Part shown: positions 1 through 56,754 of the stretch, in pieces
Position numbering within the stretch: position 1 is the stretch's first letter
Layout: each line of letters begins with the position of its first letter
Virus record (IMG/VR): IMGVR_UViG_3300046656_000441
Coordinates: 1-56,754 of that record
Strand: one strand, 5' to 3'
DNA from: a virus
Lineage: Duplodnaviria > Caudoviricetes
Length of the DNA: 56,754 nt
The notes under the pieces: model-generated
What the model saw: only the letters and a program-made list of their open reading frames with translations
Database searches by the model: none
Told to the model about the DNA's origin: nothing
Program-made: the position numbers and the translations under genes

Positions 1-157
1 TCGTGATAGATGCGGCGATGAACGAGTTTCTGCAAGAGTCGGGAGCGCCGCTCAGCTGCGGCGCGCCTCTCGGCTCGCCTACGCTTCGCTAGGCGGCGGC
101 GTCTCGACTTCGTTGCCATCGGTGGTGACCTCCTGTGCGGCGGCGTGCGCCTTCTGC
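1..157. repeat. Terminal direct repeat, left copy (circular closure/terminal redundancy)
   Basis: 1-157 equals 56598-56754 except GA at 127-128 versus TG at 56724-56725. Confidence 0.95.
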
Positions 158-246
158 TTCTCTTCGCGCGCCTTGAAGCGCTTGTTCCAGGACGGCTTCT
201 CGCGCTTGTCCTTCGGGTCGAGCTTGCGCTTGGTGCCCTGCTTCAT
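79..246 (-). CDS. Small basic hypothetical protein (MKQGTKRKLD...)
   Basis: ATG at 246 with GGAGG upstream; high-GC3 codons; its 3' end lies in the terminal repeat. Confidence 0.45.
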   Translation of the reverse strand: MKQGTKRKLDPKDKREKPSWNKRFKAREEKQKAHAAAQEVTTDGNEVETPPPSEA

Positions 247-434
247 ACGCGTTTCCCTCCGTTGCGGCGGTTCACGAGCACGCCGTATGCCAGCTTTCGC
301 AGATGTTTGACCGTCGAGTGGCGCATGATGCGACGGAGCGCGACGTCGGGCCACGCGCGGAAGTCGCGCACGAATGACTGGCGCTCGGGAGTGTCGTTGT
401 TGGTGCTCACTTCTCCACCCCTTTCGACGGGCAA
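243..434 (-). CDS. Hypothetical protein
   Basis: ORF packed between neighbours with ATGA-type overlap; start uncertain. Confidence 0.3.
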   Translation of the reverse strand: MPVERGGEVSTNNDTPERQSFVRDFRAWPDVALRRIMRHSTVKHLRKLAYGVLVNRRNGGKRV

Positions 435-745
435 TCGTCTGTCACGCAGACGCCGCAGCTGGTCTTGACAAGTTTTCCGGTGTATTCGTCGTAGGCACTG
501 TAGCGCGGCGTGCGCTGGACGAGCTTATACCCGCAGTCGCCGCAGAACGTGCGCACGCGCGGGCCAGGGTCCGGTGCCGGCGGCTCCACAGGTGGCTCCA
601 CGGGCGCCTCGTATTTGCCCGGCGAGAAATGTGCGAGCTTGCTTTTGACCACGGCGCCGTCCACGTAAATGACATCCGCGTGGAGCACAGCGTTGTCCGG
701 CAGGTAGTTGTATTCACGTTCGTTCGAGCAGAAAATCGTAATCAC
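407..745 (-). CDS. Hypothetical protein with C-terminal Cys pairs (CGDC...CGVC)
   Basis: AGGAGG RBS before GTG; zinc-ribbon-like cysteines. Confidence 0.5.
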   Translation of the reverse strand: MITIFCSNEREYNYLPDNAVLHADVIYVDGAVVKSKLAHFSPGKYEAPVEPPVEPPAPDPGPRVRTFCGDCGYKLVQRTPRYSAYDEYTGKLVKTSCGVCVTDDCPSKGVEK

Positions 746-830
746 TTGGTCCCTCCTTTGGCGACGAAGTAGTAGAGCAGCGAGCCGGCGGCGTAGAGCA
801 GCGCGCCGCTGAAGTAGAGCACGGGCGCGC

Positions 831-1049
831 TCATCGGTCCTCCTGATTCAGGGTGACAAGGTTGAGAGGGTAGAAGGACAGCAGCAGCGAGCCATCCAGG
901 CGCACGGCGGCGCGCATGCCGTCTCGGTCGTCGCTGCAGCGGTCGCAGCCGGTGTTGACGTCGTGGAATCCGACCAGGACGCCATACAGGTAAGTCGGTA
1001 GCTCGGCGCCGTAGGGCGAGCTTTCGATGCGAACACGTTTGTCTAGCAT
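831..1049 (-). CDS. Hypothetical protein (MLDKRVRIE...)
   Basis: GAGGAG RBS before ATG 1049. Confidence 0.5.
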   Translation of the reverse strand: MLDKRVRIESSPYGAELPTYLYGVLVGFHDVNTGCDRCSDDRDGMRAAVRLDGSLLLSFYPLNLVTLNQEDR

Positions 1050-1056
1050 GGTCTCC

Positions 1057-1278
1057 TCAGTTGCAAAAGGCACACCAGGTGCCGCTGTCATCTCGTTCGG
1101 CCGCATCGACCGCTTTCGAGGACACACCCTCGACGGGCTTGTAACCATCGACGTCGAAGGTCTCATCCTCCAGCCGGTCAGCGTGCAGCCAGCACGCGTG
1201 GAACGTCGCGGTGTAGCCCTCGGGGCTCACGACTTGGCGCTTCACGCACGCGGGGCGAGGTCCGCTGATAGGTGTCAT
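1057..1278 (-). CDS. Hypothetical Cys/His protein
   Basis: Overlaps the upstream stop (ATGA); ends WCAFCN. Confidence 0.4.
   Translation of the reverse strand: MTPISGPRPACVKRQVVSPEGYTATFHACWLHADRLEDETFDVDGYKPVEGVSSKAVDAAERDDSGTWCAFCN
1062..1078 (-). promoter_or_regulatory. Weaker sigma54-type -24/-12 element CTGGTGTGCCTTTTGCA
   Basis: GG-N10-GC with TTGCA; 13 nt between GC and ATG 1049. Confidence 0.4.
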
Positions 1279-1553
1279 CGGTGCCTCGCAATCTCGCGCA
1301 TGTTGTGCTGCACGACATAGGCGCGAACCCCCACCAGGCCGGCGCCCATCGCGAGCGCGAGACGCGGGTGTGTCGCATGCAGCCGGCGCAGCGAGCGGTC
1401 AGCCGCCCATGCTTGCGCGCCCAGGATGCCATCAATCGCCACCGGGTTCTGTGTAGGCAGAAGCACCTCGCGCCCGCCAGTGTTCAGCATGTAGTGGGTG
1501 GTTGCGGCGTCCGAGCCGGCGAGAATCCACCAGGACAATAGCAGGGGCTTCAT
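1275..1553 (-). CDS. Small membrane protein, DUF5658-like
   Basis: Hydrophobic segments with DAATT..GGRE..P pattern recalled from DUF5658-type proteins. Confidence 0.45.
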   Translation of the reverse strand: MKPLLLSWWILAGSDAATTHYMLNTGGREVLLPTQNPVAIDGILGAQAWAADRSLRRLHATHPRLALAMGAGLVGVRAYVVQHNMREIARHR

Positions 1554-1912
1554 CGGCGGCTCAGCGTCAGCACGCCATAGGGGCCGATGCAGCGCTCCCA
1601 GGTGGACGCGTCGAAGATGTTCCCGCGCACCGTGGTTGCCTCGCTCTTGCCGATGAACGGCTTGGGACCGCCCGCATAGAGCACGGCGCCGTCGCTGTTG
1701 CGGATGAAACCGTAGTAGGACGAGCCCTTGTAGCCCTGCGGGCCGGTCTCGACGCGCATGAGCTTGGTGTATTTCGGGCCAGCGCTGGCCTCGATGTGCG
1801 TGACGTAGAGTCGCACGCTATCGCCCGCATGGGTCTTGTTGGTGACGCGTTCGACTTCCGCGATGAAGTCTTCGAGCGCGGCGTCGAACGTCTGCTTCTG
1901 TGTGGTTTCCAT
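1550..1912 (-). CDS. Conserved-looking phage early protein (METTQKQ...; KY..FI...G.V...P...RGNIFD)
   Basis: AGGAGG RBS; clean codon bias. Confidence 0.6.
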   Translation of the reverse strand: METTQKQTFDAALEDFIAEVERVTNKTHAGDSVRLYVTHIEASAGPKYTKLMRVETGPQGYKGSSYYGFIRNSDGAVLYAGGPKPFIGKSEATTVRGNIFDASTWERCIGPYGVLTLSRR

Positions 1913-1927
1913 TGTGCCCTCCTGATG

Positions 1928-1943
1928 TGCAATCACCGTGCCA
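1928..1943 (-). promoter_or_regulatory. sigma54-type element TGGCACGGTGATTGCA
   Basis: Matches TGGCACG-N4-TTGCW; 16 nt from GC to ATG 1912. Confidence 0.75.
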
Positions 1944-2124
1944 CCCGCATCAGCATCTCTTCGGCGCCCATCACCGCCGGCTCGCCGCAGCGCTTGCACG
2001 GGTAGCCCTTGGCGTCGGGCTCCACGAACGTCTGGCGCCCGTGGCAGGCGACGCAGAACCCCGTGCCGTTGTCCTTCTCGACTGCCGTCATTATCGCCTT
2101 GATGGTGAGCTTCAGCTTGGTCAT
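1933..2124 (-). CDS. Small zinc-ribbon protein (CVAC...CKRC)
   Basis: AGGAGG RBS; two CxxC pairs. Confidence 0.6.
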   Translation of the reverse strand: MTKLKLTIKAIMTAVEKDNGTGFCVACHGRQTFVEPDAKGYPCKRCGEPAVMGAEEMLMRVAR

Positions 2125-2324
2125 TTCGCCCTCCTGATTCGGACGATGTTGTCTTCCGTCGCGACGCCAGGCGTGCCGTAGCGCCCGCCCATGTTCAGCA
2201 CCCAGCCGTAGGGTCCGCGCATCACCGCCTTGCCCGACTTCTCCGCCCACTCCTGGCCGTCGCGCCCGATGCCGGCGGGCACGAGGATGGTGACGCGGTC
2301 GCCGTGTCGAATGGTATCAATCAT
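2121..2324 (-). CDS. Hypothetical protein (MIDTIRHGDRV...)
   Basis: AGGAGG RBS before ATG 2324. Confidence 0.6.
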   Translation of the reverse strand: MIDTIRHGDRVTILVPAGIGRDGQEWAEKSGKAVMRGPYGWVLNMGGRYGTPGVATEDNIVRIRRAK

Positions 2325-2503
2325 TGTGCCTCCTGATTGTGCAATCGCTGTGCCACCAGCCAGCCGCGCACGCCTTGGCGTGCGGGACCGAGCAAGACGG
2401 GGCGTTTGGCTGCACGTTTCGCGCGGCGTGCCCGTATCCACGCGTATAGCTCCTCCGGTGTCATCGTCGCGTTGCGTTTCGCGCGGGTCATTCTCGCCAT
2501 CAT
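2321..2503 (-). CDS. Small basic hypothetical protein, first gene of the leftward arm
   Basis: ATGA overlap with the next gene; start uncertain. Confidence 0.35.
   Translation of the reverse strand: MMARMTRAKRNATMTPEELYAWIRARRAKRAAKRPVLLGPARQGVRGWLVAQRLHNQEAQ
2340..2355 (-). promoter_or_regulatory. sigma54-type element TGGCACAGCGATTGCA
   Basis: TGGCAC-N5-TTGCA; 16 nt from GC to ATG 2324. Confidence 0.75.
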
Positions 2504-2506
2504 TCA

Positions 2507-2606
2507 CCGTCCTGATTCGGGGACGACTGTCCTGATTTGCCGTCCTGATTCGGGGACGAGAACCGCCCGCGAGCGTCGCGTAGCGCGTAGAACCGCTCGC
2601 GAGCGT
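2507..2606. repeat. Short direct repeats
   Basis: CCGTCCTGATTCGGGGACGA at 2507-2526 and 2540-2559 (partial GTCCTGATT at 2529-2537); AGAACCGCYCGCGAGCGT at 2559-2576 and 2589-2606. Confidence 0.85.
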
Positions 2607-2618
2607 AGCCACCTATCT

Positions 2619-2861
2619 CGGCACGAATCTTGCCCAGCAGGCGCGTCTCGTGCAAGTCCGACCGCTTTGGTCCGGCATGGACTATGCTGTCATCAGCGAA
2701 GCGCGTGCCGCGTTCCCGATTACGTTTTCGCATGGGCCGTGCGATTGCAAGCGAGATGCCGGCGAGTGTTCCACAAAAATAGGACACGAAGTATCGATAG
2801 TGGACATTCGGAGCACGGGAAACGCGAAAACGCCAGTGTTTACGCTGGCACGCCGCGTGCT
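2619..2861. promoter_or_regulatory. Divergent control region with 7 GG-N10-GC sigma54-type elements
   Basis: + strand: CGGCACGAATCTTGC 2619, AGGCGCGTCTCGTGCA 2639, CGGCATGGACTATGCT 2673, GGGCCGTGCGATTGCA 2734, CTGGCACGCCGCGTGCT 2845; - strand: CGGCACGCGCTTCGCT 2695-2710, CGGCATCTCGCTTGCA 2746-2761. Confidence 0.7.
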
Positions 2862-2873
2862 CTATTGTCTGGC

Positions 2874-3080
2874 ATGCCCACCAAAACCGCCGATTACGAT
2901 AAGCGCTATTCCGTTCTATGGCTATCGCGTGACGGAGAGCCCGAACTAGTCGCGCGTCCAGTCGCGCGGTTTCGCACGCTACAGAACGCGCGAGACTTTG
3001 CCACAGAATATGCTGCCGATACATCGGGCGGATTCGTGGCGATTCGCGACAATGAGACCGATACGTTCATCGAATCGTAA
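2874..3080 (+). CDS. Hypothetical early protein (MPTKTADYDKRY...), probably leaderless
   Basis: C-terminal part of ORF 2337..3080; ATG 13 nt after the GC of the 2845 element; no SD. Confidence 0.5.
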   Translation: MPTKTADYDKRYSVLWLSRDGEPELVARPVARFRTLQNARDFATEYAADTSGGFVAIRDNETDTFIES

Positions 3081-3107
3081 ACCGCAGCCTATCAGGAGAT
3101 TACAAAA

Positions 3108-3509
3108 GTGAAAAACCACGGCCAGTCGAACAACACCATCACGCGCTCACTCGCAAACGCGCAGATTGCGCATGCGGCATCATCGGTCGTATTCGACGCG
3201 CGCGACGTCGCCAGCGTCGACGCGTTGTCCACGGTTTTCCGTATCTACACTGAGGACACGGGCGACGATTTCCCGGAGCATGTGACCCGCATCGGCTTTG
3301 ATGGCGCGACGATGTTCAGCGCGACCGGCATTTACAAGGGCCAGACGGAGCGTTCCGCCGTGCTCGAAATCATCGCCCCATACGGGCGTCGCGCCGATGT
3401 GCTCGCGCTCACGGTCGCCCTTGTTGATGCGCATCATCAGGAGTGCGCTATTCTCTCCTGGCAGAACGCCCGCGTGTTCGATTCAACGTTCGTCTTCGGC
3501 TCGCGGTAA
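3108..3509 (+). CDS. Hypothetical protein (G.T.F...G.YKG..E.S...EI)
   Basis: AGGAG RBS; globular-looking composition. Confidence 0.6.
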   Translation: MKNHGQSNNTITRSLANAQIAHAASSVVFDARDVASVDALSTVFRIYTEDTGDDFPEHVTRIGFDGATMFSATGIYKGQTERSAVLEIIAPYGRRADVLALTVALVDAHHQECAILSWQNARVFDSTFVFGSR

Positions 3510-3535
3510 CCACGGCATTTCAGGGAGAACGGGCA

Positions 3536-3754
3536 ATGAAGCTTTATAGCTGGTATGGACTAGACGGGCGAGATTACGGGGTAGATGTTGTTGCCGTTAT
3601 GGCGACCAGCTATACCGCGGCGCTCAAAAAGGCAACCAAGGTAGTGGAAGCACGGCACGCCTACGATGATGAGCGCCGCGTGCAAGCCATTGCACGGCTG
3701 CAGCTGCAGCCACCTCGTATGACGTCGACAATTTCACTCTCGTATTACGAGTAG
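3536..3754 (+). CDS. Hypothetical protein (MKLYSWYG...)
   Basis: GGGAG RBS; followed by a hairpin. Confidence 0.5.
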   Translation: MKLYSWYGLDGRDYGVDVVAVMATSYTAALKKATKVVEARHAYDDERRVQAIARLQLQPPRMTSTISLSYYE

Positions 3755-3763
3755 CGTCAACCA

Positions 3764-3789
3764 CGGGCGCCCTTACGGGCGCCTATTTC
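3764..3789 (+). terminator. Possible hairpin/terminator GGGCGCCC-TTAC-GGGCGCCT
   Basis: Inverted repeat after a stop codon; weak U tract. Confidence 0.35.
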
Positions 3790-3808
3790 AGGGAAGGGAC
3801 AGCAATCA

Positions 3809-4444
3809 ATGCGCATCAACAAATCGCCCCATGCGGCCCACGTAGCGCGCTACCGCGCGAATCTTCGCAAGGTATACGCGCGCGCGACCGATGCCGACAA
3901 ACGCGAAGGGCTGGCGTGGTATCCAACCGCCGCGGCAGGCTGCAATACATGGGCGCAAGGTTTTGGGCTAGACGCCCGCACAATCGCCAGCGTCATTGCA
4001 GCCATCAGTCCGCAATGCGACTGGACAAGCAACCTGCGCATTGCGTTCGAACTACTCTCAGGACAGCCGCGGGTTACCGGTGGCGCCTTGCGCGCGAACG
4101 TCGAAAAGGCGCGCCAAATCTTGAACGACCGTGCTCACGGGGTAGCAGGGTATTTCAAGGTTGCCCCGAAAGTGACCGCGTTTTCGCGCAACCTGGCTGG
4201 AGATGATAGCGTCGTCACAATCGATGCGCATGCAGCGCAAGCCGCAACCAACAACCTGGGCATTTCCACGGTTAGACCTGCCGCCTACGTCGTGTTCTCA
4301 CAGTGTTACGTCGACGTGGCGCGCGAGCTGGGGATTCGCCCTTGCGATTTCCAAGCAATCGTATGGTGTGCGTGGAAGCGTCGATACTCGCCGGAGCGTA
4401 AACGCGCCATCAAACGCGCGAACGCGCGCAAGGCGGAGGACTAG
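3809..4444 (+). CDS. DUF7178-like / HhH DNA-glycosylase-like phage protein
   Basis: G..WY, IAAISPQ..W..N, KV.AF..N, VTIDAH, QA..W motifs recalled from this phage family. Confidence 0.55.
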   Translation: MRINKSPHAAHVARYRANLRKVYARATDADKREGLAWYPTAAAGCNTWAQGFGLDARTIASVIAAISPQCDWTSNLRIAFELLSGQPRVTGGALRANVEKARQILNDRAHGVAGYFKVAPKVTAFSRNLAGDDSVVTIDAHAAQAATNNLGISTVRPAAYVVFSQCYVDVARELGIRPCDFQAIVWCAWKRRYSPERKRAIKRANARKAED

Positions 4445-4448
4445 CACA

Positions 4449-4706
4449 ATGGTAATCGACGCCTTGATAGACTTCGACGGGGGCGCCATCACGCAGACGG
4501 TTGACGGAGCGCTCCGCGTTCGATTCGCGCTCGAATGCTACCACGGGGCATTGTCGGATAGCTTGAACGACCGGTATCGTGCCCGGGGCAATGATGCCGG
4601 TTGCGATTTGCTACGCTCGCAGCTGACCGCGCTCGAATCCCAGCTAACCCGCGTGCGCGAAGCCATTGCGCGCGCCTACACCGAAAAGGGAGTATCTCAT
4701 GTCTGA
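4449..4706 (+). CDS. Hypothetical protein with C-terminal coiled coil
   Basis: GGAGG RBS before ATG 4449. Confidence 0.5.
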   Translation: MVIDALIDFDGGAITQTVDGALRVRFALECYHGALSDSLNDRYRARGNDAGCDLLRSQLTALESQLTRVREAIARAYTEKGVSHV

Positions 4707-4956
4707 TAGCTATCGCCGTTACAGCGCTGACTCGGAGGACCTTGGGAGCACGACGCGTGAGGACGCCAAGCGCTGGCGCGCCTACATGCGGAGCCTTGAG
4801 GAGCGAGGCGCGCCGCGTAAACGCGCGCACTCCACTGGAACGATGCACGCGAGCACGCGCGCATCATTCGACGCCGCATGTGCGCGCGCACGCGCGACAC
4901 ATGAGGACGAATCAATCGATGCGCGCGAAATGTTCGCGCGCATCATCGCCAGCTAG
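4699..4956 (+). CDS. Hypothetical protein (MSDSYRRY...)
   Basis: GGGAG RBS; overlaps the upstream stop. Confidence 0.4.
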   Translation: MSDSYRRYSADSEDLGSTTREDAKRWRAYMRSLEERGAPRKRAHSTGTMHASTRASFDAACARARATHEDESIDAREMFARIIAS

Positions 4957-5435
4957 ACTGCTACTCGGGACGCGCGCCTAGTGCGCGCGTTCCGCCCATC
5001 ATCATCGACGCGCGCATCACGCGCGCATCACTCCCGCCCATTACGCCATTCAACGTAACGCGCGACACGTGCGCGGCGCGCGCGCGTCGCATCGATTGAC
5101 ATTCACGCGCGCGTGATTCTCGCGCGTGAACGCGTGCGCCACTTCCGGCCGCACGTCCTTCCACCCGATATGGCGCGCCCGGCGGCGAGCGTAGCGAGGA
5201 CGTGTGGGGGTGCGCCCGATTCCGGCGCCGAATCCGGCCAGGCAAGCGGACCTGGGGCGCCGCGTTCCGGCCCGAAACCCCGGCATCGAGGGGGATTAGG
5301 CACAGAGTTGCACCGGCCGGGGAACCGGCCAACGTTGGCCAATGGACGTCCATAGGGGGATGCGCGCGCGTACGCACGCGTGTGCTGGGGGTGTGTGGGG
5401 TGGGTAGTCCTGACCCGCGATGTCTGCTGCCATTA

Positions 5436-5451
5436 TGGTGCAGCCCTTGCA
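5436..5451 (+). promoter_or_regulatory. Weaker sigma54-type element TGGTGCAGCCCTTGCA upstream of the packaging genes
   Basis: GG-N10-GC with TTGCA in non-coding DNA. Confidence 0.4.
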
Positions 5452-5482
5452 GGATGTCAAGCTCCCGTGTTACCATCGGTGC

Positions 5483-5563
5483 GTGACCATCCTCCGAGCC
5501 GTCTGCCTGGTGGCTGGGCTAGCGGCATTCATCCTCTACGCCAAGCTAAAGCCCGAGAACTAA
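5483..5563 (+). CDS. Possible 26-aa membrane peptide (MTILRAVCLVAGLAAFILYAKLKPEN)
   Basis: GTG..TAA frame ending at the terS RBS; one hydrophobic helix; below the ORF track cut-off. Confidence 0.25.
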   Translation: MTILRAVCLVAGLAAFILYAKLKPEN

Positions 5564-5570
5564 AGGAGTT

Positions 5571-6104
5571 ATGCCCAGCCCCCGCGCCTCAGCCGCTATC
5601 ACCGACGAGTCCCGCATGGCGCCCGCCGCCTCGGAAGGGCTCATTGCGCCCTCGGACTACCGGGTCGCCGCGGAGCGCCGCGACCGGGAGCGCCAGAACC
5701 GCAAGCCCGGCCCCAAGCCGGCTGAGGTAAGCGAAGCAATGGCGGAAGTGGTGGTCAACCTGATGGACAAGCTGGAAGCTGCCGCCATCGCCCGCCGGCT
5801 GAAGATTGACCCCCGCACGGTGCGCGAGACCATCAAGGCGGCGCGCACCAGCCTGGCGGCACGCGCCGAGGTCTATGTCGAGCTGCATGCCCATGCTGCC
5901 GCCATCGCGGCCATGAACGGTGACGCGAAGCCGGCCCAGTGGGCGCTCGAACGCATCCACGAGGACGGCGACCGGGTGATTGACCCACCCAAGGCTGAGG
6001 AGACCAAGGCGCCCGCCACCTTCAATATCGGGTTCAAGATTGGGGGTCTGCCCGAGGGAGTCGTGGTCAACCCGCTGGCGCTTGACGGCGAGGTCGCCAA
6101 GTGA
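5571..6104 (+). CDS. terS: Terminase small subunit (putative)
   Basis: AAGGAG RBS; HTH-like IARRLKIDPRTV and AQWALER; directly precedes terL. Confidence 0.65.
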   Translation: MPSPRASAAITDESRMAPAASEGLIAPSDYRVAAERRDRERQNRKPGPKPAEVSEAMAEVVVNLMDKLEAAAIARRLKIDPRTVRETIKAARTSLAARAEVYVELHAHAAAIAAMNGDAKPAQWALERIHEDGDRVIDPPKAEETKAPATFNIGFKIGGLPEGVVVNPLALDGEVAK

Positions 6105-7720
6105 ATGTGACCAATGCCCTGCTCGCGCAGGGTGGCTTCATCCCGGGTCTGCCGCCCATCGCCGCCGAGGAGATGGACCGCATCGATGAGGCGCTCAAAG
6201 CCGCGGTCATCCCCGACCGGCGGAAGTCCTACTTCGCGGCCAACGAACTCGCGCTCCTGCCCCGCGATGCCTTCTGTGTGTCGCGCCCGAAGGGCGCGGT
6301 AGAGATTCTCTATCGACCGTCCTCCGAGAAGCACAAACTCTATCATGCGAGCACGTTGCCCAAGCTCATCATGGAGGGACGCCGCGGCACCGGCAAGTCC
6401 CACACGATGCGCTGGGATTTCCACATGCGCGCGATGGGTTACGCCGGGTTCCGCTACCTGATGCTCCGGCGGACGATGCCCGAGCTGAGGAAGTCCCATC
6501 TCCAGTTTGTCGAGACCGACATGGAGAAGATGGGCGGGCGCGCGCTCGGTGTGCGCAGCGGCAACGTCGAACTCCACTACGCCAACGGGAGCCGCGGGCT
6601 CTTCGGCCACTGCGAGACCGAGGCCGACGTCCTCAAGTATCTGTCGGCCCAGTTCGACGCCATCTGCTTTGACGAAATCACCACCTTTGACTGGGATATG
6701 GTTACCCGCATCGGCACCAGCTGCCGTGTGGTCGAGGGCTCAGGGCTGACCGCCATCATCCGCGGCGGCACGAACCCCATTGGTGTGTCGGCCGACGAAG
6801 TGCACCACTACTTCATTGCCAAGGACGTCCTCAAGGAAGAGGACGCCAAATACGACCCGAGGGACTGGGGCTCGCTCCACATCGAGCGCGAGGACGCCGC
6901 AGGGACCGTCGACTTCGAGCAATACGACAAAGCGTTCGTCGGGTTGAGCAAAGCCTACCAGGACGCCTGGCTCGACGGGAAGTGGGGCGTCGAGGGCGCC
7001 TACTTCACCATCGAGGCGCCGAACCTGTGTAGGAATGACACGATGCCGCGCTGCAGCTGGACCGACAACGAGCCGGCGCGCATGTGTCTCCTCTGGCCGG
7101 GCATGCACATCTATCGCGTGTTCGACTACGGCTTCCACGACCCGAGTGTGTGCGTGTGGATAGCGGCGCTGCCCAACGGGCGCTACGTCGCGTTCAAAGA
7201 GATGTCGTGGGTGCGCAAGACGGTGCAGCAGATTATCCCCGAGATTCTCGCCGCCTCCGAGGGGATGAAGGTTATCACGACCATTGCCGACCCCACCCTG
7301 TGGGATGGGGAGAAGGAAATGGGCCACTGCATGGCCCACATCTTCGAGGACAGCGGGATTATGCTCACGGCCGGCGTGAACGACCGCACCGCGGCCGGGT
7401 TCGCCATCCAGGAGCTGCTGAACACCAACCTCAAGGACGGGGAGCCGACGCTGCTCCTCAACGAGGAGAGCTGCCCGACCCTGGTCAAGACGCTGCGCTC
7501 GATGCGCATCGACAAGAAGCATCCGGGCCGCATCGCGGACTCGAAAGTCGACCACATGCCTATCGCGCTGGGCTACTTCGCGCAGGCGAAACCGCCCGCG
7601 CCGCAGCCGCCCGCGCTGTCCGTCTCACGACCCTGGATGCACAACCCTTCGGGCGAGCGCCCCGTCATGGGCGCCGGTAATGTGCGCCGCCGAGCCAACT
7701 CCGTATACGATATTCACTGA
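6101..7720 (+). CDS. terL: Terminase large subunit
   Basis: Walker A GRRGTGKS, Walker B ICFDE, coupling GTNP, nuclease DYGFHDP ... DH. Confidence 0.93.
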   Translation: MNVTNALLAQGGFIPGLPPIAAEEMDRIDEALKAAVIPDRRKSYFAANELALLPRDAFCVSRPKGAVEILYRPSSEKHKLYHASTLPKLIMEGRRGTGKSHTMRWDFHMRAMGYAGFRYLMLRRTMPELRKSHLQFVETDMEKMGGRALGVRSGNVELHYANGSRGLFGHCETEADVLKYLSAQFDAICFDEITTFDWDMVTRIGTSCRVVEGSGLTAIIRGGTNPIGVSADEVHHYFIAKDVLKEEDAKYDPRDWGSLHIEREDAAGTVDFEQYDKAFVGLSKAYQDAWLDGKWGVEGAYFTIEAPNLCRNDTMPRCSWTDNEPARMCLLWPGMHIYRVFDYGFHDPSVCVWIAALPNGRYVAFKEMSWVRKTVQQIIPEILAASEGMKVITTIADPTLWDGEKEMGHCMAHIFEDSGIMLTAGVNDRTAAGFAIQELLNTNLKDGEPTLLLNEESCPTLVKTLRSMRIDKKHPGRIADSKVDHMPIALGYFAQAKPPAPQPPALSVSRPWMHNPSGERPVMGAGNVRRRANSVYDIH

Positions 7721-7728
7721 GGTTAGCC

Positions 7729-9861
7729 ATGCTGGACGAAGGACAAGTCAACATTCCCGAGGGCAACGATGTGCCCGACACCGTGGCGAACGCGAACCCG
7801 GCGTCAACCGCGGACACCGACCGCTGGCGCGGTCGCATCGCGAAGTCGCGGCGCTACCGTCGAGACCTGACGGAGGATTGGCGCACGAACATCGACTTCC
7901 GCCGCGGCAAGGTGTTCGATGCCGACTCCGACATGGACCGGATTGCCATCACCTATGATTGGTCAGCCACCAAGGCGAAGCAGGCGCAGCTGTTCAGCCA
8001 GGTTCCCCAGGTGCGCCTCAAGGCGAAGAACAAGCGCTACGAGAAGGGCGTCCCCGTCTTCGCGAAGAAGCTGAACGACGCGCTGTCGCACGCCGACGTC
8101 GGCACCGCGATGGACGAGTGCTTGCCCAACTGCATCAACGCCGCCGGAGTCGGGCTCGTGCTCATCGCCTATGAGACGCGCACCGAGGACCGCGTGTTGC
8201 CGTCCGTGACGAAGCCGGCGCCGCCCGCGCCAATGATGATTCCGGGACAGCCGCCGCCACCCGCGGCGCCACCGATGGACGTCAACGGCGCCCCCGACAC
8301 CGGGGAAGCCGAGGCACCCGGCGCACCGGAGGAGACCCCGGAGCAGCCGATTCCCTACACCACCGCGCGGCGCTTCACCATCGACAGCCTGAGCCCGAGC
8401 GATGCGCTGTGGGACCTGACGTTTACCGGGTCCAACTTCAACCGCGCCCCGTGGGTTGGGCGCAGCGGACGCATGCACTTCTCGAAAGCGATGAAGGAGT
8501 TCGGGCTGAAGCCGAGCGACAAGGCGACCGTGTGCGGCACTGGCACGCAGCAAGCTTACGACCGGTTGTCCGAGGACGCCGACAAGGACCGGTTTGCCGA
8601 AGCGAACATGGTCGAGTTCGATGAGGTGTTCTACTGGCGCTACCTGTATCACGACGACGAAACGAGTTTCGAGGCCATCCAGCGCCTGGTGTTCGTGCAC
8701 GGGCGCGGCACGCCTGTGGTCAACGAGCCCTGGAAGGGGCAGCGCCGGCTCGACGCAGACGGACAGGAATCCGAAACGGGCGACATCATCGTGGGCTCCT
8801 GCAAGTTCCCCATCCAGTTCCTGACGCTGACCTATGTGACGGACAGCGCGATTCCGCCGTCCGACTCCGCGATGGGCCGGCCGCAAATCGAGGAACTCAT
8901 CCAGGGTCGCACCGACATGATGCTGCAGCGGCGTCAGTCGCGCCCGATGCGCTGGATGAACAACAACCTGGTTCCGCCAGCCCTGGTCACCGCGATTATG
9001 CGCGGCACCTGGCAGGGTGTCGTGCCCATCAACGGACCCGGCGAGCGCGCCTTCGGGGAAGTCGCACGCGCGAGCTACCCGCACGAGGACGACACCTTCG
9101 ACCGTATCGCGAAGAACGACCTGATGGAGACCTGGAATATCGGCGGGTCCCAGGGCATCGGCGGCGGCTCGAACACGCAAATCCGCACCGCGGCGGAAGC
9201 GAACAACGCCCAGTCCAACATGCAGACCCGGGTGGGCTACGAGCGCGCCCGCTGCAACAAGTTCTTCTGCAACATCGCAGAAGTCCTCGCCGGCCTCATC
9301 TGCCTGTTCGGGGAGTGGGACGAGGAAGAGACCGCGGCGCTCCAGGGCATGGACGTCCAACACATGCCCAGCTACTACATGTATACGACGCGCACCGATT
9401 CGAGCGTGCTGCTCGACGCGGAACAGCGTTACTCGCGCCTTGAGCGCTACACCAACATCGCGGCGAAGTCGGGTCTGGCCGACATGGTCCCGGTGCTCCA
9501 GGAGATGGCGAGCCTGGTGGACGTAGACGAGTCGACGGTGGCGCGGCCGACTGGTGGGAAGCCGGAGCCGGTTAACGTCTCGCTCCGTGTGGATGAACAG
9601 TCGCTGCAGGACCCGATTGTCGTGGCGATGCTCATCGAATCCGGCCAGTTCCCCAAGCCGGAAACCCTGGAGATGGCGAAGAAGGCCATCATGCAGTCGC
9701 GTCAGCTACCCGTGCCGCCGCCGCCTCCGGGTATGCCACCTGGTGGCCCAGGCGGAGCGCCGCCACCCGAGAGCGCACCTCAGCCGGCGCAGCCGGCGGA
9801 CGCCAACGCCCACTGGGACATGGCGGGCCGGGTCAACAAGCGTCAGCAGGACGGTCGATGA
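7729..9861 (+). CDS. Portal protein (podovirus/P22-like size)
   Basis: 710 aa directly after terL; TAAEA motif; Pro-rich C-terminal tail. Confidence 0.85.
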   Translation: MLDEGQVNIPEGNDVPDTVANANPASTADTDRWRGRIAKSRRYRRDLTEDWRTNIDFRRGKVFDADSDMDRIAITYDWSATKAKQAQLFSQVPQVRLKAKNKRYEKGVPVFAKKLNDALSHADVGTAMDECLPNCINAAGVGLVLIAYETRTEDRVLPSVTKPAPPAPMMIPGQPPPPAAPPMDVNGAPDTGEAEAPGAPEETPEQPIPYTTARRFTIDSLSPSDALWDLTFTGSNFNRAPWVGRSGRMHFSKAMKEFGLKPSDKATVCGTGTQQAYDRLSEDADKDRFAEANMVEFDEVFYWRYLYHDDETSFEAIQRLVFVHGRGTPVVNEPWKGQRRLDADGQESETGDIIVGSCKFPIQFLTLTYVTDSAIPPSDSAMGRPQIEELIQGRTDMMLQRRQSRPMRWMNNNLVPPALVTAIMRGTWQGVVPINGPGERAFGEVARASYPHEDDTFDRIAKNDLMETWNIGGSQGIGGGSNTQIRTAAEANNAQSNMQTRVGYERARCNKFFCNIAEVLAGLICLFGEWDEEETAALQGMDVQHMPSYYMYTTRTDSSVLLDAEQRYSRLERYTNIAAKSGLADMVPVLQEMASLVDVDESTVARPTGGKPEPVNVSLRVDEQSLQDPIVVAMLIESGQFPKPETLEMAKKAIMQSRQLPVPPPPPGMPPGGPGGAPPPESAPQPAQPADANAHWDMAGRVNKRQQDGR

Positions 9862-10253
9862 GCTTCAGTTTCCGAGACCAGGAGCGCCTGCGAGGGGTGC
9901 TCCCGGCTCTCACCACGCTGCTCGCTCGGGTCTTCGAGGAGCAGCAAGCGGCCGGCGCCCCCATGTTTGTCGTGATGGGGGTTCGCACCACCGCTGAGCA
10001 GCAAGCACTCTACGCCCAGGGCCGCACAGCGCCCGGGAAAATCGTGACGATGAAAGATGGAGTCGTGCACAAGTCGAACCACCAGCTGAAGGAGGACGGA
10101 TTCGGCCACGGGGTCGACTGCGCCTTCATCGGCTCGGACCCGTTCGAGGACAAGCACGACTGGGAAGCGTTCGGCCGGCGCGTCGAGGCGCACGGCGGAA
10201 CCTGGGGTGGCCGCTGGGCTCACCCGCACGACGCCCCACACGTCGAACTGTAG
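9858..10253 (+). CDS. M15 family L-alanyl-D-glutamate peptidase (endolysin)
   Basis: R...EQ..LYAQGRT.PG.IVT, SNH, G..VD, WGG.W, D.PH.E motifs. Confidence 0.9.
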   Translation: MSFSFRDQERLRGVLPALTTLLARVFEEQQAAGAPMFVVMGVRTTAEQQALYAQGRTAPGKIVTMKDGVVHKSNHQLKEDGFGHGVDCAFIGSDPFEDKHDWEAFGRRVEAHGGTWGGRWAHPHDAPHVEL

Positions 10254-10270
10254 TTGGCACGCTCCTTGCT
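10254..10270 (+). promoter_or_regulatory. sigma54-type promoter TTGGCACGCTCCTTGCT
   Basis: Consensus match filling the intergenic gap; GGAG SD lies downstream of the predicted +1. Confidence 0.8.
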
Positions 10271-10293
10271 AGACAAGGAGTGGAGACAATCCC

Positions 10294-10821
10294 GTGAAAA
10301 TGGTAGACGCTCAGTGCAAGACCTGTGCCACCGTGCGCGTGGACACGCTCATGCGCGACACCGGGTTCATCGCCCCCTGCCAGGAATGCGGCGCCGATAT
10401 GGAGCCGCTGTCCACCACATCGCGCCCGAGCGCGACCACGCCAGCCGTCGCTCCTGATTCAATCCCTGGAGGGATGTGGATTCGCCACGGCATCTGTAAT
10501 ATCGACGGGACCCCGCGTCGCTACGACTCGTTCTCGGAGATGCGCAAGGAAGCCAAGGCGCGCGGCCTCTACAACGTGGTCGAGCACGAGACCGACCCCA
10601 GCTCCGGCTCCGACAAGAACAAGCACACGCAGCGGTTTGTCGGCCTGCCGGCCTCCCTGACGCAAGCGGACGAGGACGCACGCGTCGCCGCGTGGTGGGC
10701 CAACGAGAAGCTCGAAGGCTACGCACCGCCGGCACCACCGACCCAGGAAACCGGTATTCGCATGGGCGGCTCGAACGACCCGCACGCGAACACCAAGGCC
10801 ATCATCAAAGCACATATCTGA
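10294..10821 (+). CDS. FmdB-like zinc-ribbon protein
   Basis: CKTC...CQECG at the N-terminus. Confidence 0.65.
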   Translation: MKMVDAQCKTCATVRVDTLMRDTGFIAPCQECGADMEPLSTTSRPSATTPAVAPDSIPGGMWIRHGICNIDGTPRRYDSFSEMRKEAKARGLYNVVEHETDPSSGSDKNKHTQRFVGLPASLTQADEDARVAAWWANEKLEGYAPPAPPTQETGIRMGGSNDPHANTKAIIKAHI

Positions 10822-10828
10822 GGGACAC

Positions 10829-11041
10829 ATGACACCTGAGCAGCTCGACAACTGGTTCAGCTACCACTCGCCCGACACGAGTCAGCAATACGCCTACGCG
10901 GAGATTCGCAAAGCCGCGCTGCACCTCGCCTCGGTCATCGCGAGCCACACGCCGGTCTCGGCTGACCAGACCGCCGCGGTGCGCAAGGTGCGCGAAGCCG
11001 TGATGACAGCCAACGCCGCCATCGCCTGTGGGGGTAAGTAA
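10829..11041 (+). CDS. Acb2/Tad1-hairpin-like small protein (candidate immune-signal sponge)
   Basis: F.YH.P...Q...Y..IR..A..LA..I....P.S.....A....EA.M.ANAAIA pattern. Confidence 0.55.
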   Translation: MTPEQLDNWFSYHSPDTSQQYAYAEIRKAALHLASVIASHTPVSADQTAAVRKVREAVMTANAAIACGGK

Positions 11042-11499
11042 TGGGCATCATCAAGCTGACCGACGAGAAGCCGGATGCTGTGTTGCCCAACGAGCCGAAC
11101 TCTCCGACACCGACCGAGCCGGTCGAGTTCTGGAGCTTCCTGTTCAAGGGTGGCATCCAGAAGGATTTCACCATCCACACCGGGCGCAACGAGAAAGTGC
11201 TCATCGTCAAGAACGCCATCGACCAGACGCCCGTCGAGGTTCAGATTTACCTGCGGGAGGGCACCGATGGCAAGAACGAGGTAACCGGCGCGCTACGCAT
11301 CAACCTGTCCAACGTGCTCATCTGGGGCAAGGAAGACGGCGTCGAGGAAATCTACGCGCCCGGCGAATCCCCGGTCGAGAAGGAACTCAAGCGCCTCGCG
11401 GACCAGCAGCAGCAGCGCGCCGAAGCATTCGAGCGGCGCCAGGCGGAGAAGGAAGCCGCATTCGACGCCGAGATGGCGTCCATCGAGAATCGCCAGTGA
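11041..11499 (+). CDS. Hypothetical protein
   Basis: TAATG coupling; high-GC3 codons. Confidence 0.65.
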   Translation: MGIIKLTDEKPDAVLPNEPNSPTPTEPVEFWSFLFKGGIQKDFTIHTGRNEKVLIVKNAIDQTPVEVQIYLREGTDGKNEVTGALRINLSNVLIWGKEDGVEEIYAPGESPVEKELKRLADQQQQRAEAFERRQAEKEAAFDAEMASIENRQ

Positions 11500-11750
11500 G
11501 AATCTACGTGGGCAGAGTGCGGGTCATTCGGGACCCGTATGAGCCCGAGAACCCACTCAAGGCCAGCCGGCACATCAGCCTGCCTGACCCCGAGGGGTTC
11601 ACCAAGTGGCAGGACGCGCTCGACTCCATTACCGAATGGGAAGCCGAGGCGTTCGCCTGCTGGTCTGTGACTGTGGACATAGACGGCAACCTTATGCTGA
11701 TGCTCTTCGACAAGCTCAGCAGTCATCCACACTACGTCCCATCCACGTAA
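11496..11750 (+). CDS. Hypothetical protein (MRIYVGRV...)
   Basis: GTGA overlap with the upstream stop; fills the gap to the scaffold gene. Confidence 0.4.
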   Translation: MRIYVGRVRVIRDPYEPENPLKASRHISLPDPEGFTKWQDALDSITEWEAEAFACWSVTVDIDGNLMLMLFDKLSSHPHYVPST

Positions 11751-11762
11751 CGGAGCAGCAGC

Positions 11763-12953
11763 ATGAATCTCAGCGACATCGTCAAGGGCGCGGTCGACAC
11801 CGCGAGCGGAAGAGAACCGGAACCGGAACCGGTGGAAGACGGCTTCGTGCCGAGCGAGAATCCTGACCCCATCGAGGGCGAGGGCGACAACGATGGCGAA
11901 GTCGACCACCTGGTGGACGCCAGCAGCGAGCTCCCCATCGAGGGTGAGGAGACCGAGAACGAACCGGTGCAGGAAGAGGCGGCACCCGTCGTTGAGACGC
12001 CGGCACCCGTGGCCGAGACCGAGGACGCGTTCGCCGTCGAGCACGGCATCAAGTCCAAGGACAAGTCGGGCCGCGAGAATCGCATCCCCTACTCGAACGT
12101 CAAGAAAATCAACGAGAACGCCGTCAAGAAGGCGCGCACGCAGTGGGAAGCCGAGACCAAGCCACTGGTTGCCGAGCGCGACGCGCGCATCAAGGAATAC
12201 GAGACGCGCCTCACCAAGGTGGGCAACACCGAGAAAGTGATGTTCGAGGACGCGCCGACATTCCTCGGCATGCTCATCGAGGCCATCCCCGCCTACAAGC
12301 AGCTGCTGGGGCCGCATGTCAACCTCGACGCACAGGGGCGCGTCACCGGGCTCAAAGCCGCCGGCCCACAGGTTGACCCGAACGACCCGGAGCCACAGCC
12401 CGATGTGGACATGGGCAACGGTCAAATCGGTTACTCCCCCGAGCAGCACCGGAAGCTGCGCCTGTGGGACCAGCGACAGGCCGAAGAGAAAGCCTACACC
12501 CGCGCGAAGACGGACATCTCGAACGAGTTCAAGCCGATTCGCGACGTGTTCGAAATGGGGCAGCGGCAGCGCGAAGCGGCGCAGCAGCGCGAGGCCCAGG
12601 TCAACGAGGCCATGCAGTGGCCGGGCTTCCAGCAGAACTTCGACGCCATCCTCAAGGTGATGAACGAGGACAGCACCGCGAAACAGGCCGGCACCTACGC
12701 GGACTACAAGTTCCCGACGATGCGCGACGCCTACAACCACGTCATGTATCAGAAGGCGAACGGGGTCACCGAGACCGCGACCCAGATGGAAGCGCGTATC
12801 CGTAAGGAAGTGACCGAGTCGCTCCGGCGCGCGCCACGCGCCACCTCGGCGGGCGCGAGCACGGGCATCGCCCCGGTCGAGACGCCCAACCCGGCGGAGG
12901 CTGAAGGCGGCACCGCGGCCGTCATCGCGGCCAGCCTCAAGGGGCGGCGCTAG
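11763..12953 (+). CDS. Capsid scaffolding protein (putative)
   Basis: Acidic low-complexity N-terminus, RIPY motif, coiled coil; upstream of the capsid gene. Confidence 0.7.
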   Translation: MNLSDIVKGAVDTASGREPEPEPVEDGFVPSENPDPIEGEGDNDGEVDHLVDASSELPIEGEETENEPVQEEAAPVVETPAPVAETEDAFAVEHGIKSKDKSGRENRIPYSNVKKINENAVKKARTQWEAETKPLVAERDARIKEYETRLTKVGNTEKVMFEDAPTFLGMLIEAIPAYKQLLGPHVNLDAQGRVTGLKAAGPQVDPNDPEPQPDVDMGNGQIGYSPEQHRKLRLWDQRQAEEKAYTRAKTDISNEFKPIRDVFEMGQRQREAAQQREAQVNEAMQWPGFQQNFDAILKVMNEDSTAKQAGTYADYKFPTMRDAYNHVMYQKANGVTETATQMEARIRKEVTESLRRAPRATSAGASTGIAPVETPNPAEAEGGTAAVIAASLKGRR

Positions 12954-13168
12954 TGCCCCGCTGGGACTGGAAGTGTGTAAAGTGTGGGACTGTAATGACT
13001 TACAGCGCCGGGTCGGTCGAGGAGGCCGACTCGGTATCCCACTACTGCCCGAATGAGCAGTGCACGCCCGCCGTTCCTGGCGGCGTCTGCCGGCTAGAGC
13101 GCCAGCCGGCGGCACCCTCCATCGCCTTCAAGGGCGCCGGCTGGACCCCGAAACACTACTCCCGGTAG
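12953..13168 (+). CDS. FmdB-family zinc-ribbon protein
   Basis: MP.WDW.CVKCG...CP..., FKGAGW. Confidence 0.75.
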   Translation: MPRWDWKCVKCGTVMTYSAGSVEEADSVSHYCPNEQCTPAVPGGVCRLERQPAAPSIAFKGAGWTPKHYSR

Positions 13169-13215
13169 TGTCAATTCTTTGACGCTGTCCCCTCCGGGTG
13201 TCAATTCGTTGACAC
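13168..13215. promoter_or_regulatory. Tandem 18-bp palindromic operator-like sites
   Basis: GTGTCAATTCTTTGACGC 13168-13185 and GTGTCAATTCGTTGACAC 13198-13215, 30 bp apart. Confidence 0.75.
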
Positions 13216-13237
13216 CTGGGGAGGACGGTGATAGGCT
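13209..13237 (+). promoter_or_regulatory. sigma70-type promoter of the capsid operon
   Basis: TTGACA-N17-TAGGCT with extended -10 TG at 13229-13230. Confidence 0.8.
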
Positions 13238-13451
13238 GTCTGTGAGCAACCCGGCAAGCCTTCCTGGCGAACTGGTGTGCGGACGGGCAGCTGAGCCTCT
13301 TCCAGCCTGGGTCCCTTAAGGACCTGCCCACCGTCCCGACCGCACGTGTTTCTCTTCCGCCCCCGCCTCGGCGTAAACCAGGCACTCAACGGGAACGACC
13401 CACCGTTAACGGGTTATTCGCTAAACCTTTGACTGCTTTGGAGTTACGGAC

Positions 13452-14408
13452 ATGGTTTTGACAATCGGACAGATGGTAGCCTCCAGCTACCCGGCCGTTC
13501 AGGCTGCGAAAAAGCGCCCCGAGAACCAGTGGGCGGAGTCGGCGTTCCTGCGTGCCTGCGAGGACATGAGCATCATCAAGCGTCGGAACCTGGGTCCGAC
13601 AATCGAGGCTCCGTTCGACTGGCGGCGCAACGCGGCGGCGGAAGTCCTCGGCGCGACGGAACTCGCGGCGGCGACCCTCACCACGAAGACCGACGTCATC
13701 GGAACGGCCAGCTACGTGCCCGCGCAGATGCGCGTGCCCGTCATTTGGTCGAAGGGCGACGACGCGAAGAACCCCGAAGAGAACCAGAAGATTGACCTCG
13801 TGGCCAGCCTCCTGGACAACGGGTTCGAATCGCACGACGACCTCCTGGAAGCGTCACTGTTCGTGACGACCAGCGTCGGCGGCGACGAAATCCTCGGCCT
13901 GGACACCATCATCTCGACGGACGGTCTCGGGACCATCGGCGGGGTTGTGGGTTCGGCGGAGTCGTTCTGGCGCTCGAAGGTTGACGGCTACACGTCAGGC
14001 GACGACCTCGAAGCCGGCCTCGAAGCCCTGTGGGTGCGCATCGAGCGCGGCACGGGCTCGCCGCTGAAGCCGCAGCTGGTCGTGAGCGGGGGCAGCACGC
14101 TGGCCCTGTTCAACTCGACCCAGCAAGGGTTTCAGCGCTACACCAACAGCCAGGAGCTGAAGGCGTCGTTCAAGACGACCGCGTTCAAGACGGCCATGTG
14201 GGTTTACTCCCAGTATGGTCCGGCGTCGGACGTCTACATGCTCAACTCGAAGAGCTACAACGTCGTTGTGTCCAAGGAATACTTCCGCAAAAAGGGACAG
14301 ACGATGGAGCAGCAGGCGTCGGAGGGCTACGTGTTCAAGATTTACAGCGCCCTTCAGGCCATCACGAACAACCGTTCGCGCCTCGGCCGTCTCGTCTTCG
14401 CGGGCTAG
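13452..14408 (+). CDS. Major capsid protein
   Basis: 318 aa after the scaffold gene, with its own promoter and hairpin; G..I..P, GLDTII...GTIGG, YMLNS features. Confidence 0.85.
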   Translation: MVLTIGQMVASSYPAVQAAKKRPENQWAESAFLRACEDMSIIKRRNLGPTIEAPFDWRRNAAAEVLGATELAAATLTTKTDVIGTASYVPAQMRVPVIWSKGDDAKNPEENQKIDLVASLLDNGFESHDDLLEASLFVTTSVGGDEILGLDTIISTDGLGTIGGVVGSAESFWRSKVDGYTSGDDLEAGLEALWVRIERGTGSPLKPQLVVSGGSTLALFNSTQQGFQRYTNSQELKASFKTTAFKTAMWVYSQYGPASDVYMLNSKSYNVVVSKEYFRKKGQTMEQQASEGYVFKIYSALQAITNNRSRLGRLVFAG

Positions 14409-14424
14409 TCGTTCGCATTCACAC

Positions 14425-14463
14425 AGGGCTGACCGGACACCGTCCCCCGGTCAGCCCTTCTTC
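14425..14463 (+). terminator. Hairpin/terminator after the capsid gene
   Basis: AGGGCTGACCGG...CCGGTCAGCCCT followed by TCTTC. Confidence 0.6.
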
Positions 14464-14495
14464 ACAGGGACGTAAATCTACTGAAGGAACACATC

Positions 14496-14855
14496 ATGGC
14501 AGCTCCCATCTCTTCGTTCGCGGTTCAGGCGGTTAGCACGGGCGCGGCGTCCGATGCGACGCTCGTTGCGGCGGTCACCGGCACGACGCTCTACGTGCAG
14601 AAGCTCCGCGTCAACTTCATCACCGTTGCCAACGGCAAGAAGTCCACGATTCAGGACACGAACAGCTCCCCCAAGGTGCTGGCGGTCGTGAACTCGCTGA
14701 CTGTCGCTGCCGCCATCAACATCGGTGAGCAGATGATTTTCGACTTCGGCAAGCGTGGCTTCAAGTGCACCGCGGACAAAGGTCTGCGGGTCACCGACGA
14801 AGGCAGCGGCTGCGTGGTCAACGTCATCGCGGAAGGCTACAAGGTCATCGCGTAG
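14496..14855 (+). CDS. Putative capsid decoration/cement protein
   Basis: Small all-beta-looking protein right after the capsid gene; paralog of 26211 and 26886. Confidence 0.55.
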   Translation: MAAPISSFAVQAVSTGAASDATLVAAVTGTTLYVQKLRVNFITVANGKKSTIQDTNSSPKVLAVVNSLTVAAAINIGEQMIFDFGKRGFKCTADKGLRVTDEGSGCVVNVIAEGYKVIA

Positions 14856-14869
14856 TTTCGGGTAAGTCC

Positions 14870-14900
14870 GGGGCGCCCTTCGGGGCGCCCCTTCGTCGTT
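14870..14900 (+). terminator. Intrinsic terminator-like hairpin
   Basis: GGGGCGCCC-TTCG-GGGCGCCCC then TTCGTCGTT. Confidence 0.7.
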
Positions 14901-14970
14901 CAACTTGATAGGGTGTGGGGGTTGCGTGCCACCCTCACCTAACGACACCCAGCACGCGAGACACATACCA

Positions 14971-15534
14971 ATGGCTACCCCCGACAACCAGACCCCCGCT
15001 CCGAAGACCCCGCCGGCTACCGCTGCGCCCACGACCGCGACACCCACCGTCTCTGTGGACTTGCTCGCCGCTGCCTTCGCACAGGCAATGGGCATCTCCA
15101 ACTCGCAGCTGGCCGAGGCGCTCTCCGCGCTGAAGCCGAAGGAGAAAATCACGCTGGCGAACCGCGTGACGCGCAACCCGATGAACCCGACGAATCGGGC
15201 GCGCAAGTTCCCCGTCAAGTATTACCAGAACTTCACCGAGGTCTACGAGGACGACGTGCTGGATGAGGAGTATGACTTGCTCCTCAAGCTCAAGCCCGGG
15301 TCCTTCATCACCGGCACCAATGGCGAGCCCCTGGTGGAAGTCATCGAAGTGAAGCGTGGCGCACAGCGCGGCATGCACATCCGCTACAACAACAAGACGA
15401 CCGACCAGCGGATGGAGTTCATGGTCAAGTGTGGCGGCTCGATGGCCGAGATGCTGACCAAGTGCATCAAGGAATACGAACGTCATCGCGTCGAAAGCAA
15501 GGCGGCACGGCGCCGCGAACTCGAAGAGGACTAG
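14971..15534 (+). CDS. Hypothetical protein (MATPDNQ...)
   Basis: ATG 14971 downstream of the terminator; strong codon bias. Confidence 0.65.
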
Positions 15535-15538
15535 ACCC

Positions 15539-15856
15539 ATGCCACTCCTGAAAGGCCACAGCCCCGAAGTCATCGACCAGAACATCCGGGAGATGATTGA
15601 CGCCGGTCACCCCGAGGCACAAGCGGTGGCTGCGGCCTATCGGGAGGCGGGCAAGTCGAAGCGCGGCCACGAGGCGCGCCTCAAGAACACCAAGCACGCG
15701 GCGAAGAGCCCCAATCGACCGGGGCTCCACCCGCATCACCCGTTCAACTCGAAGAAGGCGCCCAACAACCGGCGCCCGGCGGCTCAGACGATGGAGCAAC
15801 CGGCACACATGGACGTCGTCATCTCAGGGTCGCGGACCCCGGTGGTATCGAAGTGA
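15539..15856 (+). CDS. Small basic phage protein (MPL.KG.S...I..NIREM...G....QAVA.A family)
   Basis: N-terminal pattern common in phage morphogenesis regions. Confidence 0.65.
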
Positions 15857-16533
15857 CCTTTACAGAAATCGTCAACATGGTCGCGCTCGACCTGAATATC
15901 ACGGACGCGACGTCCATCACCCGGATTGGCACGCATGTGAACCGGCGCTACCGCAAGGTGCTGCGCCGGCTCGGCGTCGAGGTGTTCTCGCGTGTGGAGT
16001 TCGACTTCACGTGCACCCCGAGCACTCAGACCCAGACGGTGGCGGACAACAACGACCCGGTCATCACGCGCATCATCAACATCTTCTACGAGGTGGACGC
16101 GAACACGCGCCCGAGGAAGCTCGAAGAAATCACCTACGATGAGATGAAGGCCAAGGTCCCGACCGAGGACATTCCCATCTACTGGGCGAAGAAGCGCCTC
16201 GGCTCCGACACCGCGACGTTCATGATTGACTCGACCATCCCGGATGGGCTCACCCTGGTCCTGGAGTGCGAGGAGACCAAGAGCACGCTGAGCGGCTCCG
16301 ACGTCCCGAACTTCTTCGAGGAGTTCCACGAGATTCTCGTCATCGGCGCCAAGATTGACGAACTGTTGAAGAAGGACAAGCCGACGCTCGCACGCGTCTT
16401 CAAAGACGAGTTCGATGAGACGCTCAACGAGCTGGCGCTCAAAGCCGTCATCGGCGCCAGCATGGACATCGTCCAGAACAAGCGGGCCTCTCTGCGCCGC
16501 ACGCAGCGCCTCCTGGCGCCGGATGCCGTCTAA
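15853..16533 (+). CDS. Head-tail adaptor (tail tubular A-like)
   Basis: MTF.EIV N-terminus, P....EFHE.LV.GA; position before the nozzle gene. Confidence 0.7.
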
Positions 16534-18701
16534 TGGCTGACCCGCGCCCGCTCGTCATCGACACCCTGCGCTACGGCTACGACGACGACACGTCGGCGCA
16601 CGAGCTGCCGGCCGACGCGTGCACGCTCGCACGCAACGTCGAGTTCTGGAACAGCTCGCTGGGTGAGCGCCGCTTCGGCTGCGAGCCGGTGGTGCTGTCC
16701 AGCTCGGGCCTCGACACCGAGACCACCGTGGTCCATGCGGTCGAGTGGTATCCCGATGGGAACCCGCAGCACCCGGAGTGGTTTGTTATCGCCGCGACGC
16801 CTGGGGTGAGCTACAAGATTGCGAAGCGCAGCTATCTGGGTGTGTGGACCGCGGTCACCGCCGCGGATGCCATCGTCACGACCGAGCCGAACATCTATCG
16901 CATCCACAGCGCCAGCGTGAACGGCAAACTGTTCGTCGCCTACCCGAGTGCCGTGGACCGGCTCCATGTGTGGGACGGCACCACGTTCCGTCGCGCCGGC
17001 CTGGGGCAACCCGTGGCCGCGCCGACTGCGGTCACCACCGGGAGCGGCACCTATAGCGGCACGCGGTTCTTCCGCATCCGCTACGTCATCCAGGATGGCG
17101 ACGGCAACGTGCTGGTGCGTGGCGAACCGAGCGACTCCTACACCTTCTATCCGCCCGGGACCGGGGCCGGCGCGCTCATCACGCGCCCCGCGCTGCTGGG
17201 CGAAGGAGAGACCCATTGGGAGGTCGAGGCCAGCGACAACGACACCGACTACTACATGATTGCGACGGTGGTGGCGGCGACGACAACCTACACCGACACC
17301 ATCTCGGGGCCAAACACGATTCCGACGATTCCGACCACCGTGACAGCCCCGGCCGGCTACGTCTTGCTGAGCAACCGCGCCCAAGCCTTGAACATCACGG
17401 GGACGGTGAGCAACGGGACGTATAGCGACGGCACCACGTTCTATGCGCGCGGCTGGGTCATGTATACCAGTGCGGGCGTCTACGTGCCGGCGGCAAGCTG
17501 GAGCGCACACAACCCACCGCTGACGGGCGACGTCACGTTTGCCTCACAGGATGTGGCGACGGTGCTCGAAGGCAGCGTCGGCCAGGGTTCCTCCTACGCC
17601 GACAACGGCGAACTGAGCGAGGACATCGGCACCTATTTGACGCAGCCGAGCGCGGTCTACCTGGCTGCGGTCGATGACCGGCTGGTGCTGGGCTCGAACT
17701 TCGATGACGAGACCCGGATGTCGAGCGTCTACTGGACCCCGGTTCATCGGGACCCGGGTAAGGGGAACGACGAGCGGCTCCCGCTGACCGTCGACAACAA
17801 CCTCGACCTGGACAATGGCGCGGGCGGCGTGCTCACCGGCATCATCCCGGGCATCAACGGCGCCTGGTATGCGCTGAAGTATCAGCGCATTTACAAGATG
17901 AACCCGACGCACAACCTGACGGATGCCTACAAGGCGCTCACCGTCAGCACGAACCGTGGCGCCATCGACGGCAGCACGTTCTCGGGCGTCGACCAGAACG
18001 GCGCGGCGTGCTTCTTCTTTGCGGACCCGCATGTGGGACCGTTCATGGTGGGCGCCGCCGGCATGCTCCAGATGTATGGACTGCTCGTCACCTGGAGGCG
18101 CGTCAACCTCGCCGCCACGAAGATTGTGTGCCGCGGCGTCTACTACCCGCACAAGAAGCAGGCGCACTGGTGGCTTGCGGTCGATGGGGAAAATTCGCCC
18201 AACTTCAAGATTGTCAACCAGGTCAGCGAACTGACGGAAGCTGATGGGGGCTTGAAGCGCGGCTGGTCCCTGTGGGATGGGCGCATCACCGAAGCAATGT
18301 GCGCCTCAGTCATGAGCGAAACCACCACCGAGGACTCGAACACGTTCCTGCGGACCTATCCGTTCATCGGGCTCGACGCAGGCGACTTGCTGCAGCGTTG
18401 CGACACCGATGTCATCACCGACGCCGGGGTGAGCTACGTGGCACGCATCCGCACGCGTCCCTTCATCTCGGCTGGGCTCATCGCTCGCTTCGGGGTGATG
18501 GTGGCGGCGCTGCTCGCCTCCAAGGCGGCAGACACCAGCATCGAGGTGTTCCTCATTCGCGACATGGGGCAGGAGACCACCGCAGGGGTGACCGTCGACT
18601 GCTCGGACCCGGCGACCGTCGAGCAAGTCGTGCGCGACATGGACGACCTGGTGCTGAGTGAGTGCCGCACGGTGCAAGTGGAGTTCGGAGACCCTGACTA
18701 A
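16533..18701 (+). CDS. Tail nozzle/stabilisation protein (tubular B-like)
   Basis: 722 aa beta-rich protein, N-terminal LP.......NVEF...G.RR.G; follows the adaptor. Confidence 0.7.
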   Translation: MADPRPLVIDTLRYGYDDDTSAHELPADACTLARNVEFWNSSLGERRFGCEPVVLSSSGLDTETTVVHAVEWYPDGNPQHPEWFVIAATPGVSYKIAKRSYLGVWTAVTAADAIVTTEPNIYRIHSASVNGKLFVAYPSAVDRLHVWDGTTFRRAGLGQPVAAPTAVTTGSGTYSGTRFFRIRYVIQDGDGNVLVRGEPSDSYTFYPPGTGAGALITRPALLGEGETHWEVEASDNDTDYYMIATVVAATTTYTDTISGPNTIPTIPTTVTAPAGYVLLSNRAQALNITGTVSNGTYSDGTTFYARGWVMYTSAGVYVPAASWSAHNPPLTGDVTFASQDVATVLEGSVGQGSSYADNGELSEDIGTYLTQPSAVYLAAVDDRLVLGSNFDDETRMSSVYWTPVHRDPGKGNDERLPLTVDNNLDLDNGAGGVLTGIIPGINGAWYALKYQRIYKMNPTHNLTDAYKALTVSTNRGAIDGSTFSGVDQNGAACFFFADPHVGPFMVGAAGMLQMYGLLVTWRRVNLAATKIVCRGVYYPHKKQAHWWLAVDGENSPNFKIVNQVSELTEADGGLKRGWSLWDGRITEAMCASVMSETTTEDSNTFLRTYPFIGLDAGDLLQRCDTDVITDAGVSYVARIRTRPFISAGLIARFGVMVAALLASKAADTSIEVFLIRDMGQETTAGVTVDCSDPATVEQVVRDMDDLVLSECRTVQVEFGDPD

Positions 18702-19288
18702 TGTCTGTGATTATGTCGGTCCACATCAGTGGACTGAACACCCAGCTCCAGTTCGACTCGTCAGTCGCGTTGGCCTATGGAACCACCGCGGCGGCGTCGA
18801 CCACGACAGCCACCCACGGGGCATTGAGCTTCGACCGACCGCTCGGGTCCACGCCTCCGCTGGTGTCGTGGTTCTCGCAGCAGCGCATCAGCATCGATGT
18901 GAGCGCGGCGCCCGCGCTGACGCTCCCTGTGGTGCTGAGTGGCGACGGAGCCGGGACCTACTCACTTCCTGTGCCCGAGGCGCAAGCGCTGACCACCGGC
19001 AAGAACACGGCGCTGCCCATCACGCTCACGGTCACCGGAGGCACGACACCGGACGCCACGGCGTATATCACCTCAAGTCCCTCACATGGGGCGCTCACGG
19101 GCACCGCGCCCGCCTTGACGTATACCCCGAGCACCGGCTTCGTGGGTCAGGACTCCTTCACGTTCTACATCGACAACGGCGACGTGAACTCGATTTCGGT
19201 GACCGTGACTATCGATGTGACCGAGCTGCCCGGGCAGTGGCAAGTGAACCGGATTGACTTGCGCATCACTGAAGAGGAATCGCAGTAA
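18701..19288 (+). CDS. Tail-associated protein with Big_9-type Ig-like domain
   Basis: P.HG.LTG..P.LTYTP..GF.G.DSFTF motif. Confidence 0.7.
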   Translation: MSVIMSVHISGLNTQLQFDSSVALAYGTTAAASTTTATHGALSFDRPLGSTPPLVSWFSQQRISIDVSAAPALTLPVVLSGDGAGTYSLPVPEAQALTTGKNTALPITLTVTGGTTPDATAYITSSPSHGALTGTAPALTYTPSTGFVGQDSFTFYIDNGDVNSISVTVTIDVTELPGQWQVNRIDLRITEEESQ

Positions 19289-21864
19289 TGGCGCGCATTA
19301 ACTACTGGAACGGCTCGGCCCAGCTGTTTGAAATCTCCGCACCTACGGGCAGCGGGATGCGCCACCAGGGCATCAATCCCACGAGCGACTTCTTCGTCAA
19401 GTTCGGGGCACTCGCGCGCCGGTCCACGTCCGACGTGGGCACGATGCGTTACAACCCGACCGACGTGACCGCCACGACGGCCAAGAACGAACTGTATGGG
19501 CGCTTCCACTTCAGACCGCTGACGACCCCGGCGTCCTCGGCGCGCATCGTCACGGTTGACTGGACCGGCGGCGCCACACATGATGCGCTGCGCGTCTCAC
19601 TGACCACGAGCAACACGCTGATTTTCGCGGTGTGGAACGGCTCCTCCCACGTGACGGCGTTCACGTCCTCGGCGCTCGTGAATGGCACCGACTATCGCAT
19701 CGAGTATCACTGGAAGTTCGTTGCGGCCGGCTCCACTACGTTCACCCTCGATGTGAAGGTGGACGGGGTCTCGCTCGGCGCGACCAGCACCCAGACCTAC
19801 GCGGGTGTGACCATCGGGAGCAACTCGACGGTGTTCGGTGAGAACGGCGGCGTCGCCTGTTACTACAACATCGCGGAAGTCGGCTTCGATGACGCCGCGT
19901 TCCTGGGCGACACGCGCACCTCGCATGTGCCGCTCTCGGGCGCCGGCAACTACGACCAGTGGACGACGGACGCGAATCGCAGCTATCTCGGGATGTCGGA
20001 CCATCCGATGACCGAGAACAGCGGCACGCCGCCGGGCACCTACGCAACGGCGACCAGTGGGAACATCGTCAGCTGGACGCTCCAGTCGTTCGCCTCGCTG
20101 GGCATCACGGGCAACATCAAGTGCATGAAGGTGCACTGGTATAAGAACAACGGCACCGCGATGCAGGTGCTCGTGCGCCGCAACGGCTCGGACACGCTCT
20201 ACACGCCTGCGGGGCTCTCGGGCAACTTCGACAGCCTGATGCTCGACACCACCGGGTGGGTGTATACCGACACCATCGAGGTGGGCTTCAAGTGCACGGC
20301 CGCGGCCACGCAGCGTGTTGCGAGCTGCGGGGTGTATATCGAGCACGACACCGCGGACCCGGGCGCGCCCACCGGCAACATGAAGGTGCTCTCGGGCACC
20401 TATAGCGGAACCGGACTCCCCCAGGCTATCAGCTTTGGCGACTCCGACGTCACGCTGCTCCAGCCCGACTTCATCAGCTTCGTGCGCACCGACCTGAACG
20501 CACAGATGACTTGGTGGTGGGATTCAAAGAACGCCACGCGTAAGAATCACAACTCGGACGACTCGCAAACGTTCGTGATTCCGGTGGCCGGGGGCTTCCA
20601 GATTAACGGACCCCAGGCATCGGTGAACACCGCGGGCGGCACCTACAGCTACGTGGCGTTCTTCGACCCGAACAATCGCGGCTCGGAGCGCGGCGGCTGG
20701 GCGGCTGAGACAGTTGTCGACAACCTGGATGTGTCGATGCGCAACACCTCGTTTGCCATCGAGTCGATGATTGCCGAACACGAGATGTTCAACGCCACAC
20801 TCAAGTCGAACACCTACTTCCGGGGTCCCGGAATGTCGGGCGACCAGAGCGATGCGCTGAACCTCGGCACCGTTAGCTTCAAGGCCGATGGTGTGCAGAG
20901 CATCGGCACCGGCACGTTCCAAGCGGGCACCACGCTCAACTACACGCAGCCAGGGTCAAACTACATCGCGTTCCGCACGACCCAGTTCGGCTCGAAGAAA
21001 CTGTTCGACACCGATACGTTCACCGGCAACGGCGGCGGCGCGCGCACCATTACCGTGGACCTGGGTGGGCTCACGCCATCGTTCGTGCTGCTCGCGACCA
21101 ACCAGGCGGTTGGCCGTCTCATCTGGCAGGGCGGCGTCTGCAAGAACATCAGCACCGGAGGCATCACCGCGGCCGGTGTGACCGCGGTTGGTGTCAACAG
21201 TTTCACGGTGGCCTCTGCGTATAACACAAACACCGCGATTTACTCGTTCCTGGTGTTCGCGAACGGGCTGGACCTCGACCCGGGGACCTTTGGGGTGACC
21301 CTGGTGACCGCGGCGAGCGGCCCCATTGTGGGCGGCGACTCGGTCACCGTCACGGGCGTGGGCTTCGAGTCGGGCGGGACCTTCAGCTTCGGGGGGAGCG
21401 CGCCCACCTCGGTCAACATCCTGAGCAGCACCTCGGCCACGATGGTGACGCCGGCTCACAGTGTCGGCCCGGTGGTGGTGACCTATACGTCACCGCTGTC
21501 GATTGTCGGGAGCCTGACGGGGACGTTCACCTATCTCAACCCGACCATCACGCTCATCGACCCGAACAGCGGGCCGATTGCCGGCGGGACCGCGTTCACC
21601 ATCACCGGGACCGTGTTCGAAGTTGGCGTGCTCGTCTACTTCGACGGCGTGCTGGCGACGTCTATTGTGCGCGTGAGCGACACGACCATCACTGGCGTAA
21701 CCCCGGCACATGCGGTAGGATTGGTAGACGTCCTGGTGCTCAACCCTGACACCACCAGCGTGACCGCGAGCGGCGGCTTCCAGTATGTGGCGCCGCACAG
21801 CTCAGTCGGTCAGTGGCGCGTGTTCCGGTTTGACATGCGCCCGGCGTCGGAGGCTTCCCAGTGA
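19288..21864 (+). CDS. Tail fibre/receptor-binding protein with two IPT/TIG domains
   Basis: S/T/G-rich; two SGP..GG...T.TG..F...TPAH..G.V repeats. Confidence 0.75.
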   Translation: MARINYWNGSAQLFEISAPTGSGMRHQGINPTSDFFVKFGALARRSTSDVGTMRYNPTDVTATTAKNELYGRFHFRPLTTPASSARIVTVDWTGGATHDALRVSLTTSNTLIFAVWNGSSHVTAFTSSALVNGTDYRIEYHWKFVAAGSTTFTLDVKVDGVSLGATSTQTYAGVTIGSNSTVFGENGGVACYYNIAEVGFDDAAFLGDTRTSHVPLSGAGNYDQWTTDANRSYLGMSDHPMTENSGTPPGTYATATSGNIVSWTLQSFASLGITGNIKCMKVHWYKNNGTAMQVLVRRNGSDTLYTPAGLSGNFDSLMLDTTGWVYTDTIEVGFKCTAAATQRVASCGVYIEHDTADPGAPTGNMKVLSGTYSGTGLPQAISFGDSDVTLLQPDFISFVRTDLNAQMTWWWDSKNATRKNHNSDDSQTFVIPVAGGFQINGPQASVNTAGGTYSYVAFFDPNNRGSERGGWAAETVVDNLDVSMRNTSFAIESMIAEHEMFNATLKSNTYFRGPGMSGDQSDALNLGTVSFKADGVQSIGTGTFQAGTTLNYTQPGSNYIAFRTTQFGSKKLFDTDTFTGNGGGARTITVDLGGLTPSFVLLATNQAVGRLIWQGGVCKNISTGGITAAGVTAVGVNSFTVASAYNTNTAIYSFLVFANGLDLDPGTFGVTLVTAASGPIVGGDSVTVTGVGFESGGTFSFGGSAPTSVNILSSTSATMVTPAHSVGPVVVTYTSPLSIVGSLTGTFTYLNPTITLIDPNSGPIAGGTAFTITGTVFEVGVLVYFDGVLATSIVRVSDTTITGVTPAHAVGLVDVLVLNPDTTSVTASGGFQYVAPHSSVGQWRVFRFDMRPASEASQ

Positions 21865-23606
21865 TTTCTCTCCGTAAGTTCCTCGGCGGCTCATGGGAAA
21901 CCGTGCGCGACTACCTCCAGAGCGACCTGGAGGCCATCGAGACGAGCTTCAACACCCTGGTGGCGAACTCGTTCAACGACGACGGGACCATTGCCCCGAG
22001 CGCCTTCCCCGGGGAGTCCGACGCCGCCACGCGCTACATCGCGAACACCGGCACCAACCACGCCCCGAAGTGGGACCAGGTCGAGCTGAGCAACGGTGTC
22101 AAGGGTCGACTGCCCTTTGCAAATCTCGTGCCAGCGTCACGCGGAGGCGTCCTGGTGGGGCGCCAGAACAACATCCGGGGCGATTTTGGCGAGATTTACC
22201 TCGGAGCAGGTTTGCGCATGTCGGGCAACGTGCTGGAGGCAGTTCCGGCGCCGCCGGCAGCGTCCCCCGAAGAGAACTTCGCGACCGGGGGGATTCCTGG
22301 GCCGATGGGTCCGCAGGGGCCAGCGGGACCGATGGGACCCCCGGGACGGGATGGGATGGACGGTGGCGGCGGCGACTGGTCCATGTCGAGCGTCAGCTCG
22401 GAGGGGAACATCTTCACCCCGGGCAGCGTTATCTTTGCCGGCGCCAGTGGCATCCTCGCCCAGGACAACGCGGGCCTCTTCTGGGACGACACGAACAACA
22501 TACTGACGGTGGCCTCGGCGTCGGCGCTCGCCGCAGTCGAGACCGATGGCCTGGTGCTGTCCAATGCGACCGCGGCGACCGGTGGGGTGCTCGTCCAGAT
22601 GCCGCCGCGCCTCAAGTTCGCCGGGTCCGCGTGGAACGGCGCGACTGCCGACGCGATGACGGCATACCTGGAATGGTTGCCCCAGTCGGGCACCACGCGC
22701 GGCCAAATCAAGTTCGGCGTGCAGCGCAACGGCGCCTCGACCACCTATCCGGTTATCATCGACTCCAACCCCACCTCGGGTGCGGCCATTCTGACGCTGT
22801 CCTCGCCGGGCGCGTTTCGTGGCGGCGACGGCAGTGCAGCTTCTCCCGTGTTCGGCTTCGTCAACAGTGGCGGTGGGAGCGCCATCGGCTTCTGGACGCC
22901 GGCCGCGAACGACATGGACCTGGTGTGCGGCGGGGCCAACCAGATTCTCTGGGGCGCCTCGCTCTGGCGCAACAGCGCAAACCTGCTGATGGGCTGGTCA
23001 AGCAACGCCGACCCGAACAATGCAGTGGCGGATACGGCGTTCATTCGCCAGGCCGCAGCGAAAATCAAGTTCTACAACAAGCCCGAGACGACACCGGACG
23101 CCGGCTTCACGCTCGACTTCTCGGTGGACTCTGTGGCTCGCTTCCGCGACCGTGCGGACTCCACCGATGTGGTCGTCAAGGGCGCCGGCTACGCGTTCCC
23201 CGGGACCCAGATTGCCTCGGCCGATGCCAACACCCTGGATGACTACGAGGAAGGCACCTGGACGCCATCCGATGGGAGCGGCGCCGCATTGAGCTTCGCC
23301 GGGGTGAACGCCACCTATGTGAAAGTCGGCCAGGCGGTGCACGTGAGTTTCCAGTTCACGTTCCCGGCCACGGCCAGCGGCGCCGCGATTGTCATCGCCG
23401 GGCTCCCGTTCGCCGTCGAGAACTCGGGCGTCAGCGACTGGGGCGGCGCCTTCACCTACACCACACTGGCGCAAAGCAACACGCTACTCGCGGTCAACAA
23501 CTCGACCACATTCGCCGTTTTCACCAACGCTGGCGTCGGCGTCACGAATGCCGCTTACACCGGCCAGGTGTTCAACGGCTTCCTCGTTTACCGCGCCGCA
23601 GCCTAG
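21861..23606 (+). CDS. Tail fibre protein with a short collagen-like segment
   Basis: GPMGPQGPAGPMGPPGRDG; C-terminal ANTLDDYEEGTWTP fibre motif. Confidence 0.8.
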   Translation: MISLRKFLGGSWETVRDYLQSDLEAIETSFNTLVANSFNDDGTIAPSAFPGESDAATRYIANTGTNHAPKWDQVELSNGVKGRLPFANLVPASRGGVLVGRQNNIRGDFGEIYLGAGLRMSGNVLEAVPAPPAASPEENFATGGIPGPMGPQGPAGPMGPPGRDGMDGGGGDWSMSSVSSEGNIFTPGSVIFAGASGILAQDNAGLFWDDTNNILTVASASALAAVETDGLVLSNATAATGGVLVQMPPRLKFAGSAWNGATADAMTAYLEWLPQSGTTRGQIKFGVQRNGASTTYPVIIDSNPTSGAAILTLSSPGAFRGGDGSAASPVFGFVNSGGGSAIGFWTPAANDMDLVCGGANQILWGASLWRNSANLLMGWSSNADPNNAVADTAFIRQAAAKIKFYNKPETTPDAGFTLDFSVDSVARFRDRADSTDVVVKGAGYAFPGTQIASADANTLDDYEEGTWTPSDGSGAALSFAGVNATYVKVGQAVHVSFQFTFPATASGAAIVIAGLPFAVENSGVSDWGGAFTYTTLAQSNTLLAVNNSTTFAVFTNAGVGVTNAAYTGQVFNGFLVYRAAA

Positions 23607-23614
23607 AGGAGCAC

Positions 23615-23869
23615 ATGGCACTTAGCAAGCGACAGGAGTTCGGGAAAATCGAGGTGCTGCCAGACGGGCAAATCCAGCTCCGCGAGGACCGTGTTATCGA
23701 GGAGGACGGCGTCGAGGTAGCTCGAACCTATCGGCGCTCGGTGCTCGAACCCTCGGCCACGCTTCCGACCATCGACCCTCGGGTGCGCGCTATCGCCAAC
23801 GCCATCTGGACGCCGACCGTAGTCGCCGCCTATCTCGCCAAGAAGGCAGAGCCCATTCAGCTTCCGTAG
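23615..23869 (+). CDS. Tail-fibre-associated small protein (putative chaperone)
   Basis: KIEV...G.IQ.R....IEEDG.E..R...R; WT..V.AAY; family typically follows LDDYEEG fibres. Confidence 0.65.
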   Translation: MALSKRQEFGKIEVLPDGQIQLREDRVIEEDGVEVARTYRRSVLEPSATLPTIDPRVRAIANAIWTPTVVAAYLAKKAEPIQLP

Positions 23870-23876
23870 GGGACAC

Positions 23877-24041
23877 ATGACACTCGAACAGCTCATCGAG
23901 GACATCAAACAGCTGACCGCGCAGCGCGACCAGCTCATTGGGCAGACGAACCAAATCATCGGTGCGCTCCGCTACGCCCAGGGGCTCAGGGAGCAGATGG
24001 AGCACCCCGCGGACGTTGCAAAAACCGAGCCAACCACGTAA
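23877..24041 (+). CDS. Small coiled-coil protein (MTLEQLIEDIKQL...)
   Basis: 54-aa ORF not in the track; heptad pattern; GGGGA RBS. Confidence 0.55.
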   Translation: MTLEQLIEDIKQLTAQRDQLIGQTNQIIGALRYAQGLREQMEHPADVAKTEPTT

Positions 24042-24062
24042 ACTATCCGGTAGGAGTCAGGA

Positions 24063-24416
24063 ATGCCGTCAACACCGAAACGCATCGCCGGCCCCGCATT
24101 CATTGCGGCGTCCGCGACCAACATCTACACGCCTCCGGCGTCGACCATTCTGACGCTGATTCGTGGTATCCACGTCACCAACAAGGACACGGTTCCCCGG
24201 ACGTTCACCCTGTATGTGGGCGCCACGGGCGGCTCCGCCTCCGGCACCGAGCTGATTGCCTCGAAGGTGCTCCAGGCGGGCGAGAGCTACGACTGGTATG
24301 CGCCGGCCAGCGGGCTCCTGATGAAGTCGACCGACTTCTTGACGGGCATCGCGTCGAGCGCCTCGACGTGTGTCATCACCGTGATGGGCGAGACCTACAC
24401 CGACATCTCGGCGTAG
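24063..24416 (+). CDS. Small beta-sandwich virion protein (putative)
   Basis: AGGAG RBS; IYT.P.....I..I.VTN pattern. Confidence 0.65.
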   Translation: MPSTPKRIAGPAFIAASATNIYTPPASTILTLIRGIHVTNKDTVPRTFTLYVGATGGSASGTELIASKVLQAGESYDWYAPASGLLMKSTDFLTGIASSASTCVITVMGETYTDISA

Positions 24417-24474
24417 CGTCATTATTTTGACACCGGGACCCAGTGGGGCTATCATAGCTCTGCTGGGTCCCCGG
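24416..24474 (+). promoter_or_regulatory. sigma70 promoter with operator-like palindrome and hairpin
   Basis: TTGACA 24427-N17-TATCAT 24450; GCGTCATTATTTTGACAC at 24416-24433; inverted repeat GGGACCCAG..GCTAT/ATAGC..CTGGGTCCC centred on the -10. Confidence 0.8.
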
Positions 24475-24578
24475 GGTTCTTGGTGACGTGCGACGCATGA
24501 GCGCAGCCCACCCCCGCTGACCCGGCTTCAACCCCGCCTGGTGGCGCGTAAGCCCCACCCAAACAAGGACTTACAGCC

Positions 24579-24854
24579 ATGATGTTCGACCCGGCCAGCC
24601 TCGGCCAAGCTCTCCAACCCGGCGACAAGATGAGCGTGACCTTCTCGAAGGGTCAGCCCAAGGTGCCCGGCGGTTCCTTCATGGACAACGCGACCCAGGC
24701 AGGTATGATTCCCGGGGCCTCCGGCCCCGCTGGCGCGCCTCCCGCGCCGATGGCTCCCCCTGCCCCTCCGGCGCCGATGGGCGCTCCTGGGGCCGGCGTA
24801 GACCCCGCGATGAAGGCTCAGATGATGCAAGCGCTGATGGCGCGCGGACAGTAA
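24579..24854 (+). CDS. Small Pro/Met-rich protein
   Basis: AAGGA RBS; first gene after the promoter. Confidence 0.55.
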   Translation: MMFDPASLGQALQPGDKMSVTFSKGQPKVPGGSFMDNATQAGMIPGASGPAGAPPAPMAPPAPPAPMGAPGAGVDPAMKAQMMQALMARGQ

Positions 24855-24855
24855 C

Positions 24856-25998
24856 ATGGCCGACCAGACCACCGACCCGTGGGCGACGCAGGACAACTAC
24901 CCGAACGGGGCTCCTGCCGGTAGCCCCACGACGGAGCCCGTGCCCCCGACCAGCACGACCCAGGTCCAACCGACCAAGGCAGCGCTGCCAACCCCGACCG
25001 GGACCCTGGCGCGGCCCTCGACCGACCCGTGGTATATCGATGCGCAGAAGGACCCGAACAACCCCGACTTCTACCAGGGGCGCAAGTCCCAGCTGGACGA
25101 CTGGGTGAACTGGGTCAAGGGCTCGCAGTTCTCGAACGGCACCGACGACGGACGTGGCACGGGTTTTGCAGGGGGCGCGGCCCAATACCGCAACCCACAG
25201 GGGCTCCAGGCGCTCGCGGACGCCTACAACGCGTCGCACCCCGGCCAGAACGCCAAGCCGGTGTTCGACAGCGCGAACGACAAAATCGACTTCGGCTTCG
25301 GCCCGGTGGACGTCATCACCGCGGGCGGGCAGTATTGGTATGACAACGGCAATTCGGCGCTCGGGCCGTTGGCACAGCAGGGCAGCGGTGGCGGAGCCGG
25401 TGGTGGCAGCGCAGCCGGCGGCTCCGGCGGCGCGACGGGTAGCATCCCTGGCGGTCAGCTCGGCTACCAGGACCCGAGGATGCAGCAGCTCTACAACGAG
25501 CTGGTGGCTCGCTCGAACCAGTCGCTGAACGTCGACCCGAACGACCCGATTATCAAGGCGCAGGTCGACGCGTTCCGCAACGCGCAGACGCGTGGACAGC
25601 GCGCCAACCTGGCGGCGCTCGCGGAGCAGGCTGGCCCGAACTCGAATCAGACGGCCGAAACCCGCCATGCGGGCGAAGTCGTCGGACAGCAGACCGCCGG
25701 CATGCAAGCCGAGCTGATGGGCCGCGAGGTCGATGCTCGACGCAAGGAAATCGCGGACGCGCTCAACGGTCGCTTCGGGGTGCTCTCGGCGGCTCAACAG
25801 GCGCAGCTGCACCGCGAGGACGAGCTGCTGCAGAGCCGGTCCCTGGACATCCAGTCGCAGCTCGGCAACCGTGGCTACGACGTGCAGAGCCAGCTGGGCA
25901 ACCGCAACGCGGACATCAGCGCGAACGCGAACGACAACGCCGCGGCGCAGAACGCGTGGCAGAATCAATACGACATTCTGTTCGGGAAGGGCTACTAA
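24856..25998 (+). CDS. Putative internal virion/ejection protein
   Basis: Gly/Gln/Ala-rich with helical C-terminus; position after tail genes. Confidence 0.55.
   Translation: MADQTTDPWATQDNYPNGAPAGSPTTEPVPPTSTTQVQPTKAALPTPTGTLARPSTDPWYIDAQKDPNNPDFYQGRKSQLDDWVNWVKGSQFSNGTDDGRGTGFAGGAAQYRNPQGLQALADAYNASHPGQNAKPVFDSANDKIDFGFGPVDVITAGGQYWYDNGNSALGPLAQQGSGGGAGGGSAAGGSGGATGSIPGGQLGYQDPRMQQLYNELVARSNQSLNVDPNDPIIKAQVDAFRNAQTRGQRANLAALAEQAGPNSNQTAETRHAGEVVGQQTAGMQAELMGREVDARRKEIADALNGRFGVLSAAQQAQLHREDELLQSRSLDIQSQLGNRGYDVQSQLGNRNADISANANDNAAAQNAWQNQYDILFGKGY
25155..25170 (+). promoter_or_regulatory. Intragenic sigma54-type element TGGCACGGGTTTTGCA
   Basis: Consensus match, encoded with atypical codons (GGT TTT GCA). 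Confidence 0.6.
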
Positions 25999-26211
25999 GT
26001 GGGCCGCTGGCGTGGATTCCTGGATTCGCTCGACTCAGACGGTGGGCACATGCTCGTGCTCGTCGCATTGATGGGGTTCGGCATCGTGATGTATCGCGAC
26101 ATCCCGATGGCTGGTGAATCGGTGCTCATGGGCTCCTTCGCGGCGCTCCTGATGAAACTCAAGGATGCCGGTTCGAATCGTGAGCAGATGGACCCGAAGG
26201 ACAAGTCGTAA
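25999..26211 (+). CDS. Small two-TM membrane protein (holin candidate)
   Basis: Two hydrophobic helices and a charged C-terminus. Confidence 0.45.
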   Translation: MGRWRGFLDSLDSDGGHMLVLVALMGFGIVMYRDIPMAGESVLMGSFAALLMKLKDAGSNREQMDPKDKS

Positions 26212-26876
26212 TGGACCAATACTACGCGCGCAAGCGACAGCTGGGTGGCGGCTTCAACGTCACCATCCCGGTGGCCGTGGGCGACTCCGCACTCACGCTC
26301 AAGGCGGTCAAGAATCCGGTCACCTACGCGCAGCTGGACGACGTGGCGCGCTACACCATCCATGTGCAGCGGATTCAAATCACGGTGGTGACGGGCTCGG
26401 GCGGCAAGACCTGGAGCGTCGGCGCCTACACCGGCACCGAGCCCCGCGACCTGACGGGGGCGAAGTCGGTGGCGACCTCGAACACGGTTTACACCTACGA
26501 CTTCGGGCCGAGCGGCATGGACCTCGGGGAAGACCAGGACCTGGAGCTGCTGGCGAGCGCCGCGGGCGCGGTTGGCTTCATCACGGTCGAGGGCTACCAG
26601 AGCCGGCTCGAAATCGCGGCGAACATCTTCCAGGTAGACCTGGATACCGGGACGACTGCCGGCGGCGTCGACACCATCGTCAACGTCACGCCGACCGAGA
26701 CCGGTTGCCGGGTGTTCTTCGGGGATGACGAGGCGACCATCGTGTCGGTGGACGAGGCGACCGAGACCATCCATGTGCTGACCCCGGCGCACGCCGCGGG
26801 AGTCGTGGACGTCACCGTGCTGAACCCGTCGCGGCTCATTCCCATCGTGCTCGTAGACGGCTACACATACTCGTAG
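26211..26876 (+). CDS. Decoration-like domain plus one IPT/TIG domain
   Basis: VQRI...YDFGP.G..L.E.QDL...SAAGA.G...VEGY; TPAHAAG.VDV. Confidence 0.65.
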   Translation: MDQYYARKRQLGGGFNVTIPVAVGDSALTLKAVKNPVTYAQLDDVARYTIHVQRIQITVVTGSGGKTWSVGAYTGTEPRDLTGAKSVATSNTVYTYDFGPSGMDLGEDQDLELLASAAGAVGFITVEGYQSRLEIAANIFQVDLDTGTTAGGVDTIVNVTPTETGCRVFFGDDEATIVSVDEATETIHVLTPAHAAGVVDVTVLNPSRLIPIVLVDGYTYS

Positions 26877-26885
26877 AGGATTCCA

Positions 26886-27815
26886 ATGTTTGACCGCTAC
26901 ATGCAACCGAAGCGCGCGTTCAGCGGGGGCTTCTCGTCCACGTTCGAACTGAGCACCGCGGCCGTCACCCAGACCCTGGTGGAAGTGAAGCGCACGACGC
27001 CGCTCTACGAGCCGAAGGAGCACATCATCCGCGTGCAGCGCGTGACCGTCATCGTGACGACCGGCGCCGCGCAGACGTGGCAGCTGCGGAGCGCCACGAC
27101 CCACACCATCATCACCCCGAGCATGTCGATGCTGACGGCCGGCACCAAGTTCGAGTATGACTTCGGCCCCCAGGGTATCGAAGTCGACCAGAACGAGGAC
27201 CTTCAGGTGCTCATCAGCGCCGCTGGCGCCGCGGGTATCGTCCTGGTCGAGGGCTTCTGGCAAATCACCGTGGACGACCTGGACCTCGGGTTCACGCTCA
27301 GCCCGACGAGCGGCGACGTGCACTTCGACAAGGACGTCACGCTCACGGCTGCGGAAGGCACGACCTTCTTCGAGGGCGACGTCAGCGTCACGGTCGACGG
27401 TATCGATGCGACGGACGCTCTCTGGGTATCCGAGACGTCCATCACGTGCACGTTCCCCCTGGTGGGCACGGGCAACACCGGAGCGGTCGACGTGGTCGTC
27501 ACCCTGGCAGACGGCACGATTCTCACCCAGGCGGCTTCGTTCACCTGGACCGAGAGCGCCTACGCCATCACCGTGGTGGCACCGAACAGCGGCACGACCG
27601 CGGGCGGCGACGCCGTCACGCTCACCGGCTACTTCTTCGGCGCCTCTGTGGCTATCACGTTCGACGGCATCCCGGCTACCGCGATTGTGCCGAACGCCAA
27701 CGGGCTGACGTGCACGTGCGTGACGCCGGCTCATGCGGCGGGCGCCGTCGACGTTGTGCTCCTGAATACCGACACCACCACCGCAACGGCGGCGGGCGGC
27801 TTCACCTACGCTTAA
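26886..27815 (+). CDS. Paralog: decoration-like domain plus two IPT/TIG domains
   Basis: Same N-terminal motifs as 26211; two Ig-like repeats. Confidence 0.65.
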   Translation: MFDRYMQPKRAFSGGFSSTFELSTAAVTQTLVEVKRTTPLYEPKEHIIRVQRVTVIVTTGAAQTWQLRSATTHTIITPSMSMLTAGTKFEYDFGPQGIEVDQNEDLQVLISAAGAAGIVLVEGFWQITVDDLDLGFTLSPTSGDVHFDKDVTLTAAEGTTFFEGDVSVTVDGIDATDALWVSETSITCTFPLVGTGNTGAVDVVVTLADGTILTQAASFTWTESAYAITVVAPNSGTTAGGDAVTLTGYFFGASVAITFDGIPATAIVPNANGLTCTCVTPAHAAGAVDVVLLNTDTTTATAAGGFTYA

Positions 27816-27825
27816 CGAGGGCTCA

Positions 27826-29097
27826 ATGGTTCCTCCGATTCCGCAAGTCGCACCCGGCACCGCGCCCCTGGACGAACTCGGCCAGTGGCGTGCGTGGCGC
27901 GCCGCGGTTGACGCCAGCGAGGGCGGCGCCGCGCAGCAGATGACGCCGGAGCAAGCGAAATACTACAACGGCCCGTCGCCGCGTCCGAACGACCCGCGCT
28001 TCGACAACCCCCAGTTCTCGAAGGAAGCCACCCAGACCTATGTCAACAAGGACACCCACTTCGACATCCCGACTGGAAAGGTCGTCAAGAACCAGTCTGG
28101 CTGGGACCTCCCCGAGACAAAGCTCATCGTCGCCCTCGCAGCCGGTGCTGCAGCAGGTTTCGCAGCTCCCGCAATCGCGGGCTCTCTCGGAGGCAGCTCA
28201 GCTGCAGGCGGCGCAGGCGCAGCAACGATTCCGACGACGGCAGGCATTGAGAGCGCAACGGCTCTCGGGCTCCCGGTCACCGCAGGACTAGGCAGCGCAG
28301 GGACCGCAGCAGCGGCCGGCGCGGCGGCTATCCCGACGACGGCGGGTTTGACCGGAGCGGAGTTCGGCGGAGAAGCCGCGACGCAGGCATTGCCAGCACT
28401 GGCGGACACCAGCGGACTGGTAGCCGGCGGCTCAGGAGCCTTTGATGCGGCCGGAAGCTGGGTTCCCAGCGGCACCTCGGCGCCTGTGTCTGCGGGCTCG
28501 AAGTTCGCGCAAATCACCGATGCCATCAAGCAGGGCAAGGACCTGGCGGGCTCGTTTTCGAATGCCGGCGTCGGCCCGGATGGCAACGCGGCGCACGCGC
28601 CCCAGTCGTCAGCGGACGCCGCACGCGCCCAGGCGCTCACGAACAACCGGTTCCTCCAGACCTCGAAGGACCAGGCCGGTGTCGCGACCGACACCAATGT
28701 GATGCGCAACCAGATGCGTGCCGCGCTCATCGCGCGCATGACGCCTGGTGGGTTCACGACGCCGGGGTATCGACTGAACAGCGGCGGCACCATCGCGCAG
28801 CCCGACCTCAGCGCGACTCAGAGTGCTATCGACTTCAACAAGACCTACGCGGACAAGCTCCGGGAGCGTCAGCTCGCCGGACAGCCGATGACGCTGAGCG
28901 GAGTTCCCGAAGCCTCGCAAGAAGAGAAGGACGCCACCGCACGTGCGCTGAATAACAGCGGCACCGGCACGGGCCTCAACTCCGACATAACGCGTGTCGG
29001 AAACGCTATCGACACCGGGACGCGCTACGCGGACCTGGGCCAGAACGCCTACACCAAGGGCAAGAGCATCTGGAACGTAGTCAAGGGGTTCTTCTAA
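27826..29097 (+). CDS. Putative DNA pilot/ejection protein
   Basis: Long hydrophobic Ala/Gly tract. Confidence 0.55.
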   Translation: MVPPIPQVAPGTAPLDELGQWRAWRAAVDASEGGAAQQMTPEQAKYYNGPSPRPNDPRFDNPQFSKEATQTYVNKDTHFDIPTGKVVKNQSGWDLPETKLIVALAAGAAAGFAAPAIAGSLGGSSAAGGAGAATIPTTAGIESATALGLPVTAGLGSAGTAAAAGAAAIPTTAGLTGAEFGGEAATQALPALADTSGLVAGGSGAFDAAGSWVPSGTSAPVSAGSKFAQITDAIKQGKDLAGSFSNAGVGPDGNAAHAPQSSADAARAQALTNNRFLQTSKDQAGVATDTNVMRNQMRAALIARMTPGGFTTPGYRLNSGGTIAQPDLSATQSAIDFNKTYADKLRERQLAGQPMTLSGVPEASQEEKDATARALNNSGTGTGLNSDITRVGNAIDTGTRYADLGQNAYTKGKSIWNVVKGFF

Positions 29098-29098
29098 A

Positions 29099-30526
29099 AT
29101 GGCCGACCAATACGACGTGCCAGAGCTTCAGGGTGGCTCGGGAGCCGTCAACCCGGGCGCCGCAGCCTACTACGGGTTCCAGCGTGAGCTGATGCGCCGG
29201 CAGCAGGATGCCGCCGCGAAGGCGGAGGTGCAGCGCAAACTGGCGGCTGACGCCGTGGCTGCGGACGTGGCGCGCGCACAGATTGCCAACAGCACCGAGG
29301 CCACCAAGGCGCTCAGCGAGCAGCGTCAGGCGGCGACGGCGAAGACGGCGCTCGACAACATCACCTCGCAGATGCAGCCGGGCGCACAGCTCGCTCCCGA
29401 GCAATCCGCGGTGCTGCGCAAGAACGGCGGCGCGGCCATGATTCTTGGCAAACCCGCCACACCAGAGATGACCGCCGGGGTTCCGTCCCAGTTTGCAGCG
29501 GCGCCCGATGCGGCAGCTGCGTCCGAGGTTCCCATCACCCCGGCGGCTCCGGCTACCGAAGTCTACAAGGGTGACGCGAAGCAGCAGGAAGACGAGCAAC
29601 AGAAGGCGTTCGCCCAGGATGTGCTCGATGGCAAGCATGCCACGGGCAACGACCGGGTAGACCAGTTCCTCAAGGCCCAGGCCACGCAGATTCTCGGTGG
29701 CGGCAAGTTCGGCACGATTCCAGCGGCCATCATCAACGAGCCCAAGGCGGGCACCGAGGAGAACACCCCGGAGAAGCGTTACCTGGGGCTCATCTCCAAG
29801 CAGGACAGCGGCACCGCGCTCACGGCGGACGAGGCGTCCTACGTGAAGCACTACAAGGAGCAGCACCCCGACGAGGCGACCAAGGTCAAGGCAGCGGCTG
29901 ACGCAGCCGAGGCCGCGGGTGTTCGCGCCACCGACCGTCAGAACGCTGGCTACGCGGAGGCGGCGCGCACCAAGTTCCGCACGCTGCTCAACACCGAGGA
30001 TGCCAAGTCCGCAGACGGACTCGAACGCGTCGCCCGCGCCAAGGCCGTGCTCAACAGCCCCAGCTTCCTGGCGGACGCGCTCGCGGCTCCCGAAGTCCTC
30101 CAGATTGTGGCCGGCGGCATGGGCTCCGGTCTGCGTATGACGGACGCCGAGCTGAACCGCGTGAACAGCGCGCAGAGCTACATCGACCAGCTCAAGGGCA
30201 AGCTCGCGAAAGCCGGCATCGGTGAACGCGTCACCATCCAGGAAGAGCTGCGCAAGTCGATGAAGACCATCATCGACGTGGTCGAGAAGGCGAAGACCCG
30301 GTTGGAGACAGTGCGCGGCGACTTCCGCAAGCAGATTGCCGGCGCCAAGACACCCGAGCAAGTGGATGCGCTTCAGGCCGAATACGGCGCGGCGCGCATG
30401 GAAGCACTGAGCGGCGAGGACAAGCCGAAGGGCAACGCGCCCGCCGAGGGAACCCAGGGCACCGTGAACGGTCGGCCCGCTGTGTGGAAGAACGGCTCGA
30501 AGGGACCAGGTTGGTATGCCCGATGA
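29099..30526 (+). CDS. Putative ejection protein
   Basis: Ala/Gln-rich coiled coil. Confidence 0.55.
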   Translation: MADQYDVPELQGGSGAVNPGAAAYYGFQRELMRRQQDAAAKAEVQRKLAADAVAADVARAQIANSTEATKALSEQRQAATAKTALDNITSQMQPGAQLAPEQSAVLRKNGGAAMILGKPATPEMTAGVPSQFAAAPDAAAASEVPITPAAPATEVYKGDAKQQEDEQQKAFAQDVLDGKHATGNDRVDQFLKAQATQILGGGKFGTIPAAIINEPKAGTEENTPEKRYLGLISKQDSGTALTADEASYVKHYKEQHPDEATKVKAAADAAEAAGVRATDRQNAGYAEAARTKFRTLLNTEDAKSADGLERVARAKAVLNSPSFLADALAAPEVLQIVAGGMGSGLRMTDAELNRVNSAQSYIDQLKGKLAKAGIGERVTIQEELRKSMKTIIDVVEKAKTRLETVRGDFRKQIAGAKTPEQVDALQAEYGAARMEALSGEDKPKGNAPAEGTQGTVNGRPAVWKNGSKGPGWYAR

Positions 30527-32900
30527 ACTGTTGAGCGCGGACCCTCACGCTGACGAGCTGCTGTCCGCTGACGCGGGCGCCGGCACGCGTGAGCCGTTCG
30601 ACGTCAAGAAGCAGAACGAGCAGATGCGCGCCAACATGGCGAAGCAGGCGGGCGCCGGCAAGCAGGACCTCCTGGCCGACTTCGCCACGTCTGGGCCGAT
30701 GGGCGTGAACCTGGAGGGGCTGAACGCCGCCCACGAGGGGAACAACGCCAAGGCCGCGCACAAAATCATCATGGGCTCCGGCATGGTTGCGGCTCCCGCG
30801 ATGCTGCCGGCGCTCGGGTCAGTGGCCGGCGTTGCCGGCCTCGCGGCTGGGTTGGCGGGCGGCACCGCAGGCACGGGCCTGGCGCGCGGCGCGGCTGGCC
30901 TGGTGACCGACAACCCCGACTACATCGACCTGGCGGGGGATGTCGGCGGGCTCGCGGGCGGCATTGGCGCGGCCAAGGCTGGCGCGGCCGCTCCCGGGCT
31001 CGTGGGGCGCGGTATGACCGCTGCCGGCGACATCCTGGAGTCTACCCCGACTGTCAAACAGACCATCGGGACCTTGCTCAAGAAGGGCGGCGCCAAGCTC
31101 GCCACCGGCACCAAGACCGCTCCGGTTCCCGGGCTCGAACGCAACATGCCGAACGTCTCGCCACAGCGCCCGGCGGTGACCCTCTACGGCCCGAGCGCCG
31201 AGGGTATCGGCGTCGCGCCGGAGGCCGCTCCGGTAGCCGTCGAGCCCCACATGCCCAACGTCAGCGCGGGCAGCACGGGTGAGTATGCCCCGAGCGCCGA
31301 GGGCATCCAGGGCTCCGTCGAGCCCCACATGCCGAACACGAGCGCCGGCCCCGAGGGCTCGCGCCTGTTCGCGCCGAGCGCGGCGAACGTTCCGAGCGCC
31401 CCCGTAGTCGAGGGCAACGTCGTGCCCCCATCGAAGACCAACGAGATGCCCGACGCCTACCGCGCCGAGCTGCTCAAGGCGCTCGAAGCGCGACGTGCGT
31501 CGAATAACGCCGCATTCGACGCAAAGGTTGCGGAGCACGGCGCCGCGCCGCTCTCCCCGGGCGCCTCGCCCCAGGACGTCGCCAACAGCTACGCCAAGTC
31601 CAAGACACTTGAGGCGCCGGTTCCGCACGAACCCGTCAAGGTGGATGCTGAGCGCGGCAAGCTCATCGCGGACGCCTACGAGGCGATGAAGCACGACCCG
31701 ACGAACCCCCGCGTGAAGCAGGCGTATGACGCGCTCGCACGCGAGACCGCGGACCAGTTCTACTACATCAAGGCGCACACGGGGCTCCAGACCGAGGCGT
31801 ATACCGGCGAGGGCAACCCCTACAAGAGCTCCGCCGCGATGATGAAGGACGTCAAGGAGAACAATCACCTGTTCTACGAGCCGACCTCGAAGACGGGCGC
31901 GCTCCCTGAGGACCACCCGATGGCGGGCACGGTTCCCACGTCGCCCACTGGCGGCGAAGGCGAGATGCCCATCAATGACATGTTCCGCATCGTGCACGAC
32001 TACTTCGGGCACGCCAAGGAAGGGCACCAGTTCGGGGTGCACGGCGGGGAGAACGCAACCCTCGCACACTCGAAAATGTTCTCGCCTGATGCGCGCGCCG
32101 CGCTGATGACCGAGACGCGTGGGCAGAACAGCTTCGTGAACTTCGGACCCGGCTCGAAGGCTCCCCAGGGGCAGCGCCCATTCGCCCCTCAGAAGGCCGG
32201 GCTGCTTCCGCCGGAGCTGCGCGGGCTCAAGCCGGAGAACGTGAACCCGGGCATCGAGCAGAACAACGCCGCTGAGCTGCGCACCCCGGAAGGCAAGGCC
32301 CAGGTCGCAGAGGCCGGCGCGACTCCGACGACACCGGCCACGGGAGCTAGCCGCGAGAACGTCCCCACCTCGGAGACGGTCAAGAAGGCTATCAACCACG
32401 CGGTCAATTTCGAGACCGCGAATACGCCCACGATGGAAGTCGTGGACAACGGCGGCAACCGCATCGACATCAATGGGAGCGGCGAGGGCAATGGCATCTC
32501 GAAGGAAGCCATCGGACGGGCCAACGCCAATGCCGCAAAAGGCGAGCGCATCGCCTACATGGACCGAGCTGGCAAGATTCAGGAAATCGCAGACCAGGTC
32601 AACGCCGAGGACCTGAACCCGAGCAAGGGCCAGAACCTGGTGAGGGTGGACAAGGCCGGCAACGCCGTTGTGCTCAAGGAAAACGGTGGACGTTCACCAG
32701 TGGGCGCTGGCAACAAGGCGACGTCGTTCGACGCGATTGCCAAAACCGCGGCCGAGCACCTTCGGTCGGGCAAGAGCGACGCCGAAACCACCGACATTAT
32801 TCGTGCTGCCCTGGAATCTGAGCGCGCGAAACGCCTCCAGAAGGCCGACAAGGCAACCCTCACGCGCCAAATTCTGCGCGATGCGAAGGACATGTTGTGA
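30516..32900 (+). CDS. Large ejection/polyvalent-type protein with HDYFGH domain
   Basis: Gly/Ala membrane-like tract, MPN.S...PSA repeats, NDMFRIVHDYFGH...TETRGQNS.VNFGP. Confidence 0.6.
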   Translation: MPDELLSADPHADELLSADAGAGTREPFDVKKQNEQMRANMAKQAGAGKQDLLADFATSGPMGVNLEGLNAAHEGNNAKAAHKIIMGSGMVAAPAMLPALGSVAGVAGLAAGLAGGTAGTGLARGAAGLVTDNPDYIDLAGDVGGLAGGIGAAKAGAAAPGLVGRGMTAAGDILESTPTVKQTIGTLLKKGGAKLATGTKTAPVPGLERNMPNVSPQRPAVTLYGPSAEGIGVAPEAAPVAVEPHMPNVSAGSTGEYAPSAEGIQGSVEPHMPNTSAGPEGSRLFAPSAANVPSAPVVEGNVVPPSKTNEMPDAYRAELLKALEARRASNNAAFDAKVAEHGAAPLSPGASPQDVANSYAKSKTLEAPVPHEPVKVDAERGKLIADAYEAMKHDPTNPRVKQAYDALARETADQFYYIKAHTGLQTEAYTGEGNPYKSSAAMMKDVKENNHLFYEPTSKTGALPEDHPMAGTVPTSPTGGEGEMPINDMFRIVHDYFGHAKEGHQFGVHGGENATLAHSKMFSPDARAALMTETRGQNSFVNFGPGSKAPQGQRPFAPQKAGLLPPELRGLKPENVNPGIEQNNAAELRTPEGKAQVAEAGATPTTPATGASRENVPTSETVKKAINHAVNFETANTPTMEVVDNGGNRIDINGSGEGNGISKEAIGRANANAAKGERIAYMDRAGKIQEIADQVNAEDLNPSKGQNLVRVDKAGNAVVLKENGGRSPVGAGNKATSFDAIAKTAAEHLRSGKSDAETTDIIRAALESERAKRLQKADKATLTRQILRDAKDML

Positions 32901-33175
32901 AGACCGAGACTCTACTCCTGGAGATGCGCAAGGAGCAACGCGAAGACCTGCAGCGGCTCATGGAGCGCATGGACGCCGGGTTCACCCAGTCCCACACCGC
33001 GTTCGCCGCGCACACCATCGATGACGTCAAGGCATTCGCAGAACTCAACCGCCGGCTCGAACCCGTCGAAGAAGCTCGGAAGCTCTACAAGCGCGCCGCG
33101 TTCGCCATCTTCGTTGCACTCATCCCGGTGCTGATGGACGCCTGTGCCCACGCCACCAAGTATCTCAAACCCTAG
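32897..33175 (+). CDS. Coiled-coil protein with C-terminal TM helix (lysis-related candidate)
   Basis: AAFAIFVALIPVLM segment. Confidence 0.5.
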   Translation: MKTETLLLEMRKEQREDLQRLMERMDAGFTQSHTAFAAHTIDDVKAFAELNRRLEPVEEARKLYKRAAFAIFVALIPVLMDACAHATKYLKP

Positions 33176-33201
33176 GAACCGAACCCCCGGAGGCCGTCGT
33201 C

Positions 33202-33801
33202 ATGCGTAACCTAGTCACCCTTCTACTCCTCAGCATGATGGCCCTCTTCATCGGGAAGCCGCATGTCACCGAGTATCTCGCGGAGCGCGCCGCGAACTCT
33301 GTTGTGTTTGTGAGCATTGACGGGCCAAGCCAGCGGGGCTCGTGCTCGGGTGAAGTCGTCGCGCACAATCGCGTGCTGACGGCGCATCACTGCATCGGGG
33401 AGAAAATGTGGGCGGACGGGAAGCCGGCCAAGGTGCTATCGAGCGACGAATACTTCGACCTGGCGCTGCTCAGCGTGGACACGGGCGACCGGCCGTTCAT
33501 CTCTCTCAGCGACCACGGCATCGAACGCGGCGACAATCTCATTGGTATCGGCTACGCGTTCGGCTGGGACCAGCTGAGCTTCATTCATCTTCGCGTGACG
33601 CTCGCCAACATCATCCCGGACCCGCAAATTTCGCCGCGCATCGCCACCGAGGGCGAGGTCATCATGGGGATGTCGGGTGGACCCGTGGTCGACTCGATGG
33701 GCCGCATGGTCAGCATAGTCCAGCTCGGCGCCGAGAATCTCTCGATGGGCGTCTCGGTCCCCATCATCCGCGCATTCCTGCTCCAGACCGATGTGAGGTA
33801 A
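33202..33801 (+). CDS. Trypsin-like serine protease with N-terminal signal/TM
   Basis: LTAHHC, DLALL, GMSGGP catalytic triad motifs. Confidence 0.88.
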   Translation: MRNLVTLLLLSMMALFIGKPHVTEYLAERAANSVVFVSIDGPSQRGSCSGEVVAHNRVLTAHHCIGEKMWADGKPAKVLSSDEYFDLALLSVDTGDRPFISLSDHGIERGDNLIGIGYAFGWDQLSFIHLRVTLANIIPDPQISPRIATEGEVIMGMSGGPVVDSMGRMVSIVQLGAENLSMGVSVPIIRAFLLQTDVR

Positions 33802-33804
33802 GAC

Positions 33805-34023
33805 ATGGCTCAGCTAACAACGGCCACACGCAACGCGCTCCCGACTAAGGTGTTCGCACTCCCGGGGCGGCGCTATCCCATCCACGACGAGAACCACGCA
33901 CGCGTGGCTCTGTCGTTCGTGTCGCGCTACGGCTCCGCGGAAGAGAAGGCCAAGGTGCGGGCAGCGGTGCACAACCGCTACCCGGGGATGGGCGCAGACA
34001 AGCCTACAGCTGATACCCAGTAG
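33805..34023 (+). CDS. Small conserved phage protein (FALPG.RYPI.D..HAR.AL)
   Basis: DUF6582-like pattern; last + strand gene. Confidence 0.65.
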   Translation: MAQLTTATRNALPTKVFALPGRRYPIHDENHARVALSFVSRYGSAEEKAKVRAAVHNRYPGMGADKPTADTQ

Positions 34024-34348
34024 CCATTCGCTTCACCACGTCTTCGCGGGTGAACTCGATGCTCGCGAAGACCACACCGCTCTCGGCGCGTGTGGGCACG
34101 TGGTTGCTGAGCAGCTTTCCGAGCAGGGTCCCGTCCTCCGCGTGGACGAGCATTTCCTCGGCGTAACGTCCGCGAGCAAAGAACCCCACGTGGTTCGCTG
34201 CGGGGCGTTTGTCCTGCGCATCCTCACTCATGGGACCCACCTCTCTCCAGGGAGTGCCGACGTCGCTCGTCCAGCCGCACTTGTGACAGCGCTTGCCGTC
34301 GAACCACTCGGTCGGGCAACTACACGGATAGCTTGGCATGGCTCGCAC
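34004..34348 (-). CDS. Hypothetical protein
   Basis: Converges on the structural arm; start uncertain. Confidence 0.35.
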   Translation of the reverse strand: MRAMPSYPCSCPTEWFDGKRCHKCGWTSDVGTPWREVGPMSEDAQDKRPAANHVGFFARGRYAEEMLVHAEDGTLLGKLLSNHVPTRAESGVVFASIEFTREDVVKRMATGYQL

Positions 34349-34462
34349 ACACCGCGCAACTTTCGACGTATTCGATGACGTGGCCGCTCTCGGGGCATGA
34401 CGCGGGGCACCCCGAGACCAGGCGCTTGCACGTGAGGCACATGAAGAATCGGTGTGCGAGGC

Positions 34463-35056
34463 TCACAGGGTTGCCAGTGCCAGCATTGCATCGATGCGAG
34501 CCCACAGCTCCCCCATGTCCTCGTCCTTGACGTAGCGCATCACAGTCTTGGCGTTGAGGCCGGCACCAACCGGGAGCAACACGTTGTAGTCGACGGGCGC
34601 ATCGGGCCACAGCTTCAGATAGGTGATGGTCGGCACGCTGCAGCGCGTGAAGTGGTAGTCCCCCAGGCCCATCTCATATACGTCCCCGGCGCGCATCGTC
34701 TCCACGGCATCCTCGTAGGCGTGCATGCGCTGCTCGGTCGACTTGAACACCACATCGCGCGCTCCGTCTGCCTCGTGGACCGTGTGGAGCATGAAGGCGC
34801 CCTCGGGGTGCGGTTCCGCACTCAGCCGCACGTTGGTAATCTCGCCCAGCAGAATCCGGCTCGTGAACCCCAGGTCGTGCGTGTGGGGGTTGGTGCGGAT
34901 ACTCGGCATCTCCAGCGTCGGATGACCCCAGAAATTGAGGTGATACCCCTCCATCACCAGCTGTGTGAACCACTGGCCGTGCTGCCGAATGTTGCCCAGC
35001 TTCCCACGGCACGCCGCAATCTGCTCCGCCAGTAACGAGGTATCGAGATGTGGCAT
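34463..35056 (-). CDS. Cupin-fold protein (putative metal-binding)
   Basis: PHTH...FTS.IL.G and AG..Y.M..G.YH; AGGAGG RBS. Confidence 0.6.
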   Translation of the reverse strand: MPHLDTSLLAEQIAACRGKLGNIRQHGQWFTQLVMEGYHLNFWGHPTLEMPSIRTNPHTHDLGFTSRILLGEITNVRLSAEPHPEGAFMLHTVHEADGARDVVFKSTEQRMHAYEDAVETMRAGDVYEMGLGDYHFTRCSVPTITYLKLWPDAPVDYNVLLPVGAGLNAKTVMRYVKDEDMGELWARIDAMLALATL

Positions 35057-35301
35057 AATGACCTCCTAGCGTGTGCTTTGAACGAATAGTCCGAGCTGAT
35101 ACAGGAACCAGAGAGTCGCCGCGGTCGCTATCCATCCGAGTAACGAGGGGACCGGCCAGCCGTAGAATTGCTTCTGTGACATGACCGGTCCCAGCGTCAG
35201 GCTAGACGCCCCAAATGACGACGAAGTCAACGACTTCGCCCTCGGTCGACGGAACGATGGGTGTTCTGTTCATTCTGTCCTCCTCTCGGGATAGTGTAGC
35301 A

Positions 35302-36270
35302 CTACCGAGTCAGTTCCCGAATGACTTCCTCGATGCTCCCGAACTGCTCGACTTGCGGGAGGTCGTAGAACACGTTTGTGTCGCGCGGTCCCACCAGCAT
35401 CACGCGATGCCCGAGCGCGAGCGCCATGCCCATCTCGCACGCCTTGCCTTCCGACTTCATCAGGTTGACGATGACCAGGGTGTTCGCTTTCTGCACCTCG
35501 GCGTAGTCGAGCGTCGCGGCCTCTTGCCGGCGAATCAGCTGGGAGTCCTCGTCCGCCTCGCGCTCGGTCCAGCCGCTGACCACTTCGATGCCGGCGTCGA
35601 GCAGCTGGCGCTTGTAGAATCCCATGACGTCGATGAGCTTCCACGAGCCCGCCAGGTAGACGCGCGGCTTCTCGGTTACGCCGATGGAGATAACCTCGGT
35701 GCGGTTGTTGAAGTCGTAGTAAGCGTTCATCACCGCTTCGTAAAGCTCGGGGAGGCTCGTCGCTGTGATGTCCAGGTCGACCCGCAGGCTGGCGATTTGC
35801 GCCTCGCTCGGGTGCGGGTCGTTCCCGCCGTAGCCGGGCCGGCTGATGCGAATGACGTAGCCACCGGCTTTCTTGATAGCCTCCGCCTCGTTGGGGAATC
35901 GAACGTCGCTGATGACCACGTTTGGGAACTCGCTAGCGATGCGCATCGCGCGCTCGACCCACACCTGGTGCCCGAACACGTCGCGCCCGCCTTCGGTGCC
36001 GCAGCGCTGCAGCAGCCGACGCACGTCCGGCATCGCCTTCGCTTCCTCGTAGCCGGCCGATTCGAGCACCTCGGAGTAGCGCATGAAGTGTGGGCGCCCG
36101 TTCAGCCCGTAGCCGTCGCTGTCGACCGTGTGCACATACGGGTCGATGCCCTTCGCCATTTCACGCACGCCGTCCGCGAACGCCACCTTGGCGAACCCGT
36201 AGTTGTTCACCAGGTAGTTCGCCGCCGAGTCCTTGCCGCTGCGCGCGTAGCCACAAAAGCCAATCAGCAT
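35302..36270 (-). CDS. dNMP kinase fused to a nucleoside 2-deoxyribosyltransferase-like domain
   Basis: GYARSGKD, R.LLQ..GTE.GR, SDVRFPNE, HPSE; C-terminal VYLAGS, D...V, G...EMG.A.ALG. Confidence 0.85.
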   Translation of the reverse strand: MLIGFCGYARSGKDSAANYLVNNYGFAKVAFADGVREMAKGIDPYVHTVDSDGYGLNGRPHFMRYSEVLESAGYEEAKAMPDVRRLLQRCGTEGGRDVFGHQVWVERAMRIASEFPNVVISDVRFPNEAEAIKKAGGYVIRISRPGYGGNDPHPSEAQIASLRVDLDITATSLPELYEAVMNAYYDFNNRTEVISIGVTEKPRVYLAGSWKLIDVMGFYKRQLLDAGIEVVSGWTEREADEDSQLIRRQEAATLDYAEVQKANTLVIVNLMKSEGKACEMGMALALGHRVMLVGPRDTNVFYDLPQVEQFGSIEEVIRELTR

Positions 36271-36818
36271 TAGTTCTCCTCGTTCGAAAGGGACTGGGAC
36301 ACCTTCAACACGCGACACCGCGCCAACGTGTTGAGCTGGAGCTTGATGACCCGAATCCCGTATTCGCCCAGCTGGTGCTGGGCCTCATTGCGGAGCTTCG
36401 TTTTGAGCGTTCCCCTCTGCTGCTCCCGCTGCAGCTCAGCCCAATCGAAGTCGCAACAGACGTCGTGGAGCGCTGTCATCGCAATGTCGATGGTGTTGCG
36501 AGTGGCAAACGCGACGACTGGGAGCAGTTTGGACAGGTCCTCCACACAGTAGGTCAGCGTGCCACTGACCAGGAACGTTTTGCCATCCTTCGATTCCATC
36601 GTCTGGGTTTCCAGACGGTCAGTCTGGCGCGCCGTGGGATACGTCTCCCACGTAGTCACGAGCGGCCAAAAGAAGTGCAGACCCGGCCCGTAGGCGACCG
36701 GGGTCTTGCCGTGCTTGTATTTGATAGCACCCTGTGTGGTGTCGAGAATCACCAGGCGCGGGATGAACCGCCCCAGCCACTCGACAATCTGTCCAATCCA
36801 GGCAAAGGCGGTTTCCAT
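36270..36818 (-). CDS. SPFH/Band 7 domain protein
   Basis: PGLHFFWP, QT..SKDG, YGI.V. Confidence 0.75.
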   Translation of the reverse strand: METAFAWIGQIVEWLGRFIPRLVILDTTQGAIKYKHGKTPVAYGPGLHFFWPLVTTWETYPTARQTDRLETQTMESKDGKTFLVSGTLTYCVEDLSKLLPVVAFATRNTIDIAMTALHDVCCDFDWAELQREQQRGTLKTKLRNEAQHQLGEYGIRVIKLQLNTLARCRVLKVSQSLSNEEN

Positions 36819-36821
36819 CTC

Positions 36822-37052
36822 TTATTCTCCTGCAATCGGCATGCCGTCTGGGAGGAACTGCTTCCAGCTGTCGGGGAACGGCAGCGGCTCCTGCTGCTCG
36901 TAGTGGACCCGGCGCTTGTCGGCGTGGATGATGTGGAAGCGCTCCCCCTCAGACTCAAAGAACCCCGGCACCTCGGCCTCGGCCTCGATGGTTCCCTGGA
37001 TGACGTCAATGCCGTTGCGCATGCGCACCACGAGCCGGCGCAGGGCGCTCAT
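36822..37052 (-). CDS. Hypothetical protein
   Basis: ATGA overlap; packed ORF. Confidence 0.45.
   Translation of the reverse strand: MSALRRLVVRMRNGIDVIQGTIEAEAEVPGFFESEGERFHIIHADKRRVHYEQQEPLPFPDSWKQFLPDGMPIAGE
36831..36846 (-). promoter_or_regulatory. sigma54-type element CGGCATGCCGATTGCA
   Basis: GGCA-N6-TTGCA; 13 nt from GC to the SPFH ATG. Confidence 0.65.
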
Positions 37053-37273
37053 CGGATACGCTGCCTTTCGGGCTTGAAGGGAAACTCACGCCACGGGTTA
37101 GGGTAAAGGTCTCGATGGTTCGCCCGGAAGTGCGCCCACTCGATATCGCCGGGCAGATGCCCCTCGCGTTCGAGATGCTGTCGACAATCCCGACAGCCGC
37201 ACTGAGCATATTCGATGGGCTCGGGTCCGTAGTTCGGTGAGTCGCAATCGAGAATGCAGTTCTCCCTTAGCAT
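37049..37273 (-). CDS. Hypothetical Cys-rich protein (MLRENC...)
   Basis: AAGGAG RBS; TAATG coupling. Confidence 0.4.
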   Translation of the reverse strand: MLRENCILDCDSPNYGPEPIEYAQCGCRDCRQHLEREGHLPGDIEWAHFRANHRDLYPNPWREFPFKPERQRIR

Positions 37274-37380
37274 TAGGGCTCCTTGTTGGTCAGGGCCAGG
37301 AGCGCGCTCGCCACCAGGAAGATGGCGAGCAGCACCCCGAGCGATTCGAGCAGATTCCCGGGCGTGAAGGTGGGCATCAT
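37273..37380 (-). CDS. Small single-TM peptide
   Basis: LGVLLAIFLVASALLAL. Confidence 0.4.
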   Translation of the reverse strand: MMPTFTPGNLLESLGVLLAIFLVASALLALTNKEP

Positions 37381-37544
37381 GGGTGCCTCTCGCGACACTT
37401 GCATGTTCGTCCGACCGCATCGCGCCATCGGTCCTCGGTGTCCTGCACACCCATTTTGTAGTAGCCCATCGCGCTGAGGAGAAACATCATCCCCACCAGG
37501 CCCAGCGAACCGATAGTGCACATTATGTAGAACACAGTAACCCC

Positions 37545-38678
37545 TTAGAGCAGAATCGGAACCGTGAACGTGCGCCCACGCTTGCGGTCCATGAGGAACA
37601 GCGCCTGCTTGGGTTTCTCGTAGCTCGCCTTGATGCTCAGTGCGAACGAGTCGTAGCCGATGAGGGAGCCGTTGACGATGAAGCGCCCGCCGTCGAACAG
37701 CTGGTGGAAGTGGCCGAGCACATCCAGGTCCGCGTGCCGGCCCTGGTTCCACTGGGCAATCGCCTTGTTCAGCGGGATGGTGAGCCCGCCCACGCCGCCG
37801 CCAAACTTGACCATGTGGCCATGCTGAAACCGGATGACGGTCCCATACACATCCAGGTAGCTGTGCGGCGCCTCGGGCACAATGAACGTCACGCGCGGCT
37901 CGTTCCTGAAATGGTTCTTCAGGTTGATGAACATCAGGTATTCGAGGGAGTGGCCGTTCTCGGCGCCGAAGCGCGTGGTCTTCGTGGTGCGCGCGTGGTT
38001 GCCGCTGTGGCAGGGAATCGTCAGGTGCAGGTCGCTGTTGTCGAGCAGATACTGGATGCCGCTCGCAATCTGGCTCTGCACCGCGATAACCTCGAACATC
38101 GGCGGCAGCGTGTTGGTCTCCTGGAACTCCTCATGGATGTGCCCGGTGATGAAGTCGCCCAGCAGCGCCAGCACCATGTGGTGGATGGGCACGCCAGTCG
38201 CCAGCAGCCCGGTCAGGCTGAGCGCCTTGCGGAAGAACCTTAGGATGCGCTCGTCGGCCACTTTCACATTGAAGGTGTTCAGCCCACCCACCTCGGGTCC
38301 CACGTGGCCGGCGTAGTGCCAGTCGGACGCCACGACCACCACGGTCGCCTCGTTGCCGCCAGAGGACTCCACGGGCTCGATGACCCGCACGTCCATGCCA
38401 TCCTGGAGTTCCTGGACGATATGCAGCTCCTGCTCCAGGCGCTCGATGGTGGCTTGCGCCGCCTTGTAGCGCTCCTTCAGACCGCGCTTCTCGGTCTCGC
38501 TGCGGGCCTTCTCACGGTCAGCGGCAAGCATCGCCGCGGGGCTGGGCTCGGGTGCGGCCTGGACGGGGAACTTCGGGGCGTTGCCGGGTCTGCCGGCGCA
38601 CACCGCGCAGCGCTTCGATTGCGAATGCCGCAGGTTCGCGCAGCCGGGAGTCGGGCAGGGGAGCTTGGTTGATGACAA
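37545..38678 (-). CDS. Calcineurin-like metallophosphoesterase
   Basis: SDWH, LGD, GNH, HGH, GHFH motifs; N-terminal Cys cluster and coiled coil. Confidence 0.88.
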   Translation of the reverse strand: MSSTKLPCPTPGCANLRHSQSKRCAVCAGRPGNAPKFPVQAAPEPSPAAMLAADREKARSETEKRGLKERYKAAQATIERLEQELHIVQELQDGMDVRVIEPVESSGGNEATVVVVASDWHYAGHVGPEVGGLNTFNVKVADERILRFFRKALSLTGLLATGVPIHHMVLALLGDFITGHIHEEFQETNTLPPMFEVIAVQSQIASGIQYLLDNSDLHLTIPCHSGNHARTTKTTRFGAENGHSLEYLMFINLKNHFRNEPRVTFIVPEAPHSYLDVYGTVIRFQHGHMVKFGGGVGGLTIPLNKAIAQWNQGRHADLDVLGHFHQLFDGGRFIVNGSLIGYDSFALSIKASYEKPKQALFLMDRKRGRTFTVPILL

Positions 38679-38897
38679 AATGGGCCTCCAGGGAACGGGG
38701 TTTGGTTCGGCTATTTTACCACGCCGGGCTCGGTCACCCTAGCGCCGCTCTCGGTCTCGTAGTCCATGCGCTCGCCCGTATACCTCGTCATGTAGGGGCG
38801 CCAGCGGTTCGTGCACTTGACGCAAATCTTGACAATTGTGCCGTCAATGAGGCAGACGGCCGGCGTGATGCCGGCGCGCTGCCCACAGTCCCAACAC

Positions 38898-39182
38898 TTA
38901 CCGGTCAACGTGCTGCTCGACAACATCCCACTCCAGGCGCTCGCGTGCGCCCTCTTCGCTGTCGCGCACACTCAGCTTATGGATATAGGCTTGCGCGGCC
39001 TCTCGGGACGCCAGCTCCACCGGGGGCTTGAACTTTACTTCCTCGTCGCAAACCAGCTCCCAGAAGCCTAGAGTGGTGAGTATTGGTCCCTTGTAGCCCT
39101 CATCATACAGAGAGACCCGCTTCTCGATGCGGAACACCCGGTGGTTCCTCAGCTGCAGGATGCGATACTCAGTCTTCGTCAC
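38898..39182 (-). CDS. Hypothetical protein (VTKTEYRIL...)
   Basis: GAGGAGG RBS before GTG. Confidence 0.4.
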   Translation of the reverse strand: MTKTEYRILQLRNHRVFRIEKRVSLYDEGYKGPILTTLGFWELVCDEEVKFKPPVELASREAAQAYIHKLSVRDSEEGARERLEWDVVEQHVDR

Positions 39183-39600
39183 GGTAGTCCTCCTCGTCGC
39201 GCTCGTCGCGCGGTGCACCCTTGCGAGCCGCCATCGCCGCTGCGGCCTTGGCACGCTCCCCGGGCAGGTAGAACCGGGTGTGCCCTTTCTTCGGGCTCGT
39301 CTTGTAACAGTTGTCGAGCTGGGCCTTGGTGATGCCCAGGGCGTAGACCAGTTTCTTCTGCAGCTTCGAGCTGGTCCCGCCGTCCACCCTCGTGATGCCA
39401 TAGTCGCCAGGCAGCTCGATTTTCTTGGCGCCGGCTTCCTCGCGAATCGCTTCGATGCGCGCCTCGATGGCGCTGACGTCCGACTGCGCCGCCGCCAGGT
39501 CCGCCTTGGCCTCGGCGTAGATTCGCATCTCCTGGATGAGCAGTTGTTCGAGCGCCGGGTCGAGCTTCTCTTCGACTACCACGGTGGCCTGGAGTTTCAT
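39169..39600 (-). CDS. Hypothetical coiled-coil protein
   Basis: GGAG RBS; strong codon bias. Confidence 0.55.
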   Translation of the reverse strand: MKLQATVVVEEKLDPALEQLLIQEMRIYAEAKADLAAAQSDVSAIEARIEAIREEAGAKKIELPGDYGITRVDGGTSSKLQKKLVYALGITKAQLDNCYKTSPKKGHTRFYLPGERAKAAAAMAARKGAPRDERDEEDYRDED

Positions 39601-39932
39601 CGGTCCATCTCCACAAATAGGGACCCGTCAGCCGTCCGGTGCACGCGCCCCGGGTGGTCCTTCTCGCGCACGCACCGAGCGTAGCCGTCGCGGGAGAAGT
39701 GGCATTTGACGTAGTTGTCAGGGTGCTGGGCGCACGCGTGATTCGCGCCGGCATCGCAGCCGCAGGGCTGGGTGCTCTGGTCCTGCCAGCCGGGGTTGTG
39801 CTCGTTGCTATGCGCACCCGTGTGGTTTTTGCTCAGCCAGCAGCGCTCGCCGCCAGGGCCAAGATTGTAGCAGCTGGTCGCCTCGGCAAACGCTGCCTGC
39901 GCCGCGCGAACCTTGTCCTCCTGGCAGCTCAT
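39597..39932 (-). CDS. Cys/His-repeat protein (C.L...H.G.H motifs)
   Basis: Repeated C-x-C...H-x-x-H units. Confidence 0.45.
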   Translation of the reverse strand: MSCQEDKVRAAQAAFAEATSCYNLGPGGERCWLSKNHTGAHSNEHNPGWQDQSTQPCGCDAGANHACAQHPDNYVKCHFSRDGYARCVREKDHPGRVHRTADGSLFVEMDR

Positions 39933-40099
39933 CGCGCCAGCCTCTCCAGCGACCGCTTGTGCCGCTTTTTCATGCGTTCGATGCTTTCCTGCAGCCGGCG
40001 GTTTTCCTCCACAAGCCGCTCGCGCTCCGGGTCGGGGCAGCTGTGCACGTCATCGAAGCCGTCCGAGTAGCTGTTGCCGCACTTGCCACAAGTGGTCAT
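39929..40099 (-). CDS. Small zinc-finger protein (MTTCGKCG...H.C)
   Basis: GGAG RBS; ATGA overlap with the polymerase stop. Confidence 0.45.
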   Translation of the reverse strand: MTTCGKCGNSYSDGFDDVHSCPDPERERLVEENRRLQESIERMKKRHKRSLERLAR

Positions 40100-42735
40100 A
40101 GCTCCACCATTTCCGACCAGTTCATGCCCGCCTCGGGCTTGGTCTCCAGCGGCACCGAGAAACCCTCGGGCGCTCTCGTCATAATCTCTTGCAAGCGTGG
40201 GGCCACGTCGAGCAGGCGCCCGCTCTCCACCTCGGACAGCAAGTCGTCGTGCGTCCACAGCAGCGGCTCGACCCAGTGCCCCTGTCGCCGTTCGGGGACA
40301 TAGACCTCTTTCCAGGACGCTGCGAGCACCTGCTTGCCAATGAACTGGGCGCCCTCCTGGATGGGCGTCGAGTAGGCGAAGCGCTCGGCCTCGGCGCGCA
40401 CCCGGGAGTCCTTCGAGCGAATCCCGCCCACGTAGCGAATCCGCCCGCTCATGCAGCGGATAAAGCCGTTCTTCTCGGCCTCGGCCACCATCTTTTGCTT
40501 GTAGATGCCGGCGCCCACATAGAGCTTGTTCGCCTCGTCTATCATCTTCTGCGCGTCGTCGTCATCGATGTCGAGGCCGGCTTTCCTCAGTTCGAGCGCC
40601 AGGCCGATGTGCGTCTGGCCCATCCAGTATCCGAAGTTGATAGCCTTCGCCGCGGTGCGCTCGCCACTGTTCTTCTCGGGGCGCCCGTAGATGCGCTGGC
40701 ACATGTTCGTGTGCAGGTCGATTTGCGAGCCATCGGGGTTGCGCCGCTCGCCCCGATAGATGGCGAGCATCACGGGGTCTTGTGACAAATGTGCTCCGAC
40801 GCGCAGCTCGACCTGCGACTCATCGAGTGACAGAAACAGGCACCCCTTGCGTGGAATAAAGCAAGCACGAAATGCCTTAGCAAACTTACCGTGCTTGGGC
40901 ATGGCGAGCAGGTTTGGGTTCTTCGCCGCCAGGCGTCCACTTGGTGTGCGGTTAAGGAGTAGCTCGCAGTGGATGCGCTGGTCGAACGGCCAGCGGTCGA
41001 CAAGGTCAGGGAGGCGCTCAACGAACGTCCATCGCAGCTTAAAATATTCACGGTAGCTCCTCACATTGGCAATGGCTGGGAACTCGGGATACATGCGCTG
41101 CAGCGCTTCGAGCACCTTGTCGTTGGTGCTGCCGCGCCCGCCCTCGGTCTGCTTGCCCAGCTGCTCAATCTGCAGCTGGTTATACAGGTAGTCGGCTACC
41201 TGGTCGCCGCTGTTCGGGTTGAAGTCTTCTCTCCCGGTGTCCGCCTGGAGCTTCGCGAGCAGCACGGCCAGTTCCGCATCGAGCTTCGCGCCGAGCCGCT
41301 GGAACGCCGCGGGGTCTGGCGCCAGGCCGACGCGCATCATGCGGTCAAGTATCGGATACGTCCCCAGGTCGAGTCGGTAGACGGGCTCCAGACCCATCGC
41401 CTGGATTTGGGGCAGCAGCTTGTGCTTGAGGCGCAGCGTCGCATCCGGGTCCCGGCTGGCGTAGCGCAGCGCCACGGCCGGGTCGACATCGCTCAGCGAC
41501 GCCTCGGGAATCTCGCTCCGCATCACCGCGTAGCCGGCCACCTGGATATCTTCGTTCTGGTCCTGCCACAGTCGGTAGGGTTCCTTCGAGCCGAGCACAC
41601 GAGCGGCCGCTTGCATGAGCGCCGGCTTGGGCAGCTTGGGGAGCACCTTGATACGGCGCTTCCTCACATTGCGCTGGAAGTCGAAGTCCTCCTGGCGCAT
41701 CGCTTGGTAGCGTGTGTTCTGCTGCTCCCACAGCTTGTGCAGATAGTCTCTGGCGTGCTTGTCTTGCGCGTCCCCCAGGACGTCCTTGTAGTCCTGCATC
41801 TCCATGCCGCACTCGCGCACCGCGAGCGGCTTGAGCCCCTGGGGAATGACGCCCAGCTCATACGCCATCAGCATCGTATCCTCGATGGGGAGCCCCTCAT
41901 CGAGGTAGTCGATGCCGCCGATGATGCGGGACAGCTTGCAGTCCCACAGTGCATTGTGGAAGACGGTTACCGGCCGCGCTTCGCGCGTCCACTCGACGTA
42001 GGCGTCGATGACGTCTTTCGAGCGGAGGAGGATGCCGTCGCCCGGCGCTTTCGAGAGCTGGACGCTCCACGGCGCGTGCGGGTAGCCTTCGGTGTCGTTG
42101 GCAACTTCGAGGTAAGCGCGGTAGTCGTCGGCCCAGGCGTGAAATGCACCGGCACTGTGAAGCTCGGCATAGTTAGTGTCGACGGCGTCGGAATGTAGCC
42201 CTCGGGCTGGGGTGAGTCCTCGAAGAATACGCCCGAGGCGTTCAAATCCGACCAGAACTCGGTTTCCGTCTTCGGGGCTATGGAATCCGCTGGCGGGATG
42301 GACCTGGGGTGCAATCGTGCAGTCTGCTCGGAGGCCACATCGAGACACAACTTCTGGAGGGGGGACAAGGTGGAGTCCCCATACTTCATCGACGTCGACA
42401 TCCCCGAGGAAATAGCGAATCGCTTCGCGACCGAGCGCCACAATGATTTTAGGTTGAACACGTGCAATCTCCTCCTTGAGGTTGTGACCCGCTTCCTCGT
42501 AATCTTCCTTCGGGTGCGGGATACCCTTGCCCGGCGCCGGCCGGCGGAAGTAGTTGGTCAGAAACCAATGCTTCCGCGGCCAGCCGATGCGCTCAAGAAG
42601 TCGGTCAACCTCTTCACCGACTTGCCCGACGAACGGTTCGTGCTTCTGCCAGTCCTTCCAGCCAGGCTCCGACCCGACGAGCATGCGCTCGTTGGGGACT
42701 CTGCCTATTCCGTTGACTGGCCGGTCGGACGCCAC
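40096..42735 (-). CDS. polA: Family A DNA polymerase with N-terminal UDG-like domain and 3'-5' exonuclease
   Basis: UDG-like VGSEPG/PFVG/TN/LG..A/HPA; exonuclease DTE, HN..WD, YA..D; polymerase DESQVELR, R..AK..NFG, HDD. Confidence 0.92.
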   Translation of the reverse strand: MASDRPVNGIGRVPNERMLVGSEPGWKDWQKHEPFVGQVGEEVDRLLERIGWPRKHWFLTNYFRRPAPGKGIPHPKEDYEEAGHNLKEEIARVQPKIIVALGREAIRYFLGDVDVDEVWGLHLVPPPEVVSRCGLRADCTIAPQVHPASGFHSPEDGNRVLVGFERLGRILRGLTPARGLHSDAVDTNYAELHSAGAFHAWADDYRAYLEVANDTEGYPHAPWSVQLSKAPGDGILLRSKDVIDAYVEWTREARPVTVFHNALWDCKLSRIIGGIDYLDEGLPIEDTMLMAYELGVIPQGLKPLAVRECGMEMQDYKDVLGDAQDKHARDYLHKLWEQQNTRYQAMRQEDFDFQRNVRKRRIKVLPKLPKPALMQAAARVLGSKEPYRLWQDQNEDIQVAGYAVMRSEIPEASLSDVDPAVALRYASRDPDATLRLKHKLLPQIQAMGLEPVYRLDLGTYPILDRMMRVGLAPDPAAFQRLGAKLDAELAVLLAKLQADTGREDFNPNSGDQVADYLYNQLQIEQLGKQTEGGRGSTNDKVLEALQRMYPEFPAIANVRSYREYFKLRWTFVERLPDLVDRWPFDQRIHCELLLNRTPSGRLAAKNPNLLAMPKHGKFAKAFRACFIPRKGCLFLSLDESQVELRVGAHLSQDPVMLAIYRGERRNPDGSQIDLHTNMCQRIYGRPEKNSGERTAAKAINFGYWMGQTHIGLALELRKAGLDIDDDDAQKMIDEANKLYVGAGIYKQKMVAEAEKNGFIRCMSGRIRYVGGIRSKDSRVRAEAERFAYSTPIQEGAQFIGKQVLAASWKEVYVPERRQGHWVEPLLWTHDDLLSEVESGRLLDVAPRLQEIMTRAPEGFSVPLETKPEAGMNWSEMVEL
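40190..40205 (-). promoter_or_regulatory. Weaker sigma54-type element TGGCCCCACGCTTGCA
   Basis: In the polymerase 3' end, about 90 nt before the next ATG. Confidence 0.45.
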
Positions 42736-42739
42736 GCGC

Positions 42740-43066
42740 CTAGTTGACCTTCCCGAAGATGTCGTCCATCTCGCTCAGGTCCACAGTCTGGATGAGCTTG
42801 GCTTTCGCCTCTTCGAGCTGCACATCGAGGCGCTTGTTCAGCTCCTCCAGCTCCTCGGCCTCGGGCACCGACGCTTCCATGAGGTCGTAGCTTGAGTAGG
42901 GAATCGAGGCGACGATGTAGCCCATGTTCCCGCGGTAGCGGACGAGCGATACCGCACCTGGTCCCTCGCGCAGCTCCTGCGCCTCGACCAAGATGGGCTC
43001 TTTGTGCTCCGAGTAGAACTCGAACGTGCGCATCGGCGCGTCCTCGTTGGTCAGCGGCTTGTTCAT
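42740..43066 (-). CDS. Hypothetical protein
   Basis: GAGGAGG RBS. Confidence 0.55.
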   Translation of the reverse strand: MNKPLTNEDAPMRTFEFYSEHKEPILVEAQELREGPGAVSLVRYRGNMGYIVASIPYSSYDLMEASVPEAEELEELNKRLDVQLEEAKAKLIQTVDLSEMDDIFGKVN

Positions 43067-43839
43067 CGGACCCTCCTCAATGCGTCAATGACGCGGATAG
43101 CCTTCGCGGTTCCCAGCCGGCGCGGGCCGGAGGGGGTTTCGACTTCGAGGTCTTCCCAAGCGCTCAGGGGCATTGCGAGCATCGCGGCGAGACTCCCTTT
43201 GCACCACTTCTCCACCGCTTTGGACGCTGCAAGACCGATGCCAGGGCACAGGTCCATCACCGCCAGGCGGAACGAGGACACCGGCTTGATGCCCATCTTC
43301 TCGGGGCGAATCATCGTCTTCATGGTGGTGTGCTGGTCCCACTGCTTATCGGTGAACGACCGATACAGGGAGACCAGCCAGCGCACGCTCTGCGCCTGGT
43401 TGGACGTCTGCTTAAGAATCATGCCGCCGCGCAGCGTGAGGCTCAGGAGCGCCTTTTCGAGCGTGTCCTCCGAGAACCCACCGGGCACCGAGCGCCGGCC
43501 GATACCCTGCGAAACTAGATGCCCGGCCCGGTCTGTCGAGTATGCGCCCTCCACGAGCAGGAACACGAAGTCGTATGTATCGTGGAGACGCGAGAGCTGG
43601 GATTCTTGCCCGGCCTCAGTAGACATGCCTTGCAGGCGCCCACTCCTGAGTGAGCCAACGAGGTCGTTAAGCGCCTTCCGCTCCACGCCGACTTCGCAAT
43701 CGCCGTCGGGGCCATTGCCGGTGAACGCGAAGTCAGCTGAGTCGAGAATCGCGGGTTTCGCATCAATCCCCGCTCTTCGCAGCGCCGGCAGCATTTCCTT
43801 CGAGCCCACTCGACTGTCGACCCACATCGTTGATGCCAT
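43063..43839 (-). CDS. ERCC4-domain nuclease
   Basis: VDSR, L.SADF, VERK...DL..S...GRL, LLVEG; HhH-like C-terminus. Confidence 0.85.
   Translation of the reverse strand: MASTMWVDSRVGSKEMLPALRRAGIDAKPAILDSADFAFTGNGPDGDCEVGVERKALNDLVGSLRSGRLQGMSTEAGQESQLSRLHDTYDFVFLLVEGAYSTDRAGHLVSQGIGRRSVPGGFSEDTLEKALLSLTLRGGMILKQTSNQAQSVRWLVSLYRSFTDKQWDQHTTMKTMIRPEKMGIKPVSSFRLAVMDLCPGIGLAASKAVEKWCKGSLAAMLAMPLSAWEDLEVETPSGPRRLGTAKAIRVIDALRRVR
43228..43244 (-). promoter_or_regulatory. sigma54-type element CTGGCATCGGTCTTGCA
   Basis: Near-consensus; about 160 nt upstream of the gene preceding polA. Confidence 0.65.
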
Positions 43840-43943
43840 CGGTTCTCCCACAGAAAATGCAGCCACTGACGCACACGCCGCCCAGACACGCGTCGATGCC
43901 GTTCTCCAGGAGCCGCAGCACCAGGTCCTCGCGCCGGGCGCGC

Positions 43944-44444
43944 TCAGCGGGACTCACGGTTCTGTCCTCGGATGCGCACCGCTTGGGCCTGCTCATCGGG
44001 CACCCATCGCCACGCGTCCAGCTCCTCACGCGTCATCGCCTGCACGCGCTCCAGGAGCGCCGCACGCTTCTCCTCGGCCTTGAGTGTCGAGCCGGTCATC
44101 AGGTTGTTGAGCGGGTCCAGCATCTCGACCCACGGGCCAACCTGGCGCTGCTCGACGCGGACGTATTCGAGCCGCGGGAACGAGTCCCGCAGCCGGAACA
44201 GAATCTCCCGCGGCTCGATGTGGGACACCGCCTCGAAGCCCACATCCAGCCGGCGCGCCAGCCACGCCCAGGAGCGCTTGAGCTGGGTCGGGGTGACGCC
44301 CAGCTCCGGCTTGTCGCTGCCTACGCGCCGCAGCATACGCCGGATGGCGTTCGGCCGGTCGGACACGAGAAGCCTCGCGCGCTTCTCGGCCCGATACTTC
44401 CAGACCAGCCGATACTGGTAGCTAAACCGCCGAATGCGGCGCAT
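43944..44444 (-). CDS. Basic hypothetical protein
   Basis: GAGG RBS; packed ORF. Confidence 0.45.
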   Translation of the reverse strand: MRRIRRFSYQYRLVWKYRAEKRARLLVSDRPNAIRRMLRRVGSDKPELGVTPTQLKRSWAWLARRLDVGFEAVSHIEPREILFRLRDSFPRLEYVRVEQRQVGPWVEMLDPLNNLMTGSTLKAEEKRAALLERVQAMTREELDAWRWVPDEQAQAVRIRGQNRESR

Positions 44445-44628
44445 AGCCCCTCTCGGGAATCAGCAGGTAGACGTTGCCGACTCTCTCGATGTTGTAGCCG
44501 TCCGCACGCAGCTCCTGCACCACGCGACGCAGCGAGGCGCTCGGGATGTCAAGCGCCCTCTCCAGGTTGCGGATGCTGAGTGCACCCACACCGCGCAGCG
44601 CTCGAACGACCTGCTCTTTTTGTGTCAT
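44422..44628 (-). CDS. Winged-HTH DNA-binding protein
   Basis: LS...L...L.I...S.RR.V.ELR..GY.I.....Y.L. Confidence 0.7.
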   Translation of the reverse strand: MTQKEQVVRALRGVGALSIRNLERALDIPSASLRRVVQELRADGYNIERVGNVYLLIPERGYAPHSAV

Positions 44629-44631
44629 GGT

Positions 44632-45393
44632 CTACTCCCAGTCGCTGTCGTCGCTGTCCGGGAAAATCATCATCCCCAGCTGAGCGAACGTGAGGTTCTC
44701 GAATGTCTTGTCCTGGACCAGTGCGCTGCCCTCGCCGCGGGCCTTGTTGACCGTGGTGAAGAACTTCCCACCCTCGCGATAGTGGAACAGGTCCACGTGG
44801 ACGAGCCCTTCCAGCTCGCGGAAGCCGGCACGCTTGACGGCGCCCGACTTGTTGTTCTGGGAGACCCACTCATCGCGGACGTCCTCGATGAACACCATAT
44901 TGATGTTCAGCTTTTTGGGCCAGTTGACATACTTGCGCATCGCCTGGTTGGCCTTGTCGAAGTCGCGCGCCTTGTCGCCCTTGGGCGCGCCGAACTCGGC
45001 ATACCTGAACAGGTTCCACACGTCGGTCTCTTTGTCCCAAATGACGGTGCGGGCCGCGCTGCACGCCAACACGTAGTCATCGATGAACTGGTCTCGCAGC
45101 TCCTTGGCCTTGAGCTGGAAGCCCTCGGACTGTTCGTCTTCTTTCGTGGGCGCCCAGTCGTAGTCGACCACGCGAATCTCTTTCTTGTCGTGGAACTTCT
45201 CGATGACGCCTTCGTGTCCCCAGTCGAGCGACTGGAGCACGATGGGACCAGGTCCCGTCAGCGCGAACTGGGTCTTGCCGGAGCCCGGGCCACCCACGCT
45301 GGCACAGATGAGGCGCGGCACCGAGGTCACGGTGGCGGAGGATGAACGACGAAAACGGTCGAGAGCGTTCTTTCCGGGGCTCACTATAGCCAT
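44632..45393 (-). CDS. AAA_24/Sak4-like ATPase (putative recombinase)
   Basis: GGPGSGKT; TVIWD; near a PD-(D/E)XK nuclease. Confidence 0.7.
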   Translation of the reverse strand: MAIVSPGKNALDRFRRSSSATVTSVPRLICASVGGPGSGKTQFALTGPGPIVLQSLDWGHEGVIEKFHDKKEIRVVDYDWAPTKEDEQSEGFQLKAKELRDQFIDDYVLACSAARTVIWDKETDVWNLFRYAEFGAPKGDKARDFDKANQAMRKYVNWPKKLNINMVFIEDVRDEWVSQNNKSGAVKRAGFRELEGLVHVDLFHYREGGKFFTTVNKARGEGSALVQDKTFENLTFAQLGMMIFPDSDDSDWE

Positions 45394-45668
45394 GTTGCTC
45401 CTTGTGATGGTGGTCGCTTATTCTCTTGCAAGAGTCGCTCCATGTGGCGCAAGAGCGCTTTGGCCCTCCACAGCTGGTCCTGGACTGGCTGCCAAATACG
45501 CCAGAAGATGAATGAATCCTCACGCTGTGTCGGCACTGGCAGGCGCATATTCTTGCTGTCGTCACGGGGGTCGGCCGGCGTGACGATGTCAACCACGTCG
45601 AGCAGCGCGCCCGAGTCGCGTTTCCAGTCTGCAGCGCGCATCACGCGGAACCACTCGCGAGTCGTCAT
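45384..45668 (-). CDS. Hypothetical protein (MTTREWF...)
   Basis: GGAG RBS; ATGA overlap. Confidence 0.4.
   Translation of the reverse strand: MTTREWFRVMRAADWKRDSGALLDVVDIVTPADPRDDSKNMRLPVPTQREDSFIFWRIWQPVQDQLWRAKALLRHMERLLQENKRPPSQGATWL
45427..45442 (-). promoter_or_regulatory. Weaker sigma54-type element TGGAGCGACTCTTGCA
   Basis: About 35 nt upstream of the ATPase ATG; SD falls within the predicted leader. Confidence 0.45.
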
Positions 45669-45961
45669 TCTGACTCCGAATACTCGACCAGGTCGCTGGC
45701 CGAGTGCATGGTATTCTCCAGCAGCTGACCCACCAGGTTCGATGCTTGCTCTGGCGTGTCGGCTCCTGCGAGCCAGCAGAACGCACGCCAGAGCCACTGG
45801 GGAAAGAATCGGCGCTGTGGCCCGAAGGCGCGCAACGTCCACAACGTGGGGAACGTGAGCACCTCACCATCGCTCAGGGTCAGCTCATGGCGCACCAGCC
45901 GCGCGTCGGGCATGCTCGGCAGCTGCTTATAGCTCGACTCCATCCTGACAATGCTTCTCAT
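45665..45961 (-). CDS. Hypothetical protein (MRSIVRM...)
   Basis: GGAGGAG RBS. Confidence 0.45.
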   Translation of the reverse strand: MRSIVRMESSYKQLPSMPDARLVRHELTLSDGEVLTFPTLWTLRAFGPQRRFFPQWLWRAFCWLAGADTPEQASNLVGQLLENTMHSASDLVEYSESE

Positions 45962-46617
45962 CGGAACTCCTCCGCTAATCCCAGTAGCGCACGCCAGGTG
46001 TCGCCGCGCTCCTGCTCGGTGAACTCCAGTTCCCACCCGTGGACCTGGGGAATCTTCGCGCCCTCGTAGTCGCCGTTGACGAAGTAGACGAGAATCACCG
46101 CGCTGCACGTGTCGAGCGGCGTCGCGTATGCCACACACTGGTCGAGGCGATACGGCCACTTGGTGGGCGACCCCGGGAATGCGTCCTCGCCCTCCTCGTG
46201 TATCGGCAGGCGCCGGCAGCTGTCCCAGCCCACTTTCAAGGACAGCTCCTTCATCTCACCGTCCTCCTTGGGCGACAGCATGATGTCAGGCGAGCACGCG
46301 ATACCATCACAGCTCACCTCGCCCGGCCGGAAGCAGCGCCACGGCCAGTCGGCCTCCTCACTGAGCGAGAGCAGCGCCAGCTCGGCGCGGTCCTCGAAGG
46401 CGAGCCCCATCAGCCCGTAGAGCCGCAGCTGTTTCTCACTAATCTCTGTTCCCTCGGCACGCTTGGGCCGCGGATGTAGCTCGTGCAGCAGCGTCGAGCA
46501 GTGGAGCCCCTCGGAGCGCGGCGGGCGCCGGCTCAGCTCGAACCCCTGGTCGAGCAGGGAGCTGTCGGCCATGCGCTCGATAAGTCGGTCGGTGTAGGGC
46601 CAGGGTCGGTGAATCAT
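45958..46617 (-). CDS. PD-(D/E)XK (RecB/Cas4-like) nuclease, possibly divergent
   Basis: RS.GLH.S, G.A.E, SPD, ELSLK, Q...Y. Confidence 0.6.
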   Translation of the reverse strand: MIHRPWPYTDRLIERMADSSLLDQGFELSRRPPRSEGLHCSTLLHELHPRPKRAEGTEISEKQLRLYGLMGLAFEDRAELALLSLSEEADWPWRCFRPGEVSCDGIACSPDIMLSPKEDGEMKELSLKVGWDSCRRLPIHEEGEDAFPGSPTKWPYRLDQCVAYATPLDTCSAVILVYFVNGDYEGAKIPQVHGWELEFTEQERGDTWRALLGLAEEFR

Positions 46618-46910
46618 CGTGGGTGGCCTATTCCTATTGTATGCACAGAGCCGACAAGTAGCTCTTTCCACGCATCCTCAAGGATGTAGGGCGGAACGAC
46701 GTCCGGCTTGGGCGCCTCGAAGTCCCGATTGCGGTATGTCGACCAGGACCTCTTTCCATCGATGCGGAACTTGTGGCGCAGCGTTTTGCGCTCCATCACT
46801 AGCACCATAGAAAGGCGCAGGATAACCCGACATGAGCCCGTGTCAACCACGAAGCGCCACGTCGTGCATCTCAGTTTTGACTCTGTTGTGCGCGTGATGT
46901 CGATTGTCAT
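46614..46910 (-). CDS. Hypothetical protein
   Basis: ATGA overlap with the nuclease start. Confidence 0.4.
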   Translation of the reverse strand: MTIDITRTTESKLRCTTWRFVVDTGSCRVILRLSMVLVMERKTLRHKFRIDGKRSWSTYRNRDFEAPKPDVVPPYILEDAWKELLVGSVHTIGIGHPR

Positions 46911-46918
46911 ATATCAAT

Positions 46919-46942
46919 GGGCGGGGGCCGAAGCCCCCACCC
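46919..46942 (-). terminator. Hairpin after the lipoprotein gene
   Basis: GGGTGGGGGC-TTCG-GCCCCCGCCC on the - strand. Confidence 0.6.
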
Positions 46943-46949
46943 CTCCAGA

Positions 46950-47999
46950 CTACGGCTTACCGTTGCCGTTGCCGTTGCCGTTGCCACCACCGTTACCGGG
47001 CGGCGTTGTCGGCGGCGTCGGGTTATTCGGCGTCCCCGGCGTGCCTCCACCAGGCGGCGTCGGCGGCGTCGGCGTGGTGACGTGAGTCGTGCGCCCGTCG
47101 CACTTGCCGGCGTAGTCCCGGGTGTGCCCAGCGTGCGCGCTGTCGATGGCCTGCTGCGTGATATTCAGGTCCTGTTCCTTGTCCGCGCTGTCGACGTGGC
47201 ACCAGTCGACTTTCTTCGGAGCCGGCGGCGGGATGTCGACACACTGGCCGTCGACCAGCTGCTTCCCATCGGGCATCGTCGCTTGTGCTCCCGGAATGTT
47301 GGGGCACACGTCAACGACCGGGGGCGGCGGCGGCGCGTTCGGCACGCAGACCGGCGTTCCCTGGCCCAGCTCAGGATGCTGTCCCGGAGGGCAGCTCAGC
47401 GGCGGAGGCGGCGGAGGCGGCACCACCACAATCACGCGTGTCCCGGTGCGCTTCAGCAGGAACGTGCCCCGGTCTCCGTCCTTGGCGTTCTGTGAGTTAT
47501 GACATGTCGCCTCGTAGTTCCCCCTCAGAGTGTCGAACCCATCAGGCGTCCCCTGGGCGAATACCACGTTCGTTGCGGTCCACGTCGTGCAGCTGCCGTT
47601 CTCTCCGAAGTGCAGCCCGCCGTAGTGGATGGTAATCGTGCCGCTCAGGCTTCCACTGATGTCGGTTGTCTGGAAGTTGAACGCATACGCGCCGACGCTG
47701 AGCTGCAGAGCCGCCGCGACGCTCGCGGTGCTGTTGCTGCTGAAGGTAACAGTTACGTTACCGTTGGCGTTGCTCGGCATAACCAGCACGGGCGACGTCG
47801 GACCCACAAACGGGGCGCCGATGAGGACAATGGCGTCCTCCGCGGACAGCTTCCCACTGGTCGGGGGCGCTGCCGTGTCACTGGGTCCCGTGATGGTCAC
47901 CTGGCCGAGGCTGCTATCGCCCGGGCCGACGATGTGACGACTGTTACAACCAACGAACGCGAGCGACGCGAGCAATACCGCAACGAACTTCATTCTCAT
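46950..47999 (-). CDS. Pro/Cys-rich lipoprotein
   Basis: GGAGGT RBS; MRMKFVAVLLASLAFVG-C lipobox; poly-Pro; DVCPNIPG.Q; (GN)n tail. Confidence 0.75.
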   Translation of the reverse strand: MRMKFVAVLLASLAFVGCNSRHIVGPGDSSLGQVTITGPSDTAAPPTSGKLSAEDAIVLIGAPFVGPTSPVLVMPSNANGNVTVTFSSNSTASVAAALQLSVGAYAFNFQTTDISGSLSGTITIHYGGLHFGENGSCTTWTATNVVFAQGTPDGFDTLRGNYEATCHNSQNAKDGDRGTFLLKRTGTRVIVVVPPPPPPPLSCPPGQHPELGQGTPVCVPNAPPPPPVVDVCPNIPGAQATMPDGKQLVDGQCVDIPPPAPKKVDWCHVDSADKEQDLNITQQAIDSAHAGHTRDYAGKCDGRTTHVTTPTPPTPPGGGTPGTPNNPTPPTTPPGNGGGNGNGNGNGKP

Positions 48000-48012
48000 G
48001 CTCACCTCCAGG

Positions 48013-48879
48013 TTAGGGTTTCGCCAACTGATGCGCCGAAATCCACGCAATGAGTGGTGGTGCAATATACTTGCCAACAAACGTCATCACCGTGCCGAAC
48101 TGCTGGGTGAACGTCCGCACCTCGCCCCGAATCTCGGTCACCTTCTGGTTGGTGTCCAGCTCCAGCCGCATCAGCTCGGCTACCTGGGCCTGGAGCGTCG
48201 TGTCGACTACTGGCGGCGGCGGCGGGACCGGGGTCGGTGTGGGCGTCGGGGTCGGGGTCGGTGTGGGCACGGGTGTCGGCACGGGCGCCGGCACGAGCTG
48301 CCCCTCGCGCCACACAATCGGCAACGGGTGCTGTCCGTTGGCGTCGGGCCACACGACTTCCAGGATGTTGGTCCGCGCGTGCAGCGGCGTCTGGTTGTCG
48401 CTGCGCGTCGAGCCGGCCACCACCATTACGCCGATACGTTCACCAGGGAACGGATTATGGCCGCTCATCTCGTGCCAGCGGCCCGGGTCATACAGCCACC
48501 CGGTGCCAATCAGGTCGCTCGGGGAGCCCTCGGGCTTCGAGCCGTTGGTCTGGCTCGGCCGCAGGCGCTCGGCGCCCGTGGCGAACCACTGGCCGTTGAT
48601 GTTCAGGAACACCCACAGCGTGCCCGACTGGCTCGGCGGGCCGGCGTCGATGCTCACAGACGGCCAGTTCTCGGTGTTGCTGGTCTGGAGGTCCATGTGC
48701 CCGCCGCCCACGCCGAAATTGTCGAGCGTCGCGGATACTGGGAAGCCGAGAATCGCCGGGTCACTGCCTACGACCACCACGCAGCCCGGGCCACGGTCGC
48801 CGCACGCGACGGTGGGAATCTGGGCCGACGCCGACGCCGACACGAGCAACGCCACCAAGATGGCGAGTGCAGTTCTCAT
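48013..48879 (-). CDS. Exported protein with PT linker and C-terminal anchor
   Basis: Signal peptide ending ASA-Q; (PT)n; coiled coil; hydrophobic C-terminus. Confidence 0.7.
   Translation of the reverse strand: MRTALAILVALLVSASASAQIPTVACGDRGPGCVVVVGSDPAILGFPVSATLDNFGVGGGHMDLQTSNTENWPSVSIDAGPPSQSGTLWVFLNINGQWFATGAERLRPSQTNGSKPEGSPSDLIGTGWLYDPGRWHEMSGHNPFPGERIGVMVVAGSTRSDNQTPLHARTNILEVVWPDANGQHPLPIVWREGQLVPAPVPTPVPTPTPTPTPTPTPVPPPPPVVDTTLQAQVAELMRLELDTNQKVTEIRGEVRTFTQQFGTVMTFVGKYIAPPLIAWISAHQLAKP
48061..48077 (-). promoter_or_regulatory. sigma54-type element TTGGCAAGTATATTGCA
   Basis: About 60 nt upstream of the lipoprotein ATG; atypical AT-rich codons. Confidence 0.65.
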
Positions 48880-50477
48880 CAGAATTTCTCCTCGATAAAC
48901 GTCAGGGTTTCCTTCGCACGGGTGACCGCCACATAGTAGATGTTCTCTTCCTCTTTCCGCTTCATCTCGTCCACCTCGAACTCGCGGCACTTGCACTGGC
49001 TCGGGCGGCGCTTGCAATTCACACAGGGCGCCGGCAGGAAGAACGTCGACTCCAGCAGGAACACGTTGGTGGCTTCGAGCCCCTTGGCCTTGTGCACCGA
49101 GCTGCAGATGACATACGCGCCGGGGTCCGCCACGAACAGGTTGTCAATTTCAACCACCAGGGACGGGACCGAACGCGCGCCCTCGGCCAGGATGCGCAGC
49201 GTCTCGCACTTGTCGACCATCTCATCGATGCGGTGCTCGTGCTTCTCGGCAATGAGGCGGGCGCGCTGCTTGTTCTCATACGACTGCAGACGCGCCAGGA
49301 ACTCGGGGACGCTGTCGGCGGCGCTGCCCACTGCGAGCTGCTTGACCAGCTGCTTGAGTGCGGCGCCGATGTCACGCCCGACAATCCGCGCTGGGATGCC
49401 CCTCATCAGGAACCGGAGCGCGGTCCTCGCGAGCGGCGCGTTGCGCCGGCTGAGCACGAAGTCGCCGGCCTTGGCTCGGGATACCAGGTCATCAAGGGAC
49501 GCGATGCGGGAGACCACACCAGCCGGCGCGCTAGCGTCGACCTCGTAGTCTGGGACGTAACGCTGGGCGATGGCGTGGACCTTCTGCGGGCAGCGATACG
49601 TTTTCGAGAGCGGGAGTTCGTCGGCATCGAGCACACCCTTGAGCCGGTCCAGGGAGCCGCTGTCGGCGCCGCGGAACCCGTAGATAGCCTGGCGGTCGTC
49701 GCCCACGAGCACCACGCGTCCCTCGGGCTTGCACGCACGCATGGCCAGCGTCAGCTGCGAGGCGCTCATGTCCTGGGCCTCGTCCACCACCACCATGTCG
49801 AAGTCGGGGCTCACCATGCCGTTGACCAGCGGGAGGAAAATCATGTCCGCGAAGTCGATGCCGGTGAACTTCGCGCTCTCGGGGTTCGCGGCCCAGCGCA
49901 GCCCGTGCAGCGCGGCGCCGGCCAGCTGCTCGATGGTGAAGGTGTCGTTGAAAGATGGCGTGATGTCGAACTCCTCCGCCAGGTCCACCATCTGGTCGAG
50001 GGTGTTGTCGAGGCTCGGGAGAATCTCGCGCGCCTTGGTGACGAGGCGCCCGACCAGGCGCTTGGCGCCGTAGCCCAGACCCTTGGACACCATGTCAGCA
50101 ATCGCTTCCTCACGCTCCGAGCGCTTGCAGGTTGCGATGTAACCCACATGCTTGCGGAGCATGCGGTAGCCCAGCGAGTGCAGGGTGAGCGCGGTGGCGT
50201 TCGGGTTGCTGAGGCGCGCCGCCAGCTCCTCCTGGATGCGCTTGTTGAATGCCGCAATGAGAATGGCGCGCTCGGGGGCGAAGTCCACGGCTCGCAGAAT
50301 CGTGGTCGTCTTGCCCGTGCCGGCGCGCGCACGCACAATCAGGTTGCCCGCCTCGGGACCACGCTTGAACCACTCGAAAATGGCAAGCTGCAGCTCGGAT
50401 GGGGTGAACTCCCGCAGCACAACGGCGGCGGGAGTCGGGGTGTTATCGACGGCGGCGGACGCTCTGGATGATGGCAT
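48879..50477 (-). CDS. UvrD/Rep-like SF1 helicase
   Basis: ARAGTGKT, TLHS, DEAQD, VGD..QAIYGFRGA, YRCP, HKAKGLE, YVAVTRA. Confidence 0.93.
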   Translation of the reverse strand: MPSSRASAAVDNTPTPAAVVLREFTPSELQLAIFEWFKRGPEAGNLIVRARAGTGKTTTILRAVDFAPERAILIAAFNKRIQEELAARLSNPNATALTLHSLGYRMLRKHVGYIATCKRSEREEAIADMVSKGLGYGAKRLVGRLVTKAREILPSLDNTLDQMVDLAEEFDITPSFNDTFTIEQLAGAALHGLRWAANPESAKFTGIDFADMIFLPLVNGMVSPDFDMVVVDEAQDMSASQLTLAMRACKPEGRVVLVGDDRQAIYGFRGADSGSLDRLKGVLDADELPLSKTYRCPQKVHAIAQRYVPDYEVDASAPAGVVSRIASLDDLVSRAKAGDFVLSRRNAPLARTALRFLMRGIPARIVGRDIGAALKQLVKQLAVGSAADSVPEFLARLQSYENKQRARLIAEKHEHRIDEMVDKCETLRILAEGARSVPSLVVEIDNLFVADPGAYVICSSVHKAKGLEATNVFLLESTFFLPAPCVNCKRRPSQCKCREFEVDEMKRKEEENIYYVAVTRAKETLTFIEEKF

Positions 50478-50488
50478 TGTGGATATAG

Positions 50489-50692
50489 CTATTGCACTCG
50501 GCGTGCCAAGGGCACAATGCGCAGCGGGTTGCCGGGAGTGCCAGTTGGCCAGAGTTTATAGCTGTCGCCGTGCTCATCAGTGAAGACGAAGTAGTCCTCT
50601 CTTGAGGTCATCTGCCGGTGCTCTGTCCGAATCAGAGGACAGCCCGTCCAACAACCCTGGTCGTCGGGCGCTCCACAACCGCGGCAAACCAT
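50489..50692 (-). CDS. Small hypothetical protein (MVCRGC...)
   Basis: AGGAGG RBS. Confidence 0.4.
   Translation of the reverse strand: MVCRGCGAPDDQGCWTGCPLIRTEHRQMTSREDYFVFTDEHGDSYKLWPTGTPGNPLRIVPLARRVQ
50493..50509 (-). promoter_or_regulatory. sigma54-type element TTGGCACGCCGAGTGCA
   Basis: 16 nt from GC to the helicase ATG; no SD. Confidence 0.7.
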
Positions 50693-50699
50693 TGGACCT

Positions 50700-50989
50700 C
50701 CTGGGGAAGAATGGAGCGGCCACCAGGAATCCCTCCCAGCCGTTGCCCGACCCGGTGCTGAGAACAGCGAGGGTCGAGAGCCGCATGTGTAAGCCAAGCC
50801 CCGTGCGGATTGACCGCCTTAGATGCCAGCCGCCGCATCCCCGTGGTGCGGCTGGTGCGTGCCCTGCTAGGCTTGTCACCACGAGTAGCTATCAACCCGC
50901 GGGGCGGCGTTCCGCACGCTCCATCCCCGCGGGAGACTCGGCACGGCTATGTCCCCTTATCGAGGAGTTTACCGTGCCGAACCCGGAGT
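50700..50989 (-). ncRNA. Candidate structured RNA (multi-hairpin intergenic region)
   Basis: Five consecutive inverted repeats in about 290 nt; family not recognised. Confidence 0.35.
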
Positions 50990-51871
50990 CTAGCCCAGCG
51001 TCACGATGTCGCTGGTCTTGTCGAAGTTGACACCGTCCAGGGTGCCGAGCTTCTCGACGTCGAGCGCGAATGCACGAACCGCCTCACGCAGGTTGGCGTC
51101 CATGCTGTCCATCGCCTGGAGGAGCTTCACGCTGAGCTTGTTCCGCGTCAGCTTGTTCTCTTTCGCAGCCTTCAGGACCTGGGCCACCATCGTCTCCGCG
51201 GTCGCTTCGACAAGCGCCGCATCGACCGCAACGGACGCGCCGGCCTTCGAGCTGCCGGTGTTCGAGCTGCCGGCGAGCTTCGGCTGCGCCAGCTTCGTGA
51301 TGTCTTCCTGGCCGTAGTAGTTCGCGATGACCAGGTTCTCACGCTTGAACGTGCCACCCGGCTTGCCGTCCTTCGGAGCCACCACACGCGGGTGGTCGAC
51401 GGACCACTTGTCGGTTGCCGCCGCCCAGTCGAACATGGCGCGCACGCCGCGAATGTTCGAGTAGTCCGCCACGAGACCCGCGGGGTCCTCCGGGAAGTTC
51501 TCTTCGCTGAAGCCGTCCCCGCCGTCGACCGGCGCCGACAGGGAGTTCAGGAAGATAATCCACGGGGAGTCCTTGTAGAACCCCTTGGTGCCCTTGAGAC
51601 CGCGGCCGTCCGCCACAATCTCGTAGTCCTTGGCGTCGCCCACCTTGATGGGCTGCAGCGAGGGACCCTGTTCCTGCCGGCCATCTTCCTGGATGGTCAG
51701 CACCGCGAACAGCGCCTTGTAGGTGGACGGCTTGCCGTCCTTGCCGAGTGCCTGCCGTTCTTCCTTGAAGAGCGGGTTCTTGGTGGTGAAATTGATGTCG
51801 AGCACCACCCCGTCCTTGCGACGGAGGATTCCGCCGCCACCGACTGCTTTCGACGCGCGAGCTGAAGGCAT
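50990..51871 (-). CDS. Replication-module protein, possibly ssDNA-binding
   Basis: Strong codon bias; own sigma54 site; lies between the helicases; function inferred from position only. Confidence 0.4.
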   Translation of the reverse strand: MPSARASKAVGGGGILRRKDGVVLDINFTTKNPLFKEERQALGKDGKPSTYKALFAVLTIQEDGRQEQGPSLQPIKVGDAKDYEIVADGRGLKGTKGFYKDSPWIIFLNSLSAPVDGGDGFSEENFPEDPAGLVADYSNIRGVRAMFDWAAATDKWSVDHPRVVAPKDGKPGGTFKRENLVIANYYGQEDITKLAQPKLAGSSNTGSSKAGASVAVDAALVEATAETMVAQVLKAAKENKLTRNKLSVKLLQAMDSMDANLREAVRAFALDVEKLGTLDGVNFDKTSDIVTLG

Positions 51872-51875
51872 TCTG

Positions 51876-52403
51876 TTACTCCTCTGATTCGAGTTGACTG
51901 ACCGGGTTCACAGGTTCTTCTGCAAGCGGCGTGCCAGTGGCCTGCACCAGCTCCCGCAGCTTCACGAGCGCCTCCGGGGAATACTCGCAGCCACATGTGG
52001 GCAGGAGGTTGTCCCCGATGGCGTGCCGGTGCCCCGGGAGCACCGGCAAGAGGTCGATGATGGGCTGGAGCGCCTTGCGCTCCGCCTCGCGCCGCGCCCG
52101 CATCAGGGCTTTGCGCCCCTTGCGAAACTGGCGCCCGCTGAGCCCCGGCATTCGCTGCCAGGTGTTGCGCACCGAGCCGTCATCGTAAATCATCTGGACG
52201 GTGCCCCGAGCCGAGCGCATGTGGACTTCGGTGGGCTGGGGCGCACGGTTGGGGACCCGGAGGGAGATGGCGCGGCGCACCTTGCGCAGCGTGTTCTCCT
52301 CCTGGAGCCGGGCCTGGGCCGCAGCCAGCTCGGCGTCACCTACCGGGGACACCTCGTTGGCCTCGAACGGGGACACTTCCCCTTTGGTCGTTTCATCGTT
52401 CAC
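51876..52403 (-). CDS. Hypothetical protein
   Basis: GAGGAGG RBS. Confidence 0.55.
   Translation of the reverse strand: MNDETTKGEVSPFEANEVSPVGDAELAAAQARLQEENTLRKVRRAISLRVPNRAPQPTEVHMRSARGTVQMIYDDGSVRNTWQRMPGLSGRQFRKGRKALMRARREAERKALQPIIDLLPVLPGHRHAIGDNLLPTCGCEYSPEALVKLRELVQATGTPLAEEPVNPVSQLESEE
51921..51937 (-). promoter_or_regulatory. sigma54-type promoter CTGGCACGCCGCTTGCA
   Basis: Full consensus, 50 nt upstream of ATG 51871. Confidence 0.8.
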
Positions 52404-52683
52404 CCAACACCTCCTCGAACATCACGCAATGACCGGCGCGGCACAGCTTCACCCCGGTCCAGTCGCCGTTGAAGTGGAGCACCGCGGCGCAGCCCAGGCG
52501 CGTCCACTTGCTGTCCACTCTACAGGACGGCTTCAGCACCAGGAGGATGTCCCTTAACGAGGACACCGAAACGTCCTCCGCAGCGGACACCGCGGCGCCG
52601 CCCAGCACCATCACCGCGGCAAGCGCCAGGCAACCCAGGAACACGCGCAGCGCCAGAGCTCCCACGAGCCTATTGAATTTCAT
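52393..52683 (-). CDS. Small exported/membrane protein
   Basis: AGGAGG RBS; long hydrophobic N-terminus. Confidence 0.5.
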   Translation of the reverse strand: MKFNRLVGALALRVFLGCLALAAVMVLGGAAVSAAEDVSVSSLRDILLVLKPSCRVDSKWTRLGCAAVLHFNGDWTGVKLCRAGHCVMFEEVLGER

Positions 52684-53065
52684 CGGGTCCTCCTGCGAGC
52701 ACCAGCCGGTGCACCGTGCTCCGCTGCTGCTCGCCAACCACGGCCACCTCGTAGCGGCCGGCGTGCTCCAGGTGAAACACCCGGGTGATGAGCGCCGGCC
52801 CGGTGCCGTCCTCAATCCAGCAGCTGGTGTGGTCCTCAGCGCCATTGATGACGATGCAGACGACGCCCCGCACGGTCTCGTGGTCGTAGCGCACGCGCAC
52901 GCTGAGCGGCGCCTCGCGCTGCATGTAGAACCCTTCAGGCGTCATCGTCATCGAGAAAGGTGTCCGCTGAACCGTAGCCGCTGTCGGCGCTGTCGTCCTC
53001 GTCGTCACACACGCTGACAGCGTCACGCTCAACGCGACACACGCCAGGTCCCTCGAATACTTCAT
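52670..53065 (-). CDS. Putative lipoprotein
   Basis: LSA-C lipobox. Confidence 0.5.
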   Translation of the reverse strand: MKYSRDLACVALSVTLSACVTTRTTAPTAATVQRTPFSMTMTPEGFYMQREAPLSVRVRYDHETVRGVVCIVINGAEDHTSCWIEDGTGPALITRVFHLEHAGRYEVAVVGEQQRSTVHRLVLAGGPDEIQ

Positions 53066-53330
53066 GGGTCAGCTCCAGTTCGAGGTCTCGCACGGCCTCG
53101 ATGATGATGGCCTCGTCGCTGGTCAGCAGTCGGTCTTCCTTGGCGTGCCGCAGCAGCTCCCGACAGAGCGCCAGGCGCTCACGGGCGCCACGGGCGCCGT
53201 CGAGCATGCTGAGCCCCAGGCGCCACGCCTTGGCCTCCTCAGCGGTCACCGGGTCGGCTGCGGTCGCCTTGGCGTGGGCGGCGTGTATCGCGCGCTCACG
53301 GTCGCTTTGTGCTTTCGGTAGTCGGCCCAT
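52935..53330 (-). CDS. Hypothetical protein (MGRLPKAQ...)
   Basis: GGAGG RBS; long overlap with the next gene lowers confidence. Confidence 0.35.
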   Translation of the reverse strand: MGRLPKAQSDRERAIHAAHAKATAADPVTAEEAKAWRLGLSMLDGARGARERLALCRELLRHAKEDRLLTSDEAIIIEAVRDLELELTHEVFEGPGVCRVERDAVSVCDDEDDSADSGYGSADTFLDDDDA

Positions 53331-53563
53331 CAGTTCCTCCGTTCCCTCTCTTGCAAGTATGACTCCAGCCTCCATTGGCCTAGCTCTCGGAGACGCTGAC
53401 TCTCGACAGCGAGGCTCCGGTGCTCGCTACAGTAGCCGCCCTTGCAGCCGAGAGTCTTATACCAGGCGCCAGGGTTGCGATAGAGCGCCTTGCCCTTGCA
53501 GCCGACAACCATGCAGCGTCCGGTGCTCGCTTTGTTCTTGTCGACGCCGGTTTGATTCCTCAT
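53330..53563 (-). CDS. Small Cys/His zinc-finger protein
   Basis: C...GC...YCSEH. Confidence 0.45.
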   Translation of the reverse strand: MRNQTGVDKNKASTGRCMVVGCKGKALYRNPGAWYKTLGCKGGYCSEHRSLAVESQRLRELGQWRLESYLQERERRN

Positions 53564-53889
53564 AACTTGACAGGTTTTTCTTTTCGAGCAGATAATGGCA
53601 GGACGACATCGCGGGAAACAGGAGCCTCACTTTGTGTTATGCCCACATTGCCACACACATCCACTCGGTTGTTACGCAAGGGGCGTAGCGAAGCGAAGCC
53701 CCCACTCACCCATGTCCACAGGGCTCCACGTATGGACGTCCGGACGTCCATTGGATATACAGGGGAATCGGTTGGTTCCACGTGTGCCGCCAGCAGTCGC
53801 CGCAATGCTTCCGCCTTGGTGAGCTCGGGCAGCGGGGAATCGGCCGGCGAGCGGTAGTAGTCGGTGGTTTCGCGCACCGTGTGAATCAT
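53560..53889 (-). CDS. Hypothetical protein
   Basis: ATGA overlaps at both ends. Confidence 0.35.
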   Translation of the reverse strand: MIHTVRETTDYYRSPADSPLPELTKAEALRRLLAAHVEPTDSPVYPMDVRTSIRGALWTWVSGGFASLRPLRNNRVDVCGNVGITQSEAPVSRDVVLPLSARKEKPVKL

Positions 53890-54149
53890 CGGGTCACCTG
53901 GTCGGCCCTTCGGGCCTCCTCTGCAACGGGATACGCCGCCAGCGGGTCGAACGGCTTCTCGATTTCATGCGCGAAGATGGCCTCGATGTGGAAGTTGATG
54001 TCATCGAGTAGCACAAAGACCACCACATTCGGCTTCCCGTGATGCCGCCACACCTGGATGTGTAGCTTGTCTTCGGTGAAGAGGTCCATCACTTCGCCCA
54101 GCTCGGGCCAGCGGTTGATGCGGCGACGCGCCCAGTCTGGGAAGCTCAC
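53886..54149 (-). CDS. Hypothetical protein
   Basis: GTGA overlap; codon bias. Confidence 0.45.
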   Translation of the reverse strand: MSFPDWARRRINRWPELGEVMDLFTEDKLHIQVWRHHGKPNVVVFVLLDDINFHIEAIFAHEIEKPFDPLAAYPVAEEARRADQVTR

Positions 54150-54556
54150 TGCTGCACCACGAACACGTCCACTGACGTGTGCTGCCGGGTCTTGTAGTTC
54201 AGCGAGTGCGCGAACCAGGTGTTCTGGTCCCAGCTGCCGGCGCCGTGCACCCGCTCGAACTCCTGGACAGATTCGGCGTCGCCGTCATAGCTCGTGCCGA
54301 TGATGCCGAAGTAGTCGTTCAGCTCCAGCACCACGTAGTCGGGGTCCTTCGAGAGCGTCTTGCCCAGGGGCAGGACATACAGGTCCACGTCCTTGTCGCT
54401 GTAGCCGTGGTTCAGCACGCCGCCGCCCAGGGCCACGTGGTAGCCCAGGGGCCACACGCGCGCCTGCAGCTCGCGCACGAGCACCAGGGCATCCGCGAGA
54501 TACCACGCGTGGCGCGGCTTGTAGCGTTCGAGGTCCTTCTTGACAATCGGGCTCAT
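54146..54556 (-). CDS. Minimal nucleotidyltransferase-like protein (Pol beta superfamily)
   Basis: ALGGG.......KDVDL and a third Asp in VDVF; GGAGG RBS before ATG 54556. Confidence 0.6.
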   Translation of the reverse strand: MSPIVKKDLERYKPRHAWYLADALVLVRELQARVWPLGYHVALGGGVLNHGYSDKDVDLYVLPLGKTLSKDPDYVVLELNDYFGIIGTSYDGDAESVQEFERVHGAGSWDQNTWFAHSLNYKTRQHTSVDVFVVQQ

Positions 54557-54653
54557 GCTTTCACCCTCCAGGTGGTCTTGCCGCTCGGCGCGATAACGCG
54601 CGTGTTGCCGGCGATGAGCTTCTCGCGGGGCGTCTGGGGCACAGGCTTGGCCA

Positions 54654-55103
54654 TTAGCGAACCTCCTGATAGCGCTCACGTCTCAGCGTGGCGTGGTTGT
54701 CGTCCTTGTGATTGAGATACACCGTGCGCACCGTCAGCGGGCTTACCATCCCGGTGCCTAGCGCGAGCACCACGTCGTAGTCGGTGCGCTCCAGGTGCAT
54801 CAGCTTGATGCCCTGGGCATTGCTCGAACCCACGAGCACATGGAGCGGGAAGCGCACCAGCCAGTGTGCCGGCATGCCCCCAAATGTGGACACCTCGATG
54901 ACCTCGAACGAGGACGGCAGGCGCTCCGGGAGCGCGTTCAGCAGCTCGCGTGCCGCCGTCTTGTCGAGTGCACGCGGCAGGCGCTCCAGTGCCGCCTCGC
55001 GAGCATGCTTGGAGTAGCTCAGGCGCACGCACGGCTGGGGCATCGGGTGCCCCTTGGGGAACCCCATATCACGATGGTAGAGTTTCGACAGCATGGTTGG
55101 CAT
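54654..55103 (-). CDS. Hypothetical phage protein (YSKHA...VRTVYLN...DNH.TL)
   Basis: GAGGAGG RBS; S.HA...VRT.Y pattern loosely resembles BECR-fold RNases. Confidence 0.55.
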   Translation of the reverse strand: MPTMLSKLYHRDMGFPKGHPMPQPCVRLSYSKHAREAALERLPRALDKTAARELLNALPERLPSSFEVIEVSTFGGMPAHWLVRFPLHVLVGSSNAQGIKLMHLERTDYDVVLALGTGMVSPLTVRTVYLNHKDDNHATLRRERYQEVR

Positions 55104-56161
55104 CAATCCTCCTCAGTTGGCTCAGTCTTGTGCAACGCGCGTGCCGGCTTGATGACAAAGGTCGAGTGTCGCTTTGTGATGACAGTGTCCGCGTCGATGC
55201 GCTCGATGCCGTATTCGAGCACCAGGTCGTCGGCCCCGCCCACGGTCTCCAGCCCGCCAAAGCTATTCTTGCGGTTGGTCAGCATCAGATGGCCCGGGTT
55301 GACCGCCTCCAGATACCATGTCGCTCGCGCGTAGTTGTGCCAGAACGCCGAGCCGAATGGCTTCATCACGTCGCCGGCTCGGTTCATGTGGGCCAACACC
55401 AGGGCGCCGCAGCGTAACCGGCGAAGCGCACCGAAGAACTCGGTGGGTATTTCAGCGCCCTCAGTGGCTGCTGCCGGCGCCGCTGAGTCGACCACCATGA
55501 ACTCGATGCCCAGGCGCTTGATAACTTCGCGCAACGAGTCCTCGATAACCGCCAGCGGCGCGCGTGCCGTCATGTAGTAGAGCCCCGGGAATACCTGGTC
55601 ATCGAACAAGCTGGTGAGCCGTTCCTTGTGGTCCTCTGCGCGCATTTCCCAGTCGAGATACAGTGTGGGTGTGTCGACGCTGAGCTGCGCCGCCCACCAC
55701 AGGGAGAGAAGCGACTTGCGCGCGCCGCCATCGGCAAACAGGATGGTGACGTCGTCGGTGAGAATGGGGAAACCCTTGATGTCAGCAAAGCGCTCGCTCT
55801 CGCGCGGCGTCACCTCATCGAGCACCACGGGCGCTTCGGTGCGCGCAATGTGGAACGACACACGGGCCAGGAATGAGTGAATGAGCGGCGCCCAGTTGTC
55901 CTCCTCAGTCGCAAACGCATTGAGGTAGCGAATGAGGCGCTCTCGATGCGCCAGGTCCGCGATGTCGACTTTGGCGCTGAACAGGTTGGTGCGCCGCACG
56001 GGGTCGTGCAGCATCGCCTTGGTGTTCAGGCGCTCACCGGTCCAATAGGGTTCCGTCAGCCTCAGCAGGTAGTCGCCCAGGCGCTCGTGGAACGAGTAGT
56101 CCTCTTCAACGCGTATGTTGTCGATGACGTCGAGCGCGTAGCTGGCGCGGGGTGATGGCAT
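55103..56161 (-). CDS. AAA_25/RepA-like helicase domain protein
   Basis: ADGGARKS (degenerate Walker A), LYLDWE, VVDS, LAH, PFGS..W. Confidence 0.7.
   Translation of the reverse strand: MPSPRASYALDVIDNIRVEEDYSFHERLGDYLLRLTEPYWTGERLNTKAMLHDPVRRTNLFSAKVDIADLAHRERLIRYLNAFATEEDNWAPLIHSFLARVSFHIARTEAPVVLDEVTPRESERFADIKGFPILTDDVTILFADGGARKSLLSLWWAAQLSVDTPTLYLDWEMRAEDHKERLTSLFDDQVFPGLYYMTARAPLAVIEDSLREVIKRLGIEFMVVDSAAPAAATEGAEIPTEFFGALRRLRCGALVLAHMNRAGDVMKPFGSAFWHNYARATWYLEAVNPGHLMLTNRKNSFGGLETVGGADDLVLEYGIERIDADTVITKRHSTFVIKPARALHKTEPTEED
55131..55146 (-). promoter_or_regulatory. sigma54-type promoter CGGCACGCGCGTTGCA
   Basis: 28 nt upstream of ATG 55103; SD falls within the predicted leader. Confidence 0.7.
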
Positions 56162-56388
56162 CAGTCCATGCTCACGTTGTAGAAGATGGCGTCGCCCGAG
56201 ATGGGCATAATCGCGCGCCGCGGAATACCCACCTCAGCGCAGTAGGCGTAATAGTCGGCGCGTGTGGCGACACCGAGCACGTGGACGCGCACCTGGGGAT
56301 GCTCCCGTCTGTCTCGGTCGGTCAGGCTCTCCAGCGTGACAGTCTTTCCGACTTCGAGTGGCGTCTGGTCTTCGGTGTAGATAACCAC
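56161..56388 (-). CDS. Hypothetical protein
   Basis: 1-nt overlaps at both ends. Confidence 0.4.
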   Translation of the reverse strand: MVIYTEDQTPLEVGKTVTLESLTDRDRREHPQVRVHVLGVATRADYYAYCAEVGIPRRAIMPISGDAIFYNVSMD

Positions 56389-56588
56389 TAGGTTCTCGGC
56401 GCGCTGTTGCTCATCCGCCCCGCATACATGTTCGTGCGGAAGTTGGTGACCGGCAGCTTGGGTGTGTCGCTCCGCAAGCCGGCGCTCGCCATACCAGGGA
56501 CCGTGGTGGCGAATGCTTCCGCCAGGATGCCGACGCGAATCGGTGTGCGTGCGAGCGCAGCGCGCTCCTCATGGGTCAATGGCTTCAC
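56388..56588 (-). CDS. Hypothetical protein
   Basis: GAGGAGG RBS before GTG. Confidence 0.45.
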   Translation of the reverse strand: MKPLTHEERAALARTPIRVGILAEAFATTVPGMASAGLRSDTPKLPVTNFRTNMYAGRMSNSAPRT

Positions 56589-56597
56589 TGGGCCTCC

Positions 56598-56754
56598 TCG
56601 TGATAGATGCGGCGATGAACGAGTTTCTGCAAGAGTCGGGAGCGCCGCTCAGCTGCGGCGCGCCTCTCGGCTCGCCTACGCTTCGCTAGGCGGCGGCGTC
56701 TCGACTTCGTTGCCATCGGTGGTTGCCTCCTGTGCGGCGGCGTGCGCCTTCTGC
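56598..56754. repeat. Terminal direct repeat, right copy
   Basis: Matches 1-157 with 2 mismatches. Confidence 0.95.

Follow-up and report, generated by a model that had tools for sequence, protein, structure and literature searches.

The question raised by this phage DNA is whether a short motif repeated along it represents host sigma-54 (RpoN) promoters of the -24/-12 type and, if so, how such promoters would be fired. The window, which is the whole 56,754-nt stretch that was analysed, has a GC content of 64.2%, in line with the 65% judged by eye in the initial annotation. The motif was searched as the strict pattern GGCA-N6-TTGCW and as the fuller consensus TGGCACG-N4-TTGCW, and a PWM cut-off of 12 bits or more gave a set of 17 sites in the window. 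Two other phages were used for comparison: G001, a relative with a terminase of 71% protein identity to that of the window phage, and G002, a nearly unrelated phage which has only 4 of 82 queried window proteins in common (exonuclease, helicase, PolA and a tail segment).

Twelve strict sites were found in the window where 100 dinucleotide shuffles gave a mean of 0.99 and none reached 12, which bears out the excess over chance that had been estimated initially. The fuller consensus at one mismatch or fewer also gave 12 sites (0.79 expected), five of them perfect and seven with one mismatch. The excess also withstood the codon-preserving shuffles that had been suggested as a check, with means of 2.4 (maximum 7, n=300) when codon order was shuffled and 2.9 (maximum 5, n=300) when synonymous codons were exchanged; both kept intergenic sites unchanged and 0 of 600 reached 12. 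The reversed pattern, taken as a control, matched 0-1 times per genome. Allowing two mismatches gave 20 window sites against 11.3 expected, 12 of these being the sites at one mismatch or fewer, and the 2-mismatch sites as a class are at chance level.

The published extended sigma-54 consensus is rYTGGCACG-N4-TTGCW. The three genomes together (window, G001 and G002) have 33 strict sites; of these, 26 have T before GG (genomic T is about 18%), 30 have Y after GGCA, 24 have G after that Y position, 25 have R at position -3 and 28 end in A. Bases not covered by the search pattern were thus observed to agree with the sigma-54 consensus as well. The two elements of the class, GG and GC at fixed spacing within TGGCACG-N4-TTGCW, are both present in the window sites.

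The replication (minus-strand) arm and the control region contain the following sites.

2746..2761, minus strand, CGGCATCTCGCTTGCA: divergent control region; GC 14 nt before the ATG (2733) of small basic ORF 2500-2733(-), a conserved small ORF overlooked by the gene caller; the G001 counterpart, 9297(+), lies before the orthologous ORF.
2340..2355, minus strand, TGGCACAGCGATTGCA: GC 17 nt upstream of the ATG of gene 2121-2324(-), overlapping the 3' end of ORF 2321-2503(-); G001 site 9602(+) is arranged alike, with an identical SD-ATG context.
1928..1943, minus strand, TGGCACGGTGATTGCA: perfect consensus, 17 nt upstream of the ATG of gene 1550-1912(-); G001 site 9850(+) precedes the orthologous gene.
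277..292, minus strand, TGGCATACGGCGTGCT: weaker (13.2 bits), 32 nt before gene 79-246(-).
55131..55146, minus strand, CGGCACGCGCGTTGCA: within the final codons of the AAA_25 ATPase gene, 29 nt upstream of gene 54654-55103(-); a weaker G001 site, 12684(+), lies at the 3' end of the ATPase ortholog.
51921..51936, minus strand, TGGCACGCCGCTTGCA: perfect consensus, 51 nt before gene 50990-51871(-); an identical 16-mer precedes the ortholog in G001, 15656(+).
50493..50508, minus strand, TGGCACGCCGAGTGCA: one mismatch, in the intergenic gap upstream of UvrD-type helicase gene 48879-50477(-); helicase orthologs also have an upstream site in G001, 16758(+), with the same GTGCA variant, and in G002, 28638(-).
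48061..48076, minus strand, TGGCAAGTATATTGCA: 69 nt before gene 46950-47993(-); a counterpart was looked for in G001 and none was found.
43228..43243, minus strand, TGGCATCGGTCTTGCA: sense, within the gene for the ERCC4 nuclease and 163 nt upstream of gene 42740-43066(-) and the UDG-PolA gene; the surrounding 30 nt are 97% identical to G001 as against 64% over the whole gene.
36831..36846, minus strand, CGGCATGCCGATTGCA: GC 14 nt before the ATG of SPFH/Band_7 gene 36270-36818(-); G001 site 32276(+) is in the same place with a different spacer.
2619..2634, plus strand, CGGCACGAATCTTGCC: weak (12.6 bits), pointing to the plus arm, before ORF 2650-2949(+); stronger G001 sites, 9433(-) and 9361(-), point the same way.
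2846..2861, plus strand, TGGCACGCCGCGTGCT: one mismatch, pointing to the plus arm, 248 nt before gene 3108-3509(+).

On the structural arm (31 kb), the PWM sites are one promoter-placed site, one intragenic sense site and three antisense sites.

10255..10270 (GGCA at 10256), plus strand, TGGCACGCTCCTTGCT: perfect consensus, intergenic, 25 nt upstream of gene 10294-10821(+); the only promoter-placed site of the head region.
25155..25170 (GGCA at 25156), plus strand, TGGCACGGGTTTTGCA: perfect consensus, sense, deep inside gene 24856-25998(+), with no start codon close by.
10315..10330, minus strand, TGGCACAGGTCTTGCA: antisense, inside gene 10294-10821(+), facing the 10255 site.
22118..22133, minus strand, TGGCACGAGATTTGCA: antisense perfect consensus inside tail-fibre-like gene 21861-23606(+).
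24017..24032, minus strand, TGGCTCGGTTTTTGCA: antisense, one mismatch, at the 3' end of ORF 23877-24041(+); in G001, 43891(+) likewise lies antisense at this gene boundary.

At 10256, the -24 and -12 blocks form an island of identity in otherwise unalignable DNA at the loci of seven relatives, where the spacer differs. The consensus-grade sites at 10315, 22118 and 25156, which are antisense or deep intragenic, are unmatched in G001. All ten strict sites of the initial annotation were recovered by the pattern scan of the window, eight where they had been placed and two after moving 10254 to 10256 and 25155 to 25156, the preceding T having been counted. Of its close variants, 2619(+), 2695(-), 2846(+) and 50493(-) have 1-2 mismatches but 2673(+) has 3; of its weaker sites, 40190 and 45427 have 2, 1062, 2639, 2734 and 5436 have 3, and 53352 has 4. 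Its description of the regulon as genome-wide is not borne out, as at least 10 of the 17 PWM sites are sense and on the replication arm and only one on the structural arm is promoter-placed.

By an automated rule, 28 of the 33 sites in the three genomes are co-oriented with their local genes (p = 3e-5), and two of the five non-sense sites are control-region sites of G001 which face genes of the opposite arm. In the window, the GC lies 10-80 nt before a called co-oriented start at 7 of 12 sites, compared with 4.8% of positions (p = 3.5e-7). Counting 2746, eight of the twelve strict sites are 14-69 nt before a start codon, so that most sites do sit just upstream of one, as had been noted. The upstream, co-oriented placement of the sigma-54 promoter class was observed, with the exceptions of 10315, 22118 and 24017 (antisense) and 25156 (deep intragenic). 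The initial statement that every site outside 2.6-2.9 kb follows its local genes holds for the sites then listed but not overall, as 10315(-) and 22118(-) had been missed. At 2746, 36831, 2340 and 1928 no more than 14-17 nt separate the GC from the ATG, a spacing conserved in G001. If transcription began 12 nt past the GC, these four sites would give leaders of 2-5 nt without a Shine-Dalgarno sequence.

About 11 of the 17 PWM sites, counted by eye, have positional counterparts in G001, where sites were observed at matching positions although the flanks no longer align. In G002, nine sites were found against one in the control, and one of them precedes its helicase. The other 80 loci of similar phages, which share the exonuclease (1.08 Mb), are not enriched, with 42 sites against 25 in the control; their density is about 0.4 per 10 kb, whereas that of the window is 2.1. 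Phage DNA at 58% GC or more (808 kb) gave 29 sites against 22 in the control, and four cultured helicase relatives have 0-2 sites each. The conservation in related phages that had been proposed as a check was thus found in G001, and the earlier recognition of a sigma-54-type -24/-12 motif stands, the motif being enriched, strand-biased, mostly promoter-placed and conserved in relatives.

A search for encoded regulators gave no six-frame match to PF00158 (Sigma54_activat) at E<=1 in the window or G001, and in G002 the sole match, of 11 bits, was to a P-loop within a DUF5906/VapE-like primase-helicase. A GAFTGA-like peptide was absent from the window and G001. The window thus encodes no canonical enhancer-binding protein, in agreement with the initial annotation. 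A Walker A motif occurs in only three window proteins, all with ordinary roles. The domains Sigma54_DBD, Sigma54_CBD and Sigma70_r2 were searched for in all three genomes, and none was matched at E<=1. Motif searches around the 33 sites, which have low power, detected neither an IHF-like site nor, outside the control region, a dyad or k-mer common to the upstream DNA. Most of the early proteins are without a family match. One of two bacterial-genome scans was without a match and the other gave two distant MAG matches at 33-37% identity.

We consider it probable that these sites are genuine host sigma-54 promoters, mainly of the replication arm, most likely fired by an enhancer-binding protein of the host. 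They would be bound by the host's sigma-54 RNA polymerase, assuming that the host has rpoN, and transcription would start about 12 nt after the GC. In this phage lineage most transcription units of the replication arm on the minus strand would begin with such a site. These units are the small early ORFs (2.7-0.1 kb), the genes that follow the AAA_25 ATPase, the helicase gene, those running into UDG-PolA, and the genes for SPFH and dNMP kinase; one more unit of this kind would lie in the head region. Open-complex formation would most likely be driven by a host activator because the phage encodes no AAA+ enhancer-binding protein. Against the host-RpoN reading are the failure to find an activator, the 2-5 nt leaders at four sites, the three unconserved antisense or intragenic sites and five strong sigma-70-like sites in the window (0.7 expected). 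This last excess means that RpoN need not be the main route of transcription, and it speaks against the exclusive reliance on RpoN first proposed.

It is also possible, but a good deal less likely, that the same sigma-54 promoters are fired by a phage factor of a new type, which would be a non-AAA+ activator or one making the holoenzyme activator-independent. The candidate would be one of the small arginine-rich early proteins or a different early protein that lacks annotation. A DNA-bound host activator normally needs an upstream activator sequence, and the lack of a shared one, or of an IHF-like site, at the 33 sites favours such a factor, as do the ten or more promoters to be served and the early proteins without family matches. 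A phage AAA+ protein lacking GAFTGA and acting on sigma-54 polymerase is hypothesised, though not demonstrated, in a 2026 preprint. The proteins shared by the window and G002 are so few that no common candidate factor is visible by sequence, and the three Walker-A proteins have standard roles. Furthermore, the sigma-54 promoters of phage YuA, compared below, scored as highly active in a promoter trap that, by its reported design, probably ran without phage factors.

We regard it as improbable that the holoenzyme binds mostly without initiating and acts as a roadblock, occluding ribosome-binding-site DNA, or titrates RpoN. Closed sigma-54 complexes are stable without an activator, none was found here, and the four sites with conserved 14-17 nt spacing overlap the SD-ATG region in both phages; the antisense sites, of which 24017 is positionally conserved, would also fit. 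However, a sink would need neither the sense bias (28/33) nor the placement before genes, a dozen sites per genome copy is modest unless copy number is high, and the sites with 25-74 nt SD-containing leaders resemble ordinary promoters. Even less probable is that an unrecognised phage DNA-binding protein or polymerase specificity factor reads the motif and that its likeness to sigma-54 is mimicry. Many phages do use promoter motifs of their own (nine promoters in YuA share one), the window proteins are mostly unannotated, and a search for a T7-type RNA polymerase was uninformative since its control matched nowhere. Against this, about 12 informative sigma-54 positions fit, including unsearched ones, the same motif is enriched in G002 with almost no proteins in common, and the phage lacks a sigma-70-family domain. 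An origin by chance, from composition or as a coding artefact has hardly any probability left: GC content is high and sites with two mismatches occur at chance level, but this explanation is rejected by the dinucleotide and codon-preserving shuffles, the reversed pattern and the GC-rich phage DNA.

Host RpoN promoters remain the preferred reading, and use of host sigma-54 by a phage is already known. Pseudomonas aeruginosa phage YuA (Yuavirus; Ceyssens et al. 2008, J Bacteriol 190:1429) depends on host sigma-54 (PMC10914365; PMC5053324), and for YuA too no activator of its own has been described. The GenBank record of YuA annotates three '-24/-12 consensus' promoters as high-activity, all in the structural/lysis arm, and no enhancer-binding protein. 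YuA is similarly siphovirus-sized (58.7 kb) with a GC content of roughly 64%, and one of its promoters lies just before a head gene, as does the 10256 site. Unlike the window sites, none of the three fits GGCA-N6-TTGCW, and the sole strict match in YuA lies elsewhere. The window has 12 strict sites and about 17 by the PWM; most are near-consensus and most lie in the replication arm. This suggests that the phage depends on sigma-54 far more than the sole phage known to use it. A megablast with 20 kb of the window gave no match, its portal had no tblastn match in the phage collection and no cultured phage exceeded 28% identity to its terminase. Among cultured phages, the nearest homologues of the helicase belong to Nipunavirus-type phages (33-35% identity), with YuA absent among the best 20 of 200. 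By these comparisons the window phage is unrelated to YuA or M6 and is not a YuA-like phage.

Bacterial sigma-54 regulons, such as those of Salmonella and E. coli, have the same -24/-12 consensus as the window. These bacterial regulons contain many intragenic and antisense RpoN sites beside promoter-placed ones, and the mix of sites in the window is the same. In bacteria a sigma-54 promoter comes with an enhancer-binding protein and an upstream activator sequence, neither of which was detectable in the window, and the window density of about 2 per 10 kb is very high compared with published bacterial regulons. Middle and late phage motifs read by modified host polymerase, such as the nine-promoter motif of YuA, are likewise short and repeated before genes. 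Those motifs are phage-specific and need phage cofactors, whereas the window motif is a host sigma-factor consensus which recurs in the nearly unrelated G002. Use of host sigma-54 by a phage is thus not unprecedented, but compared with YuA the set of sites in the window is larger, nearer to the consensus and placed differently.

The pattern GGCA-N6-TTGCW, whose GG and GC elements correspond to the -24 and -12 halves of a sigma-54 (RpoN) promoter, was found 12 times in the window against 0.99 in dinucleotide shuffles, and 12 was reached in none of 100 shuffles. All ten of these strict sites in the initial annotation are real, while the two that it overlooked, 10315(-) and 22118(-), are both antisense to local genes. 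Over the 12 positions of TGGCACG-N4-TTGCW, five perfect and seven one-mismatch sites were observed where 0.79 would be expected. The additional sites that had been called weaker carry two to four mismatches each and are at chance level as a class, since 20 sites against 11.3 expected are found when the two-mismatch class is included. Shuffles that preserve codons, which had been proposed as a check, left the enrichment in place. Shuffling of codon order within genes gave a mean of 2.4 sites and permutation of synonymous codons, which keeps every protein, gave a mean of 2.9, where both procedures left the intergenic sites unchanged. These means are far under 12 and therefore the sites are not forced by protein coding.

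The 33 strict sites of the window, G001 (a relative with orthologous genes) and G002 (a nearly unrelated phage) were pooled and the positions outside the search pattern were inspected. T was observed directly before GG in 26 of the 33 sites and A or G in none, where T forms approximately 18% of the genome. GGCA is followed by a pyrimidine in 30 sites, the next position is G in 24, and a purine is located three bases upstream of GG in 25. The final base is A in 28 sites. The extended sigma-54 consensus is rYTGGCACG-N4-TTGCW, and the fit of the unsearched positions to it is regarded as the strongest single argument for a predicted RpoN recognition sequence as opposed to a look-alike.

The window spans an entire viral contig from IMG/VR (56,754 bp, 64.2% GC), for which CheckV estimates a completeness of 96%. 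Approximately 76 genes were called from frame-specific GC3 together with a codon-usage and ribosome-binding-site model, and these are arranged in two arms.

Organization of the window
34.0-56.7 kb, then on through 1-2.3 kb, minus strand: arm of replication genes, with products including a weak AAA_25 ATPase, a UvrD-type helicase, a Sak4-like AAA_24 ATPase, an ERCC4 nuclease, a UDG-PolA fusion, an exonuclease and a dNMP kinase fused to a deoxyribosyltransferase
~2.65-34.0 kb, plus strand: arm encoding the large terminase, the major head protein, and tail and tail-fibre-like proteins
~2.3-3.1 kb: control region, the point from which both arms diverge

Two fusions were noticed in the minus-strand arm, a uracil-DNA glycosylase domain joined to a family A DNA polymerase at 40096-42735(-) and a dNMP kinase joined to a nucleoside 2-deoxyribosyltransferase-like domain at 35302-36318(-), which together hint at an unusual nucleotide metabolism. 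A trypsin-like peptidase gene is located at the end of the structural arm (33202-33801(+)), and no endolysin was recognised among the late-arm proteins scanned.

Under an automated rule, 28 of the 33 sites in the three genomes are co-directional with the surrounding genes (p = 3e-5), and two of the five exceptions are control-region sites of G001 that face the genes of the opposite arm. The GC element was found 10-80 nt before a called co-oriented start at seven of the 12 strict window sites, where only 4.8% of positions qualify (p = 3.5e-7). Site 2746 is an eighth of this kind: the small basic ORF that begins 14 nt downstream of it was overlooked by the gene model and is kept in G001. At 2746, 36831, 2340 and 1928, GC lies 14-17 nt before ATG with a Shine-Dalgarno sequence between them, and the spacing is the same in G001; a transcription start 12 nt past GC would leave leaders of 2-5 nt at these four sites. 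Directly behind the 36831 site is an SPFH/Band_7 membrane protein (36270-36818(-)) that shares 85% identity with its counterpart in G001.

The replication arm contains at least ten sense sites. In the structural arm, 10256 is promoter-placed and 25156 is in sense deep within a gene, and 10315, 22118 and 24017 are antisense. We noticed that two consensus-grade sites, 10255(+) (the site also numbered 10256) and 10315(-), face each other with the start codon of gene 10294 between them. A possible gene on the reverse strand, downstream of antisense 24017(-), was considered and rejected, as its ORF seems spurious and lacks conservation. A position weight matrix (PWM) built from the strict sites gave 17 window sites at 12 bits or more against 1.5 in shuffles, a comparison which is circular for enrichment testing and useful only for picking up weaker members.

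Sites added by the matrix include
50493, minus strand: in the gap before the helicase gene
Two weak control-region sites, plus strand

Relatives were fetched by terminase and by helicase. In G001, a 54.8 kb contig whose terminase protein is 71% identical to that of the window, 12 strict sites were found, where the reversed-pattern control gave 0. Conservation in related phages, which the initial annotation had also proposed to check, was observed for approximately 11 of the 17 PWM sites, counted by eye as those with a G001 counterpart at the corresponding gene boundary. As an example, the 16-mer at 51921 is the same in the two genomes, the sites at 36831, 2340 and 2746 keep both blocks with changed spacer and flanks, and the helicase site has the same GTGCA variant. 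At 10256, seven G001-lineage loci align only at TGGCACG and CTTGC with the DNA around them unalignable, although these loci are nearly identical to one another and the comparison is effectively one of two lineages. The 30 nt surrounding 43228, inside the ERCC4 gene, are 97% identical between the window and G001, the highest value in a gene that averages 64%. The consensus-grade sites 10315, 22118 and 25156, which are antisense or deep intragenic, were observed not to be conserved in G001; for 24017, G001 has a matching antisense site.

G002 is a 56.2 kb contig that shares four of the 82 queried window proteins, namely the exonuclease (59%), the helicase (44%), PolA (23%) and a tail segment. 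It has nine strict sites against one in the control, all nine co-directional with local genes; one precedes the helicase gene and several were found by hand inspection to be 25-33 nt before an SD-ATG. Approximately 100 loci were scanned in all for site density, which is 2.1 per 10 kb in the window, 2.2 in G001 and 1.6 in G002. A further fetched genome, G003, has three sites against two in the control, four cultured helicase relatives have 0-2 each, and 80 phage loci that share the exonuclease (1.08 Mb) have 42 against 25, or approximately 0.4 per 10 kb; within the latter, 808 kb at 58% GC or more contain 29 against 22. Because of these low counts in G003, the cultured helicase relatives and the exonuclease loci, the site set is a trait specific to the window, G001 and G002 and is no general property of GC-rich phage DNA. 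G002 also encodes, at 54-2018(+), a 654-aa protein with two ADP-ribosyltransferase domains and a ParB N-terminal domain, which is absent from the window and which we take to resemble phage enzymes modifying host RNA polymerase.

Judged by sequence, the window phage has no close cultured relative. No near-identity DNA match to 20 kb of the window was found among cultured phages, its terminase is at most 28% identical to that of any of them, and its portal and AAA_25 protein have no match there. Among the matches listed, the helicase shows 33-35% identity to helicases from ~58 kb siphoviruses that infect Proteobacteria, including Nipunavirus phages (Pseudomonas, Xanthomonas) and phages of Variovorax and Sphingomonas. 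A terminase search of bacterial genomes for prophage relatives, as a clue to the host, found none, and the two MAG contigs reached via the exonuclease (a Planctomycetaceae MAG and a Micavibrio MAG, 33-37% identity) are too distant to name one. Among public RNA runs, none was listed for 47000-56754.

The initial annotation was correct in finding no recognisable enhancer-binding protein. No Sigma54_activat domain was found in a six-frame search of the window and G001, neither of them shows a GAFTGA-like peptide in any frame, and the Walker A motif is present in the window only in the terminase, the Sak4-like ATPase and the helicase. A weak PF00158 match in G002 was rejected as an activator, being the P-loop inside a DUF5906/VapE-like primase-helicase. 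Six-frame searches of all three genomes also found no sigma-54 DNA-binding or core-binding domain, no sigma-70 region 2 and no tyrosine integrase; the absence of a match to T7-type RNA polymerase is uninformative, since the control of that search matched nowhere either. The DUF7178 protein at 3809-4444(+) (Pfam E = 2e-40) shares 80% identity with its counterpart in G001, where its neighbours reach only 38-54%. It was rejected as a shared activator since it is absent from G002, G003, NP1 and the Pseudomonas phage YuA, and the protein atlas places it in viral clusters only, with no host clue.

A low-power k-mer and dyad search of 33 upstream regions for a common upstream activator sequence gave only the GTCCTGATT repeat, and IHF-like sites, likewise searched with low power, were absent from the upstream windows and numbered 1 across the three genomes together. 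The repeat was rejected as a general enhancer because it is confined to the control region (2506-2552), where it is explained by the tandem SSPNQDG peptide repeat encoded within ORF 2500-2733(-). This ORF and 2321-2503(-) are two small arginine-rich ORFs that head the minus arm and have no family match.

Sigma-54 is probably not the sole transcription route, because five strong sigma-70-like sites (10-11 of 12 positions) were found in the window against 0.7 expected.

Strong sigma-70-like sites in the window
5432-5460, minus strand
24427, plus strand
24682, plus strand
46846, minus strand
53567, plus strand

For two of the five, G001 has a site at the corresponding position, 6579(+) in one case and 43530(-), which is orthologous to 24427, in the other. 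The site at 5460(-) is immediately left of a small-terminase-like gene and is directed away from it. The stretch 4700-5570 has no confident gene, is rich in CGCGCG-type direct and inverted repeats and may be an origin or packaging region.

We consider it likely, with good support at the level of sequence, that the sites form a sigma-54 promoter set without a phage-encoded activator, provided that the host carries rpoN as assumed. If they are real promoters, dependence on RpoN would be a strategy that recurs among phages, the development of such phages would hinge on the signal that fires the host activator, and loss of rpoN is predicted as a resistance route against them. The phage would also be suited to asking what opens sigma-54 complexes in infection, as its set of about a dozen strong sigma-54 promoters would form a compact natural system that lacks both an enhancer and an encoded activator. 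In an improbable extension of this reading, the window lineage and, independently, G002 would run most replication-gene transcription on host sigma-54, without an AAA+ activator or enhancer sequences of their own, because a small phage-encoded protein outside all known families remodels the holoenzyme directly or makes it activator-independent. This would be the first natural case in which the need for an enhancer-binding protein is bypassed, and the 14-17 nt between GC and ATG, a distance that is conserved, would then be the mark of near-leaderless transcripts. A host activator is preferred for the window because the active sigma-54 promoters of YuA appear to have fired on host factors alone.

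Use of host RpoN by a phage is as such already known from YuA. Sigma-54 use by phages is called rare, with YuA as the example, in PMC5053324, and both this paper and PMC10914365 describe YuA as dependent on host sigma-54. No phage beyond YuA with sigma-54 promoters was found in a full-text literature search. A Salmonella study ties rpoN to phage resistance only via metabolism, and a 2026 preprint offers only as a hypothesis that a phage AAA+ protein acts on sigma-54 polymerase. Three high-activity promoters are labelled '-24/-12 consensus' in the YuA GenBank record, and each of them lies in the structural/lysis arm. YuA and the window phage are unrelated, and the YuA promoters are poor matches to the consensus (best 8 of 12), with the single strict YuA site located outside the annotated promoters. 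In contrast, the window set is far denser and closer to the consensus, it centres on the replication genes, and a near-consensus set of this kind recurs in two nearly unrelated uncultured phages.

Follow-up and report, generated by a model that had tools for sequence, protein, structure and literature searches.

The genome and its divergence point

The analyzed window comprises 56,754 nt with a G+C content of about 64% and is a whole IMG/VR virus record, which is listed as 96% complete and of the class "linear". It is the near-complete genome of an uncultivated soil phage, and DNA of this phage was found in soil and rhizosphere metagenome runs, with no RNA run among those listed. Contigs from four soil or rhizosphere runs yielded identical copies and a variant that skips positions 2356–2529, and they showed no informative variation at the sites described below. 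The gene map, which was based on GC3, contains a leftward block of small genes (79–2503), a rightward block (about 2874–34023) with the large terminase gene (6101–7720) and an SU10/P22-like portal gene, and a second leftward block (34004–56579) that encodes a family-A DNA polymerase, a helicase, an ERCC4 nuclease, and a dNMP kinase. The largest ORF of the window (879 aa) is that of the DNA polymerase. The majority of the phage proteins could not be assigned to a family, a protein atlas lookup returned viral portal clusters only, and no tRNA genes were found in the phage.

The window was compared with G001, a collinear relative of 54.8 kb whose terminase is 71% identical and which contains the locus L007. 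The counterparts of window positions 1545–2074 and 55257–55837 form one unbroken stretch in G001, showing that the ends of the window are an arbitrary break. Therefore, region 2504–2873 is the sole divergence point of the map. A homologous control region is present in just two other records, L007 and L008, which are close to each other, and an 18-mer search for relatives of the control region retrieved these two only. Searches with other queries did not extend this set. Megablast with region 1800–4500 found no match in cultured phages, and the terminase and DNA polymerase had only distant tblastn matches, with less than 32% identity to all cultured phages. The protein encoded at 3108–3509 revealed no further relative of the control region. 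With a terminase profile, no match was obtained in species genomes, and metagenomes yielded one short relative of 60% identity without the control region and two matches of 24%. A DUF7178 search yielded two relatives (31–33%) that lack the motif density of the window. A 15-mer search retrieved 33 more stretches on other contigs, which were taken as chance matches and reused as a negative control.

The first leftward gene, orfL1 (2500–2733, minus strand), encodes a basic protein of 77 aa (MRKRNRER...SPNQDGE), and its stop codon overlaps the ATG of the next gene (ATGA, 2500–2503). The ATG and the first six residues are kept in L007 and L008, where the gene has 91 and 86 codons, respectively. Homologues called in metagenomes are 63% (P0002) and 61% (P0003) identical, and they have the block IGGYARER-Y-RD-RGRF-SPNQD in common with orfL1. 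The GC3 value is only 0.68 and no Pfam family was found for the protein; orfL1 was nevertheless accepted as a gene. The first-pass annotation had taken the DNA around the sites to be apparently non-coding, which does not apply to 2500–2733, and about half of the stretch 2619–2861 is coding. Consequently, the intergenic spacer is confined to 2734–2873, and two of the sites discussed below, A and B, are intragenic and antisense. The first rightward ORF (2874–3080, plus strand) encodes 68 aa, has a GC3 of 0.59, is absent from L007 and L008, and has no Pfam family.

Three repeats of the form GTCCTGATT(C) are located at 2510–2560; in the orfL1 mRNA, their sequence is AAUCAGGAC. CGTCC-N8-GGACG dyads are present in two of the three. 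The repeats are conserved in L007 and L008, and L008 reads them in different frames. When an upstream activator motif common to the sites was sought, the enriched 7-mers turned out to be the GAATCAGG repeats near the cluster of sites.

Sigma-54-type sites in the control region

On both strands of region 2619–2865, nine GG-N10-GC motifs are present. Seven had been reported at first, and while the five on the plus strand are all there (GG at 2620, 2640, 2674, 2735, and 2847), the minus strand carries four (2621, 2696, 2703, and 2747) and not two. From the genome density 4.8 motifs would be expected, and 6.2% of the equal-sized windows contain at least nine, so that the bare count is unremarkable in DNA of 64% G+C.

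The motifs were scored with a matrix of 24 columns that was derived from 27 training sites (at most one mismatch) of the window and G001, with the control regions left out; as the training sites were picked by consensus, the scoring is partly circular. The highest score was obtained for 2846+ (18.3 bits), followed by 2746- (12.4 bits), 2619+ (11.4 bits), 2695- (9.3 bits), and 2639+ (6.9 bits), and both 2673+ and 2734+ remained under 4 bits. Region 2600–2880 thus contains four sites of at least 9 bits, a number that was reached in none of 2000 dinucleotide shuffles (mean 0.06), and three sites of at least 11 bits, which were likewise reached in none of 2000 (mean 0.026). It is the densest 250-bp stretch of scored sites in the genome. 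With up to two mismatches, the consensus TGGCAC-N5-TTGCW has 30 matches in the window, seven of which are located within 2316–3014. The concentration of bidirectional sigma-54-type sites at the sole divergence point of the genome is real. A chance product of G+C-rich sequence would be compatible with the raw motif count, which is within the genome range, but it is extremely improbable given the outcome of the shuffles and the conservation of the sites in relatives.

Not all seven of the reported sites deserve the same attention. Four of them are above background or conserved, namely the rightward sites A (2619+), B (2673+), and D (2846+) and the leftward site C (2746-), whereas 2639+, 2695-, and 2734+ have either a low score or no conserved counterpart. 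L007 contains all four, arranged and oriented as in the window and with altered spacers. In L008, B, C, and D are kept, but the place of A is held by a site on the minus strand. In the comparison of the window with L007, L008, and the G001 orthologues, the -24/-12 elements are kept while the spacers vary; the conservation of the region rests on three genomes, two of which (L007 and L008) are closely similar.

Site D (TGGCACGCCGCGTGCT, 2846–2861, plus strand; GG at 2847–2848, GC at 2859–2860) has one mismatch to TGGCAC-N5-TTGCW, and its score ranks 13th genome-wide. In L007 and L008 it reads TGGCATAGCGCGTGCT, followed by an identical CTATTGTCTG. The motif ends 12 nt before ATG 2874. Site C (CGGCATCTCGCTTGCA, 2746–2761, minus strand) has two mismatches to the same consensus, and its counterparts on the leftward strand, with altered spacers, are CGGCATGCACCTTGCA in L007 (16.7 bits) and CGGCATACACCTTGCA in L008 (15.5 bits). 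It is separated by 12–13 nt from the conserved ATG 2733 of orfL1. The view that only the site at 2845 is placed to start a gene directly must thus be given up, because site C ends 12 nt before ATG 2733. If the C of the GC element is assumed to be at -12, the start sites derived from the motif positions are about 2872 for D and about 2735 for C, in both cases 2 nt before the ATG. A Shine-Dalgarno sequence is absent at ATG 2733 as well as at ATG 2874, and therefore the mRNAs from C and D are predicted to be leaderless. An 18-mer at 2717–2734 (CGATTACGTTTTCGCATG), which spans the first orfL1 codons and the predicted initially transcribed region of C, is identical in the window, L007, and L008, without a single synonymous change.

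C and D are arranged back to back with 84 bp between the motifs, and they flank a dyad (GTGTTCCACAAAAATAGGACAC, 2766–2787) that is conserved in the three genomes. Its center is about 93 bp upstream of the predicted start of D and about 44 bp from that of C. The regular expression used for the dyad matched the window at a single position and had no match in G001. The dyad is a candidate site for an activator or a bending protein. A hairpin at 2847–2861 was rejected as a terminator; it is the near-palindrome of the -24/-12 elements themselves and is weaker in L007 (by eye). No sigma-70-like promoter was found in 2200–3300, and an Rfam search of 1500–4000 gave no match.

The case is more complicated for the two sites that are antisense inside orfL1. 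Site A (CGGCACGAATCTTGCC, 2619–2634, plus strand) is nearly palindromic and has two mismatches to the consensus. The segment around it cannot be aligned across the relatives, yet L007 has a plus-strand site of 18.2 bits there, and L008 has a site of 14.3 bits at this position on the minus strand, which does not fit to a fixed role of A as a rightward promoter. Site B (CGGCATGGACTATGCT, 2673–2688, plus strand) has three mismatches in the window. Its orthologue in L007 and L008 (TGGCATGAACCTTGCT) has only one mismatch and scores 7.2 and 10.0 bits, respectively; the window departs from the relatives within the spacer and also at positions 1 and 12. Site B overlaps the conserved codons S-x-V-H-A-x-P, and its conservation could therefore reflect the protein.

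These features bear on the question of whether only C and D are promoters. In that case, A and B would be cryptic sigma-54-like sequences kept by coding constraint or drift, and the "array" would be an ordinary divergent promoter pair. Such an explanation would be in line with the location of A and B antisense inside a conserved gene, with the low score of B in the window and its overlap with conserved codons, with the variable orientation of A, and with the finding that no ORF starts after A or B. In addition, sigma-54 binds inside genes at many places in E. coli, according to the accessible part of the source (PMC4591121). However, the peptides encoded around A are unrelated among the three genomes, and yet each genome has a site of 11 to 18 bits there, although the null probability of reaching 11.4 bits or more is only about 3.6e-5 per position. 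Likewise, B is a one-mismatch consensus in both relatives. We therefore regard a restriction of promoter function to C and D as unlikely, and we favor the reading that A and B are auxiliary sites. Both are aimed at C, with predicted starts at about 2645 and 2699 on the plus strand versus about 2735 on the minus strand.

The other three of the seven reported GG-N10-GC motifs were judged from sequence and conservation. The match at 2639–2654 (AGGCGCGTCTCGTGCA, plus strand) has lost its spacing in L007 (by eye) and was judged to be background. The match at 2695–2710 (CGGCACGCGCTTCGCT, minus strand) is probably also background, as its G001 orthologue CGATGCGCGCGACGC lacks the GG. The match at 2734–2749 (GGGCCGTGCGATTGCA, plus strand) has no GG in L007 and L008 and was judged to be background as well. 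It forms part of an arrangement in which two opposed sites had been described to overlap on a TTGCAA palindrome; the overlap (2744–2749) is present, but only its minus-strand member, site C, scores and is conserved. A structured small RNA extending from B to D was also considered and rejected, as the folds of the predicted transcript showed no significant structure (z-scores of -0.87 and -1.35).

Genome-wide distribution of the sites and the search for an activator

The motif is strongly enriched beyond the control region. GGCAY-N5-TTGC occurs 12 times in the window, compared to an expectation of 1.33 and a maximum of five in 100 shuffles. With at most one mismatch, TGGCAC-N5-TTGCW was found 14 times in the window (seven perfect matches) and 16 times in G001 (four perfect matches), whereas first-order Markov models predicted 2.1 and 2.8, respectively; a control with the reversed pattern yielded 2+2 matches in G001. 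TGGCAY-N5-TTGC was absent from about 276 kb of unrelated viral loci (L020–L052), which had been fetched by the chance 15-mer matches. Sigma-70-like matches are not enriched genome-wide (nine versus about 6.7 expected).

The orientation of the sites agrees with that of the local genes for 11 of the 14 sites in the window and 13 of the 16 in G001. Ten of the 14 near-consensus window sites belong to the leftward gene block, which comprises small early and replication genes, or to the divergence point. Orthologous sites are kept at 1928, 2340, 40190, 43228, and 51921 (blastn) as well as at 36831 and 50493 (by eye). At six sites (1928, 2340, 2746, 2846, 36831, and 50493), an ATG follows 12–16 nt past the motif. 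Two of these are perfect consensus sites downstream of C on the minus strand: TGGCACAGCGATTGCA at 2340–2355, 16 nt before ATG 2324 (9601+ in G001), and TGGCACGGTGATTGCA at 1928–1943, 16 nt before ATG 1912 (orthologue 9849+ in G001). The former would be the next promoter along the leftward operon. Three genes without a Shine-Dalgarno sequence are placed for a leaderless sigma-54 start, namely orfL1, the ORF at 2874, and the helicase gene at 50477; the start at 50477 is supported by the family match, which begins at residue 14 of the helicase.

An anchored alignment of 29 sense sites showed strong information only at T0 G1 G2 C3 A4 and T11 T12 G13 C14 A15. Weaker signals were observed at a few flanking positions (G at -2, A at +18). 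The spacer was devoid of information, and an upstream motif at a fixed position was not found among the 29 sites. As a sequence profile, this is the -24/-12 signature of sigma-54.

Two roles that had been suggested for the additional motifs found no specific support. Nothing favors a platform for the loading of polymerases or a DNA decoy for RpoN; most strong sites are co-oriented with the local genes and located shortly before gene starts, in the manner of working promoters. Two perfect sites differ from this pattern: 10315- and 22118- are antisense inside structural genes, and a simple promoter model does not account for them. G001 has not kept 22118-, and no alignment covers 10315-.

Sigma-54 promoters stay silent until an ATP-driven enhancer-binding protein opens the closed complex, and this AAA+ protein is usually bound about 80–150 bp upstream of the promoter. 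No match to the activator domain Sigma54_activat (PF00158) was found in the phage at E-values up to 1, whereas the control was positive in 14 of 14 genomes. AAA-like proteins of the phage were considered as activators and rejected; they are RadA/RecA-like (55103–56161) or belong to AAA_24. A comparison of four phage proteins with solved structures revealed nothing relevant to an activator. No phage activator could be recognized, and a host enhancer-binding protein or an unrecognized phage factor would be required for activation.

The lack of an activator gene in the phage and of a common upstream activator motif would be compatible with sites that mainly hold inactive sigma-54 closed complexes and act as an RpoN sink, as roadblocks, or as insulators. 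The perfect antisense sites inside structural genes, one of which (22118-) is not kept in the relative, would also fit, and according to the accessible text of PMC4591121, the sigma-54 holoenzyme is inactive when it binds promoters. Nevertheless, most strong sites have the orientation of the local genes, precede gene starts at a short distance, and are kept in position, and the three genes without a Shine-Dalgarno sequence fit leaderless sigma-54 starts. A sink or roadblock function is therefore improbable as a general explanation.

Another conceivable reader of the motif would be an unrecognized phage-encoded sigma-like protein or RNA polymerase instead of host RpoN. The large fraction of phage proteins without family assignment leaves room for such a factor. 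A model for T7-type RNA polymerases had no match in the phage, in a search whose control matched nowhere either, and the product of gene 5571–6104 has a weak match to a PHROG "sigma factor" (E = 0.0074). However, this gene occupies the position of the small terminase and has no Pfam match, Sigma70_r2, Sigma54_DBD, and Sigma54_CBD had no match in the phage, and the largest ORF turned out to encode the DNA polymerase. Moreover, the information profile coincides with -24 TGGCAC and -12 TTGCA, including their precise spacing, and with no other positions. A phage-encoded reader of the motif is thus regarded as quite improbable.

Proposed function and comparison with known systems

Taken together, the genes of the phage are probably served in large part by promoters that are read by the host sigma-54, with C acting to the left, D acting to the right, A and B being auxiliary, and the other three motifs being background. 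We infer that RpoN binds the sites, that transcription starts at the predicted positions, that translation is leaderless, and that A and B have the role described here. In this scheme, the divergent control region would consist of the spacer 2734–2873 together with orfL1, and it would be read by host sigma-54 (RpoN). C would launch the leftward early genes, that is, orfL1, the small genes, and then, on the circular map, the replication block, and the perfect sites at 2340 and 1928 would be further promoters within this leftward series. D would launch the rightward operon of packaging and structural genes. The transcripts of C and D would be leaderless and start 2 nt before the ATG. Activation would be brought about by a host enhancer-binding protein, possibly without a specific DNA site, or by an unrecognized phage factor.

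A and B would most likely be auxiliary rightward promoters, and the RNAs made from them would be antisense to the initial 35–90 nt of the leaderless orfL1 mRNA. Because the predicted starts face each other, polymerases from A or B and from C would collide. Transcription from A and B might thus oppose leftward expression while rightward expression is on. The first-pass annotation had mentioned a mutually exclusive left/right switch among its options, and the layout of A and B versus C makes such a switch possible, as far as the geometry of the sites can tell.

The proposed scheme can be compared with several known systems. E. coli zraP/zraSR is a divergent pair of sigma-54 promoters that share an upstream activator site. 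Like pairs of this type, C and D are back-to-back -24/-12 promoters, here predicted ones, around a short spacer with a conserved dyad. In contrast to them, C and D have no cognate activator gene nearby, the dyad is only about 44 bp from the predicted start of C, the mRNAs are predicted to be leaderless, and two additional sites point at one of the promoters. The temperate coliphages 186 and P2 have face-to-face promoter switches that are built from sigma-70 promoters and repressors. A and B versus C resemble these switches in the predicted convergence of promoters and overlap of transcripts at a point of developmental control. However, the sites of the window are of the sigma-54 type, neither a repressor nor an integrase was identified, and the interference is a predicted one. 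The third comparison concerns the intragenic and antisense sigma-54 sites of E. coli, as described in the accessible part of PMC4591121. A, B, 10315-, and 22118- resemble them in being motifs inside genes, but the sites of the phage are far denser (14 in 57 kb), are viral, and are mostly sense and upstream of starts.

The most instructive comparison is that with a phage. The use of sigma-54 by phages has been called "rare" but "not unprecedented", with reference to Pseudomonas phage YuA, the development of which is reported to depend on host sigma-54 (PMC5053324, 2016; accessible text). In the available part of a later preprint, YuA is described to depend on sigma-70 as well as on sigma-54 (bioRxiv 10.1101/2023.10.13.562163). 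The initial impression that no equivalent of the region has been described can accordingly be upheld only in part: YuA is a precedent for a sigma-54 phage (PMC5053324, as far as accessible), but a similar cluster was not found in the literature searched. This search, which covered few subscription journals, revealed no sigma-54-dependent phage besides YuA and no clustered arrangement.

YuA (Yuavirus, P. aeruginosa) and the window phage have in common a virulent-type genome of about 57–59 kb with about 64% G+C and host sigma-54 promoters, which are predicted for the window phage. No RNA polymerase was detected in the window phage either, in a search that had no positive control. The two phages are unrelated, as Yuavirus is not among the tblastn matches listed and there was no megablast match. 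Three promoters of YuA carry the annotation "-24/-12 consensus sequence" in its record, at 38.4, 40.9, and 47.2 kb. The best matches of these annotated promoters to TGGCAC-N5-TTGCW have three to five mismatches, and positions 1–50000 of YuA contain no site with at most one mismatch, compared to 14 in the window and 16 in G001. The three YuA sites are dispersed in the late region on one strand, whereas the window phage has a bidirectional cluster of four sites. Furthermore, the sites of the window phage would also serve replication genes and not just the morphogenesis and lysis region, while those of YuA are in the late region.

Thus, the use of sigma-54 by a phage is already known from YuA, and what is new here is the heavier use of the motif, the predicted inclusion of replication genes, and the compact region of four sites. 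The larger point would be a genome-wide sigma-54 program with leaderless starts and without a recognizable activator, as it is suggested by the sequences. It is a doubtful possibility that the lineage runs nearly its whole program, including replication, from host sigma-54 promoters, often leaderless and without a recognizable AAA+ activator. If this were true, the phage would either encode a new way to open closed complexes or depend on a host activator that can act without binding to DNA. Region 2619–2861 would then be a bidirectional switch made of sigma-54 sites only, in which the firing of A and B silences C by collision and antisense RNA.

The lineage offers 14–16 near-consensus sites per genome, a compact control region of four sites, and a recurring combination of promoter and predicted leaderless ATG. 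It would be a model for the exploitation of an alternative sigma factor by a phage, for the leader-free translation of sigma-54 transcripts, and for convergent sigma-54 promoters as a possible switch, and it would be a source of tight, orthogonal promoters for use in synthetic biology. For the phage itself, replication and structural genes behind sigma-54 promoters would mean that its life cycle is tied to a host signal, or that these promoters are fired by a new mechanism.

Predicted start sites close to start codons

Placement of an ATG 12–16 nt past the sigma-54 motif turned out to be a recurrent layout, with the predicted transcription start site only 2–6 nt ahead of the start codon. It was found at 1928, 2340, 2746, 2846, 36831 and 50493 in the window, and at 9296, 9601, 12683, 16757 and 32275 in the collinear relative G001. 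Three of the genes with this layout, orfL1 (the first leftward gene, 2500–2733, minus strand), the gene at 2874 and the helicase gene at 50477, lack any Shine-Dalgarno sequence. For the remaining genes a Shine-Dalgarno sequence is present, but it would lie outside the predicted sigma-54 transcript.

Other promoter-like sites

Perfect consensus sites were also found inside structural genes, at 10315–10330 (−), 22118–22133 (−) and 25155–25170 (+), while the chance expectation of perfect matches, estimated from base composition, is about 0.05. Two of the three are oriented antisense; one of the sites forms a convergent pair with the conserved site at 10255 (+). The 22118 site, the only one of the three covered by an alignment with G001, is not conserved there. 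The four strongest sigma-70-like matches (10–11 of 12) are located at 5432–5460 (−), 24427–24455 (+), 46819–46846 (−) and 53567–53596 (+), and the last three lie in gaps between genes. The matches at 24427 and 46846 are candidate host sigma-70 promoters that could be in use beside the sigma-54 sites.

Genes near the control region

The genes around the control region (2321–3080 and 3509–5570) have an atypically low GC3, and the GC3 gene finder overlooked the gene at 3809–4444 (+), a clear member of DUF7178 and phrog_3842 (E values of 2e-40 and 6e-38). Between the perfect promoters at 2340 and 1928, the minus strand encodes a 63-aa CxxC...CxxC zinc-ribbon protein (1933–2124). Zinc-ribbon families, among them the DksA/TraR type, matched it weakly (E 0.006–0.05, all below the cut-off), and it is possibly an RNA-polymerase-binding factor.

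A repeat in a mosaic leftward region

Three copies of the repeat GTCCTGATT(C) are contained in orfL1 (2510–2560) and lie upstream of the perfect 2340 promoter by about 155–205 bp; the sequence is also noted at 841, 2132 and 2331, and in the related loci L007 (6403–6450) and L008 (6716–6775). In the mRNA sense the repeat reads AAUCAGGAC, which matches the AAUCAGGAGG context found around the ribosome-binding sites of the leftward genes that follow. As the L008 copies are translated in differing frames (NQD, ESG and IRK), the repeat is kept at the nucleic-acid level. Two of the three orfL1 copies form CGTCC-N8-GGACG hairpins, and the last hairpin would mask gene 2503's Shine-Dalgarno sequence. 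Possibly the repeat serves translational coupling or control, or is a protein-binding site.

In three of four soil and rhizosphere runs (X2, X3 and X4), there are contigs that skip about 174–185 bases at 2356–2529, which are replaced by 18–29 other letters. Gene 2321–2503, which L008 also lacks, is thereby lost. The leftward early region is a mosaic.
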